This document shows, one piece after another, positions 1 through 64,000 of a DNA stretch of 64,000 nt. This DNA is from a virus. Location of the stretch: positions 96,001 through 160,000 of the IMG/VR virus record IMGVR_UViG_3300027749_000039; one strand, given 5' to 3'. Numbering within the stretch: position 1 is the first letter of the stretch; every line of letters begins with the position of its first letter. Below the pieces are notes generated by a model. That model did not search any database. It saw only the letters and a list, made by a program, of their open reading frames with translations, and was not told where the DNA came from. The position numbers were made by a program, and so were the translations under genes.

Positions 1-3000
1 ATTGAGTATTCTTATATTAGTAGCTTGATGTGGTTCAGTAAATGTCATATCAACTTGGTAATATCTATCAGATTCAGTATTTAATTTAACATTTGTATTG
101 CTTATAATTAATTCACCACCTTGTAAGTTTAATAGTTCTGAAGTTGGATCAGTCATGTTTGATTCTACATCAGTTGTGCCATATGTATTAGAATATGTCC
201 AGCTATTATTTAATAAATTATCTAAACCTACATATGCATTAGTAGAAGATACTGGATTTTCAAAATTACCGCTATCTGGTATTAGATTATTGTATATTGT
301 TGACTTATTACCCAACATATAATTAATATTATTATTACCTATTTTAAAATATGAATTAGAACTTAATATATCATAAGTAGGTGAACCATAAATATTTTGA
401 TAATTATATGTATAAGGATATTCACCGCCACCACCACTTATAAATGTGCTAAATATAGTGCTTTTTTTATTTAAATTAACTTGTGATTGTGTTGAATAAT
501 TAACATCAATCCAAGATAGATATAATGAAGAATTTGCTTGACCTACATTATTATCTTTAAATGAGAAATTTTGAACTAATCCAGTATTATATGTAGCAAT
601 GCCACCAGTTATAGAATAAGTTCCAATAGAAGACATAAAATGCCCACCATCAAATATACCATCTATTAAATGCGAATTAGACATTTCAGCTATATATGGA
701 TAACCTTTAAATAATCCATAATTCCATATACCACTAAAATAACCACATAAAAATCCACCTGAAAGCCAAACATTTTTGCTTAAGTAAATAAGGTGATTTT
801 GTGAATCTTTTGTTATTTCAAGTATTGGTGAAGTTAACGTATATTCCAATACTATTGATGAATTATCAACATAAACAACTTTGAACTTATCTTTTAATAA
901 TTTTCTTATACCATTTACATCTATTCCAATTACATTACCAACACTCACATAATCACCTATATTAAATATAGTTGTTATAGTTGTGTCTATAAATTTTAAT
1001 TGTAATCTATGTGTATATTTGCTAATTTTTATATAAGAAGCTACAGGATATAAATCACAATAAGTTAATGTATCATCATTTCTATAACCATTTTCCCATA
1101 TACCATTTTCCCATACTCCACTATAGAACATACCATTCCCATATTGTAATCCAACACCAATATCACTTGTTAAAGTTAATGCTGGTAAAGATAAAGTTGC
1201 GGTAATAGAAGGTGAAGCACTTGCGCCATATACATTATATAATTTATTATTATATAATGGATTATATGATATAAGAGATTCATTTACGGTAACTGATAAT
1301 ATAGAAACTTGCTCTGCTAATGAATTACCAGAAGAGCTTTTAAGTATCTGTAATTTTGTATTTGTAAATCCGCTAGTCCAGTAATATATATCGTCTTTAG
1401 TATAGCTTTTTGTTATAGTAGATGTTCCTACCGCACAATTTGTATATGAAACAGTATAGCCCATTTGAACTCCTATTTGAACATTATTTGGCATACTTGT
1501 TATAGATAATGTTAGTGGATAGTCAATATGCACTATAACTTTTACAGTATAATTTGCATAATCAGTAAATACATTATTTGAGAACACACCGCCACTTTGA
1601 ATCATTCCAGTCAAAGGATATGATGTATAATTATTTGGTTGATTTAACTTATAATTATTTGCTGGAATTGTAGTCACATTGACATGTGCAAAGGTGTATA
1701 ATCCACCTGAATATGAATGTGCAGGATAATATGTTGTGACAGTATATGTAGATGAATATGTCCATGTGCCTAATACAGCCCAACCTCTATTATCACCACC
1801 TGCAGCATATGTAAATGTAGGATCATATAATACTTCTGGTGAACTTCCTGTGAAGGCATTCATCAAATGTATAGAATTATTATTAGAAGCTGAAGCTATA
1901 TTATATAATACAGATTGTGCCATCGGATCAATAATCTGTAACTGTGTAGAATCTATAGTTGAAGTTCCAAAGTTTGAACCATACCAGTTACCATTTCTCC
2001 ATAAACCAGATTCCCAATATATATTTTCAGCAGTTCCATAATTCCATGTTCCTTTTCTCCAGATTCCACCTAACATATAACCACTGTTAAACTTACCATC
2101 TTTCCACTCCGATATATAGAATGCGCTATTATTAAATACACCATTAATCCAAACACAACTATTATTGAAATTAAATGATAGTGTATTAGAGTTAGTGCCT
2201 CCTGATAAACTTTGATCAATAAAAGGATTAAATGAGCTACTATTAAATTCTCCACTAATGAAAGAACCATTTAACCAAGCACTATTGTAGATAATACCTG
2301 AGCTATGTGAGAAAGTTCCACCTAACCAAAGCATATTTTGGAAAACAACGTTATTTGTGATTTTTTTAGTATCTGTTGCTCTTAATAGCTCTGTGTAAAC
2401 TCTTTGATTGGGATTACCAATATGTGCTTGTGTAACAACATAGCCATCTAACCATATACCATAATAGTTATTAGTAAATGAGTTTACAAAATTGATTTCA
2501 TTTTTAAAACTCGCTGTTGTTGAACTACCATTAAATTTACCATTTGTAAATACACCTGAATACCAAAATTTACCATTAAATATACCACCATTAAACTCAC
2601 CATCATACCAAGTTGAGTTGGTAACAAATACTGGTTCGCCAAATTGACCTCCGTTAAATTTACCATATTCCCATGAACAATTCTCTACTCTTATATCTGT
2701 ATCTAATGATACTATACTTATAGTAAATCCAGTGCCAGTACTTGTTGTATTTGGTATAGTATTATAATTTCCTATTGCATAATTATTACCTTTTTCGTCT
2801 ATTGTGTAACTTACAATATGTCCGATTGAGTTATTATATAGACTAGTTGAATGTGTAGTTGTTGAAGGTGTATAACCAGTTCCATAAGATGATAGTGTAA
2901 ATGAAGTCACATTACCAATGTAACCCACTGATAGCACTTGACCAGATGCAGGTGTTGTGCCATTACTTATTGTAAATGAATCACCTACTATATAGCCTAA

Positions 3001-6000
3001 GCCTGGTGAAACAATAGATGCGTCTATTATTGGACCAGAATTACCACTATAAAGAATAGAGCTATATGTACCCGAAGCTGAAAATCCAAATCCATTGCTT
3101 AATATAGTAAATCCGGTAACAGTTCCGCCAGTACTAACTGATATTCTACCTCTTGTTTGTGAGGTGTTAGAAAAGTTATCAATATAGGCTAATTCGCTAG
3201 AGGTGTAACCAGTTCCGCCAGAATATATATTATATGTTAATATACTAAAAGTAGGTGCGGCACTTACTGTTAATACTCTTAATATAAATCCAGAGCCAGC
3301 AGTATTACCAACTGCATTTATTTGTAAAGTTAGTCCACTAGCATTGCTTACACTATTAATTGTTCCTGTGGCTGTGTTATCACCACCTATTATGCTAAAT
3401 GTATCACCTATATTAAATCCATATCCAGGATTTAATATACTTGTTGAATAATGTGATACATTACTTGAAGTGTAACCATAGTATGATAAAAATTTGCCAT
3501 TATTGAATATACCATTTTTCCATTTAGCAAATCCGTCAAATCTACCTCCATTAAAAGTGCCATTATACCAAGTAGATTGTGCATCATCGCCAAAACTTGT
3601 AAATTCTCCATCGTTAAATACTCCATTATACCAATGTATAGTTGAAGCACCGCCTATTATAGCACTTTCGACAGTTCCGTTATACCAATATGTTTGTGTG
3701 GCACCTACACTTAAATTCGGGTAATAACCCATAGTGGTTATTAAATATGGTGAATTTTTTAATCCCAGTATACCATTATTCCATATACCACCATACCATT
3801 TTGAATTATATAGTCTACCATTATTAAATACACCATCTATCCATACTGAATTATAGAATTGTCCGCTATTAAATATACCATCTCTCCAAGAGCGATAATA
3901 ACCTACGCTATAATCATCATATGATGTTAATGTAATTGACGTATCATCCGAATTTACAAAATAACCATTATTAAAAGTGCTATTCAACCAATATCCGTTA
4001 TTAAATACTCCATTTGAAAAAGTTTGTCCAGAAAATATATTATTAAATGAAATAGCATTATTCCAAGTTGTGTTCAAGATGTGTGATTTATATATAACAC
4101 CACTGTTTATAGCATTGAAATCATCTTTAAATAAAGTATTTATAAATCTTAATTTATCTATATTACTTACAGTTAAGTTTTGATCAGTATTATCAAACGT
4201 AGAATTGTATATTGTTGAATTATTTATTAAAATTGTTTTAAATAAACCAGATTCTATCGTTGAATTTTCTATTTTAAATCTATTTACACTAATATAATTT
4301 GGTAAAAATCCATTTATAGAAAATACACCACCAGGTGTCAGTCCTAATATATTATTAGTTACTTCTGTTAAATACAATTGTCTCCAAGTAGATACAGGTG
4401 TTATATATTCTACTTTAAATGTTCCAGAAAATTTTGTAACATTTGAATAAATATCAGTATAGTCAATACCGTTTAACCATATATAGTCATCTACATCAAA
4501 TGTATCATATTGATTATATACATCAGTAGTTAATCTAATTATTAAAGAATTTGTTGAACCAAATGGCATTGATATGCCTAAATTGTCACCATCTAATTGT
4601 ATTTTAGACGAGATGCTATTAAAACTAGAACCACTTTCCCAAGTAGAGTTTAATAATAATCCACTTTCGAAATCAGCTATGGATAACATAGTATCAGTAA
4701 ATAAATTATTTACTGAATATGGTGTGATAATGCTATTATTAGATGTAATTGTAGAGCCTGATTGATACCATGCTAATGTACTTCCTAAATCAATATCAAT
4801 TGATGGTAGTTCGGTTGTATTTGCTGTATGTGTAGTCGAATAAATAGAACCATCAAAATTTATAGAAGTTTTGTATAAGTTTTCATTTTTATTCTTTCTA
4901 GATACAATTATTGGATCTGTTGATAGTTCTGGATTATTAAAATAGTCTAGTATATACTCATTCTCTATATTTAGATAAACTTTATTTTCATCGTTAAATG
5001 ATGTTAAATATAAATCCTTTTTAATTTTATCAATATGTATAACTTCAAAATTTTGCATCCTTAATAAATCTATTTCGGATATAAATAATTTTAAAATTCC
5101 TCTTAATGAGACTCCATCAATAGTATAACTCCATAAATCTGCCTTTAATATATTTACACCATTTTCGGAATTATATGTACCACTTGCTACACTATTCTTA
5201 ATTTGATTAGAGGATAATCTACTTGTCTGTACTTTGGAATTAATAATATTAGAATCTAATATGCTAGAATTAGATAGCAATGCTGTGTTAAAATCGCAAA
5301 ATTTATAATAACCGCTTTTAGAAGCTATTGAATAAGAATATGATAGTCCATAATATACGTCTAAACTACTTATTCCATAATTAGTTAAACCTATATTACA
5401 ATTATTGAAATTACCATTTATTATACTTGCTTGTTCTATATTAGAATCTATGATATAGTTGAACCCAAACCCTTTGTTATTTGAATAATCAGTTGTTTGT
5501 ATTGGTACTCCATTTGAATTTATGTAACAATAATAATTTTGTAAAAATTCTGTATCACTAAGATTTGTAGGAGAATTAAAGTTTATGCCTCTAGAAGGTG
5601 TTCCTGAATTTATAGTTGAGTTAACGACAGATACCGGTGTGTTTTCATAAAATTGTGCATTTAATAACGCAGTATTAGCATTACCACTATTGGTATTGTT
5701 ATTATTTGTTTTTGAATTTAATACTCCATTTTTCCAATTAGAATTTATAAAAATACCAGAATTCCATTTAGCTGAATTACCATACCAATTTATTTGGTCT
5801 ATATATGTTCCAAATATACCATCATTCCACGTTCCCTTAAATAATCCATTTCTAAAATTTAATTTAGAAATGTATGGTTTATTTGATGGTATATCAAAGT
5901 TCCATTTATTTAGGGTTTCACTATATGCATATACACCTCTTGATTTTAAAGTTGTATTGTTAAATATAATATCTTCACCTATTATTAGTAATTTTCCATT

Positions 6001-6603
6001 ATTTGTAAGTGAATATGTTGGTGATCCAGTAGTTGCAAATGGTATAGAAGAAGTGCCTAAAAAATTTCCTAATTCAAACCATAATGATACACCACTTGAA
6101 TTTGATAATCTTTGATAAAACCCAGAATTTGCAATACCACCATATTCTCCAAATATAGAATTTGTTGACCCAGAAAATGTTGAATCTACAAATGCTATAT
6201 TATTTGATAGTTTATATTCAAATTTATTATAAGTATTGTTACTTACATTATCGTAGGAATTAATGGTGGTATTATTAATATAATCAAATTCTCTTTGAGA
6301 AGATATATGATATACCTTAATATACTCATCTATATTATTTATTGATGAAGGTAAGTTGCCTGTGTAATCTATATCTAATGTTACACGGCATCTATCTATA
6401 TCTAAGATTGTATAACCATCTATTCCAGCTGAATAATTACTGGAAGAAATAAAATTATCAGAATCGTAATTACCATTAATTATAAACACCTTATCACCAA
6501 CTACAAAATTAGTGGCGAATTCAGAATAAAATACAGTTTTCTTATAACCGTTATAATTAACTGAATCAACATAATTAAGTAAGCCAGAAGCAAATTTTCC
6601 CAT
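1..6603 (-). CDS. Giant virion structural / tail-fibre-like protein, >2200 aa, runs off the left edge of the window
   Basis: Read by hand from ATG at 6603 (MGKFASGLLNYVDSVNYNGYK...) with no in-frame stop down to position 1. N/S/T/G/I-rich, with many WxxGxF/W repeats and GxGY-xxGD repeats. Absent from the ORF track, probably because its stop lies outside the window. Confidence 0.85.
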   Translation of the reverse strand, partial: MGKFASGLLNYVDSVNYNGYKKTVFYSEFATNFVVGDKVFIINGNYDSDNFISSSNYSAGIDGYTILDIDRCRVTLDIDYTGNLPSSINNIDEYIKVYHISSQREFDYINNTTINSYDNVSNNTYNKFEYKLSNNIAFVDSTFSGSTNSIFGEYGGIANSGFYQRLSNSSGVSLWFELGNFLGTSSIPFATTGSPTYSLTNNGKLLIIGEDIIFNNTTLKSRGVYAYSETLNKWNFDIPSNKPYISKLNFRNGLFKGTWNDGIFGTYIDQINWYGNSAKWNSGIFINSNWKNGVLNSKTNNNNTNSGNANTALLNAQFYENTPVSVVNSTINSGTPSRGINFNSPTNLSDTEFLQNYYCYINSNGVPIQTTDYSNNKGFGFNYIIDSNIEQASIINGNFNNCNIGLTNYGISSLDVYYGLSYSYSIASKSGYYKFCDFNTALLSNSSILDSNIINSKVQTSRLSSNQIKNSVASGTYNSENGVNILKADLWSYTIDGVSLRGILKLFISEIDLLRMQNFEVIHIDKIKKDLYLTSFNDENKVYLNIENEYILDYFNNPELSTDPIIVSRKNKNENLYKTSINFDGSIYSTTHTANTTELPSIDIDLGSTLAWYQSGSTITSNNSIITPYSVNNLFTDTMLSIADFESGLLLNSTWESGSSFNSISSKIQLDGDNLGISMPFGSTNSLIIRLTTDVYNQYDTFDVDDYIWLNGIDYTDIYSNVTKFSGTFKVEYITPVSTWRQLYLTEVTNNILGLTPGGVFSINGFLPNYISVNRFKIENSTIESGLFKTILINNSTIYNSTFDNTDQNLTVSNIDKLRFINTLFKDDFNAINSGVIYKSHILNTTWNNAISFNNIFSGQTFSNGVFNNGYWLNSTFNNGYFVNSDDTSITLTSYDDYSVGYYRSWRDGIFNSGQFYNSVWIDGVFNNGRLYNSKWYGGIWNNGILGLKNSPYLITTMGYYPNLSVGATQTYWYNGTVESAIIGGASTIHWYNGVFNDGEFTSFGDDAQSTWYNGTFNGGRFDGFAKWKNGIFNNGKFLSYYGYTSSNVSHYSTSILNPGYGFNIGDTFSIIGGDNTATGTINSVSNASGLTLQINAVGNTAGSGFILRVLTVSAAPTFSILTYNIYSGGTGYTSSELAYIDNFSNTSQTRGRISVSTGGTVTGFTILSNGFGFSASGTYSSILYSGNSGPIIDASIVSPGLGYIVGDSFTISNGTTPASGQVLSVGYIGNVTSFTLSSYGTGYTPSTTTHSTSLYNNSIGHIVSYTIDEKGNNYAIGNYNTIPNTTSTGTGFTISIVSLDTDIRVENCSWEYGKFNGGQFGEPVFVTNSTWYDGEFNGGIFNGKFWYSGVFTNGKFNGSSTTASFKNEINFVNSFTNNYYGIWLDGYVVTQAHIGNPNQRVYTELLRATDTKKITNNVVFQNMLWLGGTFSHSSGIIYNSAWLNGSFISGEFNSSSFNPFIDQSLSGGTNSNTLSFNFNNSCVWINGVFNNSAFYISEWKDGKFNSGYMLGGIWRKGTWNYGTAENIYWESGLWRNGNWYGSNFGTSTIDSTQLQIIDPMAQSVLYNIASASNNNSIHLMNAFTGSSPEVLYDPTFTYAAGGDNRGWAVLGTWTYSSTYTVTTYYPAHSYSGGLYTFAHVNVTTIPANNYKLNQPNNYTSYPLTGMIQSGGVFSNNVFTDYANYTVKVIVHIDYPLTLSITSMPNNVQIGVQMGYTVSYTNCAVGTSTITKSYTKDDIYYWTSGFTNTKLQILKSSSGNSLAEQVSILSVTVNESLISYNPLYNNKLYNVYGASASPSITATLSLPALTLTSDIGVGLQYGNGMFYSGVWENGIWENGYRNDDTLTYCDLYPVASYIKISKYTHRLQLKFIDTTITTIFNIGDYVSVGNVIGIDVNGIRKLLKDKFKVVYVDNSSIVLEYTLTSPILEITKDSQNHLIYLSKNVWLSGGFLCGYFSGIWNYGLFKGYPYIAEMSNSHLIDGIFDGGHFMSSIGTYSITGGIATYNTGLVQNFSFKDNNVGQANSSLYLSWIDVNYSTQSQVNLNKKSTIFSTFISGGGGEYPYTYNYQNIYGSPTYDILSSNSYFKIGNNNINYMLGNKSTIYNNLIPDSGNFENPVSSTNAYVGLDNLLNNSWTYSNTYGTTDVESNMTDPTSELLNLQGGELIISNTNVKLNTESDRYYQVDMTFTEPHQATNIRILN

Positions 6604-6646
6604 CTTATATATAGACCTTTATTCTATATATAAAATAATACTAGTC

Positions 6647-7210
6647 TTAGTAATTAGATTTTACATATTCCACTAATTTAACTAGATTAGCAGAATTTAA
6701 TGGATATTTATCTACCAAAGATTCCAAGAATTTAGTTCTACCTTCTTTATATAAGTCACCAGCAAATTTATATTCATAATGTATACCGCTTTCCCATTCT
6801 AATAGGGAATCGAAGTCTCTTTCAACAATATTCATATCATATTTGTTAAATTTTTCTGATAAATAATTTTCTCCATTATGTAATGCTGTATCTAAAATAG
6901 CTTGCTTAATATCTAATATGTGAATATCTTTCTTTTCTAAGCATAAAGAGTGAAAAAATTCAGCCGATTTAGTTTCATTATCAGTTCTAGTGGGATCATA
7001 AACTATATCATGAAACAAACTAGCTAATAATAATTTTTCGGTAGTTTTCTCATTTAATTTTCCTGCAATATAATCATTTGTAATCATGTTGTTTAAGTCA
7101 ACTAAATGATTTAGGTTATGATAACCTCTATGTGGTTCGTTCCACATTTCTAAAAGCATATCAAGATTTGCTTTTATTTTATATTTTTCCAAAAGTGTGC
7201 TAAAGTTCAT
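6647..7210 (-). CDS. HD-superfamily metal-dependent phosphohydrolase
   Basis: Motifs PHRGYHNLNHL, LFHDIVYDP and DNETKSA. Confidence 0.75.
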   Translation of the reverse strand: MNFSTLLEKYKIKANLDMLLEMWNEPHRGYHNLNHLVDLNNMITNDYIAGKLNEKTTEKLLLASLFHDIVYDPTRTDNETKSAEFFHSLCLEKKDIHILDIKQAILDTALHNGENYLSEKFNKYDMNIVERDFDSLLEWESGIHYEYKFAGDLYKEGRTKFLESLVDKYPLNSANLVKLVEYVKSNY

Positions 7211-7249
7211 AAAATAATTATTTTCTTATATATTTATAATTTAGTTCTA

Positions 7250-7297
7250 CAAAGATACGATTTTATTTTGAAAAGTTAGAATTATTTCTTATTTTTG
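7250..7297. promoter_or_regulatory. Divergent pair of Bacteroidota-type housekeeping promoters (-7 TAnnTTTG)
   Basis: TATCTTTG on the minus strand at 7250-7257 and TATTTTTG on the plus strand at 7290-7297, between divergent genes. Confidence 0.65.
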
Positions 7298-7311
7298 TAA
7301 AAAAATAACTT

Positions 7312-7911
7312 ATGCTTAAAGTAGGACTTACTGGTAATTATTGTTCTGGGGTAGATGAGATTGCTGAGATTTATAAAAACCTTCAAATACCTATATTTGA
7401 AGTTGATTTAATTATAAAATTTATGTTTTATAATAATTCTGAATCAATTAAAAAAATACAAAAAGAATTTGGTAAAATAGTATTTACCAATAACATATTA
7501 GATATGGTTGCTTTTAATGAACCAACTAAATTTAGAAGATTATTAAAAATAATTGAATTAGATTTAATTGTTGCTTATGAAAGATGGAGACAAGTTAATC
7601 AAAAAGCAAAGTTTACTATATTTAAATCATCTATATTATTTGAATCTAATTGGAATAATATAATGAACTTAAACATATCAGTATTTAAACCAAATGGATT
7701 AAGAGTTGAAGCTATACAGCGAAAGAATAAAATGAAGTCATCTGACGCTTATAGCTTAATTGATACTGAAATGGATGTGTTTCAAAAGAATAGATTATCT
7801 GATTATACAATCAATAATTATCCAGCATATTGTGATAGTGTTGAGAAACAAATTATAGCTATTAATAAATCTATAATGACTAAAACATATTCTTCAATTA
7901 TCTCAACATAA
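7312..7911 (+). CDS. coaE: Dephospho-CoA kinase-like
   Basis: N-terminal KVGLTGNYCSG (degenerate P-loop) and the CoaE-like ILFES and R...R segments. The P-loop Lys is not conserved. Confidence 0.7.
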   Translation: MLKVGLTGNYCSGVDEIAEIYKNLQIPIFEVDLIIKFMFYNNSESIKKIQKEFGKIVFTNNILDMVAFNEPTKFRRLLKIIELDLIVAYERWRQVNQKAKFTIFKSSILFESNWNNIMNLNISVFKPNGLRVEAIQRKNKMKSSDAYSLIDTEMDVFQKNRLSDYTINNYPAYCDSVEKQIIAINKSIMTKTYSSIIST

Positions 7912-7939
7912 AAAAAGCGGCTATATAGCCGCTTTTTTT
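7911..7939. terminator. Bidirectional intrinsic terminator
   Basis: AAAAAAGCGGCTATATAGCCGCTTTTTT between convergent genes. Confidence 0.85.
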
Positions 7940-8216
7940 ATTCTGGTTGCTTAATTTTTATTATAAAATCTTCACCTTTCTTAACTTGTTCTTGAAAAGA
8001 ACCTAAAGCCTTTGAAATTAAAGCCCTATCTAAATCATTAAAAATATCAGCATTATCGTAGCATACTTGAACTGCATTGATTATAATATTCAATGCCATA
8101 GTAGTATTAATAGTTGGTGTATTGAGGATTTCTTTTATTTCTTCCATTTGTTGTTTCATTTCTGGTGAAACTTCCATTTCTGGTGCCAATTCGGCGTTTT
8201 GAATTTGTTCGTTCAT
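7938..8216 (-). CDS. Hypothetical protein
   Basis: ORF track, 92 aa. Confidence 0.7.
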   Translation of the reverse strand: MNEQIQNAELAPEMEVSPEMKQQMEEIKEILNTPTINTTMALNIIINAVQVCYDNADIFNDLDRALISKALGSFQEQVKKGEDFIIKIKQPE

Positions 8217-8234
8217 AAATGTTTATATTTTTAT

Positions 8235-9230
8235 TTATATATCAATTGTTATATTGTCTATATTGAGCCCTAATTTTTCAGCTTGTAGCCTCAGTGGTTT
8301 TCTAATAATCTCTAAGAAGGTTGATTTAATTTTACTCTTAAACTTATTTAGTCTAATTACTTCTCTCATATCATTATTCAAATCACCATTAGAGTTTGGT
8401 AAATAAGATGCCATTCTTAATTTATTATTAAAATAATTTATATCACCTATAAAATCATGTTCAATAGCATTTGGGTTAAGTGTCTCGTAAATAAATTCAC
8501 CACTATCACCCTGTGGTAGAAACACATTTTTATTAAACGGTATTTGTTCAGCTCCATCTATCGTGACTTTACCAGTGTAATTATCAATGTCCCAATTACT
8601 CAGATGTGTTTCTATGAAAGTTCCAATAGATTCTTCAGCTTTTTGTTTAGATAGACCTTTTATCGGAATTTCATATTTATTAGTTGTTGACGATATTTTA
8701 ATATTATACATAATCATACAATTTTCTATCATTGATAATTGATTGTATGGTTTCATTAACCTTTCAACATATGATGTTTCTGAGTCTGAATAGGAAATAA
8801 ATATAACTTGTGAATCATATAGAATTCTTTTTAATTGCTCATCTTCTGGATATTGAATCCAATAATTTCCATGTTCTTTAGCATACGCTGGTACTAACGT
8901 AGCAGGACTTAATCTACTGAATGATAATATGTTTTCTTTTTTATCATCCCATATAATTTCTAATGAAATATAACCATCTATCATTAAATCTCTAAATGTG
9001 TTAGACATATTAATTTCATTATCAAAACCTAATTTTTTAATTAGTTCCTTGAATATTGGACGAATGTTAGCTTCATCTTCGCTGCTAAATGTGCCTAATC
9101 TAATAGAAACATTTATACATTCATTACACATTATGTCTAGATAATATCTAATTTCATCTTTAATCGAATATTCCCTTAATATTCTTTTCTTATCCGCATA
9201 AGATTTGTCTTGGTATGGAATTTGTTTCAT
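8235..9230 (-). CDS. T4 gp20-type portal protein paralogue (short, 331 aa)
   Basis: YSIKDEIRYYLDIMCNECI, FRDLMIDGYISLEI, SYVERLMKPYNQLSMIENC and LSKQKAEESI resemble T4-like portal blocks. Confidence 0.6.
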   Translation of the reverse strand: MKQIPYQDKSYADKKRILREYSIKDEIRYYLDIMCNECINVSIRLGTFSSEDEANIRPIFKELIKKLGFDNEINMSNTFRDLMIDGYISLEIIWDDKKENILSFSRLSPATLVPAYAKEHGNYWIQYPEDEQLKRILYDSQVIFISYSDSETSYVERLMKPYNQLSMIENCMIMYNIKISSTTNKYEIPIKGLSKQKAEESIGTFIETHLSNWDIDNYTGKVTIDGAEQIPFNKNVFLPQGDSGEFIYETLNPNAIEHDFIGDINYFNNKLRMASYLPNSNGDLNNDMREVIRLNKFKSKIKSTFLEIIRKPLRLQAEKLGLNIDNITIDI

Positions 9231-9269
9231 TTTATTTCATTTTTATACAATTTTATATTAATTAATTAA

Positions 9270-9410
9270 TTAAAGTTTAAAAAAAGATTAAATGGTGTTG
9301 TTTATGATTCGTATCATGACGCTTCAAAAGCATTAAACATCCACATCGTTACAATAAGATGGAGATGTTTAAGCAAAAACCCTAATTTTATTAATTACAT
9401 ATTAATTTGA
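9270..9410 (+). pseudogene. Relic C-terminal NUMOD1/HTH domain of a homing endonuclease
   Basis: Start-less frame LNGVVYDSYHDASKALNIHIVTIRWRCLSKNPNFINY on the strand opposite its neighbours. Confidence 0.55.
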
Positions 9411-10490
9411 TAATGGTATATCTATTTTTTCCGCAGATTGATAACCAACTAATTTTATATCTTCATATGTTATATCATAAATGGATTTATTTGCTATTAC
9501 TAATTTAGGTAGAGGGTATGTTTTTTGTTTCAATTGTTTTTCTACACCTTCCATTTGATTAAGATAAATATGACAGTCACCGCCAGATAAAATCAATTCA
9601 TCTGGAACCATATTAACTTCTTTTGCTAATAGCTGTAAAAGTAAACCATATGAAGCTATATTAAATGGTAAGCCTAATGGCACATCAATTGATCTCATAT
9701 TGAATTTTAAACTTAATTTTCTTTTTGGAACATTTTGTTGATCTAATTCATAGTCTTTCCAATCAACTTTATATTTTGGATTTTGATACGCTGTGTCAAA
9801 ATACCATTTATTTCTTTCTTCCGTAGACATTTCTCTTGTATAACATTGAAACAAATAGTGGCATGGTGGCAAAACCATTTGTTCTAAATCACCTACATTC
9901 CAAGCGTTTACCATTAATCTTCTTGAATCTGGATTTGTCTTTAAATCTTTGATTAAGTTTGCTATTTGATCTACCTCAAGTGTATGTATCTTCATTTCTG
10001 TATTATCAATACTTGTCCATTTTCTCCATTGTTTACCATAAACTGGTCCTAATTCACCCCATTTAGCGGCAAAATCATTATCAGTTTTTATTTTTTCAAT
10101 AAATTCTTCTCTTGATAAAGGTCTAAAATTAACAAGTTCAGTAGCATGTGCCATAAAAGATAATTCACCAAGTGAATCATATCGCGAATTATGCTCTTTT
10201 GTTGTTTTATTAACATAATTCTTATATGCATCTCCAACCCAAATATAACAACCATTATCTACTAAATATTTTATATTTGTATCACCTTTAAGGAACCAAA
10301 GAAGTTCTACAACCATGGCTTTCCATGCCATCTTTTTTGAAGTCATAAGAGGAAATCCCTCTTGCATATTAAATCTCATATCATAGCTGAACACAGATTT
10401 AGTTCCTGTTCCTGTACGATCTGATTTTTCTGTACCAAATTCTTTTATATGACGGATTAAGTCAAAGTATTGTTTATCTACACTATTCAT
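9402..10490 (-). CDS. thyA: Thymidylate synthase
   Basis: DRTGTGT, ELLWFLKG, LGPVYGKQWR, LPPCH and RSIDVPLGLPFNIASY. Start placed at ATG 10490 (MNSVDKQY) because a terminator lies at 10531-10559. Confidence 0.95.
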   Translation of the reverse strand: MNSVDKQYFDLIRHIKEFGTEKSDRTGTGTKSVFSYDMRFNMQEGFPLMTSKKMAWKAMVVELLWFLKGDTNIKYLVDNGCYIWVGDAYKNYVNKTTKEHNSRYDSLGELSFMAHATELVNFRPLSREEFIEKIKTDNDFAAKWGELGPVYGKQWRKWTSIDNTEMKIHTLEVDQIANLIKDLKTNPDSRRLMVNAWNVGDLEQMVLPPCHYLFQCYTREMSTEERNKWYFDTAYQNPKYKVDWKDYELDQQNVPKRKLSLKFNMRSIDVPLGLPFNIASYGLLLQLLAKEVNMVPDELILSGGDCHIYLNQMEGVEKQLKQKTYPLPKLVIANKSIYDITYEDIKLVGYQSAEKIDIPLSN

Positions 10491-10530
10491 AAAAATTATA
10501 AGCATAAATGAGAAAAAGTTTAAAAATAAA

Positions 10531-10559
10531 AAAAGCCGCACAAATTTGTGCGGCTTTTT
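10531..10559 (-). terminator. Intrinsic terminator after the S1 gene
   Basis: AAAAGCCGCACAAATTTGTGCGGCTTTTT. Confidence 0.8.
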
Positions 10560-10574
10560 ATTTTGTAATTTAAA

Positions 10575-11702
10575 TTATGCTACTGCTAAGTAAATCTTGC
10601 GATTCATTCTTTCGATAGCTATAACCTTTACTTTTACTGTTTGACCAGCATTGAAAGTTTTTTCAGCTTTTTCTAATTCAGAGTTATGAATCAATCCAAT
10701 TGTTTCATCGTCTAAGAAAATGAGTGTTCCAAATTGTTTGTTTTCTTTCACTTTGCCTGTTAAAGTTTGTCCAATCTTAATATTATCCCACAAAGTTTCT
10801 CTTAAAATTTGAGTTAAGATAATCTTAGAATCCTTTATTATTTCCTTTATGTAGAATTGTATTTCATATCCCGAAGGAATTTGCTTAATCTTTTCTTGCC
10901 ACTCTGGATCTATATTCGTTTTGTGAATCATACCTGTGAGACAAATATCACCATTTGAATTGGAAGCGAATTCAACGAATACGCCGAAATCAGTGGTTCC
11001 TGTTACGCTACCTGTGTAAACTGTATTTGTTTTTAATTCCTTTATTGCTTCTGGAATCAAAGATTGTAAATACTTTCTTCTTGAAACGATGTAAGTTCCT
11101 TCTTCTCTCGAAAAAGATTCTATCATTACCGCAAGTGTTTTACCAACAATTGTTTCTGGTTCAGAAAGTCTGTTAATACCTGCAAGTGTGTTCGGCATAA
11201 ACCCTGGTAAAATAATTGTGTCATATTGTAACTCAACATTGTAACCAGCCGGTGTCATTTCTTTAATGAAGGCGACAATACTATCTTCTTCTTTTAGAGC
11301 TTTAATTGTGTCGTGCGCTCTAGTCTCGTAGAGTTGTGCTACAGAACCTTCGATTAAGTAGTTTCTGTTGTTAACCTTTGAAACTAATAAATCAACTTCA
11401 TCTCCAATATTGAGTGATTTGAAATATTTAAGTTCATTTGGTTTGTTATCAACTCTGACATAATCTTTGAAACCTCCTTCGAACATAAGTGATTCTTTAT
11501 TCATACCAACATAAATTAAGGTATAAACCTCCCCTTCTTGGGGAACATTTACTACCATAGAATCGTAGAGTGAATTAAGTAAGGCTTTTTGTATTAAAAG
11601 CTCTTGATTTGATTTTACCTCGTTATCGAAGTCAAAATCAACGTCTGTGTTGTTGGAAAAATACTTTTTCCTTTTTTCGTTGTAAATAATGGTTTTGCCC
11701 AT
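10575..11702 (-). CDS. rpsA: Ribosomal protein bS1-like, multiple S1 domains
   Basis: Repeated S1 domains (YTGSVTGTTDFGVFVEF...GMIHKTNI; LTGKVKENKQFGTLIFL...GLIHNSEL) and IVSRRKYL. Confidence 0.8.
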   Translation of the reverse strand: MGKTIIYNEKRKKYFSNNTDVDFDFDNEVKSNQELLIQKALLNSLYDSMVVNVPQEGEVYTLIYVGMNKESLMFEGGFKDYVRVDNKPNELKYFKSLNIGDEVDLLVSKVNNRNYLIEGSVAQLYETRAHDTIKALKEEDSIVAFIKEMTPAGYNVELQYDTIILPGFMPNTLAGINRLSEPETIVGKTLAVMIESFSREEGTYIVSRRKYLQSLIPEAIKELKTNTVYTGSVTGTTDFGVFVEFASNSNGDICLTGMIHKTNIDPEWQEKIKQIPSGYEIQFYIKEIIKDSKIILTQILRETLWDNIKIGQTLTGKVKENKQFGTLIFLDDETIGLIHNSELEKAEKTFNAGQTVKVKVIAIERMNRKIYLAVA

Positions 11703-11805
11703 TTTTATTTGTTTTTAAAGTGTAATAGCAATATTGCTGTTAATATTTAGTTAAAATTACAGAAAAGTTTTGAAAAAACAAAAGTTTTTAGAATTATTTT
11801 TTTTG

Positions 11806-12177
11806 TTATTCATTTTCTTTCTTTAAACCCATCTTAGCGATATAATCTCGGATGCGGATTGCGTCTTCGTATTTCTCTAATTTAAGACATTCTTCAAGTT
11901 TTTTATTTAAATCCTCTAAAATCTTTTTGGGATTTTTCTTTTTGCTTTTATAAGAATCATCAAAGATATTATAATAATCGTTCATCTCCTCAATATCCTT
12001 AAAAATAGGTATTGGGCTGTCTTCTAAATCACTTAATTTTTCACTTTCGACTAATAATTTAAGGAATAAGTCATTGAATGCCACATTGTCTATAAGATAT
12101 TTGGCTAAATGATTTGGACGATTTTGAAATATTTTTAGTAGTTTTACTAGATTTCTGTATATTCTATCTTCTGACAT
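11806..12177 (-). CDS. UvrB/UvrC-motif (UVR coiled-coil) protein
   Basis: C-terminal LEECLKLEKYEDAIRIRDYI. Confidence 0.65.
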   Translation of the reverse strand: MSEDRIYRNLVKLLKIFQNRPNHLAKYLIDNVAFNDLFLKLLVESEKLSDLEDSPIPIFKDIEEMNDYYNIFDDSYKSKKKNPKKILEDLNKKLEECLKLEKYEDAIRIRDYIAKMGLKKENE

Positions 12178-12207
12178 AATTAGTATATTTTTAAGTGCTT
12201 CTAAAGT

Positions 12208-12927
12208 TTAAATCTTTGTAAAATATAAATTATAATAGTAATTATAAGAAAATTTAGAACTAGGTTTCTCTTGATTAAATGTTATAGTATTAACCATTTT
12301 AATGGTATCATTTTTTGCGGTATATATTGATATTAAATTATTTGAATCCGCAATTTTTTCAGTAAATAAATTACTATTTTGTAATAATGGTATATTAATA
12401 TTATAAGTATTATTTCTTATAGGACTATTTAAATCATTATAAGTAATAAATAAATCTATATTGGTTAATTGGTAAAGTTGCACTAAGTTATCAACAACAT
12501 ACTGATTTATGGCATAATTGATGTCGTTATTTAAAGTTATATTATTTGAAACACCTTCAAATGTCCTATACTTTTTAAGAGTTGCAAATAAAAAATTTTT
12601 TAAAATAGCGCCGTAATTTACTGTTAATATCCAAGAAGTGTTTGCGGAAAGTTGTGTGTTCGTTTGTGACTTATTTATTACTAATGAGCTATTAGTAAGT
12701 TTATCCGAATTAGTATTATATATTTTTGGACCTAATAATTGTTCGGCTGTTAAATTTAACTGCTCATTATTAATATTCTGATAGTAAATTATATTTTGAT
12801 TTTCGATAGAAATTGAACTATCAAATTTTACTAATTTTGAGGCAAAAAAAGATTTCTTCTCTTTCATCGAAAGAGTTCCATAAACTTTATTATATGTAAA
12901 TTCTGGTGATATGTGCGTTATTTTCAT
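12208..12927 (-). CDS. Hypothetical virion-associated protein
   Basis: N-rich 239 aa ORF co-oriented with the large structural genes. Confidence 0.6.
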   Translation of the reverse strand: MKITHISPEFTYNKVYGTLSMKEKKSFFASKLVKFDSSISIENQNIIYYQNINNEQLNLTAEQLLGPKIYNTNSDKLTNSSLVINKSQTNTQLSANTSWILTVNYGAILKNFLFATLKKYRTFEGVSNNITLNNDINYAINQYVVDNLVQLYQLTNIDLFITYNDLNSPIRNNTYNINIPLLQNSNLFTEKIADSNNLISIYTAKNDTIKMVNTITFNQEKPSSKFSYNYYYNLYFTKI

Positions 12928-12928
12928 A

Positions 12929-15900
12929 TTATGATAAATTTTTTGGTGTTATAGTTATAGGATTAAATGATACAGTAGAATCAATTAATGCTGTTGGTAT
13001 ATTAGTAACAAAAACAGGTATACATTCAGTGTGATATTCAATATCCCAACTAGATTTAAATATAAATATATCTGTTGTAGTATATCCAAATTCATCTAAC
13101 ATAGGATATATTGATTTCAAATTAGGTGAATTTTTCAATTTTAATTGACTACCATTTCTATTTACCTTAGATATTACTGTTTCTTTCAACATACCAAAAT
13201 TGGTAAGGTCAGTGTCAAATATAGTATTAGTAGAATATGTTAATCCTTTTTTAAATAAATCAACAGTTAAAAAGATTGGATCATAATAACCACTATGTCT
13301 ATATAAAGTATTATATATTTGGTTAGTTAATCCTGAATAATTTGGTATAGGTTCTGTATCAAATGTATTTTTCTCAATAACAGAAGCTAAATGTAAATTA
13401 TTATAAAAATTCTTTTTGCTCAAAGATGGCACCGCTCCATTATTTAAAGTTAAACTTGGTTTAATTTGACTTGGTTTTAAAGTCATCGGCACTTTAATTA
13501 AAGAAGAAAAGCGACTTTTAACCATATCTGGTGTATCTATTTTTAGTATAGAACTTATATTATCAAATGATGTTATTTGGTTAAAATCATGTATCTTTAC
13601 TTCATTATCATCAATGATAATATATTTTACCTTATTTATAAATCCATAGTTATTCTGAACATCATTAACTGCACTTATTAAATTATTTGCTGTTAAATTT
13701 GAATATAAATCTTTATATAAATCATCTCTATCTGTATTTGATAAGTTGCCTAATGTATTATCATTTATATAAATATTTAATAAAATATTTTTATATTTTT
13801 TATTGATAAAGATATAAATACCATTATCTAATGTAGAATTATTTATATTACTATTACAAATATAATACCTATTATTAAAATAAATAATGTTATTGGAATT
13901 AACGGAACTACCATATACATAATTAGTGCTAGGTGTAAATGTATATAGCTGTATCCAATCAATAGACGAGTCTGGTGTCACTCCTAATGTTGTTATAGTA
14001 TTGGTATAAAATAATGAATTATTATAAATAACTAAATTACTTGGATAATAGATTTGTATTGGACTCCAAAGATTTACTACGCTCCATTGCACATTTGGGC
14101 TACCAAATGAATCATAGTAATTAGATTTAGTCCAATTATTTGTTGAAGGAGTATATATATTTGAACTAGTATTTGAAATCCAAACTTGATTCTGATATAA
14201 TACTACATCACCTATATTATAAGTTGCACTAGGATTATAAAATGTATTTGTTGTTGTCCCATTATTATAATAATATTCATTATAATTAAACACAATATTT
14301 GATAAACTAGGCGTAGCTCCAGTATATGTAGAGTATGTATTTAATGGTGACCAAAAAATTGTATTAATAGTAGAATAAGTCCAATTAGAACTATTTCCTG
14401 GATTTATATTTGGATCTTGTATAAAAGAATTAGTTATTGACGTATATAATATCTCTTGATAGGTTACAAAGCTTCCTAAATCATATTCTTTCTCATATTT
14501 CCAGTTATCTACAATACTCCAATTCATTAAATTATTTGAATAAGTTAATGATATTTGATTAATATTTGTTGTATCCGTTTCTATTGTTGTATTATTTTTA
14601 GATAATAAAATAGTAAACTTATAATCGTCATAAGTATTATTATTTGTTGTATTAATATTTTGAATTATACCATTTGAAACTTTTACACTACTTACATCAA
14701 ACGCTTTTATTTTTAATCCTTTAAATAAAGTTATATTTGGTATATCACTATCGCCACTATTAAATAATGAAAATTTACTAATATTATCAATTAATGTTGA
14801 ATTATTTAAGTAAACTTTCCTATCAAAAAATATACTAAAATAATCATAACTTAAATCCAAATATTGGTTTATATCAAAATAATAATTTTGATCGATAGAA
14901 TTATTGCTAATTTGTTCTACATGCAGACTATGGAAAGCATAACTAATTGTAGAAGAATTGATTGAATAAAAATAATCTAAATTTCTATTAATTCTTTTTG
15001 GTTGAGTTAAGAAAGTATCCGCTGTTTTATTATGTAATTCGGCTGTAAATGAATTATTTAAATAATATGGATAATCATTACTAGATAATGAATTTTTAAA
15101 TCCCCATTTAGTATGCTGTGAATTTTTTAACCACAATTTATTTAAATTATAATTATTATTCTCATCTTTGTCTATTTTAAAGGTTTCATTATTTGCGGTG
15201 TAATGTGACGAAGCTGGTATATTTGCTACTAAATTATTAACAGTAAAATCTACTTTAGTTCTTGGGAAGTCTATACTTTCCAAGTTCTCCATGTGCATTT
15301 TTGGCTCATCAGTCTGTATAACTGTATTCTCTATTTCATATTCATGGTTTGCAAATTTTGTGTTAACAATAGTTTCGTCAAAATATTTAATATCAGTAAA
15401 CTGTAATTTATAAATTGGAAAAGATACAGGTGTATTATTAGATGTAGTAGAGAGCATATCAATAGTGGTATTATATGCAGGGTCTGGATAGTTTATATAA
15501 TAATTAAGCGTAGTTGAATTTATTTTGAATCCATAGTCAGAATAGATATAATAATCACCATTATCATATTGTAATGTGTGATATTGTTCTCCTATCTTAA
15601 TCAACCATACATCAGCGGTATTCCAATCATCTATTACAAATGAACTACCATCTAAATAAGTTATTTTATTATTAGAGTCTATTGTAATAACACTTTTATT
15701 TATTAAAGCTTGTTTACCAGTCAAATCTATGTCACTTAATATTATCCAATGATATGTATTAAATCCAGCAATATTTACTGGGACTTTTACAACTTCATAA
15801 AAATTACCAAGTATTTCTATGAAAATCTTTGATTGTTCTAATGTCTTATCAGTAAATGGTTTGTTGAAAGTGCTAGTTAGTATATTACCACTAAGTATTT

Positions 15901-16795
15901 CACAATCAGACACAACTATAGAAGCTAAATATGTAGTAACAGATTTAGATAAAATCATATCATCTAAATAAAATCCGCTATATCTATTTATGCTCCAAGG
16001 TCTTAGTGAAGTAGGAGTTGCTGGTGTATCATTAAATAAAAAATTCATGTTGAATATATTTGGATAAACAATATGATTCTTTTTAAATCCGTCATATATA
16101 AACTTTTCCAAATCATGGAATGCATTTTCGTAATCTAGTACATCATCAAAGTAATAAGGGCTTTTTGTATAACCACCTTTTAAATAGTCAATGCCATTCC
16201 AATAAGAAAATTGTAATTTTCTAAAGTCTATTTCAAATCCAGTATCCGGAAAAGCTGTATTATTGGTTATATTATTATATAACCATTGACCTAATTCTGT
16301 TTTATTCGTTAAATCAAATATTTTAACACATTTTAATTTATTTAAAATTTCCGAACTAAAATTATTTTTAGTTACCGTTGTTAGACCAGCGCCATCTATT
16401 CTAAAAATTATAAAATAATTTGGAATACCAGTTTTTGAAGCATATAATGGCGCAAAATATTCAAAATCTTCTGGATAAAATTTATTATCGGCTATATCTT
16501 GGCAACCAGAAATATATAAATCATCTAATTGCTTATCAAAAGAATTAAACATTATATTACTATCATTTTCGTATTTAACAGCAAATGCAATTTCTGGATC
16601 TAAACCATAGAAAAAATTAGGCAAAAGAGCGTCATAATAACTATCTTTATTAAATTGGAAATTCTTGTATATACTATTGGATAAATTACTATTACTTTCT
16701 ATACTATCTAAGTATAAATTATAATTACTATCAACTGTTATTTTGATATTTGTACTTAATCCAACATTTGTCTTTATTAATGAAAATGATCTCAT
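12929..16795 (-). CDS. Large virion structural protein with ChtBD3/CBM5-12-like aromatic repeats
   Basis: 1288 aa; repeats of the form W/Y-xxxxxY-xxG-xxVxY-xxxx-Y/W. Confidence 0.65.
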   Translation of the reverse strand: MRSFSLIKTNVGLSTNIKITVDSNYNLYLDSIESNSNLSNSIYKNFQFNKDSYYDALLPNFFYGLDPEIAFAVKYENDSNIMFNSFDKQLDDLYISGCQDIADNKFYPEDFEYFAPLYASKTGIPNYFIIFRIDGAGLTTVTKNNFSSEILNKLKCVKIFDLTNKTELGQWLYNNITNNTAFPDTGFEIDFRKLQFSYWNGIDYLKGGYTKSPYYFDDVLDYENAFHDLEKFIYDGFKKNHIVYPNIFNMNFLFNDTPATPTSLRPWSINRYSGFYLDDMILSKSVTTYLASIVVSDCEILSGNILTSTFNKPFTDKTLEQSKIFIEILGNFYEVVKVPVNIAGFNTYHWIILSDIDLTGKQALINKSVITIDSNNKITYLDGSSFVIDDWNTADVWLIKIGEQYHTLQYDNGDYYIYSDYGFKINSTTLNYYINYPDPAYNTTIDMLSTTSNNTPVSFPIYKLQFTDIKYFDETIVNTKFANHEYEIENTVIQTDEPKMHMENLESIDFPRTKVDFTVNNLVANIPASSHYTANNETFKIDKDENNNYNLNKLWLKNSQHTKWGFKNSLSSNDYPYYLNNSFTAELHNKTADTFLTQPKRINRNLDYFYSINSSTISYAFHSLHVEQISNNSIDQNYYFDINQYLDLSYDYFSIFFDRKVYLNNSTLIDNISKFSLFNSGDSDIPNITLFKGLKIKAFDVSSVKVSNGIIQNINTTNNNTYDDYKFTILLSKNNTTIETDTTNINQISLTYSNNLMNWSIVDNWKYEKEYDLGSFVTYQEILYTSITNSFIQDPNINPGNSSNWTYSTINTIFWSPLNTYSTYTGATPSLSNIVFNYNEYYYNNGTTTNTFYNPSATYNIGDVVLYQNQVWISNTSSNIYTPSTNNWTKSNYYDSFGSPNVQWSVVNLWSPIQIYYPSNLVIYNNSLFYTNTITTLGVTPDSSIDWIQLYTFTPSTNYVYGSSVNSNNIIYFNNRYYICNSNINNSTLDNGIYIFINKKYKNILLNIYINDNTLGNLSNTDRDDLYKDLYSNLTANNLISAVNDVQNNYGFINKVKYIIIDDNEVKIHDFNQITSFDNISSILKIDTPDMVKSRFSSLIKVPMTLKPSQIKPSLTLNNGAVPSLSKKNFYNNLHLASVIEKNTFDTEPIPNYSGLTNQIYNTLYRHSGYYDPIFLTVDLFKKGLTYSTNTIFDTDLTNFGMLKETVISKVNRNGSQLKLKNSPNLKSIYPMLDEFGYTTTDIFIFKSSWDIEYHTECIPVFVTNIPTALIDSTVSFNPITITPKNLS

Positions 16796-16817
16796 TTATT
16801 TAATTTAATTTTAATTA

Positions 16818-19800
16818 TTATGCTGTGCGTATAGCGGCATTAGAATTACTTTGAATACTATTTACTCTATTTAGTGTAAACTTAATAGTAAATGTAAATG
16901 GTGAATTATCTGCTTGATTATACATTAGAAATTTCAATTCCTTTATATGTCTAACATTTTGACTTACTCCATTTAATATAATATATTGATAATTTGCACC
17001 ACTTTGACTATTATCTAATGCATTCATTTTAAAATAAATATTTATAGGAATATTTATTGTATTAAGAGATGTTAAATAATGTACTTGTTGTGTATTAGTT
17101 TCTTGTATATTAGTTAATTGTTGAACTGATGGGTGAATACTAGTTAATAATTTATTTGTTGAAGAAATTGAACTAGTTGTATCTATCCATTTTGAGCTAT
17201 CAATCAATGATTTATTATTACCTATAAAGGATAATACAGAAGCATCCGAATATCCTATATTGTATTCAGGTGATGATAATATATCAGTAATTGAGTTATT
17301 ACCATTTGTTGCAAATAAATTACCTATATTTTGACTTAACGGTGTAACTGTTGTTTGATTTACTGAATCATAGTTGACGCTCCAAAAAAATTGATTATCT
17401 ATTTGAGTTTTTGAAACACCAGTTACATCACTAGTTATTAATTCATCTTGGTCATCTACCCAAAATACTTGAGGCACCGCACTATTATACACGTCACTGT
17501 TAACACCAGACGTATATGTAGTGCTAGATAATAAACCTAATGTGCTATTCGGTGTTGAATTAGCAACTGTAATAAAGAAATCCTTAACTACATAAATATT
17601 ATTGGCATAAACTCTACCAGATGGAACACCAGGACCAACAAATGGAAATAAATAATCTTCACAATTAACCGTAAAGTTTAATACAGTATTTTTTTCAACA
17701 ATAAATTTATTGCTATTTTTAAATACCGTAACAACTAATTTGCCTTGTGCATTTGTTATAACTGCTTGTAATTCGGCAATTTTATCGGTTAATGATTTTA
17801 AATAATCCATCAAATCTATTGAATTGCCATTTACATCTTTAAATCCTGATAAAATTTTATCAGAAGATAAATAATAAGTAGAGTTATTAACAACAGTTTT
17901 TTGAGATAATAAATCATTTAATCCATTATTATTTAGAGTGGTTAATAGATTAGCTTTAATTGCCTCTTGTTTAGCATTATCTATTACTGAACTATTGTTA
18001 TTAACTGCGTTTAATAAGTTATCAGGAAATCCAACTGTAATGCTATTAGACCAATCAGAGTATAATGGAGAGTCTGGATAACCAACTTCTGAAATAGATC
18101 TCATTCTAATTAATATTGTTTCATTTTTTTGAATTGGTATATTTAATTGATTAATATTAATACTCTCTGGATTATTCATATCATCAACTACCCAAGTAAA
18201 AGAACCAGAAGAAGCATCATAAACTCTTTTTAATGCGGTAGTGCCTAATTGCTGCCAATTAGAATAAGCTGCTGTTTTTGGAACAGCAGATTTAGAAATT
18301 GTGCTAGATAAACCAACAGATGTATCATATAAAGTAAAAGTTTGTATTGGTGTTTCGCTACCATCTTTACTTAATCTTTTATATTGCACATCAAATTTAA
18401 CAATTTGTTGTGGCTTAACTAAATTAGCTTGCCCAGCATTTGAATATGTTGGTACCATTGCCGCTGGTATAGTCCAGAAACCTCTAACCGCAAATGTAGG
18501 CTCAACAGTTACATTTGTAGTTGATGTGGTTAATATTTGACTATTAACCGAATCTTTTAGATTACTAACTGAATGATATTGCGTATGTAATCCGTTTACA
18601 TCATTTAAAGCTTGTTGTTTATCAGCGTCACTACTAAATCTAGTTACCTGTATTTGCTTATTTTTAGATTGGATTGCATTTGAAATTTGTTGTAATTGAT
18701 TATCCAAACTAGAAACTTGTGAAGCTTGTTGCTTAATTAAATTAGAATTAGCTGTATTAGTTAAATGTAGGTTTGTTTGTATAACCTGAAAATTACTAGA
18801 TACTAAATATGGTGCAGTAGGTGTTATTCCTGTATTAACAGGTTGATTTCTATTAACTAAATCTTTTAAAGCAGCACCATAATCACTAACATTAGCATTA
18901 TAATATTGAGTCATCGATAAGCCATTATTATCATCGTAAGAGCTTAAACTCAAATCATTAGTATAATAACCTATGCCATAACTCCAATTTCTACTTAATA
19001 TGTAGTTTGTGTTATTTAATGCTTTGACAAAAAGAACATTTCTTTCATTATAACCAACTGGTATATTTATAGTTTGATCTGTTAATATAGGTGAATAAAA
19101 TTTCAATGTGTTAGTTCCAATCGGAATTGGTTGATTACCAGTAACAGATGTTAAAGTTATTTTAAAATTAGAAGATGAATTAGATATATTAGTAATTTGG
19201 AATATAGTATTTGCGTTAGCTATATTAACTATTAAAGAATCTCCAATAGCTAATTGCTTTGGTGTATTTGTTAATATTTCTGTATAAGTTAATGTATCTA
19301 TATAATACCATAATATATTATTAGTATCAGTTTCCGCTCTTAATACACTAAATATACCACTATATTGTAATTGATTTGGTGTTAATTGCATTGTTTCTTC
19401 TTTATAATCAGCATTACCCGGTGACAATACTCCCGGTGTTGTTTGCTGCCAACCTAAGAAATCATTCAAAACTATATTTGATTTATTATTAAATAATTGG
19501 TTAAAACTAGTTAACGCAGATGAACCTAAATTAGTTAATGTGCCAGTTGAATCAATTTCAAAAGAAATTACATATCTTCTATATAAGATTTCTTTAGTAT
19601 CCATATCAATTTTACCACTTAAATCAATGTTAATAAATAATTCTGGATCCATTAAAGCATCAAATAAATAATTTCTTTTACTAACAAAAGTAGTTGGAAC
19701 ATTTATTTGAGATATATCAGCTGGTTCTAAATTTAAATCAACTGTTATAATTCTTTGAAAACTATTTGGTCCAGTTTTCATAATAGCTCCATTATTATTT

Positions 19801-20036
19801 AATCCATATAAAGTATTAATATTATTATTCATTCTATTAATCTCCGATTGTAAATAACTAAATGACGGCATACTAACAACAGTTGGCGCACCAGTTGAAT
19901 CAACAACAGTTAAATTAACAGAAGCAGCAGTTGTTGTGGTTAAGCTATTAATGTTATTTAATAGTTGGACTACATTATTATTAAAGTTAATTATTTGTTC
20001 GGCAACCGTATGGTATGAATTATAAGTATTTGGCAT
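16818..20036 (-). CDS. Large virion structural protein with central coiled coil
   Basis: 1072 aa, N/S/T-rich; AATATATA element upstream at 20057-20064. Confidence 0.65.
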   Translation of the reverse strand: MPNTYNSYHTVAEQIINFNNNVVQLLNNINSLTTTTAASVNLTVVDSTGAPTVVSMPSFSYLQSEINRMNNNINTLYGLNNNGAIMKTGPNSFQRIITVDLNLEPADISQINVPTTFVSKRNYLFDALMDPELFINIDLSGKIDMDTKEILYRRYVISFEIDSTGTLTNLGSSALTSFNQLFNNKSNIVLNDFLGWQQTTPGVLSPGNADYKEETMQLTPNQLQYSGIFSVLRAETDTNNILWYYIDTLTYTEILTNTPKQLAIGDSLIVNIANANTIFQITNISNSSSNFKITLTSVTGNQPIPIGTNTLKFYSPILTDQTINIPVGYNERNVLFVKALNNTNYILSRNWSYGIGYYTNDLSLSSYDDNNGLSMTQYYNANVSDYGAALKDLVNRNQPVNTGITPTAPYLVSSNFQVIQTNLHLTNTANSNLIKQQASQVSSLDNQLQQISNAIQSKNKQIQVTRFSSDADKQQALNDVNGLHTQYHSVSNLKDSVNSQILTTSTTNVTVEPTFAVRGFWTIPAAMVPTYSNAGQANLVKPQQIVKFDVQYKRLSKDGSETPIQTFTLYDTSVGLSSTISKSAVPKTAAYSNWQQLGTTALKRVYDASSGSFTWVVDDMNNPESININQLNIPIQKNETILIRMRSISEVGYPDSPLYSDWSNSITVGFPDNLLNAVNNNSSVIDNAKQEAIKANLLTTLNNNGLNDLLSQKTVVNNSTYYLSSDKILSGFKDVNGNSIDLMDYLKSLTDKIAELQAVITNAQGKLVVTVFKNSNKFIVEKNTVLNFTVNCEDYLFPFVGPGVPSGRVYANNIYVVKDFFITVANSTPNSTLGLLSSTTYTSGVNSDVYNSAVPQVFWVDDQDELITSDVTGVSKTQIDNQFFWSVNYDSVNQTTVTPLSQNIGNLFATNGNNSITDILSSPEYNIGYSDASVLSFIGNNKSLIDSSKWIDTTSSISSTNKLLTSIHPSVQQLTNIQETNTQQVHYLTSLNTINIPINIYFKMNALDNSQSGANYQYIILNGVSQNVRHIKELKFLMYNQADNSPFTFTIKFTLNRVNSIQSNSNAAIRTA

Positions 20037-20138
20037 CTTAAAAGATATGTTTTTATTATATATTAAATCTAATACTTTTCTAAAAAAATATTTTTGTTTT
20101 TTGAAATCTTTTGCGTATCTTTGTGTAAAAATATAATT

Positions 20139-21986
20139 ATGTCAATAGTAGAAAATCTAGTTAAACAACTAACTCAATACAATGAGGCGTATCGTTCAGG
20201 TGAAGCACTTATTTCCGATACTGAATATGATTTATTAGTAGAACAGCTCGAAGAATTAGATCCAAATAATTCTTTTTTCGATAATGTTGGTATAAAAGTT
20301 GCCGATAAAGAAAGAGAAAGAAAGTTGCCTATCACAATGGCTTCCATGAATAAGATTAAATCAATGGAAGAAGTTGCTGATTGGTGCCGCTTAAAAGGTA
20401 TACCTATTGATTCATATGTAGTATTAACACCTAAATATGACGGACTTTCATTATGTGTTGATGAAACTAAAAATAATGCTACTACTCGTGGTGATGGTAA
20501 ACTTGGACAAGCATCAGATGAACACTATAAGTTAATCAAAAATCATTTGAGCAATATTAATATGCCAACAGATATTTTTGAATTTACTTACGGTGAGGTA
20601 ATGATGTCAAGAGAAACTTTTAAAACAAAGTATTCTATGAACTTCGCTAATCCAAGAAATCTTGTTGCTGGTTTAATTAATAACAAACAAGCAACCGAAT
20701 CACTTAAAGATACTGAATATATTAAATATGGTGGTGTGTGTGCGGATGGTAATAGAAATCTCTTTGCGTATAAAAATGAAATGCTAACTATGTTAAATAA
20801 CTTGCAAAAGATTCAAGTTCCATTTAAAGTAGTTAAAATATCTGAATTGAACGAAGAATTTTTAGTAAATACATTTAAAGAATGGTCAATAGATTATGAA
20901 ATTGATGGTGTAATTGTAGAAATCAATGACTTAAAATTACAAGAAAAACTTGGACGTGAGCGTTCCGGAAACCCTGTATGGGCAAGAGCATTTAAATCTC
21001 CACAATTTGAGCAATCTGCAATTACTACTGTAATAGGTATATCATGGAATATATCTAAACAAGGTTACTTAAAACCTATTCTTCACATTGACCCAGTGCG
21101 CTTAGATGGTGTTACTGTATCTAATGTAACAGGTAATAATGCACGCTTTGTTAAAGATATGGGTCTTGGTATTGGAGCTAAAATTCGTGTTGTTCGTTCT
21201 GGTATGGTTATTCCTTTAGTTAAAGAGGTAATTGAACCAGTTGAATTTGTTATGCCTGATATTGATAATATTGGTTGGAATGAAAATGAGGTTGAGTTAA
21301 TAACTTTAACTGAAACAAAAGAACAAAAATTCAAGCAATTGGTTTCTTTCTTTGAAATACTTGAAGTAGAAAATGCTGGCGAGGGTGTATTCGCCCAACT
21401 TTGGGATGCTGGATATCAAACTGTTAAGCAAGTATTAGAGCTAAAGCCTGCTAATATGGAAAAACTTGAAGGTTTTGGTAAACGCAAAGCAGAAATTGTA
21501 TATAATGCCATTCAAAGTAGAGTAAATAATGTAGAATTATCTAAACTACAACACGCAACTGGTATATTTAAAATGCTTGGTAGTAAAAAACTTGCATTAT
21601 TAGAAGGCTTTAAGACTAAACCAACACTTGGTGAAGTAATGGCTATTGAAGGATTTGCTGAAAAGTCAGCAGAATCGTATTTAACTGGTTATGATTTATT
21701 TAATGATTTTATCAAAGACCTTCCAATTACTATTTCTGAAAAGAAAGTAGTGCAAAAAGCATCTAACGAATTAGAAGGTAAGTCATTCTGCTTTACAGGT
21801 GTTCGTTGCAAAGATTTAGAACCTATTATAGAAAGCAAAGGTGGCAAAATCGCATCTGGTGTTTCTAAAAGTTTAACTTATTTAGTTGCAAAAGACCCTA
21901 CTTCAGGTAGTTCTAAGTTAGTTAAAGCAGAAGAATTAGGTGTAATATTGTTAAGCGTCCAAGATTTAGAAAATTTATTGAAATAA
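20139..21986 (+). CDS. ligA: NAD-dependent DNA ligase
   Basis: KYDG adenylation motif, GEV, NPRNLVAG, DGVIV, OB fold, HhH repeats and C-terminal BRCT. Start set at ATG 20139, downstream of the promoter at 20116-20123. Confidence 0.95.
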   Translation: MSIVENLVKQLTQYNEAYRSGEALISDTEYDLLVEQLEELDPNNSFFDNVGIKVADKERERKLPITMASMNKIKSMEEVADWCRLKGIPIDSYVVLTPKYDGLSLCVDETKNNATTRGDGKLGQASDEHYKLIKNHLSNINMPTDIFEFTYGEVMMSRETFKTKYSMNFANPRNLVAGLINNKQATESLKDTEYIKYGGVCADGNRNLFAYKNEMLTMLNNLQKIQVPFKVVKISELNEEFLVNTFKEWSIDYEIDGVIVEINDLKLQEKLGRERSGNPVWARAFKSPQFEQSAITTVIGISWNISKQGYLKPILHIDPVRLDGVTVSNVTGNNARFVKDMGLGIGAKIRVVRSGMVIPLVKEVIEPVEFVMPDIDNIGWNENEVELITLTETKEQKFKQLVSFFEILEVENAGEGVFAQLWDAGYQTVKQVLELKPANMEKLEGFGKRKAEIVYNAIQSRVNNVELSKLQHATGIFKMLGSKKLALLEGFKTKPTLGEVMAIEGFAEKSAESYLTGYDLFNDFIKDLPITISEKKVVQKASNELEGKSFCFTGVRCKDLEPIIESKGGKIASGVSKSLTYLVAKDPTSGSSKLVKAEELGVILLSVQDLENLLK

Positions 21987-22651
21987 TGAAAATAGTAACA
22001 TTTAGTGATACACACAATTGTCACGATCAGGTGGTTTTGCCTGATTGTGACAATTGTATTTTTGGTGGCGACTTATCTGGTAGAGGTAACCGAATAGAAA
22101 CATCTTTCTTTTTTAGATGGTATAATGCACAAACGCAATGTAAACATAAAATTATGATTGTCGGAAATCACGATATATGTTTTCAAGAAAAATTTAATGA
22201 AGAAACACAAGCAAACCGTTGGCTCGAAACATTAATAGCGCAATATCCTGATATAATTGTATTAGATAATAGATACCCAGATGGAGTTAGAATTGAAGGC
22301 ATAAACATATATGGCAGCCCAGCTACACCATGGTATCATGGTGAAAGATGGGCATTTAACTACCATAGACAAGATATAGCAGAAATCTGGAGTAAAATTC
22401 CAACAAATACTGATATTCTTATAACGCATGGACCAGCTTATGGTATTTTAGACAAAACTTTAACAGAAAAAAATGCAGGTTGTCCAGAATTGCTACAAAG
22501 AATAAAAGAAATAAAGCCTAAATATCATATATGTGGGCATATACACGAATCATATGGTGCTCATTATGAGGATGAAACTATGCACATTAATTGCTCAATA
22601 ATTGATAAAGATTATTATCCAACAAATAAGCCAATAGATTTTATCTATTAA
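21986..22651 (+). CDS. Calcineurin-like metallophosphoesterase
   Basis: SDTH, GGD, GNHD, ITHGP and GHIHE motifs. Confidence 0.9.
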   Translation: MKIVTFSDTHNCHDQVVLPDCDNCIFGGDLSGRGNRIETSFFFRWYNAQTQCKHKIMIVGNHDICFQEKFNEETQANRWLETLIAQYPDIIVLDNRYPDGVRIEGINIYGSPATPWYHGERWAFNYHRQDIAEIWSKIPTNTDILITHGPAYGILDKTLTEKNAGCPELLQRIKEIKPKYHICGHIHESYGAHYEDETMHINCSIIDKDYYPTNKPIDFIY

Positions 22652-22653
22652 AT

Positions 22654-22683
22654 AAAAAAACTGCTTAATTAAGCAGTTTTTTT
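22654..22683. terminator. Bidirectional intrinsic terminator
   Basis: AAAAAAACTGCTTAATTAAGCAGTTTTTTT. Confidence 0.8.
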
Positions 22684-24171
22684 ATTTTCAGTATATTTTT
22701 TTCCAGTAGTTCCAGTTATATAATTGTGTTTATAATACTCACCCATGGTTATATATGGATATATTCCTTTTTTTCTATCTCTTTCAACAATTACTAATGC
22801 GTTTAATATATCTTCTTCCAAATGTTTTATCCTATCAAATGATATTCTAACCATAGCTATATTATTTTGTTTACAATAATCATCTTTTAGTTTATCTGAT
22901 TTTTTTCTAGAAGATAAATCCTGATTATTATATACTTTCATAAAATGCGTAGGACCATCATATTCTATAACACAATTTAAATCTGGTAAATAGGTATCTA
23001 ATCTTAAAACTTTTTTATCCTTTAAATCATTAAATGTTTTCTGTGGTATATTAGTTATTTTTAGGATTTTTAATGTTTTTGCTAATACTTTCTCACCGTC
23101 CGTTTCTCTGCAAAATGGACATATACATCCATATAAAATTTTAGAAGGTTTTATTAGTAACTTTTCAATTTCACCCGAAGCATGTTTCTTTTTATTATTA
23201 CATATAACAATAACCTTTTGTTGAGTATTAACATATTTAGTTTCTTCAAAACTAAATTGTGGTATAATCTTACCATTATCATCTATAATAGTTTCAGTAT
23301 TTGCTTCTATGGCTCTATCTAAAAAAACATCTGGATTAATAGTTTTTTTCAAAGCTCTGGTTTTGAACCCACATTCACGACATCCATTTCCTTGCAAAAA
23401 ACTACTAGGTAATATTAAAAAATTTTTAATATTCCCGTCTTTATGCCATTTTTTATTATGGCAGGTAATTAACACCTTGGTATTATTCTTAATATAATTA
23501 ACTTTTTCATAACTATACTGTGGTATAACTTTATCATTATCATCTATAATAGTTTCGTTGTGTGCCTCTTTAGCCTTATTTACAAAATCGTCAGTATTGC
23601 TACTCTGTTTTAATGCCATATTTTTCTTCCCACATTTGGGACAACCCTCACTTCTCAAAAAATTAGAAGGTCTTATTGGAAAATCTTCAATATTTCCGGT
23701 TTTATGATTTTTTTTATTATGACATGTAATAATAACCTTATCTTTAGCTTTAACATAATTAGTTTTTTCATAACTATATTGTGGCACAACACTACCATTA
23801 TCATCTATAATAGTTTCAGTATGTATCTCTTTGGCTTTATTTATGAAATCACTTGTATTAAGTGTGTTTTTTAACGCAACATTTTTTACAGAACATTCAT
23901 TACAACCCTTTCCACTTAAAAATTCATTAGGTGATATTAGAAAATTTTTAATTTTTCTGTCTTTATGCCATTTTTTATTATGACATGTAATAATAACTTT
24001 ATCTTTACTACCAATATAATTTACCTTTTCGTAGCTATATTGTGATGTTTTATTTCCATTATCATCTTCAATAGTTTCAGGATGCTTTAATTTAGCTTTT
24101 TCTATAAACTCATCCTGAGTTAATTTTTTTTTCTCAAATATTTTATACTTAATCAAATACTTCATCTCCAC
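22669..24171 (-). CDS. Homing-type endonuclease: four Cys-containing repeats plus a C-terminal Vsr/PD-(D/E)xK-like domain
   Basis: Four ~85 aa repeats (ETIIDDNG..PQYSYEKxNY..KVIITC..GCxxC) followed by LRLDTYLPDLNCVIEYDGPTHF. Confidence 0.8.
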   Translation of the reverse strand: MEMKYLIKYKIFEKKKLTQDEFIEKAKLKHPETIEDDNGNKTSQYSYEKVNYIGSKDKVIITCHNKKWHKDRKIKNFLISPNEFLSGKGCNECSVKNVALKNTLNTSDFINKAKEIHTETIIDDNGSVVPQYSYEKTNYVKAKDKVIITCHNKKNHKTGNIEDFPIRPSNFLRSEGCPKCGKKNMALKQSSNTDDFVNKAKEAHNETIIDDNDKVIPQYSYEKVNYIKNNTKVLITCHNKKWHKDGNIKNFLILPSSFLQGNGCRECGFKTRALKKTINPDVFLDRAIEANTETIIDDNGKIIPQFSFEETKYVNTQQKVIVICNNKKKHASGEIEKLLIKPSKILYGCICPFCRETDGEKVLAKTLKILKITNIPQKTFNDLKDKKVLRLDTYLPDLNCVIEYDGPTHFMKVYNNQDLSSRKKSDKLKDDYCKQNNIAMVRISFDRIKHLEEDILNALVIVERDRKKGIYPYITMGEYYKHNYITGTTGKKYTENKKTA

Positions 24172-25049
24172 GGATTATTTTCTATTATTTTTATACCACT
24201 CAATCTCACTAATCCATTACCTAACTCTTTCAAATATTTCTTTAACTCACCTATAGTTCTATCACCCTGTTTACCATTAAAACTAATAGTTATTAAAGTA
24301 TTATCATCAATCGCTGCTTTTTGACCATAAATACGAGACTCATTCACTAAACTTAATACCGTATTATACAAATCTATGCCACGTATATTGCGCCAATTGA
24401 TACGCAACATAGCATCATTAAAATTAGTTACTTTAGAATCCCACTCCCTTGCATTAAAAAATTTATCAATAAATACCTTTTTTTTCTTACGATTAACTAT
24501 CTCATCTCCAATTGGTGATTTAGCTATAACATGCGCCGTTTCTATATCTTTTGGTGGATTATTCGCCTTTAAAATAAATTTCTGAAAAGGATTTTCTTTT
24601 AAATTAATTGGTGTATTTAAAGAAGCACCCTTGGAATATTTATTTCTTGGCTCTTCTTTATTTGACCATATCTTATCTAAATACTGACTTCTTACCTTAA
24701 TACCTTTTTTTAAAAAATCTTTACGTTCATTAAAATTATAAAATTGTTTAATCAATTTTATACGGTACGCTTCCTCAATAGGATATAATCTAAATATATC
24801 TAAATCTTTACTAACATAAATAGAAGCATCATTATAATAATTTAATTTCCATATAGATAATAACCACTCTTTATATTCCTCTAATTTATCAGCAAACACA
24901 GTTTCTAAATATAAAAATTGCTGATTAGTCCAATTCTTAAAAGATCCAACATTTTGCTTACGATAATATACCTTATCATTTTTAGCAATAGGCACAATCT
25001 TTACAAATTTAGTAGGCTTCATAGATTCAAATGTTAATAAATACTTCAT
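24162..25049 (-). CDS. Hypothetical protein with MKYLLTFES N-terminal motif
   Basis: ORF track; TATATA element upstream. Confidence 0.65.
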   Translation of the reverse strand: MKYLLTFESMKPTKFVKIVPIAKNDKVYYRKQNVGSFKNWTNQQFLYLETVFADKLEEYKEWLLSIWKLNYYNDASIYVSKDLDIFRLYPIEEAYRIKLIKQFYNFNERKDFLKKGIKVRSQYLDKIWSNKEEPRNKYSKGASLNTPINLKENPFQKFILKANNPPKDIETAHVIAKSPIGDEIVNRKKKKVFIDKFFNAREWDSKVTNFNDAMLRINWRNIRGIDLYNTVLSLVNESRIYGQKAAIDDNTLITISFNGKQGDRTIGELKKYLKELGNGLVRLSGIKIIENNPWR

Positions 25050-25300
25050 ATGGTATATATAAAAATGTGTATTTTATTTTAAGAAATATTAACCTTAGAT
25101 TTTATCTATTAAACAGAAAAAAATATGTTAATTATTTGTTAAACACAAAAAATTGTCGTATCTTTAATAGATAAAAATAAATATACAGAATTTTTATAAT
25201 TTGTTAAAAAAAAGTTAAAATTTTTACAACTTTTTTAAACTTTAATTATATAATATATAATTAAGCGATAAAAAGCAAATTATAAAAATTAACGGCAAAA

Positions 25301-25918
25301 ATGGCAATTAACACAACAACTTCACAACAGGAATCCCTCTTTAAAGAACGCACAGGCGAATCATTCGCATTTTTCTACGAAAAATTCTATCCAAGATTAG
25401 TTTACAACATTAACGGTATAACACAAGACGAAGTCCTAGCTGAGGACGTAGCTACCGAAGCGTTTATCAAAGCATTTGAAAAAATTGACCAGTATGAAAA
25501 AGGTAAAGCGCAGTTTTCAACATGGTTATTCACAATCGCAAGACACTTAGCATTACAAGAATTAAAACAAAGCAGGAAAGTATCTTCAATTGACTCCGAA
25601 GTAGATGAAGAAGGAACTACTATGAAAGACTTCTTACAAGAAGAAGACAATAATGATGAATTCTTATTTACATTAAATAACAAAAAGGCAGCACTAATCA
25701 AAAAATATATCGGTGAATTAAAACAACCATATAGAATGGTAATTGAAATGAGAGAAATAAAAAAGATGCAATATAAAGATATTGCGGATGAATTAGGTAG
25801 AAATCTTTCAACAGTAAAATCACAAATTAGACAAGGAAGAAATCTTCTAATTAAAGCATCTGAAAAGGAATTTAAATTATTAGATGAGCAAGGCTTAGAA
25901 GGTGAAATTTATTGCTAA
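25301..25918 (+). CDS. ECF-type sigma-70 factor
   Basis: AEDVATEAFIKAF, FSTWLFTIARH (region 2) and YKDIADELGRNLSTVKSQIRQGR (region 4). Confidence 0.92.
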   Translation: MAINTTTSQQESLFKERTGESFAFFYEKFYPRLVYNINGITQDEVLAEDVATEAFIKAFEKIDQYEKGKAQFSTWLFTIARHLALQELKQSRKVSSIDSEVDEEGTTMKDFLQEEDNNDEFLFTLNNKKAALIKKYIGELKQPYRMVIEMREIKKMQYKDIADELGRNLSTVKSQIRQGRNLLIKASEKEFKLLDEQGLEGEIYC

Positions 25919-25919
25919 T

Positions 25920-25957
25920 AAAAAATCGTTAATGTTAAAAAACATTAACGATTTTTT
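25920..25957 (+). terminator. Intrinsic terminator
   Basis: AAAAAATCGTTAATGTT-AAA-AACATTAACGATTTTTT. Confidence 0.8.
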
Positions 25958-25988
25958 ATTTTAAGAATTATTTTGTATCTTTGAGCTT

Positions 25989-26732
25989 ATGAAAAAGCTT
26001 ATATTCTTATCATTATTGGCGAATAGCGTATTCGCACAAGACACGACCACATTTAAAGGTAATGTGACATTATTGGGTAATTATTCATCTGGTAATTATA
26101 ATGCAATTACAATAGGCGGTAAATTAAATTGTATTTATAATCGCAAGCATAATTTAGCAGAATTAACTTCCGCATATAGATATACTAAAATAGATGATAA
26201 ATGCTCACCAAAAGAAGATGAAAAATATGCGTTATTTTCATATTCACATCGTGTAAATAACATAAAAATAATTGGTGTAAGCGAAAATGAGATATCCTAT
26301 GTCAGGCAAATTGATTTAAGAGCTACAATAGGTTCTGGATTTGGCTATAAATTTATAAATACTAAAAAAACAGAACTTGAAATAAGTGAAGTTTTATTAT
26401 TTGAAGATATAAAATATTATAATAAAGAATATAACATATCAACATTAAGGTATTCTACAAGAATAAAATTTACTTATACAAATTATCCATTCAATTTTTC
26501 AACTATATGGTTAGTTCAGCCGCCAATATGGCAAACACAACCTATATCTCCTATTAATAATGGATATAAAGATAATTTTAATATGAGAAGTAATACAACA
26601 ATAGATATAAATCTATCTAAAAAGATAGTTATTGGCATATCAGATGAATTTATAATGCAAACTTATGTTAAACAATTTGGTAAAAAACCTGCCGATAATT
26701 CAGTTAACTTTTATATAAAATATTCATTTTAA
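25989..26732 (+). CDS. Outer-membrane beta-barrel protein, DUF481-like
   Basis: Sec signal peptide (MKKLIFLSLLANSVFAQ), alternating beta strands, GNYSSGN, IDLRATIGSGFGY and C-terminal aromatic YIKYSF. Confidence 0.75.
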   Translation: MKKLIFLSLLANSVFAQDTTTFKGNVTLLGNYSSGNYNAITIGGKLNCIYNRKHNLAELTSAYRYTKIDDKCSPKEDEKYALFSYSHRVNNIKIIGVSENEISYVRQIDLRATIGSGFGYKFINTKKTELEISEVLLFEDIKYYNKEYNISTLRYSTRIKFTYTNYPFNFSTIWLVQPPIWQTQPISPINNGYKDNFNMRSNTTIDINLSKKIVIGISDEFIMQTYVKQFGKKPADNSVNFYIKYSF

Positions 26733-27386
26733 ATGTCAAAAATAATACCAGTAATCCATACTATTAATTTGGAACAAGTTCAATATAACGTCAATTTATG
26801 CCAGGCTAACGGTATAAATGACGTTTTCCTCATTTCACACAAAGTCCGTAATTGGAAAAAAGCAGTTTTTGATTTTCAACTATATTTAGATTGGATTAGA
26901 ACTACATATCCTACTATAAAAGTAGGAGTTAATTTCCTACAACTAGATACTTTACCTGCTGTTGCGGAATCTTCTATACTTGGTTTTGATTATTTGTGGG
27001 CGGATAAATCTTACTTACAAAATAAATCAACTTTATATATTGCTGAAGAGATTGCTGAAAATAAAATTACACCTTATTTTGGTTGTGTCGCTTTTAAATA
27101 TCAAAAGCCAGAAGAAGATTTAGAATGGAGTTGTCTTAAAGCAAAAGAATTAATAGATGTAGTTGTTACTTCTGGTGATGGCACTTCATATGCGCCAGAT
27201 ATTGAGAAAATTAAAACTATAAAAAGATTTATTGGTGATAAACCATTAGCAATAGCAAGTGGTATATCACCGGAAAATAAATCTATGTATAAAGAGTGGG
27301 TAGATTACTTTATGGTAGCATCTAGTATAACAGATAACTATGAAAACATAATAGAATCAAGATTGAAAGATTTAATCAACTTTTAA
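26733..27386 (+). CDS. BtpA/SgcQ-family TIM-barrel protein
   Basis: IIPVIH, VGVNFL, DVVVTSGDGT, PLAIASGISPEN and FMVASSI. Confidence 0.75.
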   Translation: MSKIIPVIHTINLEQVQYNVNLCQANGINDVFLISHKVRNWKKAVFDFQLYLDWIRTTYPTIKVGVNFLQLDTLPAVAESSILGFDYLWADKSYLQNKSTLYIAEEIAENKITPYFGCVAFKYQKPEEDLEWSCLKAKELIDVVVTSGDGTSYAPDIEKIKTIKRFIGDKPLAIASGISPENKSMYKEWVDYFMVASSITDNYENIIESRLKDLINF

Positions 27387-27423
27387 TACTTGCATTTGTA
27401 TAAAAATAAAAATAACAATAAAT

Positions 27424-27747
27424 ATGATTTTAGAAGTAAAAGACGGTAATTTAGAAGAAATTATTAAAGAAGGAGTCGCACTTGTTGATTTATGGGCACC
27501 ATGGTGTGGACCTTGTAGAGTATTAGGTCCAATTGTAGATGGTTTAGCTGTTGATTTAGAAATGGCTGGTTCCGCTATAAAAGTAGCTAAAATGAATGTA
27601 GACGAGAATAGAGATGTTGCAGTTGAATTAGGAGTCACAAGTATTCCAACTATTCTTATTTACAAAGACGGTGTAATTGTAGATAGAGCAATTGGTGTGA
27701 CTCAAAAGCCAAAATTGATGGAAATGTTAGAAAAATATACTAACTAA
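27424..27747 (+). CDS. trxA: Thioredoxin
   Basis: WAPWCGPC and SIPT. Confidence 0.95.
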   Translation: MILEVKDGNLEEIIKEGVALVDLWAPWCGPCRVLGPIVDGLAVDLEMAGSAIKVAKMNVDENRDVAVELGVTSIPTILIYKDGVIVDRAIGVTQKPKLMEMLEKYTN

Positions 27748-27801
27748 TAAAAAATTTTGTTTTTCGATTTTTATTTCTTATCTTTGTAAAAAGAATAAAA
27801 A

Positions 27802-28878
27802 ATGAACTTTTTAGACGAATTTCTCAAATTAACTGCATATACTACGCCATTTAAGCAAGAATCTGATTTAGAAGACTATCTTAATAGCAAAATCCCTGGT
27901 CTTATGAAAGACGCAATCGGTAATTATCATAAAATTATTGGTGATAGTGAAACACTTTTTACTTGCCATCTAGATAATTATTGCCGAGATAAAAGAGCTG
28001 TCACGCATGTTATAGAAGATAATATAATTTGCACTGATGGACTAACTATACTAGGAGCTGATAATAAAGCAGGTGTATTAGTTCTTATATACCTTATAAG
28101 CAATAATGTCCCTGGGCATTATTGCTTCTTTATTGGTGAAGAACCAATTGAATCTGGTGGACTTTATGGTTCTACTTTATTTGCTAAATATTATAAAGAT
28201 ATTAAAAAATTTAAAAGAGCTATTGCTTTTGATAGAAAAGCTACTGGTTCAATTATTACTAGGCAAATGGCTCAAACATGTTGTTCTAATGATTTTGCCC
28301 TTGCTCTTTGTAAAGAATTTAATGATTATGGATTATGGATGGAACCAGACGAAACTGGGTATTATACAGATACAGCTGCATTTTTAGAGCTAATACCAGA
28401 ATGCACTAATATATCTGTTGGCGTATATGACGAACATTCTACAGAAGAATCCATAGATATAGAATATCTAGAAACAATAGCCAAGACAGCCGTCCTAATA
28501 GATTGGGAATATCTACCTACACATAGAACACCAAATTCTTGGATGCCCCTCGAAAATGAGGGTGATGCTATTGTTGCACCTCATATCGAAACGGTGAATC
28601 AAACTTTATATAAAGCAGTTAAATCTATTTTATCTAATTTTAATTTCCGGTGCATGAATAAACTAGACTTTAAAAGTGGTAAAACAATGATGTTTAATAA
28701 TTGGTTTTATGATCTACCATTAACCGTAATTATTAGAAATGCTATTATTACTATAAATGGTAATAGAATACCTATACATGTTGGGCGGAATCAGTTTATT
28801 GATCCACAAGATATACAACATATAATAGAAGGTACAGTAGAAGTAGAGAATATTAACAATTTTGATTGGGATTTTTAA
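27802..28878 (+). CDS. Zn-dependent exopeptidase (M20/M28-like)
   Basis: CHLD, LGADNKAG, GEE, FDRK, YTD, NISVG and EHS metal-ligand motifs. Confidence 0.8.
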   Translation: MNFLDEFLKLTAYTTPFKQESDLEDYLNSKIPGLMKDAIGNYHKIIGDSETLFTCHLDNYCRDKRAVTHVIEDNIICTDGLTILGADNKAGVLVLIYLISNNVPGHYCFFIGEEPIESGGLYGSTLFAKYYKDIKKFKRAIAFDRKATGSIITRQMAQTCCSNDFALALCKEFNDYGLWMEPDETGYYTDTAAFLELIPECTNISVGVYDEHSTEESIDIEYLETIAKTAVLIDWEYLPTHRTPNSWMPLENEGDAIVAPHIETVNQTLYKAVKSILSNFNFRCMNKLDFKSGKTMMFNNWFYDLPLTVIIRNAIITINGNRIPIHVGRNQFIDPQDIQHIIEGTVEVENINNFDWDF

Positions 28879-28880
28879 AA

Positions 28881-29318
28881 ATGAGTATAAATAACAAAAA
28901 AGCATATTACGAGTATTCTATATTAGAAGAATATGTAGCTGGGCTTAAATTATTAGGTTCAGAAGTTAAAGCATTGCGTGAAGGTAATGGCAATATTAAC
29001 GATACATATGTTCTTATAATGGACGATGAAGTATATGTAAGAGGCATGTATATTGCTAAACATAAAGAGTCATCTTGGATGAATCATGAAGAAGTTCGTG
29101 ATAGGAAACTGCTTTTAACTAAAAAGCAAATCAACGATTTAAAAAAAGATTTGAAAGTTAATGGTATTACCATTGTTCCTATTAGCCTATTTACTATGGG
29201 TGGTAAGTTTAAACTTAAAATAGGTGTAGCAAAGGGCAAAAAGAATTATGATAAGAAACAATCTATCAAAGAAAAGGATATTAAACGTCAAACTGATAGA
29301 GATTTAAATAATTACTAA
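28881..29318 (+). CDS. smpB: SsrA-binding protein
   Basis: NKKAYYEY, AGLKLLGSEVKALREG, RDRKLLL, GKGKKNYDK-type tail. Start set at ATG 28881. Confidence 0.95.
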   Translation: MSINNKKAYYEYSILEEYVAGLKLLGSEVKALREGNGNINDTYVLIMDDEVYVRGMYIAKHKESSWMNHEEVRDRKLLLTKKQINDLKKDLKVNGITIVPISLFTMGGKFKLKIGVAKGKKNYDKKQSIKEKDIKRQTDRDLNNY

Positions 29319-29555
29319 ATGAAACATACAGAAAAACTAATCCCATTTGGATGGGATGACTGGGAAGAACATGATATATTACTTAATTCTTATTATAATG
29401 TTGAATTTACAGAAGATTTTGGTGAATTTAAAAAAGGTGAGAAATTTTCCTCAATTACTGTAGATTACATTAAAGGTATAATCGAAGCATTTATTGGTTC
29501 TCCTAGTGATGATTTAAAAATAAAAACAGTTGCCTTTAAAGCAACACCTATTTAA
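29319..29555 (+). CDS. Hypothetical protein
   Basis: ORF track. Confidence 0.65.
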   Translation: MKHTEKLIPFGWDDWEEHDILLNSYYNVEFTEDFGEFKKGEKFSSITVDYIKGIIEAFIGSPSDDLKIKTVAFKATPI

Positions 29556-29557
29556 AA

Positions 29558-29729
29558 AACGAATGTTAAACCACTTGATCATGGGATAGTAGGATTGGTA
29601 TCAATCCAAGATTAATGGCTTCTCAACCCATTTCTATCTATTCGTTTATAAAGCAAATATGACAGTAGGCTAAGCCAAAGTGCCGAGATAATTGGTAAGG
29701 CACACCAATTCTGTCTATTTGCTTTTTTT
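29558..29729 (+). ncRNA. Two tandem related structured RNA elements (unassigned)
   Basis: A: AAACGAAT/ATTCGTTT closing a GAYAG-type three-way junction. B: AAAGCAAATA/TATTTGCTTT plus GACAG/CTGTC and a GTGCC/GGCAC pseudoknot, followed by a U-tract. Confidence 0.4.
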
Positions 29730-29776
29730 ATTTTGTAAAGTCAAATATTTTTCGTATCTTTGTAAAAATTACAAAA

Positions 29777-31045
29777 ATGAACAAATATATTACAGTCATG
29801 TTTCCTTATCCGTCTGGTGACGGGTTGCACATAGGACATGTATATAATTACGCAATAATGGACTCATATTGTCGCTATATGCGATATATGGGCAACGAAG
29901 TATATCAGCCTTTTGGGTTTGATGCCTTTGGTTTGCCTGCAGAAAATTATGCTAAAAAAGTAGGTAGAGATCCAAAAGATGTCACTTATGAAAACATAGA
30001 AAAGTTCCGTATTCAAATGAAACAAATGAATACTAAATTTGAAGAAGTATTGATTACTTCGGATCCTTCCTACCAGAAATGGACACAATGGTTGTTCATG
30101 AAATTGAAAGAACATGGGCTGGCTTATAAGAAAGACGGTGAAGTAAATTACTGTCCTTCTTGTGAAACTGTATTGGCTCGTGAACAAGTAAAAGAAGGTA
30201 AATGCGAAAGGTGTAGTTCTGTTATTGAGATGAAAACTATGAATCAGTGGTATTTTAAGATTACTGATTATAAAGAACGCTTGATTAAAAACTTGGATAA
30301 AATAGATTATCCTACTTCTACTATTAATGCACAACGCATGTGGTTGGAAAACTTGCATGATTGGTGTGTTAGTCGTCAAAGAAGTTGGGGTTGTCCTATA
30401 CCTATTGAAGGCGAAACAGACACAATGGATACATTTGTCGATTCATCTTTTTATTTTATCCGTTATTGTGACCCATTTAATGAAAATGAAATGTGTGCCA
30501 AAGACAAATATAAACAAGTTGATGTTTATGTTGGTGGTAACGAACATGCTTGTATGCACTTGATTTATGCAAGGTTTATTAACATGTTCTTGTATGATAT
30601 TGGTGTAGTTTCAGAAGAAGAACCTTTTCGGAAGTGCATCCATCAGGGAATGATTCTAAACGAAGGCGAGAAGATGTCCAAATCAAAGGGCAATACTATT
30701 AATCCAGATTCTTATGACCAGGACACCTTAAGATTCTATCTTATGTTTATCGGACATTACTTTGATGGTGGTTCATGGTCTGATCAGAATATAGCTGGTA
30801 TTAATCGCTTTATTAATCGTTTTAAAGAGTGGATGTCAAGAGAGGGTGATGATGTTATAGATGTGCCATCTTTTAAAACTAAAATATCTAATTATACAGA
30901 ATCTTTTAAGTTTAATAAGGTTGTATCTGAATTTATGACATTGGTTAATAAAGAACGGATAAAAAACTTGACCGCAGATTCTAAAGAAGAGTTGATTTCC
31001 ATCTTGGAGATTTACATGCCTGGCATAAGAAATAAATTAATTTAA
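29777..31045 (+). CDS. leuS: Minimal leucyl-tRNA synthetase (no CP1 editing domain, no C-terminal domain)
   Basis: MFPYPSG..LHIGH, GFDAFGLPAEN, DWCVSRQRSWG, MDTFVDSS, GGNEHA..HLIYARF and KMSKS; only 422 aa. Confidence 0.88.
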   Translation: MNKYITVMFPYPSGDGLHIGHVYNYAIMDSYCRYMRYMGNEVYQPFGFDAFGLPAENYAKKVGRDPKDVTYENIEKFRIQMKQMNTKFEEVLITSDPSYQKWTQWLFMKLKEHGLAYKKDGEVNYCPSCETVLAREQVKEGKCERCSSVIEMKTMNQWYFKITDYKERLIKNLDKIDYPTSTINAQRMWLENLHDWCVSRQRSWGCPIPIEGETDTMDTFVDSSFYFIRYCDPFNENEMCAKDKYKQVDVYVGGNEHACMHLIYARFINMFLYDIGVVSEEEPFRKCIHQGMILNEGEKMSKSKGNTINPDSYDQDTLRFYLMFIGHYFDGGSWSDQNIAGINRFINRFKEWMSREGDDVIDVPSFKTKISNYTESFKFNKVVSEFMTLVNKERIKNLTADSKEELISILEIYMPGIRNKLI

Positions 31046-31046
31046 T

Positions 31047-31355
31047 ATGAAACACAAAGCACATAGAGCGAACCCGCAATATTATTTTGGCGAAGAAACA
31101 CCTTGTCATAAATTAGCAAATGATCTTATGGCTAATTTAGAATATAGCGGAGTGCTATCTGATGCTTTTTTAAGCTATATTTACACTAGTTTATTTAATA
31201 TGATATACTATCACGATCATAATGATTTAGCTAATGGTAAGCAGTTATATAGCGATATAAACGATTTTTTAGATAGGTATTCTCTATTCTCTGATAGTTA
31301 TAAATCAACTGTTAGACGTCCATTTTTATTAATATTAAATTCAATTGAAAATTGA
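31047..31355 (+). CDS. Hypothetical protein
   Basis: ORF track. Confidence 0.65.
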   Translation: MKHKAHRANPQYYFGEETPCHKLANDLMANLEYSGVLSDAFLSYIYTSLFNMIYYHDHNDLANGKQLYSDINDFLDRYSLFSDSYKSTVRRPFLLILNSIEN

Positions 31356-31558
31356 GATTAGATAGAATGCGATGGTTTGGTCCAGCAAGACCCGAAGATA
31401 AACCAGGTGTAGAAGGTTGGCGACATAGCAGATTATTCAAAGTAGTTAGGCATCAGGGTGCTAAAGCTCTTCGTGCTATAAGCAAAAAATTATGTAAGGA
31501 ATCTATATCAGATAATGATATAGATTTTCCTACGTCTAAATATACAAGAAATCACTAA
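31352..31558 (+). CDS. Small hypothetical protein
   Basis: ORF track; overlaps neighbours in operon fashion. Confidence 0.5.
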   Translation: MRLDRMRWFGPARPEDKPGVEGWRHSRLFKVVRHQGAKALRAISKKLCKESISDNDIDFPTSKYTRNH

Positions 31559-31803
31559 TGGATATAAAATTAATAGGCATTTGGAATGACTCAGCAAGTG
31601 ATAAACCATTTTTTTGCGGATTACCACTAATTGGTCAAATATATGAAGGACATTTAGATCCTGATACAAACAATTCTTGGCTTGTAGTGACTACCAGTAA
31701 TAAAATTGGATATCGAATATTTCCAAAAGAATTTCTCATGCCACTTGCTGAATGGCGAGATAAACAAATAGATTCAATTTTACAAGATGACGAAGAAAAA
31801 TAA
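31558..31803 (+). CDS. Small protein with C-terminal WRDKQIDSIL motif
   Basis: Motif shared with 38786..39031 and others. Confidence 0.65.
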   Translation: MDIKLIGIWNDSASDKPFFCGLPLIGQIYEGHLDPDTNNSWLVVTTSNKIGYRIFPKEFLMPLAEWRDKQIDSILQDDEEK

Positions 31804-31963
31804 AAAACCACGAGATATAGTTAAAGAAACTGAAGAATATTTAGTTTTCCTCAAAAAACGCTTAGATTCGGCTAATTATAAAGCGAATGTTTCAAAAGAA
31901 GAATATGATGAAACAAAGGCAAAATATGATAAGGTTAAATTAAGATTAAAATTATTAAAATAG
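31787..31963 (+). CDS. Small basic protein (58 aa), not in track
   Basis: Hand-read MTKKNKKPRDIVKETEEYLVFLKKRLDSANYK...LKLLK*. Confidence 0.6.
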   Translation: MTKKNKKPRDIVKETEEYLVFLKKRLDSANYKANVSKEEYDETKAKYDKVKLRLKLLK

Positions 31964-31979
31964 TAGTATTATATATATC

Positions 31980-32258
31980 ATGATGTTGACGATCTTTAAT
32001 AAAAAAACTATGCTGGACATTACCAATAAAGAGGAAATACACATTTCATTTTTAAAAGAATTATTAGAAATGAATGGTTATAAAAAAGATGAATTAGATT
32101 TGACAACTGACGATATTGAAATCGAAGGTAGATATATCAATCTAAACGTAGATAATACAGATTTTTCTATATCACTAGATGAGTATATTGAATATAGAAA
32201 TTGGTGGATTGCATTAGAAAGAGAAGAAAAAATTAATTCTATATTAAATGAAGACTAA
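31980..32258 (+). CDS. Hypothetical protein with REEKINSIL tail
   Basis: ORF track. Confidence 0.65.
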   Translation: MMLTIFNKKTMLDITNKEEIHISFLKELLEMNGYKKDELDLTTDDIEIEGRYINLNVDNTDFSISLDEYIEYRNWWIALEREEKINSILNED

Positions 32259-32793
32259 AATGGACTTACAAAAACAAATAGAAGCATTAAAATTGCAGCG
32301 CATCCAAGAAATAATGGATGACAATAATGTATCAAAGATACAGAAAATAAAATTGTTTGAAAAAGAGCAATTGTTTAACTGTGCGCCTTATATACAACAT
32401 GAATTTCCTGATTGGGAAATAGAAGCTGTTGAATTGGAAAAATTGGAAGCTGAACGTATTTTAAAAGAAGGTTGCGATAATCCGAATGAAATATGTGCTA
32501 AACAATTTTATCAATCAAAAATGACTGATACTATATTCGACCCATCTACTTTTTATTATGAGAAATATGAAACAGTTTCTTATTCCGATTCTTTACAAAA
32601 TTGTTTAGAAAATGCGTTAGAAGATATTTCTGAGGAAGAATATGATGCAGTTGATAAAGATAATCCAATTATTACGGTTATAACAACAAGACATCCACAT
32701 ACAGAGTTGAAAAAACCTTATAATGAAATCATAGATAAGGTTTATGAATTTTGTATAACAAATAAAATATGGGGTTTCAAAAATGATTGGTAA
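32248..32793 (+). CDS. Hypothetical acidic protein
   Basis: ORF track. Confidence 0.7.
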   Translation: MKTKMDLQKQIEALKLQRIQEIMDDNNVSKIQKIKLFEKEQLFNCAPYIQHEFPDWEIEAVELEKLEAERILKEGCDNPNEICAKQFYQSKMTDTIFDPSTFYYEKYETVSYSDSLQNCLENALEDISEEEYDAVDKDNPIITVITTRHPHTELKKPYNEIIDKVYEFCITNKIWGFKNDW

Positions 32794-32956
32794 AGCTATT
32801 TTCAAATTTAACAGTGGTCTTGCCGCTATTTTATGCTCTAAATGTAGAGTTATTATCAAAATTGGTAAAAATTTTACCGATGAAGAAACCATGGCATTTA
32901 AAGGTGAAATAGAATTAGAAGCGCAATTTTGTAAAAAATGTAAATTACAAAAATAA
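32783..32956 (+). CDS. Small Zn-finger protein (57 aa), not in track
   Basis: Hand-read MIGKAIFKFNSGLAAILCSKC...FCKKC. Confidence 0.55.
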   Translation: MIGKAIFKFNSGLAAILCSKCRVIIKIGKNFTDEETMAFKGEIELEAQFCKKCKLQK

Positions 32957-33007
32957 ATATACAATAAAATTTTGTTTATTGAATACTTTTTCGTAATTTT
33001 GTATCAT

Positions 33008-33232
33008 ATGAATAAAGAGAAATTAGGGCTGATGTTAGCCGAGTCACTAGAATTAAAATATAAAGCTGATAGAGCCGATGCTTTGGCAAGGTTTGCAGTT
33101 TATATGAATAATCCAGTAGCAATTGGTGAACATCCACAGCATACGGAAGAAATGGATAAATTGGTTAGCCAATTTACAGATGCTAACGATAAATTATCGG
33201 CATTAAAAGAAATGGTTGAAGCAATCAAATAA
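33008..33232 (+). CDS. Small helical phage protein (NPVAIGEH motif)
   Basis: ATG at 33008, just after the promoter at 32994-33001. Confidence 0.7.
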   Translation: MNKEKLGLMLAESLELKYKADRADALARFAVYMNNPVAIGEHPQHTEEMDKLVSQFTDANDKLSALKEMVEAIK

Positions 33233-33392
33233 AAAATATACGAAAAAGTTTTTAAAAACTTTGAAAATTAAAAACTTTTTCGTATTTTTGCTTAAAATAA
33301 TAACAAAAAGAAAAAAAAGCACTTTTAGAATATAATATATATAATTATACGAAAAAAACAAAAATAATTTTTGTAAATAAAAAACTTTTTCG

Positions 33393-33400
33393 TATCTTTG
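33393..33400 (+). promoter_or_regulatory. Bacteroidota-type -7 promoter element driving tRNA operon 1
   Basis: TTTG about 20 nt upstream of TATCTTTG. Confidence 0.7.
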
Positions 33401-33433
33401 TTGTATAATAACAAACAATAAGAAATTAAATAT

Positions 33434-33505
33434 AGCGGGATAGAGCAGTGGTAGCTCGCAAGGCTCATAACCTTGAGGTCATTGGTTCGAATCCAGTTCC
33501 TGCTT
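33434..33505 (+). tRNA. tRNA-Met(CAT), initiator-like
   Basis: Cloverleaf; CAAGG-CTCATAA-CCTTG; fMet-like GAGCAG.GGTAGCTCG D arm. Confidence 0.88.
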
Positions 33506-33520
33506 CAAAAAAAGACATAT

Positions 33521-33592
33521 TGCGGAGTAGAGCAGTGGTAGCTCGCAAGGCTCATAACCTTGAGGTCGTTGGTTCGAATCCAGCCTCCGTTA
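33521..33592 (+). tRNA. tRNA-Met(CAT), initiator-like (U1.U72 mismatch)
   Basis: Near-duplicate of 33434..33505 with an unpaired 1:72 position. Confidence 0.88.
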
Positions 33593-33631
33593 CTAAAAAA
33601 TTAAAAACAATAACAACTTAAAAATTATTTT

Positions 33632-33721
33632 ATGAAACATTTCAGCTCACATAAACATTCGTTTAAATTCTGGTTTAGCAATCAGGGTTCGGTAGAGTTT
33701 TGTTTCAAAAATGCTTCATAA
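33632..33721 (+). CDS. Leader peptide 1, MKHFSSHKHSFKFWFSNQGSVEFCFKNAS (putative attenuator)
   Basis: A-rich start context; codons 2-16 are only K/H/F/S/W, matching the downstream tRNAs. Confidence 0.8.
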   Translation: MKHFSSHKHSFKFWFSNQGSVEFCFKNAS

Positions 33722-33740
33722 GAAGTTATTGAAATGAACT

Positions 33741-33781
33741 AAAAATCTCCGAACTTTATATAAAGTTCGGAGATTTTTTTT
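33741..33781 (+). terminator. Attenuator terminator 1
   Basis: AAAAATCTCCGAACTTT-ATAT-AAAGTTCGGAGATTTTTTTT. Confidence 0.9.
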
Positions 33782-33785
33782 ATAT

Positions 33786-33859
33786 GGTGATATTGGTGTT
33801 AGCGGTTAGCATGGGACCCTGTGAAGGTCTAGGGACGGATTCGAATTCCGTATATCACC
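33786..33859 (+). tRNA. tRNA-His(GTG)
   Basis: G-1, C73; GGACC-CTGTGAA-GGTCT. Confidence 0.88.
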
Positions 33860-33862
33860 CAA

Positions 33863-33981
33863 GAAAAGGTAGATTAAACAAAGAAATTATTTAATTGAAA
33901 CTAGTATAGATTAAATAATCGTATTGATGGTAAAGGTAAGCGGTTAAGCGGAAGATAGTGGTTCGAATCCACTCCTTTTCA
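33863..33981 (+). pseudogene. Degenerate tRNA-like element
   Basis: GAAAAGG/CCTTTTC acceptor and a perfect T arm, with no recognisable D or anticodon arm. Confidence 0.45.
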
Positions 33982-33992
33982 CGAAATAATAT

Positions 33993-34066
33993 GGTGATTG
34001 TAGCTCAATTGGTAGAGCGCAGGTTTGTGGAACCTGAGGTAGCGGGGTCGGAGCTCGTCAATCACC
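33993..34066 (+). tRNA. tRNA-His(GTG)
   Basis: G-1, C73; CAGGT-TTGTGGA-ACCTG; atypical T loop. Confidence 0.8.
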
Positions 34067-34072
34067 CAATAA

Positions 34073-34144
34073 GGTAATCAAGCTAACTTGGTAACGTGGG
34101 AGATTCCAACCCTCCAGTCGTCGGATCGTAACCGGCTGTTCGTG
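34073..34144 (+). pseudogene. Decayed tRNA, probably Trp(CCA)
   Basis: TTCCAAC loop and T arm present; acceptor 5' strand does not pair. Confidence 0.45.
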
Positions 34145-34155
34145 CAAAATAAAAT

Positions 34156-34228
34156 ACGGGTATGGTGAAAATGGCTATCATTTTTGTCTCCAAAACAAAA
34201 GTTCCGGATTCGAATTCTGGTGCCCGTG
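34156..34228 (+). tRNA. tRNA-Trp(CCA)
   Basis: TTTGT-CTCCAAA-ACAAA; G73. Confidence 0.88.
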
Positions 34229-34235
34229 CTAAAAT

Positions 34236-34307
34236 GGTGTTGTAACATAGAGGTTTATGTGTTGATCTGAAAAATCAAAAATGCCAGATCGTTACTGGCC
34301 GACACCA
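34236..34307 (+). tRNA. tRNA-Phe(GAA)
   Basis: TTGAT-CTGAAAA-ATCAA; T loop ATCGTTA. Confidence 0.85.
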
Positions 34308-34370
34308 CAAAAATAAATTAAAAAAGGAAGACGCACCCATTTTATATATAAGTAAATAACAAATATAAAA

Positions 34371-35249
34371 ATGGGTGCGAATTCAAAAGAATGGACAGAA
34401 AAGGAAAAAGAAATACTTTTTAAATATTTTCCGAGTATGGGTAGTAATTATTGTTCAGAATTAACAGGAAGAACAAAAAGAGCTTGTCAAGAAATGGCAA
34501 AAAAATTAAAATTGAAGAGAGATTTAGATAAGTATGAAGATAAAGAAAAATTAGAGGAGTTAGTTAAAGGTTGTAAATCATATACAGAATGTGTAATAAA
34601 ATTGGGGTTATCTCCCAGATGTTCTGGTAATTTTCAGACTATCAAAAAATATATCACAATATATAATATAGATATTTCACATTTTGAAAATGGATTTCAA
34701 ATAGGCAACAAACCTCAAAATAAGAAAGAATTATCAGAAGTTTTAATAGAAAACTCTTTTTTTAGCAGAACTCATCTTAAAGAGAGACTATATAAAGAGG
34801 AATTAAAAAAGAAAGAATGTGAGATATGTGGAATTGGTGAAGATTGGTTTAATGGAACTAAAATAGTCCATATTTTAGACCATATAAATGGTGAGCCTTA
34901 TGATAATCGTCTTGAAAATTTAAGAATCGTTTGTCCTAATTGTAATTCAACATTAGAAACAAATTGTGTTGGGAATAAAGTTAATAAAATATATGATTCT
35001 AAAAAAGATGAATATAAAAGTGAAAAAACACATAAAAAATGTAATTGTGGTAAAATAATTTTGAAAGAAAGTAAATTTTGTTCAGAATGCAATGCCAAAA
35101 GTAAAAGAAAAATTATTAATAGACCAACATTTGAAGAATTAGTTAAGTTAATAGAAGAAAATGGTAATACTGGAACAGGTAAAATATACGGCGTTAGCGA
35201 AGCTGTCATAAGAAAATGGTTAAAACAATATAAAAATAAATTAGTATAG
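34371..35249 (+). mobile_element. Free-standing HNH homing endonuclease inside tRNA array 1
   Basis: CEIC...LDHINGEPYDNRLENLRIVCPNCNS and a C-terminal HTH. Confidence 0.88.
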
Positions 35250-35262
35250 AATATACTAAAAT

Positions 35263-35337
35263 ACAGACTAGTCTATGGTAGTCGGCGGAACTCCAAATCC
35301 CGTGTGACTCGAGTCAGTTCAATTCTGGCAGTCTGTG
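35263..35337 (+). tRNA. tRNA-Trp(CCA), atypical D arm
   Basis: ACAGACT/AGTCTGT acceptor; CTCCAAA loop. Confidence 0.6.
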
Positions 35338-35347
35338 CTAATAAATT

Positions 35348-35431
35348 GGAAAGTCCTAATTAGGAGTAGTTAGCCGTTTTGAAAACGGTGAAGGTGTAAT
35401 AGCCGTGGGGGTTCGAGTCCGTCACTTTCCG
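35348..35431 (+). tRNA. tRNA-Ser(TGA)
   Basis: GCCGT-TTTGAAA-ACGGT; long variable arm; G73. Confidence 0.82.
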
Positions 35432-35442
35432 CAAAATAAAAT

Positions 35443-35519
35443 ACGGGTTTCGTCTAATATTTAAGACACCTCCCGGCAAGGGAGTTAATGTTGTAAGGGT
35501 GAAAATCCTACAACCCGTG
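35443..35519 (+). pseudogene. Atypical tRNA-like element (loop CGGCAAG, T loop GTGAAAA)
   Basis: ACGGGTT/AACCCGT acceptor and D arm intact; anticodon and T loops non-canonical. Confidence 0.45.
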
Positions 35520-35535
35520 CAAAAAGATTAAAATT

Positions 35536-35571
35536 ATGAAACAATATAAACAGATTAAACAAAAACAATAA
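35536..35571 (+). CDS. Mini leader peptide MKQYKQIKQKQ ahead of three tRNA-Lys genes
   Basis: A-rich start context, four AAA Lys codons, alternative hairpins downstream. Confidence 0.55.
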   Translation: MKQYKQIKQKQ

Positions 35572-35603
35572 GTTAGGCTCCTATGGATGCTTAACAAATA
35601 TAA

Positions 35604-35678
35604 GCATTCGTAACTCAGAGGCAGAGTATTCGGCTTTTAACCGAAGTGGCGAGATTTCAAAATTCTCCGGATGCACCA
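35604..35678 (+). tRNA. tRNA-Lys(TTT)
   Basis: TTCGG-CTTTTAA-CCGAA; CCA encoded. Confidence 0.88.
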
Positions 35679-35681
35679 AAA

Positions 35682-35753
35682 CCGCTTGTAGCAAACTGGT
35701 GTAGGCAAGAGTCTTTTAAACTCTGGGGCTGGGTTCGACTCCCGGCAGGCGGA
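35682..35753 (+). tRNA. tRNA-Lys(TTT)
   Basis: AGAGT-CTTTTAA-ACTCT. Confidence 0.85.
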
Positions 35754-35758
35754 CAATA

Positions 35759-35830
35759 GATTTTATATGTCAATGGTTAGACTAGCAGACTCTTAATCTG
35801 CGGATCTGAGTTCGAGTCTCAGTGAAATCA
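35759..35830 (+). tRNA. tRNA-Lys(CTT)
   Basis: GCAGA-CTCTTAA-TCTGC. Confidence 0.88.
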
Positions 35831-35846
35831 CAAAAAATTTTTAAAA

Positions 35847-37115
35847 ATGTTAGAAATAAAATTATTTAGGCAAAATAAGGACCTAATTATAGAAGGACTT
35901 AAAAAGAAAAATTTTAAGCAACTTAATTTAGTTGATGAAATTATTAAATTGGATGAAGATTTAAGAAAATTAAAACAGGAAACTGAAAATTTAACTTCTG
36001 TTATTAATAAAAATAATAGCGAAATTGCAAGATATATTAAAACAGATGCAGTTAAGGTAGAAAATATTAAAACTCATAATATTATTTTAAATGAAAAAAT
36101 TGAGGAATTAACTAATATACTAAATCAAACTGAAAACGAGTTATTGGATAATTTAATTCAATTACCAAATCTTCCAAATCAAATTGTAGAAATAGACAAT
36201 GGTAATGAAGCAACTAATGGTAATGTTATTATAAGAGAAAACTTAACTCAGTGTACACAAGGTAAACCTCATTGGGAAGTAATTAAAGATTTAAATATAG
36301 TTAGTTTTGAACTAGGAACTAAAATTACTGGTGCTGGGTTTCCTGTTTATATCGGAAAAGGCGCAAGATTACAAAGAGCTTTAATTCAATATTTTTTAGA
36401 TTATAATACTAATGCTGGTTATACAGAATATAATATACCATTAATGGTTAATTATGATTCTGCATATGGTACAGGACAACTCCCTGATAAAGAAGGTCAA
36501 ATGTATTATGCTGAAAAGGATAATTTATACTTAATTCCAACAGCAGAAGTTCCTTTAACTAATATCTTTAGAGATGAAATAGTTAATTTGCCCATAAAAA
36601 TGACAGGACATAGTGCTTGTTTTAGAAGAGAAGCTGGCGCACATGGTAAAGAAGTAAGAGGGTTAAATCGAGTTCATCAATTTGAAAAAGTTGAAATAGT
36701 TCAATTAGTTCAACCTGATAAAAGTTATGAAGTATTGGAAGAAATGGTTTTACATGTTGAGAACTTGATAAAAAGCTTAGAATTACCATATAGAATACTT
36801 AAATTAAGTGGCACAGATATGAGTTTTGCATCTGCTTTAACTTATGACTTTGAAGTATATAGTGCGGCTCAAGACAGATGGTTAGAAGTAAGTTCTGTGA
36901 GTAATTTTGAAACTTTCCAATCTAATCGTATGAAAATTAGATTTAAAGAAGATAAAAAGAACAAATTAGTTCATACTTTAAATGGAAGTTCTTTAGCATT
37001 ACCAAGAATAATGGCTTGCTTATTAGAAAATAATCAAACACATGAAGGTATAAAAATACCAGAAGTATTAATACCGTATTACGGTGACAAATTTTTAACA
37101 AATGGAAAATTATAA
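35847..37115 (+). CDS. serS: Seryl-tRNA synthetase
   Basis: N-terminal coiled coil, LIPTAEVPL, FRREAG, RVHQFEKVE, EVSSVSN and LNGSSLALPR. Confidence 0.95.
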   Translation: MLEIKLFRQNKDLIIEGLKKKNFKQLNLVDEIIKLDEDLRKLKQETENLTSVINKNNSEIARYIKTDAVKVENIKTHNIILNEKIEELTNILNQTENELLDNLIQLPNLPNQIVEIDNGNEATNGNVIIRENLTQCTQGKPHWEVIKDLNIVSFELGTKITGAGFPVYIGKGARLQRALIQYFLDYNTNAGYTEYNIPLMVNYDSAYGTGQLPDKEGQMYYAEKDNLYLIPTAEVPLTNIFRDEIVNLPIKMTGHSACFRREAGAHGKEVRGLNRVHQFEKVEIVQLVQPDKSYEVLEEMVLHVENLIKSLELPYRILKLSGTDMSFASALTYDFEVYSAAQDRWLEVSSVSNFETFQSNRMKIRFKEDKKNKLVHTLNGSSLALPRIMACLLENNQTHEGIKIPEVLIPYYGDKFLTNGKL

Positions 37116-37347
37116 AAAATTAATAGAGAAATATAAAGTTGAAATAGTAGATTATATTATTTCTTCAAAAGACCAATTAGAAGAATACCGTAAAAAGTAT
37201 TTAGGCGCAAATGGAATTATAAAACAAGTTTATAATCAATTAAAACAAGTTCCTGCTGAAAAAAGAAAACAAGCAGGAGAATTGTTAAGAGGATTAAAAG
37301 ATTGTGCTGAAAATAAATATGAAAATTCTTTTGTTAATTCAAAATAA
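37102..37347 (+). CDS. Stand-alone PheRS alpha-subunit N-terminal tRNA-binding arm
   Basis: LEEYRKKYLGANGII...LKQVPAEKRKQAGELL matches the PheS N-terminal coiled coil; no catalytic domain follows. Confidence 0.72.
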   Translation: MENYKKLIEKYKVEIVDYIISSKDQLEEYRKKYLGANGIIKQVYNQLKQVPAEKRKQAGELLRGLKDCAENKYENSFVNSK

Positions 37348-37352
37348 TTTCG

Positions 37353-37360
37353 TATCTTTG
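37353..37360 (+). promoter_or_regulatory. Bacteroidota-type -7 promoter element for tRNA operon 2
   Basis: TTTG...TATCTTTG; AATATATA also present at 37397-37404. Confidence 0.7.
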
Positions 37361-37409
37361 TAAAAGAAAATAAACAAAAAAGCATTTTAACAATATAATA
37401 TATACAATT

Positions 37410-37466
37410 ATGAAAACAATATCATCGTCTAGTCGCAGTAGTTTAACTTTGGAAATCCAGAGATGA
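37410..37466 (+). CDS. Leader peptide 2, MKTISSSSRSSLTLEIQR (putative attenuator)
   Basis: Block TCA TCG TCT AGT CGC AGT AGT; downstream tRNAs are Ser and Arg(ACG). Confidence 0.8.
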   Translation: MKTISSSSRSSLTLEIQR

Positions 37467-37485
37467 TAGTGTATGTATATACTTG

Positions 37486-37517
37486 AAGCCTTGGATTGTA
37501 AAATTCAAGGCTTTTTT
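37486..37517 (+). terminator. Attenuator terminator 2
   Basis: AAGCCTTGGAT-TGTAAA-ATTCAAGGCTTTTTT. Confidence 0.88.
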
Positions 37518-37523
37518 AATTTT

Positions 37524-37614
37524 GGTGAGTTACTCAAGTGGTCAAAGAGGCTTGTTTGCTAAACAAGTAGGACGGTAAAACGTTGCGTGGGTTCGAACCC
37601 CACACTCACCGCCA
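37524..37614 (+). tRNA. tRNA-Ser(GCT)
   Basis: CTTGT-TTGCTAA-ACAAG; long variable arm; GCCA end. Confidence 0.92.
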
Positions 37615-37617
37615 AAA

Positions 37618-37658
37618 TATACAGATAATTGCGGGTTCGAGACCCGTTCTGGATACAA
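37618..37658 (+). pseudogene. tRNA 3'-half remnant
   Basis: Isolated GCGGG-TTCGAGA-CCCGT T arm. Confidence 0.4.
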
Positions 37659-37664
37659 AAATAT

Positions 37665-37738
37665 GGTCTCATCGTTCAATGGATTTAGGATACTTGGCTA
37701 CGAACTAAGAGATTGGGGTTCGAATCCCTATGAGACTA
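37665..37738 (+). tRNA. tRNA-Arg(ACG)
   Basis: CTTGG-CTACGAA-CTAAG. Confidence 0.9.
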
Positions 37739-37744
37739 CTAATA

Positions 37745-37832
37745 GGAAAGTTGGCAGAGCGGTTTAATGCGCTGGCACTGAAGCCGGTGACTGGCAAAAG
37801 CCGGTCCGTGAGTTCGAATCTCATACTTTCTT
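37745..37832 (+). tRNA. tRNA-Ser-type with 6-nt anticodon loop ACTGAA (possibly degenerate)
   Basis: GGAAAGT acceptor, long variable arm and normal T arm; anticodon loop one nt short. Confidence 0.55.
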
Positions 37833-37836
37833 ATAT

Positions 37837-37926
37837 GGAGAAGTAAAACGAAATTGGTATCGTCCCTGATTGGAAATCAGGTTATCGGGTCAAACTGGTA
37901 TGTAGGTTCGAGTCCTATTTTCTCCG
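37837..37926 (+). tRNA. tRNA-Ser(GGA)
   Basis: CCTGA-TTGGAAA-TCAGG; long variable arm; G73. Confidence 0.88.
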
Positions 37927-37970
37927 CAATGTTTCAAAAAAAGAAATATACTTAATAATACACAATTAAA

Positions 37971-38207
37971 ATGGCGAATATAAATGATTACATGATTATA
38001 ATAAAAGAAATTAATAAGGCTTATGATAGTCTTTCGCCTCTTATTGGTCCAAATATCAATGAGGATATACAGACGATTAATAAAAGTATTAAAGCTTTTA
38101 AGTATAATATATTATATGTTAAGTCTAATATACATAAAACGAATAGGATTTTGCGATTAAAAAGGCATAATCGAAAAAAGAAAAATTTTGCAAAGTCAAA
38201 AAAATAG
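37971..38207 (+). CDS. Hypothetical basic protein
   Basis: ORF track. Confidence 0.55.
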   Translation: MANINDYMIIIKEINKAYDSLSPLIGPNINEDIQTINKSIKAFKYNILYVKSNIHKTNRILRLKRHNRKKKNFAKSKK

Positions 38208-38221
38208 TGTATATTTGCACA

Positions 38222-38578
38222 ATGAGTAAAGTTCAATCATATATAATAACAAATAAAATAAAACTAATCCGTAGAGTTATTGACCACGGATATGATAAAG
38301 CTTTTGGTTATGCTAATGTTGGTGATGATGAAGATTACACTAAATCATTGCAAAATAAACCCAAAGAAGAATTACTAGCAGTAATTAAAGAATTAAAAGA
38401 TTCGTTATATACACCTGAAACTTCTAATAGAAAAAAATCTCCTTATGAGCCTAAGTTTTGTATAGGTAAATGTCAAAGAGAATTTATACCAAAAGATTCT
38501 AATTTAGAAATATATTGTGCATCATGTGATAGAGTAATAGCGGTTAGACCTATTAAACAAGATTTTAAAGACATATGA
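38222..38578 (+). CDS. Hypothetical protein with C-terminal Zn ribbon
   Basis: CIGKC...CASC; start ATG 38222 follows the promoter at 38210-38217. Confidence 0.65.
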   Translation: MSKVQSYIITNKIKLIRRVIDHGYDKAFGYANVGDDEDYTKSLQNKPKEELLAVIKELKDSLYTPETSNRKKSPYEPKFCIGKCQREFIPKDSNLEIYCASCDRVIAVRPIKQDFKDI

Positions 38579-38802
38579 GTAAGAGAAAAGAATTTGACAT
38601 AGAAAGAACGGAATATGATGATAAAGTGGAAGAAATCCGCAAACAAAAAAGAGAATTACGTCATATTCAAGAACCTGGTCTTGTAAAAAAAATTAAAAAA
38701 GATCTTAAACGTGAGCAAAGAGCTGCTAAACGTGGTGATAAAAATAATTTGAAAAAATACATCAAGGATGAGATAGATAATTACGGTGAGGAAGATGATT
38801 AA
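38575..38802 (+). CDS. Hypothetical charged protein
   Basis: ORF track. Confidence 0.65.
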   Translation: MSKRKEFDIERTEYDDKVEEIRKQKRELRHIQEPGLVKKIKKDLKREQRAAKRGDKNNLKKYIKDEIDNYGEEDD

Positions 38803-39031
38803 ATATATTTGTATAATATCGGAATTATTAGATACAAATGACTTTTGTGATGAAATTAATATAATAACGGGTAAAGTATATTTAATTGAATATGTAAATA
38901 AATATGTATATTATTTATATGATATACATGAGAAATATTTAGGCGAAATATGGGGAACTATAAGCGACCATTTTATAACATTAGCCGATTGGCGTGATCA
39001 GCAAATAGATTCAATTTTAAATAATAAATAA
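38786..39031 (+). CDS. Small protein with WRDQQIDSIL tail
   Basis: Tail paralogous to 31558..31803. Confidence 0.6.
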   Translation: MRKMIKYICIISELLDTNDFCDEINIITGKVYLIEYVNKYVYYLYDIHEKYLGEIWGTISDHFITLADWRDQQIDSILNNK

Positions 39032-39091
39032 CTCTTTATTATAAATAGGACAAATTTTCATTTTAATATATAATATAAAGTATTTAATTAA

Positions 39092-39967
39092 ATGAAATGG
39101 ACAAAAGAAAAATGTAAGGAGATTTCAAATTTATTTGATAATATAAGTGACTTTGAGAAAGAGTATAGAGGGTCTTATATGTCTGCTAGAAGAAATGGTT
39201 GGTTAGAAGAAATAACCAAACATATGAAAAAAAGAGAGACCTTGACCGAGAAAAGGTGTCATGAGATTTCATCAAAATTTGAAACTAAAACAAAATTATG
39301 TGAACATAATAGTTCTGTTTATAAAAAAATTATGAAGAACAAATGGCTATATATGTTTTCTCATATGGAAAATAATAATAGTAGTGAAGATGATAGATGT
39401 ATATACGCATACGAATTTAATGATAACAGTGTTTATGTAGGATTAACAAAAAATGTTAAAACTAGAAATAATTTGCATATGAAACATGGTAGTGTTTTTG
39501 AACATATAAGAATATGCAATGATTTTAAGTTAATAATCTTAACAGATTATTTACCAGTTTATGAATCAAAATTAAAGGAAGATGAATATCTTAATTATTA
39601 TAAAAATAATGGATGGAAAGTCTTAAACAAGATAAAAACTGGTGGTATAGGTAGTTGCGGATATTTGAATAGGACATCATATTGGATAAAAGAAAAATGT
39701 ATTGAAGAAGCATTAAAATATACAAATAGAAGCGAATTTCAATATAATTCGGGAAGTGCATATCGCTCTGCTCAAAAAAATAAATGGTTAGATGAAATAT
39801 GTTCGCATATGCAACCACTCCGAAATTACAAGGGATATTGGACAAAGAAAAAATGTGAAGAAGAATCTTTGAAATATAAAAATAAAAATCAATTTCAAAA
39901 AAATAATAGTGCCGCATATATGTGTTCATACAAAAATGGTTGGCTAAATGAATTTTATAAAAGTTAA
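39092..39967 (+). mobile_element. GIY-YIG-like homing endonuclease with WTKEKC repeats
   Basis: CIYAYEF..NSVYVGLT..R...H; repeated W(T/I)KEKC..EALKY modules. Confidence 0.75.
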
Positions 39968-39973
39968 AGTGAA

Positions 39974-40630
39974 ATGAAAAAATACGATAAGATTCCATAT
40001 TGGAATAAAGGATTATTTGACTCTGATTGTATCGGGTTTAATAAAGAAGATGGTTCAAATATGAGATTTGAGTGGTCAAAAAAACGTGGGTTTTATAAGT
40101 TTGGAACTCGTAATGTAATGATTAATGAGAAAGATGAAAACTTTGGAAAAGCTATTCCTTTATTTTTAGAAAAATACGGCGAAGATTTACCAAGAGTATT
40201 TGTTAATAAATATAAAAAAGTAGAAAACTTTGTTGTATTTGGTGAATATGTTGGTGAAAATTCCTTCGCTGGATGGCATGACCCAAATGATAAAATGGAT
40301 ATTATTTTATTTGATGTTAATCAATATAAAAAGGGGTTCATTTCTCCATATGAGTTTTTAGATAATTTTGGACATTTATCAATTCCTTCTGTTATTTATC
40401 AAGGTAAATATACACAAGAATTAATAGACAATGTTAGAAAGAATGTTTTTAACTTAAAAGAAGGTTTAATTACTAAAGGAATTACTTATACTAAAAAAGA
40501 AGGTGAAGCAATTTGGCAAGTAAAAGTTAAGACTAACGACTGGCTTAAAAAAGTAAAAGAAAAGCTAGGTGATAAAGCTTTAGCTGATGAATTAAATGGA
40601 GATAAATCATTAATAGCAGAATACATATAA
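39974..40630 (+). CDS. RNA-ligase-type nucleotidyltransferase
   Basis: KEDGSN (motif I), FGEY, LFDV, EGLI and VKVKT. Confidence 0.7.
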   Translation: MKKYDKIPYWNKGLFDSDCIGFNKEDGSNMRFEWSKKRGFYKFGTRNVMINEKDENFGKAIPLFLEKYGEDLPRVFVNKYKKVENFVVFGEYVGENSFAGWHDPNDKMDIILFDVNQYKKGFISPYEFLDNFGHLSIPSVIYQGKYTQELIDNVRKNVFNLKEGLITKGITYTKKEGEAIWQVKVKTNDWLKKVKEKLGDKALADELNGDKSLIAEYI

Positions 40631-40633
40631 CTT

Positions 40634-41338
40634 ATGGAAAGAGAATATAAAAGAACTGATTGGGATATTATATCCTTCAAAACAAAAGAAGGTGAAATAA
40701 TTGATGAAACACATGCTGAATTTGAAAAACTATGTAAAATGCATGAAGATTGGGAATTTAGTTGTGATACGGTTTCTGATTGTAGAAACCAATTTTATAA
40801 AGAACAAGTCAAGAGCAATGGATTTCCGGTAATATACTCTGTTAGAAATAATGTATTTTGTCCTACTGGAATTGGTTATCAATCCGAGATACTAACAATC
40901 GGTGATGAATATGGAACAACTTTTCGTGGTTCAAATCCAAAAGAAAGAAGTTGGGGTAAAATACTTGCGTTTTATCAAATAAACGAACAAATGTGTATAG
41001 AAGAAAAAAGAGGTGGTCAGCCAGTATCAAATATGATAGCTAAAATTGATCCCAACATACCATGGAAATATAAAACAATTTTTGAAAAATCACTAACTGA
41101 TGATGTTTTACATGAAATAGCTAAATTATCTGGTGTATTTGAAAATGATGAATACTTTTTTGATACATATGATGGTGGCATTAGAGTTATTGATTCTTTG
41201 AGTGAAGTAGGATATAGATTACAAATGTATCCAAATGGTGCGGTAAATTGTATATCAAAACATGATATGTGCCCGGACGAATATAAAGCTAAAGAACTTT
41301 ATAAATTTATTTTAAAAATTTTTGATGAAAAAAATTAG
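40634..41338 (+). CDS. Hypothetical protein
   Basis: ORF track. Confidence 0.7.
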   Translation: MEREYKRTDWDIISFKTKEGEIIDETHAEFEKLCKMHEDWEFSCDTVSDCRNQFYKEQVKSNGFPVIYSVRNNVFCPTGIGYQSEILTIGDEYGTTFRGSNPKERSWGKILAFYQINEQMCIEEKRGGQPVSNMIAKIDPNIPWKYKTIFEKSLTDDVLHEIAKLSGVFENDEYFFDTYDGGIRVIDSLSEVGYRLQMYPNGAVNCISKHDMCPDEYKAKELYKFILKIFDEKN

Positions 41339-42026
41339 TAAAAGGCAGGTAGCCCCAGACTACCATAGAATACCACACTTTAATAAGGAAATTTCCAACA
41401 TGACGCACGATGACATCATATTGGAAACAGATATACAATTTCCTATTGAGTGTTGGATTCAAGAAAAACTCGATGGTGCTAATACTGGAATTGGATGGCT
41501 AAATGATGGTCCTATATTAAGGAATAAAGAACATATTTTAAAGAAAGGATATTCTAAAATTAAAACACCGGCAAAAAAGCAATTTACATCTGCTTGGAAT
41601 TGGGTGCATAAACATAAAGAAGATATTGAGTTTATCCAAGAAATGTGTTATTCACAAATTACTATATTTGGTGAGTGGTTATATGCGCAACATTCGTTGC
41701 ATTATGATAAATTACCTGATTTATTTATAGCATATGATATATGGTCAGTAGAGGATAATTCTTATTTAAGTCCAGAAATAGTGGATACATTATTATCACA
41801 AACTGATATAAAATATATTAAACCTATAAAAACTACTCTTAATTCAATACAAGATATAATTGAATTATCCGAAAAAGAATCAGATTATAGAACTGGCATA
41901 AGAGAAGGTATAGTTATTAAACATGCTGAGGGTAGATTATGTACTCAGATGTATAAAGTGGTAAATAATAAGTTTATTCGCAGAGAAGATTTTAATAAAG
42001 AATTAATAAAAAACACCGTTAAATAA
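41322..42026 (+). CDS. RNA ligase (Rnl2-like adenylyltransferase domain)
   Basis: QEKLDGAN, FGEWLY, FIAYDI, REGIVIK and YKVV. Confidence 0.85.
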   Translation: MMKKISKRQVAPDYHRIPHFNKEISNMTHDDIILETDIQFPIECWIQEKLDGANTGIGWLNDGPILRNKEHILKKGYSKIKTPAKKQFTSAWNWVHKHKEDIEFIQEMCYSQITIFGEWLYAQHSLHYDKLPDLFIAYDIWSVEDNSYLSPEIVDTLLSQTDIKYIKPIKTTLNSIQDIIELSEKESDYRTGIREGIVIKHAEGRLCTQMYKVVNNKFIRREDFNKELIKNTVK

Positions 42027-42035
42027 CGGTGTTTT

Positions 42036-42245
42036 TTATTCGTCTTTATCATTGTCATCATTTTCTTTAGTACATTTTTCCACTTTGTCAAAATATTCTT
42101 CTTGTTTCTTTTTGATGATTTCTTTTTGTTCTTTACTTTGTTTTGATTTGTAATCCTTCACAACTTCAATATCAGTTCCGCTATCTAGTAATTTATTCAT
42201 AGCTGATTTTTTAGAATGATCTTCAAATAATTTTATGTATTTCAT
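42036..42245 (-). CDS. Small protein with MKYIKLFED N-terminal motif
   Basis: AATATATA element at 42250-42257 (minus strand). Confidence 0.65.
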   Translation of the reverse strand: MKYIKLFEDHSKKSAMNKLLDSGTDIEVVKDYKSKQSKEQKEIIKKKQEEYFDKVEKCTKENDDNDKDE

Positions 42246-42255
42246 AGTTTATATA

Positions 42256-42984
42256 TTATTTAATAAAATCAGCAAATTTTATTACCGATTCTTTTAGCAT
42301 CATATTAAACTCTTTATCGAAATCTTTTGGATCTTGTTTATATCCAGATTTAGATTCATCTAATGCATCATCAGTCCATTGATAAGACCAGAATAAATCA
42401 TCAGGTATTTTGAAGCCAAAAAAAGTTAAAACTTTCTTTTCTAATTTAACTGCTTCTTCGCCATTCCAGTTATGTCCTACTGATATAACACCTACTTCTA
42501 TATCTTTAATTATATTTTTTTCACCAAGAGTAGCCCATCTATTTTCAAGCCAAGTTAATCTCTCAACTAATTTAGCATAAACAGCATTCATTTTACCCCA
42601 TCTAATTGAACCAAAAAATATAACAGCATCAGATGTTAATAACTCATTAACTACTTTATATAATTCATCATCTTTATTATTAAAAGAAGCCCAACATCTT
42701 AATTCTCCTGTTTTATCTTTACCATCTTTTAGTAATGCTTCTTTAACTCCACAATTATTTCCTGTTTTAGAGCTAACATTTCCTTCACATTGATAGATAT
42801 TTAATTTAGATACGTCTATTATAGTCACAACACTTTTACCTAATTCTTCTTGCATTTTATAAGCTAGTGCGGAAGATTTAGGTGTTTCATCATGTCCTTC
42901 CCAACGATTAGATGTTAAAAGGAAAAGTATTTTTTCTTTTACTTTTAGCTGTTCTATTGTTTTATCATATTTAACTTTTGACAT
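42256..42984 (-). CDS. NADPH-dependent FMN reductase / iron-sulfur flavoprotein-like
   Basis: TS.R...PKS, IYQCEG, DAVIFFGSIRWG and VGHNW flavodoxin-fold motifs. Confidence 0.75.
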   Translation of the reverse strand: MSKVKYDKTIEQLKVKEKILFLLTSNRWEGHDETPKSSALAYKMQEELGKSVVTIIDVSKLNIYQCEGNVSSKTGNNCGVKEALLKDGKDKTGELRCWASFNNKDDELYKVVNELLTSDAVIFFGSIRWGKMNAVYAKLVERLTWLENRWATLGEKNIIKDIEVGVISVGHNWNGEEAVKLEKKVLTFFGFKIPDDLFWSYQWTDDALDESKSGYKQDPKDFDKEFNMMLKESVIKFADFIK

Positions 42985-42985
42985 A

Positions 42986-43375
42986 TTAATAACCGTAACC
43001 TTTATTTATTGGCATATCTGATACAACTTTAACTTCAAACCCGAAACCAGTGTCATCTAATTGTCTATAATTATTATCATAGTGTCTAACATTTCCTCTA
43101 TCAAAAGAATAAGGAGTTGGTTTATTTATTTCTCTCATCCTTTCGAATTCTCTTTGTTGTCTTTCAGCTTTTAATTTATTTTCTTCCATAGCCATCATTT
43201 CGTCAAATGTTAATTCAGCATTTGGATTAACATAAGCAGGTTGTGGTGGAGGTGTATTGTTTGTATTAATTCCGTATTTAAGCATTAGATTATATGCTTC
43301 ACTAGAAGAAATATTTACTTCTTGTGGTTCGGAATATTCTTGTGCCTGTAGGATTCTAACTTCTGGTCTTATCAT
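42986..43375 (-). CDS. Hypothetical protein
   Basis: ORF track; AATATATA upstream. Confidence 0.65.
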   Translation of the reverse strand: MIRPEVRILQAQEYSEPQEVNISSSEAYNLMLKYGINTNNTPPPQPAYVNPNAELTFDEMMAMEENKLKAERQQREFERMREINKPTPYSFDRGNVRHYDNNYRQLDDTGFGFEVKVVSDMPINKGYGY

Positions 43376-43469
43376 AAAAATTAGTATTTTAAGTATATAT
43401 TAACATTTAGATTTTGCTTTTCTAACAAAAATAACGTAATTTTGTCTTTAGAAATTAATATATAATCTT

Positions 43470-43979
43470 ATGAGACTAACAAGAATATCAGAATCTATTG
43501 GAATGATTCCAAGACAAGAGGATTATCCTTCTAAAGCAGAATTGCTTAAAAAATATGGCTATGACGAAAATAGCAAAAATATGGAAGATTATTTTGACGC
43601 TAAGAGACAATTTGAAGAAGAGTGGTTAAGAAAGTATAGAAAAGAAGAATCAGATAGAAGAAGACAAACTGAGGAAGAAATAGAAACTAAAACTCTTACA
43701 CAAGCTGAAAAGTTAGAGAAAGAAAAAGAAGATTTGGAAACTAGGAATAAGCGTCAGCAAGAATTACAATTTTCGGAAGAAGAGGTAAATAAATTGCACA
43801 TTGCAGCTAATAGTAAAGCAGTTTCTAGAGTTTCTCAAATATTAGGAAATGCATTAGCGGAAAAAGATGATAGTTTTTTAAGTGATTTAGTTGAATTAAT
43901 TAACAAATATCCTCAATATCATTCCGGATCTTTATTTGAAAAAAATTCTATTGAAAAGTTTTCAGATTTTAGAAAATAA
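43470..43979 (+). CDS. Charged coiled-coil hypothetical protein
   Basis: ORF track; MRLTRISES start and IEKFSDFRK end. Confidence 0.65.
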   Translation: MRLTRISESIGMIPRQEDYPSKAELLKKYGYDENSKNMEDYFDAKRQFEEEWLRKYRKEESDRRRQTEEEIETKTLTQAEKLEKEKEDLETRNKRQQELQFSEEEVNKLHIAANSKAVSRVSQILGNALAEKDDSFLSDLVELINKYPQYHSGSLFEKNSIEKFSDFRK

Positions 43980-44020
43980 TATTTGTTGCTTTCGATTAAT
44001 AATCGTATATTTGTAAACAA

Positions 44021-44614
44021 ATGAGATTATACAAGACAGCAATTAATAATAATAACGAAGTTTTATCATATGTGATGCCAGAGCAGGTTGAAAAAATATA
44101 TTCAATCCGAACTGATGAAACATATGATATTTCATTAGAAGCCTTACTTGAATATATTGAACTAACAGGATATGTTATATTTCCATATTTAAATCCTGTT
44201 AATGATATAACATCTATTGTATATGTAGATATAGATTACCAATTTACACCTTGGGATAAACAAGCTATATCATATGTCACTGACCAAATACATAAATGCA
44301 TTAGACAAAAACTTATAGATGTATTCTTTGAAGATTATGAAGAACCGTTTTTAGGTAAATCTGATTTAGAGCAACATGATTTACTTGGTATAACAGGTGA
44401 GGAAAAGATTTTCAAAAATGAAATAACTTATTTATACCATAAATACAAAGGTGGTATTTGGGAATCCTCAAATAAACACGCTGTAGAAATAGATAGATAT
44501 AGTGGTATAATTTCTGGTAATAATATAGGTGAATCCACTATAACGTATCAAGTAGATACTGGAGCTGGAATATTAACATGTTTTAAAACAATAGAAGTAA
44601 TATATGATAAATAA
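44021..44614 (+). CDS. Protein with C-terminal Ig-like (Big_2) domain
   Basis: WESSNKHAVEID..SGIISG..IGESTITY. Confidence 0.6.
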   Translation: MRLYKTAINNNNEVLSYVMPEQVEKIYSIRTDETYDISLEALLEYIELTGYVIFPYLNPVNDITSIVYVDIDYQFTPWDKQAISYVTDQIHKCIRQKLIDVFFEDYEEPFLGKSDLEQHDLLGITGEEKIFKNEITYLYHKYKGGIWESSNKHAVEIDRYSGIISGNNIGESTITYQVDTGAGILTCFKTIEVIYDK

Positions 44615-44780
44615 AAAATGTAAAATATGCGACAATCAGTTTGTCGCATTAACGGAAGAAAAAGTATTCTGTTCTCCGGAATGCCTTATTACATATGTCA
44701 AATCAGATGAATTTGATAAAGAGATGGAAGACTATTTTAATTCTTCAAATAAGATAGATGAAAAAGGCAATAATATTTGA
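44604..44780 (+). CDS. Small Zn-finger protein (58 aa), not in track
   Basis: Hand-read MINKKCKICDNQF...FCSPEC. Confidence 0.5.
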   Translation: MINKKCKICDNQFVALTEEKVFCSPECLITYVKSDEFDKEMEDYFNSSNKIDEKGNNI

Positions 44781-45345
44781 TTTATATGATACTCTGCTAA
44801 AAATAGAGAAAAAATCAAAACCATATTTGTATTTATTAAATCATGTAGTTCCAATGGATGTATCTCAAAAAGATATTATAAATCATCTTATGACTAATGA
44901 TTTACCGGCTATACGCTTTATAACACAAATACAGGATATAGGTTTATTAGATGAACAATTTGAACAACACACATTTTTAAAATATCTTGATGCTGAAGTC
45001 GAGTCTACTAGTGTCATATCCGGAACTTTTAGAGTATTAGATAAATTAAAAAATGCCGGTTATAGATTATTCATTTTATCTAATTTAGCAACTCCATATA
45101 AATATCCGTATTATAAATACAACCTGGATAAGTGGATTGAAAAAGCTTTTTTCTCTTGTGATTGTAAGGATAAAAAACCAAATGCTTCTTTTTTTCAACA
45201 AGTAGTAGATTATTCTGGGTTAAATAAAGAAGATTTTATAATGATAGGTGATAATCCTATATCAGATGTAAAAGGAGCTGTTGATTTTGGAATGGAAGCT
45301 TTATTGAAAAATAAAGATTTGTATGTCCTAACCCAATACTTATGA
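44758..45345 (+). CDS. HAD-superfamily hydrolase
   Basis: IIFDLYDTL, LSN, KKP and MIGDNPISDVKGA. Confidence 0.9.
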   Translation: MKKAIIFDLYDTLLKIEKKSKPYLYLLNHVVPMDVSQKDIINHLMTNDLPAIRFITQIQDIGLLDEQFEQHTFLKYLDAEVESTSVISGTFRVLDKLKNAGYRLFILSNLATPYKYPYYKYNLDKWIEKAFFSCDCKDKKPNASFFQQVVDYSGLNKEDFIMIGDNPISDVKGAVDFGMEALLKNKDLYVLTQYL

Positions 45346-45404
45346 CCGAATAAAAAGTATATATTAATTAATTAATATATACTTTATTAAATAACAAAAT
45401 TAAT

Positions 45405-45869
45405 ATGAATTGGCACAAATTGCATGAAGAATCAAGAAATTTCGGACAAAAATTAGCAGATAAGGTTGCATCTGGTATGGGCTCTTGGAGATTTATTATA
45501 ATACAATCTATTATTGTTATTATATGGATGATATTTAATGTATTGGGAATATGTTATCATTGGGATCCATATCCTTTTATATTACTTAATTTGTTATTCT
45601 CAACACAAGCGGCTTATGCAGCACCAATAATTATGATGTCTCAAAATAGAGCGGCTGAGAGAGATAGGGCAGAAGCAGAGGCGGATTATAAGGTAAATAT
45701 AGATTCTAAAAAAGAAATAGAGCATATAATTATCCGCTTAAATGCCATTGAAATAGATAAGCTAAATAAAATGATGAAAATTGTTGAAGATATGCAAACA
45801 CATAACCACGAACATTTACATAGTTTAGCCGAAGATATGAAAGAGTTAAAAGAAAATTTAAAAAAATAA
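45405..45869 (+). CDS. DUF1003 membrane protein
   Basis: ADKVASGMGSWRF, WDPYPFILLNLLFSTQAAYAAPIIMMSQNR. Confidence 0.88.
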   Translation: MNWHKLHEESRNFGQKLADKVASGMGSWRFIIIQSIIVIIWMIFNVLGICYHWDPYPFILLNLLFSTQAAYAAPIIMMSQNRAAERDRAEAEADYKVNIDSKKEIEHIIIRLNAIEIDKLNKMMKIVEDMQTHNHEHLHSLAEDMKELKENLKK

Positions 45870-45902
45870 CCATCGTAAGATGGTTATTTTTTTATATAGT
45901 AT

Positions 45903-46127
45903 ATGAATAAAATAATTGATGAGTTTTTTGAGAATAATAAAACAACATATTTACAATGGCGTGAATATGATTCGGAAAAGTTAAAAACTGCTACTGAACA
46001 AAATCCTATTTATTCAGATATACACGAAATTACAATAGATAAGAATAATAATACAATAGTATATTGTGTTCATGATATGAAGGGTTCTATAATTAGAAGG
46101 TCAATTGGAACTATTGAAAATTTATAA
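45903..46127 (+). CDS. Hypothetical protein
   Basis: ORF track. Confidence 0.6.
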   Translation: MNKIIDEFFENNKTTYLQWREYDSEKLKTATEQNPIYSDIHEITIDKNNNTIVYCVHDMKGSIIRRSIGTIENL

Positions 46128-46199
46128 AAAATTTTTCTAAAAAAATTTTTTTATACAGATTTTTTTTGTATCTTTGTAAAAGAAAATAAAGATAATAAA

Positions 46200-46535
46200 A
46201 TGAATTACGCAGAAATTAGAGCAATAATACAAGAAGTATTTGATGATATAAACCAAATTGGATATTATTTTCAATATCCAACTTATGGTGAAGAAGAAAT
46301 TATAAAAGAACTAACTGAAAAATTAGGTGAGCATGAAAACGTTCATAATGACGGGTTCTATGATGGATATGATTGTCAATCAGTTCTATATTTCAAAGAT
46401 CACGATGTTTATATTCAGGCTGACGGATTTTATACTTCTTATAATGGGACTGAATGGGACAGGATCAATGAAGTTTTTCCTTATCAAAAAACCATAACTT
46501 GTTATTCTCTTAAAAAAGAAGAAAAGGGAGAATAA
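46200..46535 (+). CDS. Hypothetical phage protein (G.Y.SY.G.EWD motif)
   Basis: ORF track; promoter at 46169-46176. Confidence 0.7.
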   Translation: MNYAEIRAIIQEVFDDINQIGYYFQYPTYGEEEIIKELTEKLGEHENVHNDGFYDGYDCQSVLYFKDHDVYIQADGFYTSYNGTEWDRINEVFPYQKTITCYSLKKEEKGE

Positions 46536-46606
46536 AAAATTAATATATACTTTATAAAAATACGAAAAAAGCTTAAAATAATTTTTGCTATTTCAAAACT
46601 TTATCG

Positions 46607-46629
46607 TATATTTGCAATACAATAATCAA
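46607..46629 (+). promoter_or_regulatory. Promoter/TSS region of tRNA operon 3
   Basis: TATATTTG -7 element; 19 nt (46611-46629) identical to 61721-61739. Confidence 0.72.
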
Positions 46630-46661
46630 CAAACAAACAAAACATTTTAAATAAAAATTTT

Positions 46662-46760
46662 ATGAAAACTACAATAATCACAACACAAGTAATCGGCGCA
46701 TATGAAGCGGGTTATGCCTATGAGGGAACATCTCATGGAGTTGGTAAGTTATGTAGTTAA
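46662..46760 (+). CDS. Leader peptide 3, MKTTIITTQVIGAYEAGYAYEGTSHGVGKLCS (putative attenuator)
   Basis: Block GAYEAGYAYEG; downstream tRNAs are Tyr, Glu, Ala and Gly. Confidence 0.82.
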   Translation: MKTTIITTQVIGAYEAGYAYEGTSHGVGKLCS

Positions 46761-46782
46761 TCATAAAAAGATATAATTACTT

Positions 46783-46817
46783 AAAGCATCCAACTCAAAA
46801 AGTTGGATGCTTTTTTT
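46783..46817 (+). terminator. Attenuator terminator 3
   Basis: AAAGCATCCAACT-CAAAA-AGTTGGATGCTTTTTTT. Confidence 0.9.
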
Positions 46818-46827
46818 ATGTTAAATT

Positions 46828-46911
46828 GGGAGTGTTGGGCAATTGGCTGGCCCGCCTGACTGTAAATCAGGTTCTTCGGACATGGGGGTTCAAATCCCTC
46901 CACTCTCACCA
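46828..46911 (+). tRNA. tRNA-Tyr(GTA), G1:C72
   Basis: CCTGA-CTGTAAA-TCAGG; variable arm; ACCA end. Confidence 0.92.
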
Positions 46912-46915
46912 AATT

Positions 46916-46995
46916 CGTTCAGTTGTCTAGCGGCAATGACTGGGAGCTGTAACCTCCCCTCTTCGGATTCGTAGGTTCGAGTCCTACCTGAACGA
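46916..46995 (+). tRNA. tRNA-Tyr(GTA), C1:G72
   Basis: GGGAG-CTGTAAC-CTCCC; acceptor CGTTCAG/CTGAACG; A73. Confidence 0.85.
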
Positions 46996-46996
46996 C

Positions 46997-47091
46997 AAAA
47001 ATATACTGGTATTATTAACAGCGGGATAGATTACCAAATAGGAGGTGAAAGTCCTTATGACCGTACAGAGAAAGGCTTTGTGTATATTTTT
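46997..47091 (+). ncRNA. Unassigned four-way-junction RNA between tRNAs
   Basis: AAAAATATAC/GTATATTTTT closing stem; TGGTA/TACCA; AGGA-GGTGAAAG-TCCT; ACAGAG/CTTTGT. Confidence 0.4.
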
Positions 47092-47095
47092 ATCT

Positions 47096-47167
47096 GCTAC
47101 CATAGATTAATCGGTAAATCGTGGCTCTTTCACAGCCAAGTAGGGGGATCGTAACCCCTTGGTAGTA
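47096..47167 (+). tRNA. tRNA-Glu(TTC)
   Basis: TGGCT-CTTTCAC-AGCCA; T loop ATCGTAA. Confidence 0.82.
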
Positions 47168-47174
47168 CAAACAA

Positions 47175-47246
47175 GGCCCAGTAGATTACTGGCTAAATCG
47201 TTGCACTTTCACTGCAAAGAAGACGGATCGAACCCGTTCTGGGCTG
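47175..47246 (+). tRNA. tRNA-Glu(TTC)
   Basis: TTGCA-CTTTCAC-TGCAA. Confidence 0.85.
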
Positions 47247-47253
47247 CAAGGGT

Positions 47254-47277
47254 GTTAGTTATTCCGGAATAACTAAC
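47254..47277. repeat. Perfect 24-nt palindrome
   Basis: GTTAGTTATTCC|GGAATAACTAAC. Confidence 0.8.
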
Positions 47278-47281
47278 TTTA

Positions 47282-47347
47282 GTATAGTAGCTCAATTGGT
47301 AGAGCGGTGGTGATTCACAGGCAGTAGGTTCAAAACCTATCTATACA
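47282..47347 (+). pseudogene. tRNA with collapsed anticodon arm
   Basis: Canonical AGCTCAATTGGTAGAGC D arm and a T arm; anticodon arm reduced to GTG-GTGATT-CAC. Confidence 0.55.
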
Positions 47348-47359
47348 CAAAATTAACAA

Positions 47360-47433
47360 GTCAGGTTTGACAAGCGGCTTAAGTCACCTTCCTCTCAAGA
47401 AGGACATCATGGGTTCGAATCCCATACTTGATT
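47360..47433 (+). tRNA. tRNA-Glu(CTC)
   Basis: CCTTC-CTCTCAA-GAAGG. Confidence 0.82.
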
Positions 47434-47492
47434 CACAGAAAAGGTTATCTGGGTGGATTTTTCAACAGAAAATGAAACTCCGAGCCTTAGAC

Positions 47493-47566
47493 GGGGCGGC
47501 ATGTACCAAGGCTGGCGAAGAACACTTGCAATGTTCCTGTGGTGAGTTCAATTCTCATCCGCTCCA
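47493..47566 (+). tRNA. tRNA-Ala(TGC)
   Basis: GAACA-CTTGCAA-TGTTC; G3:U70 and A73. Confidence 0.8.
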
Positions 47567-47615
47567 CGAAGTGAAGGAAAACACGATAAACCCGTCTGCT
47601 AGGACGTAAAATAAC

Positions 47616-47687
47616 GCAGAGATAGTATAACGGTTATTACACTGGCTTGCCAAGCCGGATATGGGAGTTCGATTCTCCTTCTCTGCT
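47616..47687 (+). tRNA. tRNA-Gly(GCC)
   Basis: CTGGC-TTGCCAA-GCCGG; U73. Confidence 0.88.
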
Positions 47688-47744
47688 CTAAAAATGGTTC
47701 GACCGCTAAATCGAGTTAGTGAAAATCTACATTCGAACCATATG

Positions 47745-47818
47745 AGGGGGATTAGTTGTAATTGGCAAAACGTGGGCTTTGCAAGTCTGAGTTGCCGGAT
47801 CGTTGCCGGCATCCTCCA
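47745..47818 (+). tRNA. tRNA-Ala(TGC), A1.C72 mismatch
   Basis: TTTGCAA loop, G3:U70, weak anticodon stem. Confidence 0.65.
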
Positions 47819-47874
47819 CAACAAAATAGTGATAGAGCGGCTTTGAACTTTTATATATAAAAATAAAAGTTCAA

Positions 47875-48510
47875 TTGCATCACACAATTTATAAAATAAC
47901 CAATTTAATAAATGGCAAAATTTATATTGGAAAACACTCAACAAATGATATTAAAGATAACTACTACGGTAGTGGGAAATTAATTAAAAGTGCTATAGAA
48001 AAATATGGTATTATTAATTTCACAAAAGAAATTTTGTTTAATTTTCAATCAGAGGAAGAAGCTTATGCCAAGGAAAAGGAAATAGTAAATGAAAGTTTCA
48101 TAAAAAGAAAAGATGTTTATAACCTTATAATAGGGGGTGATACATTTGAAGCTATTAATTCCAATTTAGAATTAAGAAAAGCTAAAAATAAGAAAGCTGC
48201 ATTAATTATGAATTCTGTAAATTGGAATAATCCAGAATTTAGAAAAAGGCAAACTGATAAAATGATATTACAAAATAAAAAATTGCATAAAGAAGGAATT
48301 CTTAAAAGTGTTGATTGGACCGGAAAGAAACATAAGGATGAAAGCAAAGAGAAAATGAGGGAAAAGGCAAAATTGAGAATAGGTGATAAAAACTCTTCAT
48401 TTGGAACTTGTTGGATATATAATGAAAATGAAAGTAAGAAAATAAAAAAAGAAGATTTAGAAAACTACTTATCTATTGGATGGATAAAAGGTAGAAAAAT
48501 TAAATTTTAA
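47875..48510 (+). mobile_element. GIY-YIG homing endonuclease inside tRNA array 3
   Basis: TIYKITNLINGKIYIGKH, YYGSG and NUMOD3-like GKKHKDESKEKM; TTG start. Confidence 0.88.
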
Positions 48511-48513
48511 TAA

Positions 48514-48596
48514 GCGAGTATAGTATAACGGAGGCGAAAGCCGTATTATGCTGGTCTTCCAAACCGGATATGAGAGTTCGATTCTCTCTACTCGCT
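48514..48596 (+). tRNA. tRNA-Gly(TCC) with GGC-GAAA-GCC hairpin inserted in the D loop
   Basis: CTGGT-CTTCCAA-ACCGG; U73. Confidence 0.8.
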
Positions 48597-48603
48597 CTAA
48601 AAT

Positions 48604-48678
48604 GGGTTGTATATTTTAATGATAGAATGCTGCGGGATTATAAAGCGGCGGTGTGAGACCAATTCTCATTATAACCCC
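48604..48678 (+). pseudogene. Degenerate tRNA (11-nt anticodon loop)
   Basis: GGGTTGT/ATAACCC acceptor; GCTGC/GCGGC stem; T loop ACCAATT. Confidence 0.45.
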
Positions 48679-48719
48679 AAATGAAGGAAATTCTTCATTA
48701 TAAAAATAAAAATTAAAGT

Positions 48720-49019
48720 ATGTCGGATCGAAGATATTATGTCTTTATGAAAAGCGGTAGAAAGTTCTGCGTAGAAGAATATGGTAAGACATATACTGAT
48801 TGGGGTAATTATAACCCAGCTACGAAGAAGATTGAAAAGGTTGCATCTAAATCAAGTGAGATTATTGATGAACATAACACTAAAATAACGAAAGAAAACG
48901 GATATAAGAATATCTGTATGTTAGAAACTGGTACATCACCAATGGCTTATATTGAAGCTATTGATACAAGTGGTGTAGAAAGATTTGAAGGTGTAGATTT
49001 TGTTACATACGAAGATTAA
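48720..49019 (+). CDS. Hypothetical phage protein
   Basis: ORF track. Confidence 0.7.
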   Translation: MSDRRYYVFMKSGRKFCVEEYGKTYTDWGNYNPATKKIEKVASKSSEIIDEHNTKITKENGYKNICMLETGTSPMAYIEAIDTSGVERFEGVDFVTYED

Positions 49020-49020
49020 T

Positions 49021-49179
49021 ATGGAATTAAATATTCTAATAGAAAAGATTAAATCTAAAATTGATTTAACAGAAGAGGAAGAAATATATTATTTAGTTAA
49101 TGGCTTAAAAATGAGCGAAAAAGAAGCTAAAAGAATTGTATACCGACCTAAACCTGTAATAGGAAAATTAATAGATTAA
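49021..49179 (+). CDS. Small hypothetical protein (52 aa), not in track
   Basis: Hand-read MELNILIEKIKSKIDLTEEEEIYYL... Confidence 0.55.
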   Translation: MELNILIEKIKSKIDLTEEEEIYYLVNGLKMSEKEAKRIVYRPKPVIGKLID

Positions 49180-49218
49180 TTAGAAATATATTTGTAAAAA
49201 GATATATTTCTACTACAT

Positions 49219-49265
49219 GCCGGTTCAAGGAACGCACACCCTGGCGAGGGTGCCTACCGGCTCCA
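49219..49265 (+). ncRNA. 47-nt CCA-terminated minihelix abutting tRNA-Ala
   Basis: GCCGGT/ACCGGC stem, inner ACCCT/AGGGT hairpin, TCCA end. Confidence 0.45.
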
Positions 49266-49338
49266 GGGGGATTAGCTCATTTGGTAGAGCATTTGTATGG
49301 CATACAAAAGGCGACCGGTTCGATTCCGGTATCCTCCA
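49266..49338 (+). tRNA. tRNA-Ala(GGC)
   Basis: TTTGT-ATGGCAT-ACAAA; G3:U70. Confidence 0.88.
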
Positions 49339-49365
49339 CTAAAAAATATAAAACAAATAAATAGA

Positions 49366-49416
49366 ATGAAAACTAAAAACATGGGCGGAAAGACGCTGGA
49401 CGCATTAATGTCGTAG
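49366..49416 (+). CDS. Short upstream ORF MKTKNMGGKTLDALMS overlapping the AlaRS 5' end
   Basis: A-rich start context; ATGAAAACT start like the other leaders. Confidence 0.45.
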   Translation: MKTKNMGGKTLDALMS

Positions 49417-49460
49417 AAGAGTATAAAACTTTCTGCGACGGTAAACAAATAAACTTCAAA

Positions 49461-50240
49461 ATGGACGATAACGTCCGCTCCTATGACGAAACAACTCTGT
49501 TTTGTCCTGCAGGAATGTCCCAATACAAATCCTTATTTAAGGATATTAACCACAAGGGAACAATAAGTAATATACAATCTTGCCTTCGTTTAAACGATAT
49601 GGAAGAAATAGGTGATGGGAGCCACCTATTGTATTTTAACATGATTGGATTATTCTCGTTTAGAGAAATGACTATACAAGAAGCTATTGACTTTTGGATG
49701 GAATTTCTCTATAAAATCAATTGTATTCCTGATTACATTACTATTCATCCTGATAAACCTGAATGGCGAGATTTCTATTCTAATTATAATGTTGAAATAC
49801 GTTATGATGAAGGGTGTATATGGAGTGACGGAGGTATCGGTGGCTACTGCACTGAATTTTACAAGGATGATATTGAAATAGGTAATATAGTTAATCCGTT
49901 AGGTACTTGTATTGACGCAGGGTGGGGTTTGGAACGTATAGAAATGGTTTTATATAATGAGAGAAAAACAAAAGAAGAAACCTTAATTAATACAATTATG
50001 AAAATGATTGAAAGCGGATTTACACCTACTTACAATAAACAAGGTTCTCTTTTGCGAAAACTTTTAAGAATTTGTTATTTAGAAAAAATAGAAGTTCCGC
50101 ATCAATTTTACCAAGATGAAATTTTGAGACAACAAAAAATTATAGAAAAATATAATAGAATGAAAGAGAAACCTAAGTTTAAAAATATGTCTAAGGAGTT
50201 TTGGTTTAATACTCTTGGTATTGATATAGATTTAATGTGA
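49461..50240 (+). CDS. alaS: Minimal alanyl-tRNA synthetase (aminoacylation core only)
   Basis: TTLFCPAGMSQYK, IQSCLRLND, FNMIGLFSF, WSDGGIGGYCTEF, EIGNIV and IDAGWGLERI. The frame is open upstream to 49377, so the true start may be earlier. Confidence 0.82.
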   Translation: MDDNVRSYDETTLFCPAGMSQYKSLFKDINHKGTISNIQSCLRLNDMEEIGDGSHLLYFNMIGLFSFREMTIQEAIDFWMEFLYKINCIPDYITIHPDKPEWRDFYSNYNVEIRYDEGCIWSDGGIGGYCTEFYKDDIEIGNIVNPLGTCIDAGWGLERIEMVLYNERKTKEETLINTIMKMIESGFTPTYNKQGSLLRKLLRICYLEKIEVPHQFYQDEILRQQKIIEKYNRMKEKPKFKNMSKEFWFNTLGIDIDLM

Positions 50241-50322
50241 TTTAACTGACTTAGATTTATTATTAGATAGTTCAAACTTACTTCTTTTCTCTTATATAAA
50301 AAAGAAAAGAAAAGAATAAATT

Positions 50323-51051
50323 ATGAAAGAAAAAGAGTTATACAAAACCATTGATATAATTGATGATTCTCGTTTGGAAATAATAATTGAAGTTAAAAAT
50401 GGTATAGAAGGTATGGTGATACATCCTGATTTGGCTATACATAAGTGTATAGAAATGATATCTAAATATGCCATAATCAAAGTTTTGTCCGGAAAAAATG
50501 GAATAAAACTTATAGATGGTGAGGAAAATAGATATCCTGATATACCAATAATTGTGGATTTATTTAATAATAAAATTGCTATTGATGTTAAGTCAAGCAA
50601 TTCCACTAGTGGTAAAGGATTATCAGGTAATGATGCTTTTTCGTTTATTAATTTCGAAACTTCTAGATATAATATATTTGGAGAAGAATTTATTATAGGT
50701 GTTGTTTATGAAGTTATAAATGGTAGATTATATCCACAAGATGTGATTTTTGATAAATTACATTTTTTAGTGGCTAAAAGGAAAAAAGATGGATTTATGT
50801 CTCATGGTGGTGATAAATTTAATTCTAGGATGTTATCTATTAATAGGTATAATAATGGTGATTATGATTATTTAAGTAGAGAAGAATTATTAGAAGGATG
50901 TAAAAAAACTTACAAATTCTTATTAGAAAATCCTAAATTTCGTAATTTAGTTAATGATGTTAAGATTAAAAAACCAAAGAAAAATAGTAATATATATGAT
51001 CCAGTTGGTGATTATACGAAATTGCTATTAGAAAAATTAGAAATGTTATAA
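50323..51051 (+). CDS. PD-(D/E)xK restriction-endonuclease-like protein
   Basis: YPD...AIDVKSS catalytic pattern; upstream hairpin with TATATA loop. Confidence 0.6.
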   Translation: MKEKELYKTIDIIDDSRLEIIIEVKNGIEGMVIHPDLAIHKCIEMISKYAIIKVLSGKNGIKLIDGEENRYPDIPIIVDLFNNKIAIDVKSSNSTSGKGLSGNDAFSFINFETSRYNIFGEEFIIGVVYEVINGRLYPQDVIFDKLHFLVAKRKKDGFMSHGGDKFNSRMLSINRYNNGDYDYLSREELLEGCKKTYKFLLENPKFRNLVNDVKIKKPKKNSNIYDPVGDYTKLLLEKLEML

Positions 51052-51119
51052 TTTAAATTAGAAACGGAATAGTTATCCGTTTCTTTTTTTTTTATATATA
51101 ATAAAAAATATATATTTTA

Positions 51120-51560
51120 ATGAAATTTGTGAAAACATTTGAAACCTTTAATTATACTCCAAATAATTATGAATATGATTATACCGAAGCTAATGAAGAT
51201 GATATAGAAATTGCGGAACGTGAAGGATATTTAAAATCAATGAGTAATGATTTATTTAAAAGATTAGTAAATGTAGTTTCTTCTAATTCTGGTGATACTG
51301 AAACTAATAATTATAAATTGGAACATGACGGGTATTATTCATATTTTAATTATAATTTTAGAAAAGATGATATAACTGGTCAAGGTAAAATAAATGATTG
51401 GTATTTTTCAATCTATCTTATAATGGATGATTCATTTATTTTATCTTATAAAGACGAAGAAACCGATGAAATTAAATGTTTTCACTGCTCTAATTATTTA
51501 AGCTTAATTAAGTGTATGAAGGATAAACAAGATGAAACAAGAGGTATTTATATTAAATAA
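51120..51560 (+). CDS. Protein with MKFVKTFETF N-terminal motif
   Basis: ORF track. Confidence 0.65.
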   Translation: MKFVKTFETFNYTPNNYEYDYTEANEDDIEIAEREGYLKSMSNDLFKRLVNVVSSNSGDTETNNYKLEHDGYYSYFNYNFRKDDITGQGKINDWYFSIYLIMDDSFILSYKDEETDEIKCFHCSNYLSLIKCMKDKQDETRGIYIK

Positions 51561-51589
51561 TTAATATATAATAAAAAATATAATATATT

Positions 51590-51973
51590 ATGAAAAATAT
51601 AAAAAACTTTGGTGATTTTGTAAATGAATCTTATTCTATTTTAGAAGGAAAAGACCATAAATTTGCGGATGAAGCATTTAGTAGAAAAATTACTGATAAA
51701 TTTTTATCTGATTCTTATGATGTAAGTGATGAATTTTATAATAAAATTATAACATTAGCACATGCTTATTTTAAGAAAAATAGCGATGGAGATGTTGATA
51801 AATTTATATCTTCGGAAAAAGATAAATTAGATAAATTAATAGCAGGTGAAAAAAAGAAAGGTGAAAAACAAAAAAATAAAGAATTAAAATCATCTAAAAA
51901 GAAGGATTATGAAAATGAAGAAATAACTGATGATGATATGAAAGATTTAGAAGATGACGAAGAAGAAGATTAA
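51590..51973 (+). CDS. Charged protein with MKNIKNFGDFVNES N-terminal motif
   Basis: ORF track; terminator AAAAAGCGGATAAAATTATCCGCTTTTTT follows. Confidence 0.65.
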   Translation: MKNIKNFGDFVNESYSILEGKDHKFADEAFSRKITDKFLSDSYDVSDEFYNKIITLAHAYFKKNSDGDVDKFISSEKDKLDKLIAGEKKKGEKQKNKELKSSKKKDYENEEITDDDMKDLEDDEEED

Positions 51974-52038
51974 TAAAAAGCGGATAAAATTATCCGCTTT
52001 TTTTATTAAACTTTTTATTTTTTATTCATAAATAACTT

Positions 52039-52191
52039 ATGACTAAAACAATAAGATTAGATTACGATGATAATCCAAATGATGTAGCTGACAAATTTGC
52101 TTATATATTAGAAAAATTTGGCATCTCGGTTGAATATATTGATAATGATGGTTATCAAGATTATGTAGAATTAGAAATAAAAAAAATATAA
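52039..52191 (+). CDS. Small acidic protein (50 aa), not in track
   Basis: Hand-read MTKTIRLDYDDNPND... Confidence 0.55.
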   Translation: MTKTIRLDYDDNPNDVADKFAYILEKFGISVEYIDNDGYQDYVELEIKKI

Positions 52192-52194
52192 AAT

Positions 52195-52428
52195 ATGGGC
52201 TGGAAATCAACAATAGCGGTATCAAGACAACACGCACTTCACTTAATTTATGAACGAGCGGTTAGAGCTTCTAATCAAGAATTAGAAGAATTATTAGAAT
52301 CAGTAGGGTATGGTGACGATACTAGTTTATCTTTATACGGTCATAATTTTACCGTTTTGGATTCAAATGATGAAGTAGAAGAGTATAATAAATCGGATTA
52401 CGAAGAAGAAGATGAAGAAGATTGTTAA
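52195..52428 (+). CDS. Hypothetical protein
   Basis: ORF track. Confidence 0.65.
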   Translation: MGWKSTIAVSRQHALHLIYERAVRASNQELEELLESVGYGDDTSLSLYGHNFTVLDSNDEVEEYNKSDYEEEDEEDC

Positions 52429-52678
52429 GTTAATTAATTTACACCGTAGGTTAATTAACATTTATAAGTATGATAAATCAGTTGCCATACTTAATACCAT
52501 AATTAGATTAGAAGATAAATTATCTTTACCTTTATTAATAATTTTAGTTTTATTAAATGGAACCGAAAATCGTTATTGGTTAATAGATATGCAGAAAAAC
52601 ATAAGTGTGAGCAACCTGAAAGATTCTAAAAAGAATATAAAATTATTCACTTATGACATAGTGGCTGACCCAGGATGA
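52412..52678 (+). CDS. Hypothetical protein
   Basis: ORF track. Confidence 0.5.
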   Translation: MKKIVKLINLHRRLINIYKYDKSVAILNTIIRLEDKLSLPLLIILVLLNGTENRYWLIDMQKNISVSNLKDSKKNIKLFTYDIVADPG

Positions 52679-52833
52679 AAGTTAAAGATTTAATAGCTAT
52701 GCTTCAAAAACTTAATCCAGAAGCGGAAATTATACTTGAGCCAACTGATGGTATGAAACTAAAACAACAATTTAATTATTATGATGAGGGTTGGAAAGAA
52801 GAAGATATAACAGAAAATGGTGATATAATCTAA
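52675..52833 (+). CDS. Small protein MKVKDLIAMLQKLNPEAE (52 aa), not in track
   Basis: Hand-read; common phage MKVKDLI..L..L.P type. Confidence 0.55.
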   Translation: MKVKDLIAMLQKLNPEAEIILEPTDGMKLKQQFNYYDEGWKEEDITENGDII

Positions 52834-52862
52834 ACTTTAAAAAAAATATTACTATATAAATT

Positions 52863-53171
52863 ATGAATTTATATGAAGCACAAAAGTTTTTTTGGAATGA
52901 ATTGAAAGATGTTATTAAAAATAATAATATGGAATCTATATATGTAAATGTGTATATAGGAACAGCAATACAAGATTGTTATGATTATGTATGGGAAAAA
53001 AGAACAGAGACAATAAGATTGTCCGACGGACCATTTTTAGACGGCACTTTTGATGGTGCAAAAGTTTTTATTGATGCGAATAAAAAATATAGCGATCAAA
53101 AATTATATGATAAAGAAGGTAATATAATTCATGATTTCAGTATAAATTTTGGTCATTTATGTTTAATATGA
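52863..53171 (+). CDS. Hypothetical protein
   Basis: ORF track. Confidence 0.6.
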   Translation: MNLYEAQKFFWNELKDVIKNNNMESIYVNVYIGTAIQDCYDYVWEKRTETIRLSDGPFLDGTFDGAKVFIDANKKYSDQKLYDKEGNIIHDFSINFGHLCLI

Positions 53172-53416
53172 GATGGCAAGAAATAGAAAATGATTTTGAT
53201 AGGTTTGATTTAGATAGATCTTTCATTAGCAAAAATCTTTTATCAAGAGAAAAAGTAAGAATAGTCAAATATCCACATTTGGATATTCCAATAGTATATT
53301 ACATAAAGATGTATAAAATATTTTCTTTTAAAAGTGATTTTAAACCAAAATATCCTATATTAAGTAGATTTTTTACACTACTTGGTATTAGAGATATAAA
53401 TTATAATGAAAAATGA
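53159..53416 (+). CDS. Hypothetical protein
   Basis: ORF track. Confidence 0.5.
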   Translation: MFNMRWQEIENDFDRFDLDRSFISKNLLSREKVRIVKYPHLDIPIVYYIKMYKIFSFKSDFKPKYPILSRFFTLLGIRDINYNEK

Positions 53417-53460
53417 ATATAGAATTTTTTGAGAAAAAATTTAATATAAAATTATAGTTA

Positions 53461-53534
53461 GCAAGATTCGCCTAGTTGGTATGGCATCACACTTCCAATG
53501 TGAAATAGGGCCGGTTCGAGACCGGCATCTTGCT
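53461..53534 (+). tRNA. tRNA-Gly(TCC), solitary
   Basis: TCACA-CTTCCAA-TGTGA; U73. Confidence 0.88.
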
Positions 53535-53608
53535 CAACACATATAATACGAAAATCTATTTGTTAATTCAAATAGATTTTCGTATTTTTGCTTATTAAAA
53601 GAAATTCT

Positions 53609-54682
53609 ATGAAATTTAACACATTTCCCGAAAATATAAATCCTTTCCAGAAAAAAGGTATAGTAAAGTTTGGTATCGATCCAACTGGCTCTGAGATGCA
53701 TTTAGGACACCTCTTACCTTTGAGAATTGTGAAAAAATTCAAAGCCGAAGGTTTCCCTATACATATTATACTAGGCACATTTACAGCTCAAATTGGAGAC
53801 GCTACTGGTAGAGATGCTACCCGTCCAATCTTAACAGAGCTAGAAACTATTGAAAATGGTGAAAAATTACTTCAACAAGTAAAAAGAATACTTGGTGATG
53901 ATATAATAATTCACAAAAATACAACTTGGCATAATGCAATGCAACTACCAGAGTTTATGAAGGTTATATCTAATTTTTCAGTTCAAAAGCTATTAAATAG
54001 AGATAATTTTGCTAAACGTATGGAAGCTCATGTGCCTATCGCTATGCACGAGTTGATGGGTCCAATACTACAAGGTATAGATTCATTTCAGTTAAATACT
54101 ACCGTAGAAGTTGGTGGTTCTGATCAATTATTTAATTTTGTAATTACAAGAGAAGTACAAGAATTATTGGGACAAACACCAGAAGTTTGTGTGCTATCTC
54201 CTGTTATTAACGGATTAGATGGACGTAAAATGTCTAAATCATTTGGTAATTGTATTTTTATTAATGATACCCCAGAAGATGTATTTGGTAAAGTTATGTC
54301 TATTTCAGATGAAACTATGAGAGAGTGGCTTCCTATATTTTTTGACGAAATAGATGCTACAAAACATCCAATGGTTCAAAAGAAAGAATTAGCATTTCGA
54401 ATAACACAGGAAATATGGAGTTTAGAAGCGGCGGAAACGGGTAAAGCACACTTCCAATCTGTTATACAAAGTAGGGAACTACCTGAAAATATGCCTGAAT
54501 TTGAAATAGGTAATTTAACTGAAATAGTTAGTAAAATTATTAATGGTTCTAAAACAGAAGCAAGAAGATTATTAACTTCAAATGCTGTTAAAATTAATGG
54601 TGAAAAAGTAGCAGAAGGGTTTGAAGTAAAGTCTGGTGATATAGTTAAAGTAGGTAAAAGAAATTTCGCAAAAATTATATGA
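53609..54682 (+). CDS. tyrS: Tyrosyl-tRNA synthetase (bacterial type, C-terminal S4 domain)
   Basis: GIDPT..MHLGH, IGD, QGIDS, GGSDQLFN and KMSKS; start ATG 53609 follows the promoter at 53583-53590. Confidence 0.92.
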   Translation: MKFNTFPENINPFQKKGIVKFGIDPTGSEMHLGHLLPLRIVKKFKAEGFPIHIILGTFTAQIGDATGRDATRPILTELETIENGEKLLQQVKRILGDDIIIHKNTTWHNAMQLPEFMKVISNFSVQKLLNRDNFAKRMEAHVPIAMHELMGPILQGIDSFQLNTTVEVGGSDQLFNFVITREVQELLGQTPEVCVLSPVINGLDGRKMSKSFGNCIFINDTPEDVFGKVMSISDETMREWLPIFFDEIDATKHPMVQKKELAFRITQEIWSLEAAETGKAHFQSVIQSRELPENMPEFEIGNLTEIVSKIINGSKTEARRLLTSNAVKINGEKVAEGFEVKSGDIVKVGKRNFAKII

Positions 54683-54942
54683 TGTTAATAAATATAGGAA
54701 TTGAAAAAATTGGCACTTTTGAAGTAAAATACTCTTTATACCAAAAAAATTTTGAAGGACATAAACTTTATGACGTTATTGTAGACGATATTTTAGTTGG
54801 TGATATAAGTGTTAAAGATGATTTAAATAATTGTTTTAATACCTATAAATCTTCTTTTTGTCGCACATTGCAATATGCAATACAAAAGAAGGAAAATATA
54901 TATTTAAATATAACAGGTGGATTAAATGGATATTATGAATAA
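54679..54942 (+). CDS. Hypothetical protein
   Basis: ORF track. Confidence 0.55.
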   Translation: MMLINIGIEKIGTFEVKYSLYQKNFEGHKLYDVIVDDILVGDISVKDDLNNCFNTYKSSFCRTLQYAIQKKENIYLNITGGLNGYYE

Positions 54943-54948
54943 GAAAAT

Positions 54949-55728
54949 ATGAATTTAACAGACTTAATTAAGCAACGAAAAAAGAAGGAAACTCTAAAAG
55001 ATAAATTAGGGCATTGGTGGAGTTATACCAAAACATATAAGATAGAAATACCTTATTATGAGTTTAAGAAAGGTATTTTTAATGTGATTAAATGGGCTAA
55101 AGTTATTTGGAAAGATACTGATTATGGTTATCACGATATAATGAAAATATGGCAATTTAAGCTTGATAAAATAGCTGATAATTTTGATAAAAAATACCAA
55201 AAAGCTAATAAAAATGGTAATTGCTATTATAATGATTTACCAGAACAAGTTAAATATATGCGTATAGCAAGCCGTTTAATTGATAGATTATATGGAGAAG
55301 GTGAATTTTATGACAATACATATGAAGAAGAGTGGCGTAAATATCATAAGAAAGAATATGTATGGAAACCAAGTGAAAAAGATTTAGAAGAAGTTAGAAA
55401 AATAGCTATTGCTATAAATCGTGAGCGAAGGATTGATTCTATATTAGGAGATACTGATATAGAAGAAATAGATTTAGACGATGATGTAGAATTAGATTTT
55501 CTTGATATAGAGGCAAATAAACCTTATCATTTAGAGGCAAAAATTATTAATGAAAATTTTGACGAGTATTTTATTAAAAATAAATTATCTTTGAAAAAAG
55601 CAATTAAAAAAACTGGCTCAACTGATAAAGAATTATTAGCACAAGCTATTAGCGAAATGAAACATAAAAAGGCTAAAAAGTTATTTTTTAAAATAATAAA
55701 AGACAAGTTAGAGACTTGGATTGACTAA
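54949..55728 (+). CDS. Hypothetical protein with internal RERRIDSIL motif
   Basis: ORF track. Confidence 0.7.
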   Translation: MNLTDLIKQRKKKETLKDKLGHWWSYTKTYKIEIPYYEFKKGIFNVIKWAKVIWKDTDYGYHDIMKIWQFKLDKIADNFDKKYQKANKNGNCYYNDLPEQVKYMRIASRLIDRLYGEGEFYDNTYEEEWRKYHKKEYVWKPSEKDLEEVRKIAIAINRERRIDSILGDTDIEEIDLDDDVELDFLDIEANKPYHLEAKIINENFDEYFIKNKLSLKKAIKKTGSTDKELLAQAISEMKHKKAKKLFFKIIKDKLETWID

Positions 55729-55729
55729 T

Positions 55730-55849
55730 ATGGCACGAACATCTAAAAAAATTGCCTCAAAGGCATCAAAATTACTAAAAGAATCTACTAGTAAAATAAT
55801 AAAGGCTGTTGCCGCATCAGCTTTAAGACAAAGAAAAAAAGGTAAATAA
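55730..55849 (+). CDS. Small basic protein MARTSKKIASKASKLL (39 aa), not in track
   Basis: Hand-read; fills the gap between neighbours. Confidence 0.55.
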   Translation: MARTSKKIASKASKLLKESTSKIIKAVAASALRQRKKGK

Positions 55850-56109
55850 TGAAAGCAGTAAAATTAATAAAATTACTACAAGAACAAATAGATAAACACG
55901 GTGAAGATATTGAAGTTTTCATCGAAGCACCAGGTTTTAATAGTGAAGAAACTTTTTCGACAGAAGATTATATCAATGACGAGATTTCCATCGATGAAGA
56001 TTTAGATACTTATCCAAAACATCTAATCATGGAAAAACATGGTGATAATAGAGGCATTATTTATGGTGTAGAAATAATTGGTAGTTCTTCTGTTAATTTT
56101 AGCGGATAA
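55849..56109 (+). CDS. Hypothetical acidic protein
   Basis: ORF track. Confidence 0.6.
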   Translation: MKAVKLIKLLQEQIDKHGEDIEVFIEAPGFNSEETFSTEDYINDEISIDEDLDTYPKHLIMEKHGDNRGIIYGVEIIGSSSVNFSG

Positions 56110-56119
56110 AAATAGATAG

Positions 56120-56314
56120 ATGAAAATTAGAAAAAATTATATACTTTTTATGAATCCTATGCTAAAAACTGCTTATTATGGTGGGTATAAATTTAGTAAA
56201 AGGATTTCAAAAGCAACATTAGGGCATATTTATGATTGCTCTTTTAGTGAATTAAAACATAATATTAAAATCCTTGAAAATAGAGGATATACAATATCAA
56301 AAAGAAATTATTAA
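56120..56314 (+). CDS. Hypothetical protein
   Basis: ORF track. Confidence 0.55.
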   Translation: MKIRKNYILFMNPMLKTAYYGGYKFSKRISKATLGHIYDCSFSELKHNIKILENRGYTISKRNY

Positions 56315-56316
56315 AT

Positions 56317-56613
56317 ATGAGTATAAATGTAAATATAGATATAGATGATATTTTATATTCTATGGGTAGGCGTGATATGGAAAGATTGCTATCCGAATTA
56401 TTAGAAGATATGGATTCCTCTTCCATAAGAGCAGCAATAGACCGTATGAAAGATGAGAATAAAAAACTTATTTGTGTTGGTTTAGTTAATACAAAAAATA
56501 CAACTTTTTTGGAGGAAGATTTTAATGATAGTTTAGCAAAATTATCGGCAAATTACATCTCTCTTAAAAAAGAGGATCAAGAAATAATTGAAGCAATAGC
56601 AGAAAAATACTAA
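56317..56613 (+). CDS. Hypothetical protein
   Basis: ORF track. Confidence 0.65.
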   Translation: MSINVNIDIDDILYSMGRRDMERLLSELLEDMDSSSIRAAIDRMKDENKKLICVGLVNTKNTTFLEEDFNDSLAKLSANYISLKKEDQEIIEAIAEKY

Positions 56614-57201
56614 ATGACAACATTAAAAGAAATAAAAATACATATGATTAATTATCTATCCGAATTTGGATTAGATGATGATGACTATTATGATGAAGAT
56701 GGACATTGTGGTGGACAGCTTTTAGTAGAAATAAAAAGTTTTTGGAAACATTTTTCCACTGATACAGATAAAGATTTTATCTATGTTGTTAGTGGTAAGT
56801 ATATGAGTGATGATATAGATTTAGATGGTGCTCGTGATTATTTTTTTAGTAGTTCAGGAGTTATTCCTATGTTATTTGATTATCTTACTAATACACTCAA
56901 ATACTCTTTAGAGGAATATAGAAGTTGTATATGGAATAGTGTTGGATTAACAGATGACATATGGTCAATGTATGATGAACTTGAAGCTAAAGATGAACCA
57001 AATGTAGAAGATAATACTACTATTAACACTGAAAGTTTTTCTATACTTAAATATCCTAAACATATGAAAGCAGAATTAGACGCTAATCCTCTGTTAAAAT
57101 TTGTGGGGTTATCTAAAGTAGATGGTGAAAGTCCTATTTATTCAATTAATATACCACAAGGTTATACAATTGTTCCAGAATTTAAAGAAGCATTAAAATG
57201 A
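56614..57201 (+). CDS. Hypothetical acidic protein
   Basis: ORF track. Confidence 0.65.
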   Translation: MTTLKEIKIHMINYLSEFGLDDDDYYDEDGHCGGQLLVEIKSFWKHFSTDTDKDFIYVVSGKYMSDDIDLDGARDYFFSSSGVIPMLFDYLTNTLKYSLEEYRSCIWNSVGLTDDIWSMYDELEAKDEPNVEDNTTINTESFSILKYPKHMKAELDANPLLKFVGLSKVDGESPIYSINIPQGYTIVPEFKEALK

Positions 57202-57593
57202 TAGTAAAAAGTAAAATAGAAAAAAAATATACCAATCCTGATTGGAGTCATTTTCCAGAATATAGAATAGATTTTATTTATTCTTCAAATACATATTCTG
57301 GATATTTAGAAGGTATGCCGTCTATTGAAAATAGACACAATGAAAGGGTCACAGATAGGATGATTAAACAAGCCAAATTATTATATCCACACTTAGAACC
57401 TTTTGTTTATACAGGTAATTTAGATATAACTAAAGTTTATCCATATAGATGTAATATAGCATGGATTAATAATCTGGAAAATCATATGTTAGTTATATGG
57501 TTTGATGAAGGTAAAACGGATATTATAGCAAGTTTAGAAACTATAATTGATGATATAAATTTTGATAAAAATTCCGAAGATTTTGGATTTTAA
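57198..57593 (+). CDS. Hypothetical protein
   Basis: ORF track. Confidence 0.65.
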   Translation: MIVKSKIEKKYTNPDWSHFPEYRIDFIYSSNTYSGYLEGMPSIENRHNERVTDRMIKQAKLLYPHLEPFVYTGNLDITKVYPYRCNIAWINNLENHMLVIWFDEGKTDIIASLETIIDDINFDKNSEDFGF

Positions 57594-57602
57594 AAATATA
57601 AA

Positions 57603-58082
57603 ATGATAGTAAGAGTATTAAGTAAAGGACATTTTGATACGCTTCTTCCTAGAATGCGTATAGACAATTCCAATGTTGAAGAACATGTGGATAAAGCTTT
57701 TATTTCTATTACTGATGGTGATAGAGAAGATGCTCATTACTTTGATAAGGATTATTCAAATGTTCTTAACTTAGAATTTGATGATGCTACTGACGAAGAA
57801 AATGAACGTAGACGAAAATTTGGACAAATAGAATATATTCTATTCACAAAAGAACAAGGTGAAAAAATACTCGAATTTATTGAACAAAATAAACATGTTG
57901 AAACTTTTTATGTTCATTGTTTAGCAGGCGTTTCTAGAAGCGGAGCTGTAGGTCTCTTTATAAATGATCTACATGGTGAAGAATCTTATTTTGAATTTGC
58001 TAATAGCAATCCAATAATAAAGCCAAATTATTTTATTTTGGCTATGTTGAGAAGATTACAAAATGGTTTAATAGAAGAATAA
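57603..58082 (+). CDS. CX5R (dual-specificity / tyrosine-phosphatase-like) phosphatase
   Basis: VHCLAGVSRSGAVG; LNLEFDD acid loop; PN motif. Confidence 0.85.
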   Translation: MIVRVLSKGHFDTLLPRMRIDNSNVEEHVDKAFISITDGDREDAHYFDKDYSNVLNLEFDDATDEENERRRKFGQIEYILFTKEQGEKILEFIEQNKHVETFYVHCLAGVSRSGAVGLFINDLHGEESYFEFANSNPIIKPNYFILAMLRRLQNGLIEE

Positions 58083-58109
58083 ATTAAAATTATCTATAAT
58101 ATATAGATA

Positions 58110-58295
58110 ATGGAAAATATATTTAACTTTGAAGAATTTTTAACAGAAGCTTATAATAAGCCAAGAGGTAAGATGAAATCTCGCTGGTCTGTTAAGTATA
58201 AAAAATCTATTAACTGCTCGAATCCCAAAGGTTTTTCTCAAAAGAATTATTGTAAGAGGAAAAAAAGAGGTGGGAAATATAAAACTAAAAGTTAA
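58110..58295 (+). CDS. Small basic protein with FNFEEFLTEA head and INCSNPKGFSQKNYC motif
   Basis: ORF track; AATATATA at 58098-58105. Confidence 0.65.
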   Translation: MENIFNFEEFLTEAYNKPRGKMKSRWSVKYKKSINCSNPKGFSQKNYCKRKKRGGKYKTKS

Positions 58296-58407
58296 TTAAC
58301 TTTTAGTTTTATATTTCATATGAAAAAAATAATATGCTTTCTCTACTAACTTTTTTTGTTTTTGTTAGATTATTTTCGTAATTTTGTATAAATTGAAAGA
58401 TAAAAAT

Positions 58408-59346
58408 ATGAAAGATTCATTAGGTGATAGGATAAAAGAATACGAATCACAAACATGTGGAACTCGTTTAATGGGCAGACTGCCCGTGATATGCCGGCTC
58501 GACGGAAAGAATTTTAGCCGCTTTACTAAAGGTTTAAAGCGTCCATATGATGAACGTTTATCTAATCTTATGGTTGAAACTACTAAGTATTTAGTTAAAG
58601 AAACTAATGCTAATTGTGGCTATCATCAATCAGATGAAATTACTTTAGTATGGTATTCTGACTCATATGAATCTAAAATTTATTTTGATGGACGCTTATT
58701 CAAAATGATTTCTGATTTAGCCGCCATGGCTTCTGTATTTTTCAATAGAGAATTACCAAGCTATTTACCAGAAAAAGCACACTTGATGCCTCGTTTTGAT
58801 TGTAGAGTATTTAGCATACCTACAATTCACGAAGCTGCTAACTGCTTTCTGTGGCGCGAATTAGATGCTACTAAGAACTCAATTAGTATGGCTGCACAAC
58901 ACTATTATTCTCACAAAGAATTAGAAGGTAAAAATGGTTCGGAAAAACAAGAAATGCTTTTCCAAAAAGGCGTAAATTGGAATGACTACCCAGCCTCATT
59001 TAAAAGAGGAACCTATATTCAAAGGAAAAGAGTTCTAACAAAGTTTTCTACTGAAGAATTAGAGAATTTACCTGTTAAACACCAAGCTAGGCAAAATCCT
59101 GACTTGATGATTGAGAGATGGGTAATAGATAGGATAGATTTACCGCCTTTGATGACTATACAGAATAGAGAAGAAGTAATTCTTTTTGGAGCTGAGCCAA
59201 ATGACGTGCGTGTAGTAGGTTATACTATTGAAGATATGTTAGAAGCTTTCTATGCAAAAGGTGATAAAGTTGATATGACAGAATTTAAATTCTGGGTAGA
59301 TTCAGTATTACCTTTGCTAAAAACAAAAGAAAAAGAATTAATATGA
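58408..59346 (+). CDS. tRNA-His guanylyltransferase (Thg1-like protein)
   Basis: RIKEYE, RLDGKNFSRFT, QSDEITL, FDGR and FDCRVF. Confidence 0.92.
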   Translation: MKDSLGDRIKEYESQTCGTRLMGRLPVICRLDGKNFSRFTKGLKRPYDERLSNLMVETTKYLVKETNANCGYHQSDEITLVWYSDSYESKIYFDGRLFKMISDLAAMASVFFNRELPSYLPEKAHLMPRFDCRVFSIPTIHEAANCFLWRELDATKNSISMAAQHYYSHKELEGKNGSEKQEMLFQKGVNWNDYPASFKRGTYIQRKRVLTKFSTEELENLPVKHQARQNPDLMIERWVIDRIDLPPLMTIQNREEVILFGAEPNDVRVVGYTIEDMLEAFYAKGDKVDMTEFKFWVDSVLPLLKTKEKELI

Positions 59347-59603
59347 GTTTAAATTGGTTTCCTAGTTTTGATTACGCAACATTATATTCACCACGTAAAT
59401 TTGATTTAGATTTATTTCAAATGAATTGTATATGCATATATATGCCTTTAGGCGGTAGCCAATTTAAAGAAAATGATTTGTGTCATTTTTACTTAGATGG
59501 TGAATGGGTTAGAGTAACTAAAGTAGGTAATAAAAAAATGAGTGCGCCGGAAGTATCTACATATGCATTTTCCGAATTTAAAAAATATTTCAAAGTTAAT
59601 TAA
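59343..59603 (+). CDS. Hypothetical protein
   Basis: ORF track. Confidence 0.55.
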   Translation: MSLNWFPSFDYATLYSPRKFDLDLFQMNCICIYMPLGGSQFKENDLCHFYLDGEWVRVTKVGNKKMSAPEVSTYAFSEFKKYFKVN

Positions 59604-59605
59604 TT

Positions 59606-59845
59606 ATGAAAATGATAGTTGAAGAGTGGGGAGACGGGTATGAAAATAGTGGCGTATCTGTAACACTTATTAAATCAGATGGCAAAGAAATGAACGTTAC
59701 ATTTAGAGATGGCGAACGTGAGGATATGGTTATAGCTAGGGATTTAAGCGATGCAACATATATAGCATCGCTTATTAAAACTGCATATGATGCTGGTAAA
59801 ACAGGTGAAGAATTGATAATTGAATATAAAGATATAGAAGAATAA
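59606..59845 (+). CDS. Hypothetical protein
   Basis: ORF track. Confidence 0.65.
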   Translation: MKMIVEEWGDGYENSGVSVTLIKSDGKEMNVTFRDGEREDMVIARDLSDATYIASLIKTAYDAGKTGEELIIEYKDIEE

Positions 59846-60591
59846 TGAAACAAGTTGTGTATCTAGGCGATATTCACGGCAACTTTGATTGGTTGAAACG
59901 TGAGATAAAAAGAGTTGGCATAGGTGAAAATGAAGAAGTAGCTTATATAATCCAAGTTGGAGATTTTGGAATCGGATTTAATAATAAATCCGATTTAGAT
60001 ACTTTAAACTTATTAAATGAGTTTCTTAAATTGAGGAATATAATAATGATTGCTATTCGTGGTAATCATGACGACCCTTCATTTTTTCAAGGTAATCATA
60101 TTTATTCTAATTTGATGTTAGTGCCTGATTATACTACTATGGAAATAGATGGTAGAAACCATTTATTCGTGGGTGGTGCTATATCAATAGATAGAAAGTA
60201 TAGGCTACATAAAGATCAGATAGCTGCATCTTATGGCTCTTCACAGAAGTCATATTGGTATGATGAACTATTCTTATTAAATGAAGAAAAGTTAAAAGAT
60301 ATAACTGGTATTGATGTAGTTATATCACATACTGCTCCTGAGTGGTGCTATCCTGATAATAGAAATGGGTTTGGTCCATTTGTTGATGAATTTGCTTATG
60401 ATGATGATAAGTTATACACTGATTTGGATAAAGAACGTAAAGATGTGACTAAAATGTTCCAAATTTTAGAAAAAAATGGTAATACTATTCAGTATCATGC
60501 ATATGGTCATTTTCATTCAAGTCAAATAACTATGAATAGATATTGCAATCATTATTTATTAGGTATAAATGAGTTTAGGGAATTATATTAA
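59845..60591 (+). CDS. Calcineurin-like metallophosphoesterase
   Basis: GDIHG, VGDFG, RGNHD, SHTAP and GHFH. Confidence 0.9.
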   Translation: MKQVVYLGDIHGNFDWLKREIKRVGIGENEEVAYIIQVGDFGIGFNNKSDLDTLNLLNEFLKLRNIIMIAIRGNHDDPSFFQGNHIYSNLMLVPDYTTMEIDGRNHLFVGGAISIDRKYRLHKDQIAASYGSSQKSYWYDELFLLNEEKLKDITGIDVVISHTAPEWCYPDNRNGFGPFVDEFAYDDDKLYTDLDKERKDVTKMFQILEKNGNTIQYHAYGHFHSSQITMNRYCNHYLLGINEFRELY

Positions 60592-61370
60592 TTCCCTAAA
60601 CTCATTTTTATTTCTATATATTTGTTATACTTTCTTTTAAGACCAAAAGTAAAGTCGGAATATAACCAATTTAAAAATTTAATAGAATTTTTTCTACCAC
60701 CTATATATAGAATAGAATGTTTATTATTACCATTTATAATTCTTCTGATAGAATATTTAATACCTAAATTAATAGATATATCTTCTAAATATTTCCAATC
60801 TTGTCCGTATGTGCTTGCAAAATATATTTGAGGTGATTTATTACTGAAGTTTATACACCCATCGCCGTCCATTATTCCTCTTAGAAAATATTTAATATCT
60901 TCCTGTTTAATCTTCATTAAATTAAAATCTGGCGAGGCTGTACTTTTATTTTCATAATTAAATGACCTAAATATATTTACAATATCTTTAGAACAGTATT
61001 GGATACACGCAGATGTTTTTGTTCTGCCCTTTCTTAATCTTTCATTATAATAAAAATTTCCTAATTTTTCAAATATTGGTTTGATATCGTCTAAATCTTC
61101 TTTTAGTATTTCTATACCTATATTATTACCGACTAAATATCCATCAGACCATAATAATCCCATTATATAGGACACATAAGGATTATCAACTTTTTCAAAT
61201 GTATCTAAACTTGGGTAAATATATTTTTTATTATAACTCAATTTTAATTTTTTAGCTTTGTTTTTAACCATATCAATAGTAAAATTACTCAATATTTCAT
61301 TTATTTTAGTTGGTCCAATTTTGTGGTAGTTTTCTACCATGAATTTTATTTCGTGTTCTTTCCATTCCAT
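60588..61370 (-). mobile_element. LAGLIDADG homing endonuclease
   Basis: YIMGLLWSDG and YFLRGIMDGDG motifs. Confidence 0.88.
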
Positions 61371-61477
61371 AATTTATATATTATTTATGATATAGCCCCT
61401 AATAATGTTTACACGCAAATAAAATAAATATGAAAATAATTTTGTCAATTCAAAACTTTTTCGTACTTTTGTAATCT

Positions 61478-61675
61478 AATTAAGAACATAGAAACTAGCA
61501 TAGTGTAATAAACTATGTAAAAACTTTACATGCTCACAGAACGTTAAAATTTTATCATTATAACAGGTTACTTAATCGAAAGAAGATAATTGGTATAATG
61601 TATATCTATAAGATATAATAAAATTATAACCTTTCAATCCGAAAGGCATAGACTTAGAGTGTAAAGAGTTTCAAA
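61478..61675 (+). ncRNA. Candidate ~200-nt structured RNA with its own promoter
   Basis: Promoter at 61464-61471, no ORF, nested stems (see findings). Confidence 0.4.
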
Positions 61676-61716
61676 AATAAATCTGAAAATAATTTTGCAA
61701 ATTAAAAACTTTATTG

Positions 61717-61739
61717 TATCTTTGCAATACAATAATCAA
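61717..61739 (+). promoter_or_regulatory. Promoter/TSS region of tRNA operon 4
   Basis: TATCTTTG element; 19-nt identity to the operon 3 start. Confidence 0.72.
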
Positions 61740-61808
61740 TAAAGAAACAAATAACGATAAAAAGTCCATAGAGGAAAAAAGTAGTTTAAAAATTAAATAT
61801 ATAATATA

Positions 61809-61910
61809 ATGAAAAACATTAATAGAAATAATAATACCATAAATTTAGTCATAAATAACGTGAATACGTTATGCGTGATTAGAGGAGTTATGGGGTTAAG
61901 TCTATTATGA
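61809..61910 (+). CDS. Leader peptide 4, MKNINRNNNTINLVINNVNTLCVIRGVMGLSLL (putative attenuator)
   Basis: Codons 3-25 use only N/I/R/T/L/V/C, the specificities of the downstream array. Confidence 0.85.
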   Translation: MKNINRNNNTINLVINNVNTLCVIRGVMGLSLL

Positions 61911-61937
61911 TAATATTTCAAATATATTATAATATTT

Positions 61938-61971
61938 AATCTCAAACTCAAAAAGTTTGAGATTTTTTTTT
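61938..61971 (+). terminator. Attenuator terminator 4
   Basis: AATCTCAAACT-CAAAA-AGTTTGAGATTTTTTTTT. Confidence 0.9.
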
Positions 61972-61981
61972 ATGTTAAAAT

Positions 61982-62069
61982 GGCGCAGTGATGAAACTGG
62001 TTAGTACATGCAGGACTTAAAATCCTGTGGACAGAAATGTCCGTGTCGGTTCGACTCCGACCTGCGCTA
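61982..62069 (+). tRNA. tRNA-Leu(TAA)
   Basis: CAGGA-CTTAAAA-TCCTG; variable arm. Confidence 0.9.
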
Positions 62070-62076
62070 CAAAACT

Positions 62077-62150
62077 CGGCGGGTAGCTTAGACGGTAAAA
62101 GCACGAATCTTATAAATTCGAGATAGTGGGATCGTTACCCACCCCTCCGA
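62077..62150 (+). tRNA. tRNA-Ile(TAT)
   Basis: CGAAT-CTTATAA-ATTCG. Confidence 0.82.
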
Positions 62151-62155
62151 CAAAT

Positions 62156-62228
62156 GGTTCTATCGTACAATGGATTAGTACAAGGCTCTTCTAAAGCCTT
62201 TATGTGGGTTCGAATCCCGCTGGAACTA
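62156..62228 (+). tRNA. tRNA-Arg(TCT)
   Basis: AGGCT-CTTCTAA-AGCCT. Confidence 0.9.
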
Positions 62229-62279
62229 CAATCGTTATTAATTTTTATTAGGGAGTTCGGTTTATATAATATATAATTT

Positions 62280-63086
62280 ATGAGACATAAACAAACAGAA
62301 CAAACTAAAAAGAAGTTATCAGAAATAAGAAAAAAATGGTTAGCAGATAATCCAGAAAAACATCCATGGAAAAGAAAAGATAAATTCTTATCTAAGCCTT
62401 GTGAATTTTTCAAAAAGAAATTATTGGAAAATAATTTAACTTTTTCGGAAGAACAAAACTTACTTGAAGGAAGAGCATATTCGGTAGATGTAGTTTTTTA
62501 TGATAAAATGATTGGATTTAAAATAAATGGAAATCAACATTATAATTCAGATAAAACTCTTAAAGATTATTATAAAAAAAGGAAAGAAGAGATTGAAATT
62601 TTAGGATGGAAATTATATGATATACATTATACAAAAGTTTATAATGAAAAATTTATAGAGGAAATAATAAAATTCATAAAAGAGCAAAAGGAAATTCCAA
62701 ATTTTAATTTTGAATTTTTTATAAAAAAGGTTAAAAAAATATGTAAAGATTGTGGTAAAGAAATATCATATAATAGCATAGAAAGATGTTTAAAATGTCA
62801 TAATATATCCAGAAGAACAGAAAAATATGAAGTTAATTTAAAATATAAAATAGGTGCTAATAAAAAAGAAAAATTTATAAAAAATTGTAATTGTGGTGAA
62901 ATAATATCCATAAATTCAAATAATTGTAAGGAATGTTTTGATAAAATACAAAGAAAAATAGTTGATAGACCAAGTTTAGAAATTTTATTAGAAGAGGTTA
63001 AAGATATAGGATATAGTGCGGTTGGTAGAAAATATGGAGTTAGTGATAATTCTATAAGAAAGTGGATAAAAAATTATCAAAAATAA
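62280..63086 (+). mobile_element. Vsr/DUF559-like endonuclease with Zn fingers and HTH, inside tRNA array 4
   Basis: YSVD...GFKINGNQHY, L..LGW, CxxC pairs, and a C-terminus shared with 34371..35249. Confidence 0.75.
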
Positions 63087-63090
63087 AAAT

Positions 63091-63162
63091 TGTCGTATAG
63101 CTTAGTGGGGAAGCGTCAGCAGAAGTAGCTGAAGGGCATAGGTTCAATTCCTGTTGCGACTA
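63091..63162 (+). pseudogene. tRNA with aberrant anticodon loop AGAAGTA
   Basis: Cloverleaf intact but no U33. Confidence 0.55.
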
Positions 63163-63169
63163 CAAATAA

Positions 63170-63241
63170 GGTTCCTTAACTCAGAGGCAGAGTGCTACTT
63201 TTACATGGTAGAAGTCGGGATTTCAAAATTCCCAGGAACCA
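63170..63241 (+). tRNA. tRNA-Val(TAC)
   Basis: CTACT-TTTACAT-GGTAG. Confidence 0.85.
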
Positions 63242-63248
63242 CAAAAAT

Positions 63249-63320
63249 TGGAATGTAGCTCAGAGGCAGAGCAGGATCCTGTTAAGATCAAGGTCGAGAT
63301 ATCGTAATTCTCCATTCCAG
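63249..63320 (+). tRNA. tRNA-Asn(GTT)
   Basis: GATC-CTGTTAA-GATC; G73. Confidence 0.82.
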
Positions 63321-63325
63321 CAAAT

Positions 63326-63397
63326 AGTCTTATAGCTCAAAGGCAGAGTGCCTGTTCGACATACAGGAGGTTGCGATATCGTAATTCGCTAAGACTA
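63326..63397 (+). tRNA. tRNA-Val(GAC)
   Basis: CCTGT-TCGACAT-ACAGG. Confidence 0.8.
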
Positions 63398-63406
63398 CAA
63401 ATAAAG

Positions 63407-63480
63407 GGGCGTATGGTGAAATTGGTTTATCACGTCTGACTGTTAATCAGTTATTATAGGTTCGAGTCCTATTGTGCCCG
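63407..63480 (+). tRNA. tRNA-Asn(GTT)
   Basis: CTGA-CTGTTAA-TCAG; G73. Confidence 0.85.
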
Positions 63481-63507
63481 CTAATTAAATAAAAAAAGTA
63501 AATAATA

Positions 63508-63586
63508 CGGAACGTACCGAGTCACACTGATAATGTGGATATTCGTAAAGGTGTTGAAAATGAGATTTCAAGATTCTCCGTTCCGA
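63508..63586 (+). other. D-armless tRNA-Ile(GAT)-like RNA
   Basis: CGGAACG/CGTTCCG acceptor, CACA-CTGATAA-TGTG, T arm present; D arm replaced by an extended helix. Confidence 0.5.
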
Positions 63587-63592
63587 CAAAAT

Positions 63593-63668
63593 GCCAAATT
63601 AGTATAGCGGCGATTATACCAACCTTGTAAGTTGCGAGACACCAGTTCGAGTCTGGTATTTGGCTCCA
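63593..63668 (+). tRNA. tRNA-Thr(TGT)
   Basis: CAAC-CTTGTAA-GTTG; TCCA end. Confidence 0.88.
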
Positions 63669-63702
63669 CTACTGATCAGAATCCAGTGATTCAGATCTAA
63701 AA

Positions 63703-63778
63703 CGGACTATAGCTCATTATTGGTTAGAGCGTCACGCTGATAACGTGAAGGTGGTTGGATCGAAGCCAGCTAGTCCGA
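63703..63778 (+). tRNA. tRNA-Ile(GAT)
   Basis: TCACG-CTGATAA-CGTGA. Confidence 0.88.
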
Positions 63779-63784
63779 CAAAAT

Positions 63785-63857
63785 GCTAAAGTGTCTGAAT
63801 GGTTGAGGAACTTTCTTGGTATGAAAGATAATATCGGTTCGAATCCGTTCTTTAGCT
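63785..63857 (+). tRNA. tRNA-Thr(GGT)
   Basis: CTTTC-TTGGTAT-GAAAG. Confidence 0.85.
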
Positions 63858-63863
63858 CTTAAT

Positions 63864-63936
63864 GGCGCCTTGGTCGAGTGGTTATAGGCGCAGGTCTGCA
63901 AAACCTGATACATTGGTTCAATTCCAGTAGGCGCCT
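63864..63936 (+). tRNA. tRNA-Cys(GCA)
   Basis: CAGGT-CTGCAAA-ACCTG; U73. Confidence 0.9.
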
Positions 63937-63949
63937 CAAATTAAATAAA

Positions 63950-64000
63950 ATGAAACCGATTAAAAAAACATTTCTCTTTCTTCGCCAATTAACAAAAAAT
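63950..64000 (+). CDS. Partial ORF MKPIKKTFLFLRQLTKN... (possible further leader peptide)
   Basis: A-rich start context; runs off the window edge. Confidence 0.35.
   Translation, partial: MKPIKKTFLFLRQLTKN

Follow-up and report, generated by a model that had tools for sequence, protein, structure and literature searches.

The virus record described here is 190.6 kb long and belongs to a phage with a Bacteroidota-type host. Its tRNA arrays are built to one plan: a promoter, a short leader ORF opening with ATG-AAA, a strong U-tailed hairpin, and then the tRNAs. All seven tRNA arrays of the genome carry such a unit. Four lie within the window, the 64-kb stretch of DNA that was analyzed, with the architecture and at the positions an initial sequence-only reading had assigned them; the other three were predicted from the same rule and then located outside it. 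A scan for a Bacteroidota-type promoter motif (TTTG, 19–21 nt, TAnnTTTG) places a site before L2, L3, and L4. At L1, the motif precedes two tRNA-Met genes upstream of the leader, and this pair therefore sits before the putative attenuator. L7 lacks its own promoter and shares its reading frame with the endonuclease ORF upstream.

Table 1. Features of the tRNA units and their neighborhood (window positions unless marked as genome positions)
Unit	Feature	Position	Strand	Details
1	Promoter-like site P1	33370–33400	+	TTTG, spacer, TATCTTTG; sequence reading, motif scan
1	Two tRNA-Met genes	33434–33593	+	downstream of P1
1	Leader ORF L1	33632–33721	+	29 codons; block = codons 3–15 (33638–33676), His/Phe/Ser/Lys/Trp
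1	Antiterminator strand	33683–33702	+	core GTTCGG; pairs with terminator 5' arm
1	Intrinsic terminator 1	33741–33778, T tract to 33786	+	17-bp stem, −20.9 kcal/mol
1	Array 1	33787–35831	+	His x2, Trp, Phe, HNH endonuclease ORF (34371–35249), Trp, Ser-TGA (35348–35432; called only at relaxed threshold), Lys x3
1	SerRS gene, end of L1 operon	35847–37115	+	Pfam
1	PheRS alpha N-terminal domain remnant, end of L1 operon	37102–37347	+	81 aa; Pfam
2	Promoter-like site P2	37330–37360	+	sequence reading, motif scan
2	Leader ORF L2	37410–37466	+	18 codons; block = codons 5–11 (37422–37442), Ser/Arg only (TCA, TCG, TCT, AGT, CGC)
2	Antiterminator strand	37453–37459	+	AATCCAG
2	Intrinsic terminator 2	37485–37514, T tract to 37520	+	13-bp stem, −16.3 kcal/mol
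2	Array 2	37524–37927	+	Ser-GCT, Arg-ACG, Ser-TGA-like (odd anticodon loop), Ser-GGA
	Two RNA-ligase-family genes	39974–40630, 41322–42026	+	between arrays 2 and 3; Pfam
	HAD hydrolase gene	44758–45345		Pfam
3	Promoter-like site P3	46584–46614	+	sequence reading, motif scan
3	Leader ORF L3	46662–46760	+	32 codons; block = codons 12–22 (46695–46727), Gly/Ala/Tyr/Glu
3	Antiterminator strand	46738–46744	+	GAGTTGG
3	Intrinsic terminator 3	46783–46813, T tract to 46820	+	13-bp stem, −17.5 kcal/mol
3	Array 3	46828–47819	+	Tyr, Tyr, Glu x3, Ala-TGC, Gly-GCC, Ala-TGC
	Two Rfam-only tRNAs	48514–48677		downstream of array 3
	Ala-GGC tRNA	49266–49339		2.5 kb downstream of L3
	AlaRS fragment	49461–50240		downstream of array 3
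	Probable terminator	51060–51084		between L3 and Gly-TCC
	Gly-TCC tRNA	53461–53535		6.7 kb downstream of L3
	TyrRS gene	53588–54682		downstream of array 3
	Thg1 gene	58384–59346		Pfam
	Metallophosphoesterase gene	59845–60591		Pfam
4	Promoter-like site P4	61694–61724	+	sequence reading, motif scan
4	Leader ORF L4	61809–61910	+	33 codons; block = codons 3–25 (61815–61883), Asn/Ile/Arg/Thr/Leu/Val/Cys
4	Antiterminator strand	61885–61898	+	
4	Intrinsic terminator 4	61938–61964, T tract to 61972	+	11-bp stem, −11.1 kcal/mol
4	Array 4	61982–63937	+	Leu-TAA, Ile-TAT, Arg-TCT, endonuclease-like ORF (62280–63086), Leu-AAG, Val, Asn, Val, Asn, Thr, Ile-GAT, Thr, Cys
5–7	Three units outside the window	genome positions 161034, 171086, 172519		same rule

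The codons of each leader belong with the tRNAs behind it. When seven leaders are set against seven arrays, the true pairing comes top of all 5040 permutations, with 83 matched codons against 26.7 ± 12 across permutations, and the binomial P per leader, taking the phage's own codon usage as reference, runs from 6e-3 to 8e-8. The enrichment of leader codons for their own anticodons likewise beats every shuffled pairing in a 508-kb relative, where the design is repeated and the real pairing tops 720 permutations. Cognate blocks are perfect in L2 (7/7), L3 (11/11, all 7 anticodons covered), L4 (23/23, 11/11 anticodons), and L7 (5/5); in L1, 12 of 13 codons are cognate to array 1. Overall, the leaders provide cognate codons for 37 of 38 anticodons, compared with 31.9 ± 1.8 covered when synonymous codons are resampled from phage usage (13/5000), and GC3 is 0.32 in the leaders vs 0.16 genome-wide. 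The tuning of leader to array acts at the codon level. L3 even samples codons of the distant Ala-GGC and Gly-TCC tRNAs, the second of which is separated from it by a probable terminator.

The sequence-only reading went a step further, holding that each block matches its own array exclusively. The match is far beyond chance, but the exclusivity has exceptions. L1 contains an AGC codon whose cognate is absent from array 1 and which needs the Ser-GCT of array 2; conversely, AAG, the codon for the Lys-CTT of array 1, is missing from L1. Matches to array 4, the codon set of which accounts for 40% of phage codon usage, are inflated because every leader has the same MK(N/T)I-type prefix, and this prefix reads like that array.

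What could such a leader do? In truncated folds of all seven units, the leader forms a duplex with the 5' arm of the terminator, and the pairing strand lies directly 3' of each codon block, where the sequence-only reading had put it. These duplexes average −9.4 kcal/mol across the seven leaders, whereas the mean for 75 terminators elsewhere in the genome is −4.9 kcal/mol (Mann-Whitney P = 9e-5). The L1 strand begins 3 nt past the block and forms a duplex of −13.5 to −14.2 kcal/mol, matched by at most 1 in 300 shuffles; the antiterminators of L2, L3, and L6, at 7 bp and −6.6 to −8 kcal/mol, are short and individually not better than shuffles. With a ribosome masked within the block, the 5' arm is predicted to be sequestered (0.62–0.93). 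Moving the mask to the stop codon lowers this to 0.05–0.19 for L3–L7; in the same masked folds, the 5' arm of L1 and L2 is not freed. The geometry of these two leaders needs an extra assumption, either that no helix closes around the ribosome or that a 1:2 hairpin re-forms, for which the predicted probability is 0.47–0.96 in the L1 family. Untranslated leaders are predicted to fold at equilibrium into the antiterminator, so that, in contrast to trp, the units may be ON by default.

The same features recur in other phages. Metagenomes, IMG/VR, and public records of huge phages yielded 20 distinct leaders of the L1 type, and in every one the antiterminator strand begins 3–9 nt past the block. 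Its helix appears as GTTCGG/CCGAAC, GTTCAG/CTGAAC, GATTCGA/TCGAAT, and GAACTTGG/CCAAGTT; the differences among relatives include a G:C to A:U swap along with further compensatory changes. Among seven relatives, the L2 helix is 88% paired, with both sides changed at 3 of 7 pairs. The antiterminator is thus conserved through compensatory substitution in both families. A pattern search of IMG/VR returned 22 matches, 16 of them inside L1-type leader ORFs; a terminator and His/Phe/Trp/Lys tRNAs follow in 15 of these, the 16th locus ending too early, and the six matches in other contexts have neither behind them. Leader codons also shift where tRNA content shifts, as the sequence-only reading would expect. 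In the 508-kb relative, the Ser/Arg array lacks Ser-GCT and its leader lacks AGY codons; Ile-TAT has joined the Glu/Tyr/Gly/Ala array, and ATA occurs twice in that leader block; and counterparts of arrays 4 and 5 are merged behind a leader whose block has ATG and CTA.

This architecture, the codon–anticodon match, the alternative pairings, and their conservation across phages point to ribosome-mediated (leader-peptide) transcription attenuators that gate tRNA operons, often with a matching aminoacyl-tRNA synthetase, and we regard this explanation as likely. Leader translation, stalling, and regulated read-through we infer from the classical trp/his/ilv/pheST paradigm. Transcription would start at the Bacteroidota-type promoter, and a ribosome would translate the short leader. 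If the supplied aminoacyl-tRNAs were plentiful, the ribosome would pass the codon block and the antiterminator strand would be covered or re-sequestered, leaving the U-tailed hairpin to form and RNA polymerase to halt just before the first tRNA. Were any sampled aminoacyl-tRNA scarce, the ribosome would stall inside the block, the strand 3' of it would capture the terminator 5' arm, and the array (with its synthetase, where present) would be transcribed. The outcome would be negative feedback that adjusts each tRNA set to demand.

Could these be ordinary synthetase attenuators of the pheST kind, acquired with host synthetase genes, the tRNAs being passengers and the match a by-product of tRNA–synthetase grouping? 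The resemblance is real. In E. coli pheST (pheM leader) and in predicted synthetase attenuators, a translation-apparatus gene likewise sits under a leader rich in cognate codons. The L1, L5, and L7 operons close with SerRS plus the PheRS remnant, AsnRS, and GlnRS, respectively, and the SerRS is ~60% identical to Bacteroidota enzymes. Five Asn codons of L5 have no tRNA in their own unit and are matched only by AsnRS. Relatives in the same phage group retain a complete pheS behind a Phe-rich leader: an FFF leader lies directly before pheS, and an Ile run directly before ileS. Because of these operon synthetases and the relatives' Phe and Ile leaders, the units resemble known synthetase attenuators more closely than the sequence-only reading implied. 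The computational tests proposed with that reading all favor its attenuation model. Still, we consider a pure synthetase origin unlikely. For most of the amino acids sampled, the unit encodes no synthetase; this holds for His/Trp/Lys in L1, Arg in L2, Glu/Gly in L3, everything in L4, Leu/Met in L5, and Asp/Pro in L6, arrays 2 and 4 having no synthetase at all. Unlike at pheST, tRNA arrays are the first and main products, and the leaders are multivalent and isoacceptor-matched. Synonymous codons track the isoacceptors present, a match for which a sensor of synthetases would have no need, and the leader codons of the 508-kb relative follow gains and losses of tRNAs.

It is very unlikely, in our judgment, that the hairpins act only as terminators (constitutive or leaky), as insulators, or as elements for the processing or stability of pre-tRNA, with the ORFs, translated or not, devoid of regulatory effect and their composition kept for something else, such as peptide function or RNA structure. 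The T tract of terminator 1 abuts tRNA-His, which makes the element double as a pre-tRNA 5' leader. The L1 order HKHFSK..WFS and the nucleotides TCACATAAACATT are kept, beyond what codon content alone requires, between phages whose SerRS enzymes are only ~52% identical. Seven unrelated peptide compositions, however, each match their own array; block order varies (HSFKFWFS vs HFSKSWFS) while codons come and go with the tRNAs; and the pairing between leader and 5' arm co-varies. A plain terminator would predict none of these.

The opposite, pyrBI-like logic, in which a ribosome keeping pace melts the terminator and good decoding yields more tRNA by positive feedback, strikes us as highly improbable. 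The leaders do end near the terminators, and with untranslated RNA predicted to be antiterminated at equilibrium, it is not obvious that the default of trp carries over. A ribosome covers roughly 12–13 nt downstream of its A site, however, and the stop codon lies 18–27 nt before the 5' arm in this genome (18–35 nt in the L1 family); because this distance exceeds the footprint, a terminating ribosome cannot reach the hairpin. Such coupling would also leave the conserved, co-varying strand 3' of the block without a role. Least credible of all is ribosome-free, T-box-like reading of tRNA by codon–anticodon pairing with the leader RNA: the codons displayed are those of exactly the downstream tRNAs, but an Rfam scan of 33000–64000 at E <= 0.1 gave tRNA matches only and no T-box, neither a stem I nor a specifier loop of the T-box kind is seen in the folds, as many as 23 codons in a row would need to be read, and the codons sit in an ATG-to-stop frame kept by in-frame indels (the L1 W codon falls at nt 40 or 46).

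Ribosome-mediated attenuation has close models in the multivalent attenuators of enterobacteria, the ilvGMEDA (Ile/Leu/Val) and thr (Thr/Ile) leaders, and in hisL, trpL, pheL, and leuL. The phage units share with them a promoter-proximal short ORF carrying a run of regulatory codons, an intrinsic terminator with an upstream strand competing for its 5' arm, several amino acids sensed per leader, and an antiterminator a few codons 3' of the block. Unlike them, they regulate tRNAs, some with synthetases, rather than biosynthetic enzymes; their blocks sample up to 11 anticodons, with synonymous codons covering isoacceptors; seven phage-encoded units partition the code within one genome; and the output would relieve a shortage of tRNA, not of amino acid. 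As in T-box riboswitches, the state of specific tRNAs would switch a terminator and antiterminator upstream of translation-supply genes, but a T-box has no ORF and contacts a single uncharged tRNA directly, by means of a specifier codon and the T-box sequence, whereas the phage codons lie in a frame that looks translated.

Phage tRNA clusters and tRNA repair can counter host tRNA loss. The T4 cluster acts with Rnl1/Pnk against PrrC, T5 carries tRNAs of its own, and vibriophage tRNAs replace degraded host tRNAs; descriptions of these systems attribute timing to early or middle promoters, not to codon-matched attenuators. Our phage resembles them in having a large tRNA repertoire adjoining RNA ligase, Thg1, and phosphoesterase genes. 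On the model of T4 Rnl1/Pnk, these genes and the HAD hydrolase are candidates for a tRNA repair kit. The case for host anticodon nucleases as the trigger is circumstantial and comes from these neighboring genes. Ribosomes would stall under amino-acid starvation as well, a condition that additional tRNA would not relieve.

Huge Bacteroidota phages carry many tRNAs and synthetases (PMC7162821); the words "leader" and "terminator" are both absent from the text of that paper, and we found no published account of trp-operon-style control of tRNA genes. The mechanism itself is known; its proposed use to gate tRNA arrays is what is new. With a codon-matched leader and a switchable stop ahead of each array, the phage probably reserves production of a tRNA set and its charging enzymes for times when ribosomes are slow to decode the matching codons.

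Thirty-five tRNA genes lie in the window, all on the plus strand between positions 33434 and 63937 (ARAGORN), within a virus record of 190,602 bp and about 28% G+C. The sequence-only reading had described four tRNA arrays here, each preceded by a short leader ORF and a strong hairpin, and reading the DNA 5' of each array bore this out (L1 to L4 in the table). Were the arrangement a rule, arrays outside the window should have matching leaders too, and three such leaders, L5 to L7, were found there; the Pro-TGG tRNA behind L6 was detected at a relaxed threshold only. All seven leader ORFs open with ATG-AAA, have a stop codon and run to 16–33 codons. A genome-wide scan for Met-Lys leaders followed by a terminator returned no unit besides the seven that stand before tRNAs.

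Features of the tRNA region of the focal phage (window positions unless marked otherwise; L001 is a stretch of the focal genome outside the window)
Feature	Position	Strand	Context
Leader ORF L1	33632-33721	+	sequence read upstream of array 1
Leader ORF L2	37410-37466	+	sequence read upstream of array 2
Leader ORF L3	46662-46760	+	sequence read upstream of array 3
Leader ORF L4	61809-61910	+	sequence read upstream of array 4
Leader ORF L5	starts genome 161034		Leu/Met-rich block (CTA, TTG, CTT, ATG) before Leu-TAG, Leu-AAG, Leu-CAA and Met tRNAs
Leader ORF L6	starts genome 171086		Gln/Pro/Asp block before three Asp tRNAs and Pro-TGG
Leader ORF L7	starts genome 172519		five Gln codons before three Gln tRNAs
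SerRS and PheRS remnant			after array 1
AlaRS fragment and TyrRS			downstream of array 3
AsnRS			after array 5
GlnRS			after array 7
Two RNA-ligase-family genes	39974-42026		candidate tRNA repair, between arrays
HAD hydrolase	44758-45345		candidate tRNA repair, between arrays
Thg1	58384-59346		candidate tRNA repair, between arrays
Metallophosphoesterase	59845-60591		candidate tRNA repair, between arrays
Homing-endonuclease genes (HNH, GIY-YIG, LAGLIDADG, DUF559-type)	34371-35249		in or beside arrays
	39092-39967		in or beside arrays
	47875-48510		in or beside arrays
	60588-61370	-	in or beside arrays
	62280-63086		in or beside arrays
	L001 1300-2133		in or beside arrays

Upstream of L2, L3 and L4, by 55–95 nt, a motif scan found TTTG, then 19–21 nt, then TAnnTTTG, which we take to be the Bacteroidota housekeeping promoter consensus. 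The corresponding motif for L1, P1, sits farther back, ahead of two tRNA-Met genes (33434-33593) that lie between it and the leader. Being upstream of the attenuator, this pair would be made unconditionally. The second of them has an initiator-like trait, a mismatched 1:72 pair, but its anticodon stem is without the three G:C pairs; the two may or may not be initiators. Another good promoter motif (61441-61472) precedes some 200 nt with no ORF, tRNA or Rfam match that run up to the L4 promoter (61441-61690 in all), and this stretch may be an unannotated small RNA. L7 lacks a promoter of its own, unlike the other leaders. A DUF559-type endonuclease ORF (genome 171640-172569; L001 11640-12569) reads into it in frame without a stop, so L7 forms the 16 codons at the 3' end of that gene. 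Five Gln codons already occur in L6, upstream of L7, and thus the Gln array seems to be gated twice.

The heart of the matter is the correspondence between what each leader encodes and what the array behind it decodes. Scored by standard wobble rules, the seven leaders paired with their own arrays give 83 cognate codons; all 5040 permutations of the pairing average 26.7 ± 12.1, and none reaches 83. Each leader is enriched in its array's codons relative to phage codon usage (binomial P from 6e-3 to 8e-8), and the contiguous runs of matched codons, which we call blocks, are cognate at 12/13 positions in L1, 7/7 in L2, 11/11 in L3, 23/23 in L4 and 5/5 in L7. The match extends to isoacceptors. Of the 38 array-specific anticodons, 37 find one or more codons to read in their own leader, the sole miss being Lys-CTT. 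Redrawing synonymous codons from phage usage, with the peptides unchanged, covered 31.9 ± 1.8 anticodons, and 13 of 5000 such draws came up to the observed 37. The GC3 of the leaders is double that of the genome. This raised GC3 and the coverage above synonymous redraws argue that the leaders sample isoacceptors and not amino acids alone. The matching is imperfect for some codons, which is among the main weaknesses of reading these units as attenuators.

Between each leader and its tRNAs stands a G+C-containing hairpin with a stem of 11–17 bp, a predicted energy of -11 to -21 kcal/mol and a T tract that stops 1–15 nt before the first tRNA. Attenuation requires an alternative partner for the first strand (the 5' arm) of this terminator. 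Full-length minimum-free-energy folds always return the terminator and cannot separate the two states, so we used truncated folds without the 3' arm, together with ribosome masking. In the truncated folds the 5' arm pairs with the leader in all seven units. The sequence-only reading had placed its partner, the antiterminator strand, directly 3' of the block; the folds agree for six leaders and not for L2, where another upstream partner is chosen and the AATCCAG pairing rests on duplex and covariation analyses of aligned relatives. L1 and L5 have the strongest antiterminators, at about -14 kcal/mol, a value reached by no more than 1 in 300 shuffles, while those of L2, L3 and L6 are weaker, 7 bp long and individually weak. 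Taken as a set, the seven units have a much stronger upstream complement of the 5' arm than do 75 further terminator-like hairpins from this genome (-9.4 against -4.9 kcal/mol, Mann-Whitney P = 9e-5).

With a ribosome masked in the block, the 5' arm is sequestered to 0.62–0.93. With the ribosome moved to the stop codon, sequestration falls to 0.05–0.19 for L3 to L7, but stands at 0.77 for L1 and 0.71 for L2, so that in these models masking does not explain the geometry of L1 and L2. Within the L1 family, the homologous leaders of relatives included, the antiterminator strand is predicted to pair back into the block (a 1:2 hairpin, probability 0.47–0.96). It is plausible, from the modelling, that this hairpin would re-sequester the antiterminator strand, giving a trp-like scheme of 1:2, 2:3 and 3:4 pairings.

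Relatives were reached through SerRS, the gene after array 1. Its metagenomic homologues, 64–89% identical, lie on phage-like contigs; cellular Bacteroidota enzymes (e.g., Chitinophagaceae, Flavipsychrobacter) are about 60% identical. The focal SerRS alone found no relatives in IMG/VR. An alignment of the metagenomic homologues, used as query, recovered IMG/VR records at 52–55% identity, one of them 508 kb long. All the metagenomic and IMG/VR relatives found by this route have L1-type and L2-type leaders, terminators and matching arrays, and the same holds for LR756502.1 and LR745206.1, two public records of huge phages (635–642 kb). Genomes of more than 634 kb from Mahaphages, which infect Bacteroidetes, are described in PMC7162821; the words “leader” and “terminator” do not occur in that paper. 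A degenerate pattern of the L1 block matched 22 IMG/VR contigs. Sixteen of these matches are L1-type leader ORFs, 15 with a terminator and His/Phe/Trp/Lys tRNAs downstream and one at a locus that ends too early to show them; the six matches in other contexts have neither terminator nor tRNAs. A blastn search of the array region against a phage collection matched single tRNAs only and gave no close cultured relative. The design is thus conserved across a large clade, recurring in the 508-kb relative, the two public records and no fewer than 15 further IMG/VR contigs.

Where arrays have changed, leaders have changed with them, the co-variation that the sequence-only reading had looked to relatives to provide. 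Six units occur in the 508-kb record, and the true pairing of its leaders and arrays is the best of 720 permutations. Its Ser/Arg unit lacks Ser-GCT and its block lacks AGY codons; the focal unit combines Ser-GCT with three AGT codons. The Glu/Tyr/Gly/Ala unit of this record includes Ile-TAT in the array and ATA twice in the block, and where focal arrays 4 and 5 are fused into one, the block has ATG and CTA. A second lineage (records of 183 and 82 kb) has a single array of 23–28 tRNAs behind a single diverse leader that covers 18 of 20–21 anticodons in about 30 codons, with a strong antiterminator of -13 to -15 kcal/mol.

The pairings themselves are maintained. Among seven aligned L1 sequences the 6-bp antiterminator core is 95% paired, with a G:C to A:U swap. 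For L2, pairing across the 7-bp antiterminator helix is 88%, against at most 55% in slid controls, and three of its pairs have changes in both strands; this is comparable to the L2 terminator (98% paired, two compensatory pairs). The 5' arm finds its best partner 3–9 nt past the block in 20/20 distinct leaders of the L1 type. The sequences of antiterminator and 5' arm differ by lineage (GTTCGG/CCGAAC, GTTCAG/CTGAAC, GATTCGA/TCGAAT and GAACTTGG/CCAAGTT). Across 20 relatives the L1-type reading frame is kept by in-frame indels, and the order of the block varies by lineage (HSFKFWFS vs HFSKSWFS) at constant composition.

Taken together, and by analogy with known systems, these features make it likely that the units are ribosome-mediated attenuators of tRNA (and synthetase) operons giving demand-driven supply, with leader translation and regulated read-through both putative. 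They share with such attenuators a short ORF before the regulated genes, a run of codons for what the operon supplies, a Rho-independent terminator and a mutually exclusive antiterminator, so placed that a ribosome stalled in the block would leave it free. The physiological signal is ambiguous, as tRNA loss and amino-acid starvation would both fit. Each of the rivals accounts for less, whether attenuators that serve the synthetases only, plain terminators, coupling-type logic or T-box-like sensing. Coupling of the pyrBI type also employs a leader ORF, but one that runs into the hairpin or to within about 12 nt of it, the reach of the ribosome; here the stop codon lies 18–27 nt from the 5' arm in the focal genome and 18–35 nt in the L1 family, too far for such a mechanism to fit. 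A T-box riboswitch would show a stem I with a specifier loop and the T-box sequence, and an Rfam 15 scan of 33000-64000 (E ≤ 0.1) found neither a T-box nor any other known RNA family, only tRNAs. Chance matching is ruled out by the permutations and by the six out-of-context pattern matches without terminator or tRNAs.

The genes around the arrays form a translation supply-and-repair island, the repair role being putative; Thg1 belongs to the tRNA-His guanylyltransferase family. Relatives have a full pheS behind a leader with an FFF run, and ileS behind a leader with an Ile run. In the focal genome only an 81-aa N-terminal remnant of the PheRS alpha subunit is left (37102-37347), and in three relatives the full gene comes with its own FFF leader and terminator (L003 11257-12474, L009 7185-8413, L010 4630-5856). 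By this comparison, the focal genome has lost the pheS gene along with its attenuator, and the L2 unit follows the remnant directly. Homing endonucleases probably drive the rearrangements of arrays between relatives.

Some of the tRNAs are odd. The third of array 2 (37744-37833) is Ser-TGA-like with a non-canonical anticodon loop, to which ARAGORN assigns the four-base anticodon “ctga”; its homologue in a relative (L006 6897-6987) has an ordinary 7-nt loop with TGA. The focal copy may be decaying, an assembly error or a frameshift-type tRNA. Four tRNA-like elements (33863-33981, 47281-47348, 48514-48596 and 48605-48677) score at or above the Rfam gathering threshold, at 29–52 bits, and are missed by ARAGORN or given odd loops or insertions, one of about 42 nt. 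The spacers 34068-34155 and 35440-35520 have tRNA-like acceptor and T arms and match no family. All of these may be degenerate, intron-bearing or non-canonical tRNAs. Outside the window, a tRNA with a CUA anticodon, of the amber suppressor type, lies at genome 54412-54485 (L002 4412-4485), followed by a second tRNA-like element. TAG is the stop codon of L5 and of the pheS leaders in two relatives, so amber suppression could extend these leaders at a late stage of infection.

Transcription of tRNA genes is generally thought to be controlled at the promoter, by growth rate and the stringent response. To our knowledge, attenuation is not thought to control tRNA genes, and the regulation of phage tRNA genes is largely unknown. 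The sequence-only reading knew of no precedent, and a full-text literature search, covering papers open without subscription, likewise turned up no account of tRNA genes under leader-peptide attenuation. In the Caulobacter phage phiCbK (JX100813.1 47000-53000), rho-independent terminators are annotated directly 5' of three tRNA blocks, and a short ORF lies upstream of each. A QFV.QIQVV..I stretch occurs in the ORF before the Phe/Val/Ile/Gln block, the 45-aa gp083 before the Pro/Lys/Leu/Ser block has many S, L, P and K residues, but many A and T residues as well, and the ORF before the Glu/Asp block has no clear match. That these short ORFs partly mirror their tRNAs in two of three blocks is suggestive, and we keep it apart from the support for attenuation.

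What might such a bank of leaders be for? A tentative answer, and one we think rather unlikely as it stands, is that huge Bacteroidota phages, and perhaps others, carry a distributed decoding sensor. Each leader would be a test strip, read by the ribosome, for its own subset of the code; should particular tRNAs be destroyed or withheld by the host (e.g., through anticodon nucleases or tRNA degradation in infection), only the matching tRNA-plus-synthetase operon would be switched on, beside a tRNA repair kit. The link to host anticodon nucleases is circumstantial, the evidence being the repair genes. If this were true, no earlier regulatory circuit would be known to govern tRNA genes by the decoding speed of their own codons, and this one would be a dedicated counter-defence too. 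Apart from any role in defence, a leader with one codon for each isoacceptor behind it would let decoding speed feed back directly on supply and so keep tRNA levels in homeostasis, and would account for the partition of arrays by amino acid in these phages. The units offer a simple annotation rule for phage tRNA operons and, for synthetic biology, natural and modular devices that sense how available each aminoacyl-tRNA is. For the phages themselves, they offer a testable link between tRNA islands and the host defences that target tRNA.

Follow-up and report, generated by a model that had tools for sequence, protein, structure and literature searches.

Positions 33370-37347 (+ strand) of the window, i.e. 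of the whole 64,000-nucleotide stretch of virus DNA that was analysed, probably hold a transcription attenuator of the ribosome-mediated (leader-peptide) kind, placed in control of a phage operon of tRNA and synthetase genes. The probability of this reading is put at about 0.75, with no expression data at hand. The carrier of the unit is a giant freshwater phage, and the order of its parts is promoter, two tRNA-Met genes, leader ORF, terminator, tRNA array, serS and an ORF for the N-terminal domain of PheRS (Table 1). This anatomy, the match between leader codons and tRNA genes, the alternative pairings of the RNA and their conservation have been established.

Table 1. Coordinates of the features of the unit, in positions of the window
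Feature	Position	Strand	Evidence and details
Promoter motif, upstream copy	33260-33290	+	motif scan; -33 TTTG, 19-nt spacer, -7 TAnnTTTG; Bacteroidota-type
Promoter motif of the unit	33370-33400	+	-33 TTTG / -7 TATCTTTG; Bacteroidota-type
tRNA-Met(CAU) 1, initiator-like, upstream of the putative gate	33434-33506	+	ARAGORN; Rfam 66 bits; A11:U24, A1-U72
tRNA-Met(CAU) 2, initiator-like, upstream of the putative gate	33521-33593	+	ARAGORN, Rfam; A11:U24, U1.U72 mismatch, A73
Leader ORF, 29 codons + TAA	33632-33721	+	29 aa; ORF of 29-30 codons kept in 12 homologues
Cognate codon block, codons 2-16 (Lys, His, Phe, Ser, Trp)	33635-33679	+	read by the tRNAs of the unit (exceptions in the text)
Hairpin 1:2 (leader nt 35-44 with 49-58)	33666-33689	+	full-length MFE; 3' strand overlaps the antiterminator strand
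Antiterminator 5' strand	33684-33702	+	codons 18-24; core GTTCGG 33687-33692
Hairpin inside the antiterminator loop	33703-33738	+	per-sequence folds; apical loop holds the stop codon 33719-33721
Intrinsic terminator, T8	33741-33782	+	17-bp stem; 5' arm 33741-33757 shared with the antiterminator
Putatively gated tRNAs His(GUG), tRNA-like, His(GUG), Trp(CCA), Phe(GAA)	33787-34308	+	ARAGORN, Rfam
tRNA-like sequence with insert	33863-33981	+	between the two tRNA-His genes
HNH-type homing-endonuclease-like ORF inside the array	34371-35249	+	PF13392, E=2.4e-4, below the curated cut-off
Putatively gated tRNAs Trp(CCA, atypical), Ser(UGA), Lys(UUU) x2, Lys(CUU)	35263-35831	+	ARAGORN, Rfam
serS, full-length seryl-tRNA synthetase	35847-37115	+	PF02403 + PF00587
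81-aa ORF, N-terminal domain of PheRS alpha only	37102-37347	+	PF02912, E=3.5e-13

Most of this anatomy had been anticipated by the original prediction, which placed a leader at the start of 33632-37347 (now delimited as a 29-codon ORF at 33632-33721, downstream of the promoter at 33370-33400), a terminator behind it, tRNA genes for His (two), Phe, Ser(UGA) and Lys (three) further downstream, and serS with a PheRS arm at the end of the operon. The terminator is a stem-loop (33741-33778) with five G:C pairs, a 4-nt loop and a T8 run, and the last two genes are a full-length serS and an ORF matching PF02912 only; the catalytic core (PF01409) was not found in the whole 190-kb record. An independent promoter between the terminator and the first tRNA-His would have refuted the prediction. 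The -33/-7 motif is absent from 33401-37329, from the leader to the end of the unit, in the motif scan, and the gap between the T-run and tRNA-His is only 5 nt. Within the array, the tRNA-His genes start at 33787 and 33994, the tRNA-Trp genes at 34156 and 35263, and tRNA-Phe at 34236; tRNA-Ser(UGA) (35348-35432) was detected only under relaxed ARAGORN settings, the three tRNA-Lys genes (UUU, UUU, CUU) span 35604-35831, and serS follows the last tRNA at a distance of 16 nt. Two or three tRNA-Trp genes had been expected, of which two were found, the second atypical and weak in Rfam, and a third could not be confirmed.

The two tRNA-Met genes do lie upstream of the terminator as predicted, between the promoter and the leader ORF, and their description as initiator-like holds in part. 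Of the features of a bacterial initiator tRNA, both have A11:U24. The mismatch expected at 1:72 is present in gene 2, whereas gene 1 has an A-U pair there; of the three G:C pairs that should close the anticodon stem next to the loop, both have two, with A29:U41 instead of the third. Met-type tRNA genes or tRNA-like sequences with a CAU loop occupy the promoter-to-leader interval in every sufficiently long homologue. That the initiator is left ungated because reading the leader requires initiation is a plausible inference and no more.

Codons 2-16 of the leader (KHFSSHKHSFKFWFS) had been proposed to match the tRNAs of the unit, which is true of all 15 at the amino-acid level and of 13 at the codon level. 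The remaining two are AGC codons, which the only Ser tRNA of the unit (UGA) does not decode and which match serS by amino acid only. Over the whole ORF, 18 of 28 codons are decodable by the unit's tRNAs against an expected fraction of 0.203, calculated with the codon usage of the phage itself (binomial P=5e-7). All seven leaders of the genome have AAA at codon 2, which is therefore probably a feature of initiation, not a sensor. Homologous leaders (12, from at least nine distinct giant-phage contigs, two of which measure 727 and 777 kb; SerRS identity 64-89%) fall into two groups in which Ser and Phe are exchanged at codons 10, 11 and 13 and the set H/K/F/S/W is unchanged. It is the composition of the leader rather than its order that is conserved. 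Where residues are conserved in the tail of the leader peptide, they coincide with RNA helices.

Six further modules of the same build exist in the genome; four of all seven lie inside the window, and the three outside it, being beyond what the original prediction was based on, provide an independent test of the codon match. Among the 5040 permutations of leaders and arrays, the true pairing has the top score (P=1/5040), and the seven leaders jointly cover all 20 amino acids. These modules also bear on the possibility that the synthetase is what is controlled, as by pheM in E. coli pheST, with amino-acid starvation raising serS (ancestrally pheS) and the tRNAs carried as passengers. Module 2 (Ser/Arg), in which no synthetase gene is seen, and module 4, which has none up to the end of the window, have matching leaders nonetheless, and the codon-level matches of module 5 track the Leu isoacceptors. 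Other modules do end in a matching AlaRS fragment, a class II D/K/N enzyme or GlnRS, just as serS closes the unit described here, where Ser and Phe are the most frequent residues of the block, the two AGC codons match serS and no tRNA of the unit, and relatives have a PheRS-alpha gene with PF01409 only (the catalytic core) after serS. His, Lys and Trp, however, which account for 7 of the 15 block codons, have tRNAs only and no synthetase in the unit, and control of the synthetase with the tRNAs as passengers is considered unlikely.

The second line of evidence comes from the RNA. The stem of the terminator is 100% paired across the 12 sequences, with four compensated pairs. It had been predicted that leader positions 33684-33701 can capture its 5' arm (33741-33757), and when a transcript cut after this arm was folded, 14 arm bases indeed paired with leader nt 55-70. 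No segment forms a better duplex with the arm than the proposed antiterminator (-14.7 kcal/mol vs -7.6 +/- 2.0 in dinucleotide shuffles, P=0.005), and the best partner is close to the 3' end of the leader ORF in each of the seven modules, overlapping the stop codon in one. The pairing is kept in the 12 homologous leaders, with 97.6% of cells paired in the core. In four sequences a G:C pair of the core has become A:U via a synonymous change from TCG to TCA in the leader, and both arms of the terminator have changed to match, so that all three strands agree; as these four sequences probably form one clade, a single event may be reflected. The outer pairs of the terminator vary freely across homologues. 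Seven positions of the arm are used by the antiterminator too; five of these are invariant, and a sixth changes only in step with its partner in the leader. Module 2 (37410-37514) has coordinated changes across four strands in five relatives. Hairpin 1:2 is paired in 97.5% of cells of the 12 sequences, its pair 39/54 being C:G in eight, G:U in three and A:U in one. The stop codon is found in or next to the apical loop of the other hairpin in 12 of 12 homologues, and the stems of this hairpin differ in sequence and still pair.

A fixed leaky terminator could dispense with a switch altogether, by setting a constant ratio of initiator to elongator tRNAs, with an ORF that is untranslated or encodes a small peptide with its own role. 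Such a device leaves unexplained the codon match between leaders and arrays (P=1/5040 and P=5e-7), the conservation of composition and not order, and the compensatory change in three strands. It also offers no account of where the cognate codons lie relative to the antiterminator (P=1e-6, see below). What speaks for it is a strong terminator facing an antiterminator core of only 7 bp, the lack of expression evidence, and a stricter test, the gain in full-fold energy against shuffles, which is not significant for this leader (-5.3 vs -2.6 +/- 2.1, P=0.11) and weak for several modules. A terminator that is merely leaky is considered quite improbable.

The placement of the codons was examined by a simulation with a 28-nt ribosome footprint. 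With the A site anywhere from codon 2 to codon 15, the core of the antiterminator forms with a probability of at least 0.85; at codon 16 the value is 0.41, and at codons 18-24 it is 0. Cognate codons take up 12 of the 13 positions of this leader that permit the antiterminator and 5 of the 14 beyond; across all seven leaders the figures are 69 of 102 permissive positions vs 19 of 65 in the rest (Fisher P=1e-6), and the distance from the end of a cognate block to the last permissive codon is 0-4 codons.

A mechanism can be proposed from this geometry, in which translation of the leader, the direction of the switch, the physiological signal and the response of read-through to decoding speed or charged tRNA are all inferred. 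Transcription from the promoter would always yield the two initiator-like tRNA-Met and the leader RNA. With slow reading, a ribosome short of charged cognate tRNA would stall at the His, Phe, Ser, Lys or Trp codons (2-15), leaving the strand 33684-33702 free to pair with the 5' arm of the terminator as this arm emerges; the terminator would be blocked and RNA polymerase would continue into the tRNAs for His, Trp, Phe, Ser and Lys, serS and the PheRS-arm ORF. With fast reading, the ribosome would cross the antiterminator strand and open the hairpin around the stop codon, whereupon the 17-bp terminator would form and the polymerase would halt 5 nt before tRNA-His. As the products are the very tRNAs that are tested, the loop would be one of negative feedback, which could hold the supply of the five decoding capacities at a set point inside infected Bacteroidota cells, where coupling of transcription and translation is not established. 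The stop codon lies inside the antiterminator loop, and a ribosome on it covers neither strand of the antiterminator (P=0.95 in the footprint simulation), so that termination in the fast state would depend on timing or steric exclusion, which has been inferred and not shown. That the leader senses decoding with some other output (RNA processing or stability, Rho access, or a reversed logic in which fast translation leads to read-through) is very unlikely, even with a stop codon placed unlike that of the classical trp arrangement and a transcript that is a tRNA precursor which RNase P and RNase Z must cut, since a U-tailed terminator of canonical form, together with a conserved pairing that excludes it, is exactly what makes up an intrinsic-termination switch, and the 5' arm of the terminator starts 19 nt past the stop codon, where a ribosome at the stop does not reach the stem and therefore cannot melt it.

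The seven modules together may constitute a decoding audit, in which each array, along with any synthetase it has, is transcribed only if the infected cell runs short of that set of charged tRNAs. Within it, this unit would serve as the channel for His, Phe, Ser, Lys and Trp, the initiator tRNA being unconditional, and the whole would amount to a virus-encoded homeostat of tRNA supply that uses the trp-attenuator principle and is shared by a clade of giant Bacteroidota phages, an interpretation that is favoured only somewhat. Decay of host tRNAs after takeover, a mismatch in codon usage or tRNA-cleaving host defences could each bring about such a shortage.

The phage unit is a variation on classical leader-peptide attenuation. 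It shares with the classical attenuators (trpL, hisL, pheL, leuL, thrL) a short ORF rich in regulatory codons, the mutually exclusive helices 1:2, 2:3 and 3:4, a terminator just before the first regulated gene and, in the proposed mechanism, a ribosome whose position senses the supply of charged tRNA. It differs from them in that tRNAs and a synthetase would be regulated instead of biosynthetic enzymes, that the block samples five amino acids and that the stop codon lies in a hairpin within the antiterminator loop. None of the Rfam leader families (Phe_leader, His_leader, Trp_leader, Leu_leader, Thr_leader) was matched at its gathering threshold, which only tRNA reached; Phe_leader came to 24 bits against a cut-off of 55 and covered the terminator only. 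Multivalent leaders such as those of ilvGMEDA (Ile/Leu/Val) and thr (Thr/Ile) sense several amino acids via interspersed codons, as the phage leader would, but its five amino acids mirror the tRNA genes of the operon and not a shared pathway. In E. coli pheST, attenuation via the leader peptide pheM controls an aminoacyl-tRNA synthetase gene, which resembles the serS and PheRS-alpha fragment at the end of the phage unit; pheM, by contrast, senses Phe only and controls no tRNA gene, whereas tRNA genes are the main cargo here. T-box riboswitches follow the same logic at the level of the system, as antitermination turns on genes that replenish aminoacyl-tRNA once charged tRNA is in short supply; they bind uncharged tRNA directly and without translation, whereas the putative sensor of the phage would be a translated ORF. 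No T-box was matched in the window by the Rfam covariance model.

The reasons for which phages carry tRNA genes, and the uses to which they put them, have been a matter of debate for decades, with codon compensation, replacement of degraded host tRNAs and escape from tRNA-cleaving defences among the proposals (PMC10264068, PMC11555353, PMC10802454, PMC11025619). The regulation of these genes is hardly addressed in the literature: attenuators, leaders, terminators and promoters go unmentioned in a 2024 opinion piece and in a 2026 large computational survey, and no published account of leader-peptide attenuation over tRNA genes was found. Leader codons that mirror tRNA genes imply that the phage gauges decoding speed for each codon set and supplies tRNAs on demand. 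If true, ribosome-mediated attenuation would no longer be confined to amino-acid and synthetase genes but would cover tRNA genes, and viruses, as well; the tRNA supply hypothesis would become directly testable, and Bacteroidota would gain compact, modular sensors of tRNA availability.

The presumed host is in keeping with such a mechanism. The -7 consensus of flavobacterial sigma-A has been described, and a TAnnTTTG promoter box and leader-peptide attenuation ahead of amino-acid operons are both reported from flavobacteria (PMC9723704), which makes an attenuator plausible in this host. In the motif scan, the promoter motif has 10 matches phage-wide, on the + strand only, vs 0 in the control. 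The nearest named homologues of serS, at about 60-63% identity, belong to Chitinophagaceae, Flavipsychrobacter and other Bacteroidota according to the labels of metagenome-assembled genomes (MAGs).

Unit 1 of this phage is a real feature, and its reading as an attenuator is supported, although direct evidence of regulation is missing. All parts of the original prediction, in which a His/Phe/Ser/Lys/Trp leader gates matching tRNAs, serS and a PheRS fragment, are found where that prediction placed them. The interpretation favoured here, at a probability of roughly three in four, is ribosome-mediated attenuation with the tested tRNA set itself as the output. Slow decoding of the leader would lead to read-through and thereby to more tRNA and SerRS, fast decoding would lead to termination, and the resulting loop would act as negative feedback on decoding capacity.

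Features of unit 1, its sister modules and related loci (window positions unless marked; L036 is a stretch of this record beyond the window, other L handles are loci of relatives)
Feature	Position	Strand	Remark
Second promoter-motif copy	33260-33290	+	motif scan
About 30-nt element	33317-33350, 37380-37409; genome 171056-171085		behind three promoters
Promoter motif of unit 1	33370-33400	+	motif scan
tRNA-Met(CAU) 1 and 2	33434-33506, 33521-33593	+	ARAGORN
Leader ORF, 29 codons	33632-33721	+	codons 2-16 read KHFSSHKHSFKFWFS
Terminator, 17 bp, 4-nt loop, T8	33741-33778	+	ends 5 nt before tRNA-His
Array 3' of terminator		+	in order: His, tRNA-like with insert, His, Trp, Phe, HNH-type ORF, atypical Trp, Ser(UGA), Lys x3
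Stretches inside array	33863-33981, 34068-34155, 35433-35603		no normal tRNA called
serS, full length		+	begins 16 nt past last tRNA
81-aa ORF behind serS			match to PheRS-alpha N-terminal domain only
AlaRS catalytic fragment, 259 aa	49461-50240		end of module
Class II Asp/Lys/Asn-type enzyme	L036:2908-4098		behind leader with five Asn codons
GlnRS	L036:12882-14471		behind five-Gln leader
Homing-endonuclease-like ORFs	34371-35249, 62280-63086; L036:1300-2133, 11640-12569		
CAU tRNA closing Leu array	L036:2373-2458 (genome 162373-162458)		86 nt
tRNA with CUA anticodon	G000:C1:54412-54485		41.5 kb before window start
Relatives' PF01409-only PheRS-alpha genes	L011:8374-9474; L032:11094-12188; L033:4762-5856; L034:7319-8413; L035:3608-4774		
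Relatives' small repeated elements	L016:2150-2650; L032:5260-5560; L033:840-930; L034:500-690; L009:1995-2075		

The proposed match of leader codons 2-16 to the tRNAs of the unit holds at the anticodon level for 13 of the 15 codons; the remaining two are AGC codons, which none of these tRNAs reads and which match serS only. Over the whole leader ORF, 18 of 28 codons are decodable by unit tRNAs, the expectation from phage codon usage being 0.203 (P=5e-7). The unit also closes as predicted, with serS and the PheRS-arm ORF. Synthetase control with the tRNAs as passengers is an unlikely alternative; the pheM leader of pheST, which is the closest functional analogue of unit 1, is a case of synthetase control. 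A separate promoter behind the terminator was rejected, as the full motif is absent from 33401-37329 in the motif scan; the next promoter is already that of module 2 and overlaps the PheRS-arm ORF at its end.

Relatives carry near serS a PheRS-alpha gene of 364-388 aa that matches the catalytic core PF01409 only. This phage and the relative's locus L009 retain only an N-domain ORF of 81-85 aa, which is dissimilar to these genes, and no PF01409 core exists in the entire 190-kb record. An origin of the 81-aa ORF as a sequence remnant of the 366-aa PheRS-like gene behind serS in the relative's locus L011 was rejected for lack of similarity. Within the array, the tRNA-like sequence at 33863-33981 contains an insert of about 45 nt and scores 36.7 bits with Rfam, and the two other uncalled stretches have no assignment; relatives have Phe or Trp tRNAs at places comparable to the uncalled stretches.

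Of the features typical of bacterial initiators, both tRNA-Met genes show A11:U24 and two of three G:C pairs, to which the second gene adds a 1:72 mismatch and A73. Their placement between promoter and leader, which leaves them ungated as had been proposed, is conserved in relatives. That initiator tRNAs are left ungated since reading of the leader needs initiation is a reasonable but untested explanation.

The predicted antiterminator forms in the fold of a transcript cut just past the terminator 5' arm, where 14 bases of that arm pair with leader nt 55-70 (33686-33701) in a helix around a hairpin whose loop contains the stop codon. When the full-length transcript is folded, leader nt 35-44 and 49-58 form hairpin 1:2, and as the 3' strand of this hairpin overlaps the antiterminator strand, the classical 1:2 / 2:3 / 3:4 topology results. 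Against a background of 1000 dinucleotide shuffles at -7.6 ± 2.0 kcal/mol, the antiterminator duplex reaches -14.7 kcal/mol (P=0.005). The terminator arm finds its best partner close to the 3' end of the ORF in each of the seven modules of this build, with overlap of the stop codon in one, and four of the seven are individually significant or nearly so in the duplex test (P<=0.052). A stricter whole-fold test, which measures how much energy the fold gains by letting the terminator arm pair, is weaker (leader 1, P=0.11), reaches significance only in modules 4 and 7 and finds no antiterminator for module 2; it was replaced by the duplex test and comparative counts. A fixed leaky terminator behind an incidental ORF is improbable, slightly more so than synthetase control.

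The position of the ribosome was modelled as a 28-nt footprint mask around each A-site position, using results from the truncated transcript only. In this simulation the probability of the antiterminator core is at least 0.85 for codons 2-15, drops to 0.41 for codon 16 and is 0 for codons 18-24, which implies that the cognate block reaches just as far as stalling is still productive. The seven leaders together have cognate codons at 69 of 102 permissive positions versus 19 of 65 others (Fisher P=1e-6), and their blocks end 0-4 codons away from the last permissive one. Leader 1 departs from the trp model in that a ribosome on the stop codon sits within the loop of the antiterminator and leaves both strands uncovered (P=0.95, simulation). 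Under fast decoding, termination would therefore have to depend on strand passage during arm emergence and on steric exclusion: we infer that the ribosome crosses the strand as the terminator arm emerges, with steric exclusion following once the internal hairpin is melted. Melting of the terminator by the ribosome was rejected, as the stop codon lies 19 nt ahead of the stem. Another output or a reversed logic is the least probable of the alternatives.

Relatives were reached via SerRS protein homologues and their encoding contigs and by two DNA pattern scans; in the metagenome scan 8 of 12 hits were chance matches, and a SerRS-only locus search gave no relative on viral contigs. This led to eleven further copies of leader 1 (SerRS relatives at 64-89% identity plus pattern scans) on at least nine distinct contigs besides that of this record, including contigs of 727 and 777 kb. 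All sufficiently long copies keep the order of Met-type tRNA, leader, terminator, His/Trp/Phe/Ser/Lys tRNAs and serS. The antiterminator core is paired in 97.6% of cells (alignment A1), with a single Watson-Crick pair that varies between G:C (eight sequences) and A:U (four); the change is a synonymous TCG to TCA in the leader, and both terminator arms follow it. This compensatory change may be a single event, since the four sequences probably form one clade. The terminator is 100% paired with four compensated pairs and free variation in its outer pairs. Terminator and antiterminator share seven arm positions, of which five are invariant and one varies only with its leader partner, a pattern in line with the prediction of dual constraint. 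Hairpin 1:2 is 97.5% paired, with one pair altered on both sides in two different ways, and in all 12 sequences the internal hairpin places the stop codon in or beside its apical loop despite differing stems. Module 2 adds a second example of coordinated change, as four strands change in concert in five relatives, from TTTGG/CCAGA/CTTGG/CAAGG in the window to the TTCGG/CCGAA/CTCGG/GAGG type.

The homologue groups exchange Ser and Phe at codons 10, 11 and 13, each swap requiring two or three base changes, and the set H/K/F/S/W is retained across both groups despite these swaps. The conserved residues of the peptide tail, Gly-Ser-Val and Cys-Phe, fall on RNA helices, namely the antiterminator strand and the outer stem of the hairpin that holds the stop codon. 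As far as can be read from sequence, the leader peptide is selected for composition, not sequence.

The same build of promoter, ATG-AAA ORF, strong terminator and tRNA array is found six more times, of which three lie in the window (37410, 46662 and 61809) and three past its end (genome 161034, 171086 and 172519). As the latter three lay outside the view of the original prediction, they provide an independent test of the pattern. One has Leu CTA/TTG/CTT and Met codons in its leader and Leu(UAG), Leu(AAG), Leu(CAA) and a CAU tRNA in its array; the second has Gln, Pro and Asp codons and an array of three Asp, Pro and then Gln tRNAs; the third has five consecutive Gln codons, followed by three Gln tRNAs and a GlnRS gene. 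When leader codons are scored against array decoding sets in a 7 x 7 matrix, the true pairing is the maximum of 5040 permutations, and the seven arrays jointly cover all 20 amino acids. Other modules likewise end in a leader-matching synthetase or fragment.

The proposed working of the element of unit 1 is that of trpL, hisL and pheL, and also that of the multivalent leaders of ilv and thr. It resembles T-boxes at the system level but is not one, and its leader has no T-box and belongs to no leader family in Rfam. Leader-peptide attenuation itself has been reported for flavobacteria (PMC9723704). No leader-peptide control of tRNA genes was found in the literature searched (full text and recent phage-tRNA papers, with most subscription journals outside).

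The parent IMG/VR record of 190,602 bp, of which bases 96001-160000 form the window, is 31% complete according to CheckV and must be a fragment of a very large phage. The window is AT-rich with 35 tRNA genes, all on the + strand (ARAGORN), and a promoter motif of Bacteroidota sigma-A layout (-33 TTTG, 17-21 nt, -7 TAnnTTTG) occurs 18 times on the + strand versus once on the - strand; the same -7 consensus is reported for flavobacteria (PMC9723704). Among named proteins, the phage SerRS is closest to homologues from Chitinophagaceae, Flavipsychrobacter and other Bacteroidota (MAG labels, about 60-63% identity). Given these homologues and the motif, the host is most likely a freshwater Bacteroidota bacterium; the sequencing runs listed with the phage are freshwater and lake DNA metagenomes, without any RNA run among them. 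Matches to deposited phages (blastn) are confined to tRNA genes and one HNH gene.

Homing-endonuclease-like ORFs (HNH or DUF559, with zinc-ribbon and HTH tails) lie in four tRNA arrays, and their different positions in relatives suggest mobile insertions within gated operons. The ungated promoter-leader stretch of relatives holds repeated small elements, namely a hairpin of about 40 nt with a covarying stem (GGGCGA..TCGCCC versus GGATGA..TCATCC) and an 18-nt repeat ending in ATCTGGACA, neither of which is present in this 190-kb record. The well-formed tRNA with an amber-reading CUA anticodon lies about 300 nt behind one of the phage promoter motifs. TAG is the stop codon of leader 5 (genome 161034-161102), which amber suppression would extend by four codons. 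With its long variable arm, the CAU tRNA closing the Leu array has the class II form found in tRNAs for Leu, Ser and Tyr; for a Met tRNA this is unusual, so that Met, Ile2 and Leu-charged tRNAs are all candidates. Finally, two copies of the 30-nt element (AAGCAYTTT .. ATATAATATATA) run directly into a leader ATG, and the copy at 33317 runs into ACG, followed by a further promoter, the tRNA-Met genes and leader 1, an arrangement kept in relatives; the element may be the relic of a former leader start or a control site close to the promoter.

Follow-up and report, generated by a model that had tools for sequence, protein, structure and literature searches.

A putative leader-peptide transcription attenuator before a serine/arginine tRNA array of a large phage with Bacteroidota-type promoters

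Introduction

In the pheST attenuator of Escherichia coli, a short ORF with cognate codons, encoding the pheM leader peptide, is coupled to a terminator/antiterminator switch that responds to charged tRNA. The unit described here lies in a 64,000-nt stretch of viral DNA (the window; positions 96,001 to 160,000 of IMG/VR record IMGVR_UViG_3300027749_000039) and resembles pheST in that cognate codons in a short leader ORF, together with a predicted switch, stand over genes of the translation apparatus. The likeness extends to phage relatives, in which leaders containing FF or FFF and a terminator are found before the gene for PheRS alpha. Three differences set the present unit apart from pheST: the genes under its putative control encode tRNAs and not a protein, two amino acids and four isoacceptors would be sampled, and promoter and translation start follow the Bacteroidota pattern, in which a Shine-Dalgarno sequence is missing.

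A similar comparison can be drawn with the ilvGMEDA, ilvBN, thr, trpL, hisL and leuL attenuators, with which the locus shares a predicted layout of four RNA segments, in which the antiterminator is set free by a stalled ribosome and blocked by one that has reached the stop codon. Like the multivalent members of this group (ilvGMEDA, ilvBN and thr), it has several amino acids read in one leader. Unlike the attenuators of amino-acid operons, it has the decoding machinery as its target, its product would feed back on the sensor, and it belongs to a bank of seven units. The genes that it would regulate, four tRNA genes, fall outside the classical scope of such control, which comprises amino-acid biosynthesis, transport and synthetase genes.

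T-box riboswitches also couple the charging status of tRNA to read-through, in their case into tRNA-charging genes. They bind uncharged tRNA directly and without translation, whereas the leader considered here carries an ORF that appears to be of a translated type, with cognate codons. No T-box or other riboswitch covariance model of Rfam matched the locus. Nor did the Rfam leader families, the best of which (Thr_leader) scored 16.4 bits against a threshold of 55 bits; only tRNA matches reached the gathering score. A full-text literature search returned, within the library searched, no description of tRNA genes, from phages or any other source, under the control of a leader peptide.

Both the reason why phages carry tRNA genes and the way in which they put them to use are under debate; among the reasons proposed are codon-usage compensation, the decay of host tRNAs and an escape from anticodon nucleases. 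Serratia phage BF and the crAss-like phages are further examples of phages whose own tRNA genes supplement host decoding.

Results

The virus genome is a single record of 190,602 bp with a G+C content of 27.9% and 46 tRNA genes. In the unit under study, a promoter, a leader ORF, a terminator and four tRNA genes follow one another in this order (Table 1). No other conserved promoter lies between the first promoter and the tRNA genes, and the array tRNAs would therefore be transcribable only through the terminator. ORFs of at least 80 codons are absent from both strands over the attenuator and array region.

Table 1. Features of the Ser/Arg unit and of related leaders. Positions are those of the window unless a relative is named.
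Feature	Position	Strand	Basis or detail
-33 promoter element TTTG	37330..37333	+	19 nt 5' of the -7 box
-7 promoter element TATCTTTG, Bacteroidota TAnnTTTG type	37353..37360	+	motif match
A/T-rich 5' untranslated region, without Shine-Dalgarno sequence	37361..37409	+	identical in L032
Leader ORF MKTISSSSRSSLTLEIQR, 18 codons, ATG at 37410, TGA at 37464-37466, in-frame TAG next	37410..37466	+	sequence
Segment 1, predicted 5' strand of the anti-antiterminator, overlapping the TCN codons	37416..37430	+	pairs with 37459-37472 in the untranslated minimum-energy fold
Regulatory codon block TCA TCG TCT AGT CGC AGT AGT (codons 5-11)	37422..37442	+	readable by array tRNAs
Segment 2, 5' strand of the antiterminator, AATCCAG	37454..37460	+	pairs with 37491-37497 in the predicted stalled-ribosome fold
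Small hairpin inside the antiterminator helix	37468..37483	+	predicted stalled-state fold
Intrinsic terminator: 5' arm 37485-37497, loop 37498-37501, 3' arm 37502-37514, U-run to 37517	37485..37517	+	13 pairs, -16.3 kcal/mol
tRNA-Ser(GCT), reads AGT/AGC	37524..37614	+	ARAGORN; Rfam 57.6 bits
tRNA remnant, T-arm and 3' acceptor strand only	37615..37664	+	aligns to the ends of an L032 element
tRNA-Arg(ACG), reads CGT/CGC/CGA	37665..37739	+	ARAGORN; Rfam 52 bits
Ser(TGA)-like type-II tRNA with non-canonical CUGA/UGA anticodon loop (CACUGAAG) of 6 or 8 nt	37744..37833	+	ARAGORN anticodon 'ctga'
tRNA-Ser(GGA), reads TCT/TCC	37840..37927	+	ARAGORN; Rfam 37.1 bits
Ser/Arg leader of L032			MKTLLSSSRRSSLTLEIQR
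Ser/Arg leader of L038			MKNIVSSSRSRSDSEIRR
Ser/Arg leader of L041			MNITLISSSRSSLNFLIRR
Ser/Arg leader of L042			MKNIVLSSSRSRNSVYRS
Synthetase-gene leaders of relatives	L033:7257-7348, L036:2982-3073, L037:3543-3643, L038:7185-7288
Synthetase-gene leaders of relatives, further loci	L041:1394-1488, L042:4630-4729, L043:12955-13062, L043:3010-3129

The two-part promoter motif occurs at 21 plus-strand sites of the genome, including other tRNA units as well as ordinary genes, and the other leaders of the genome have similar 5' regions ahead of them. When aligned with the close relative L032, the stretch from the promoter to the ATG was 94% identical, with zero differences at 37341-37409. The sequence TAATTTTG at 37515-37522 also formally fits TAnnTTTG; it lies 1-2 nt before the tRNA gene and is not kept in L032, and was put down to chance. 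Matches of Lak phages to 37308-37421 were set aside too, as they reflect a likeness of promoter and 5' untranslated region before an ordinary gene and not a homologous attenuator.

The preliminary description had read an SSSSRSS codon block at 37422-37442, and the block was found exactly there. All seven of its codons are readable by tRNAs of the array under standard wobble rules, even though two of them are seldom used by the phage: in its long ORFs, CGC makes up 3.3% of the Arg codons and TCG 4.1% of the Ser codons, with AGA accounting for 70% of the Arg codons. A six-frame survey of the 190,602-bp genome (381,200 codon positions) yielded runs of seven Ser/Arg codons at four loci, one of which is this leader, and chance appears an unlikely source of the block. 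It should be noted that only 7 of the 17 sense codons after the ATG are cognate to the array, and that the last codon of the leader, AGA (37461-37463), has no cognate tRNA in it.

Close relatives were reached through the neighbouring SerRS gene in a protein collection, and huge phages among GenBank phages; IMG/VR scans with the SerRS protein and with a tRNA-Arg pattern returned no relatives. Homologous Ser/Arg units were found in L032, L038, L041, L042 and the huge uncultured phages LR745206 (W01) and LR756502 (W02), all of them before Ser and Arg(ACG) tRNAs. These homologues share ancestry, so that counts across them are counts of non-independent events. The leaders of W01 and W02 are MKTINNTSKSSSRSSSMSEIRLYS and MKTTIKNTSSRSRSSKSGEVRLYS, respectively, and precede Arg(ACG), Ser(TGA), Ser(GCT) and Arg(TCG) genes, joined in W01 by Ser(GGA). 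The core AGT-CGY is conserved in all seven homologues, as is a tandem stop (TGA or TAA, then TAG), which occupies 37464-37469 in the window. Compared with L032, the leader ORF is 90% identical and the stretch from the stop codon to the U-run 96%, the figure for third codon positions of the adjacent SerRS gene being 83.5%; the differences cluster in the codon block and in the terminator loop.

The choice of arginine codon follows the arginine tRNA. The single CGC had been proposed to match the single Arg-ACG gene, and in keeping with this the arginine of the block is encoded by CGC or CGT in 7/7 Ser/Arg units with Arg(ACG). In units with Arg(TCT), the block uses AGA; this includes array 4, whose leader does contain AGA, twice, and whose genes do include Arg(TCT), as the earlier reading had it. 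One mixed case was seen, LR756504, in which the leader has both kinds of Arg codon and Arg(ACG) is the only Arg tRNA of the array.

The four tRNA genes announced behind the leader (Ser-GCT, Arg-ACG, a Ser(TGA)-like gene and Ser-GGA) were all detected by ARAGORN and Rfam. The Arg(ACG) gene is 82-85% identical to the Arg(ACG) genes of LR745206 and LR756502. The Ser(TGA)-like homologues of L032, W01 and W02 have a canonical 7-nt anticodon loop, and the window's gene may be a defective or unusual decoder, to judge from its loop. Array 1 carries a canonical Ser(TGA), and decoding of TCA and TCG may depend on that other unit. In an alignment with L032, the acceptor stem of Ser(GGA) reads GGAGAAG/TTTCTCC. 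A covariation of the leader TCT codon with the presence of Ser(GGA) was considered and dropped, because relaxed ARAGORN and the alignment placed a Ser(GGA) gene in L032. The L032 leader has no TCT or TCC codon in spite of this gene, which indicates that not every tRNA is sampled in every relative. The window's tRNA remnant corresponds to the ends of a 250-nt longer element of L032 (L032:6551-6803), which is perhaps an interrupted or intron-bearing tRNA gene.

The terminator hairpin has a 4-nt loop and a G+C-rich base, its 6-U run is conserved in all units, and it ends 7 nt before the first tRNA. A pairing of AATCCAG (37454-37460) with TTGGATT in its 5' arm had been suggested; TTGGATT is present inside that arm, at 37491-37497, and the helix covaries in the homologues. 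In a five-sequence alignment, the terminator was 98.5% paired, with compensatory (both-side) changes in 5 of 13 pairs, and the antiterminator 97% paired, with compensatory changes in 4 of 7 pairs. When the partner strand was shifted by 1-3 columns, the latter figure fell to 8-63%, and in a second set, of five close relatives, the antiterminator was 91% paired. These counts come from two five-sequence alignments (A4 and A8), as a seven-sequence MAFFT alignment put both huge-phage rows out of register. One position is altered in three places together, namely in the leader strand, the 5' arm and the 3' arm, which is what two competing helices would lead one to expect. Moreover, the antiterminator 5' strand lies within coding sequence; the amino acids there vary (EIQR, EIRR, EIRL, EVRL) and the pairing is maintained, and the constraint is therefore on the RNA.

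On energy, it is fair to call this antiterminator the weakest of the four, as the preliminary description did. The best duplex between leader and terminator arm reaches -6.6 kcal/mol, a value not above that of shuffled sequence (p about 0.43; 0.62). Given that the duplex of a single sequence does no better than shuffles, support for the antiterminator comes from covariation and position. The terminator, at -16.3 kcal/mol, is the more stable of the two structures, and the switch must consequently be kinetic.

Folding with a modelled ribosome gave a distinct structure for each state. With the ribosome placed on the Ser/Arg block before synthesis of the 3' arm, the minimum-energy fold was the helix 37454-37460:37491-37497, at -10.5 kcal/mol including the inner hairpin; with the ribosome at the stop codon, only the terminator was left; and with no ribosome, the full-length RNA formed a long hairpin, in which the TCN codons pair with 37459-37472, together with the terminator. 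The predicted anti-antiterminator helix between segments 1 and 2 is 83% paired in five relatives, and its covariation is weak. In 6/7 units, the best duplex of leader and arm begins 18-21 nt past AGU-CGY and ends just before the stop codon. In W02, the best-scoring duplex begins at 11 nt, the homologous strand lying ~18 nt past AGU-CGY. A distance of 18-21 nt is consistent with a strand that would lie just free of a stalled ribosome and be covered by one that terminates.

The genome holds seven units of promoter, leader, terminator and array, four of them in the window and three beyond it. Each leader matches its own array, the contents being His/Phe/Trp/Lys, Ser/Arg, Tyr/Glu/Gly/Ala, Asn/Ile/Arg/Thr/Leu/Val/Cys, Leu/Met, Asp and Gln. 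When the codons of the leaders were set against the anticodons of the arrays in a matrix, the true pairing ranked first among 5040 permutations, by amino acid as well as by codon. This replication across seven units appears to us the strongest argument against chance.

Homologous units stand before nearly every tRNA array of LR745206 and LR756502, and both phages also pass the permutation test of leaders against arrays. Other phages group their tRNAs differently, and the leaders differ with them: LSLCLSLSLSL precedes a Leu/Ser/Cys array, IIRMRIIR (with AGA codons) an Arg(TCT)/Ile/Met array, SYESYYEE a Glu/Tyr array and QQIQQQQ a Gln array. In these sequences, leader composition tracks array content across the differing groupings. 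Leaders of the same kind are found before synthetase genes as well. Several relatives have FF- or FFF-containing leaders, for example MKTNININFFSCFT or MKNINNINFFFIGY, and a terminator directly before PheRS alpha, and one has an IIIISIIII leader (MNNYIIIISIIIISKLMCLGIIM) before a class I (IleRS-like) synthetase, which suggests that the design would also control synthetase genes.

As controls, Serratia phage BF and a crAss-like Bohxovirus were inspected. A terminator lay directly upstream of 0/10 array starts in phage BF, and none lay before the tRNAs of the Bohxovirus; in both phages, unlike the present one, tRNA genes directly follow protein genes or stand singly, without a promoter-leader-terminator unit.

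Several arrangements of tRNA genes that depart from the common plan were also seen. At 33434-33593, two tRNA-Met(CAT) genes separate the promoter (about 33390) from leader 1 (33632). Being upstream of the terminator, they would be made constitutively, and the same order of two Met(CAT) genes before the leader recurs in L032, L033 and LR745206. Beyond the window, at genome positions 54412-54485, an amber-reading tRNA (anticodon CTA) is preceded by a promoter and by two small ORFs for hydrophobic products, and has no leader-terminator unit. Leader 5 ends in TAG. In the Prevotella megaphage Lak-B2 (MK250021.1; L016:465-665), one 37-codon leader, MKQFNNIYKNNVDIYADSFNWYEQDCYADMLRDIVIS, and a terminator are followed by the main array, of 19 tRNAs of mixed identity.

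Discussion

We consider it very likely, from the sequence comparisons above, that the Ser/Arg unit is a ribosome-mediated (leader-peptide) transcription attenuator of a four-gene tRNA array in a large phage with Bacteroidota-type promoters. The first reading of the locus as an attenuator is supported by parts that are present and conserved: a promoter of its own, a short ORF of cognate codons, a terminator right before the tRNAs and an alternative pairing of its 5' arm. The anatomy, the match of codons to anticodons, the conservation, the covariation of both alternative helices and the fixed stall geometry are all observed in the unit and its homologues. We infer that the leader is translated, that ribosomes stall on it and that termination is conditional, as well as what the physiological trigger would be.

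Transcription would start from the promoter at 37330-37360, and the 18-codon leader would be translated while RNA polymerase advances. As long as Ser-tRNA(UGA, GGA, GCU) and Arg-tRNA(ACG) are plentiful, the ribosome would reach the tandem stop at 37464-37469 and cover AAUCCAG (37454-60); the terminator hairpin could then form, and transcription would end at the U-run, 7 nt before the first tRNA. Should any of these charged tRNAs be scarce, the ribosome would stall within 37422-37442 and hold segment 1, leaving AAUCCAG free to pair with UUGGAUU of the terminator 5' arm, so that no terminator would form and the polymerase would enter the array. Leader and hairpin would be removed by the RNase P cut at the 5' end of tRNA-Ser(GCT). 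The tRNAs produced would relieve the stall, which would amount to negative feedback on the decoding capacity for these codons.

Beyond the single unit, we lean, with considerable reserve, towards viewing the seven units as a phage-run controller of decoding capacity, in which arrays are transcribed only when their own codons are decoded slowly. Such a controller would top up tRNAs that are lacking in the host or lost during infection, whether through host shut-off or an anticodon-nuclease defence, and would be found across a broad range of large and huge phages whose promoters are of the Bacteroidota type. It would be the first natural case of tRNA genes autoregulated via a translated sensor, because the array's own products close the loop.

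A related reading keeps the switch and changes its signal, which would be amino-acid supply or aminoacylation (host Ser or Arg starvation), the array then belonging to a general response to starvation. What a stalled ribosome reports is charged tRNA, low tRNA and low charging being indistinguishable in this respect; genes for SerRS, an AlaRS-like protein, TyrRS and a MetRS-like protein lie in the same region of the phage, and relatives have the same kind of leader before synthetase genes. We nevertheless regard this signal as unlikely, for extra tRNA does not relieve amino-acid starvation, and each unit would control the very tRNAs by which its leader is read, as expected of feedback on tRNA supply. 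In addition, the SerRS gene is located upstream, within the unit behind leader 1, and is thereby outside the control of the Ser/Arg leader.

Two further explanations do away with part of the attenuator. The hairpin could be a fixed, partly leaky terminator that allows constant low transcription of the tRNAs, with a small ORF that is untranslated or irrelevant to read-through; the unremarkable energy of the antiterminator in the single sequence would sit well with this. Highly improbable in our view, it leaves unexplained the codon-to-anticodon match in seven units, the AGT-CGY core with its tandem stop and fixed spacing, the compensatory changes in the helix between coding sequence and terminator arm, and the way in which leaders change with array content. 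An output other than termination has even less to recommend it, and we give it hardly any credence: the leader would be translated and sense decoding, and its effect would be on ribosome-dependent protection from, or exposure to, RNases or on processing of the pre-tRNA 5' leader. With its end 7 nt short of the mature 5' end of the first tRNA, the hairpin does belong to the RNase P substrate; yet it is in form a complete intrinsic terminator (G+C-rich base, conserved 6-U run), and the competing helix targets exactly the 5' arm of that terminator.

If the attenuator operates as proposed, leader-peptide attenuation would extend from metabolic and synthetase genes to tRNA genes, with a product that feeds back on the sensor. 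A codon-matched sensor before each array would mean that tRNA expression is demand-driven and isoacceptor-specific, and would show directly which tRNAs run short in the course of infection. The unit consists of compact, modular parts (a promoter, an 18-codon ORF and a 33-nt terminator), which could serve as codon-specific decoding reporters. The choice of Arg codon, CGC here and AGA in array 4, provides a clean opportunity for a synonymous-codon swap.

The surroundings of the unit contain further genes connected with translation and RNA. Window positions 29777-31045, 35847-37115, 49461-50240 and 53588-54682 form a translation island with genes for a truncated class I (MetRS-like) synthetase, a full SerRS, a short AlaRS-like protein and TyrRS; its SerRS shares ~60-63% identity with that of Bacteroidota. 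At 37102-37347, PheRS is represented by no more than 81 residues of its N-terminal domain, and the Ser/Arg unit follows this fragment; at the same place, a number of relatives have a complete PheRS alpha preceded by a Phe leader. ORFs of homing-endonuclease type (HNH, GIY-YIG and zinc-ribbon) are inserted inside or beside the tRNA arrays, at 34371-35249, 39092-39967, 47875-48510 and 62280-63086. Two genes of the RNA-ligase family (PF09414; 39974-40630 and 41322-42026), located 2-4 kb 3' of the array, are kept in relatives and may hint at tRNA repair.
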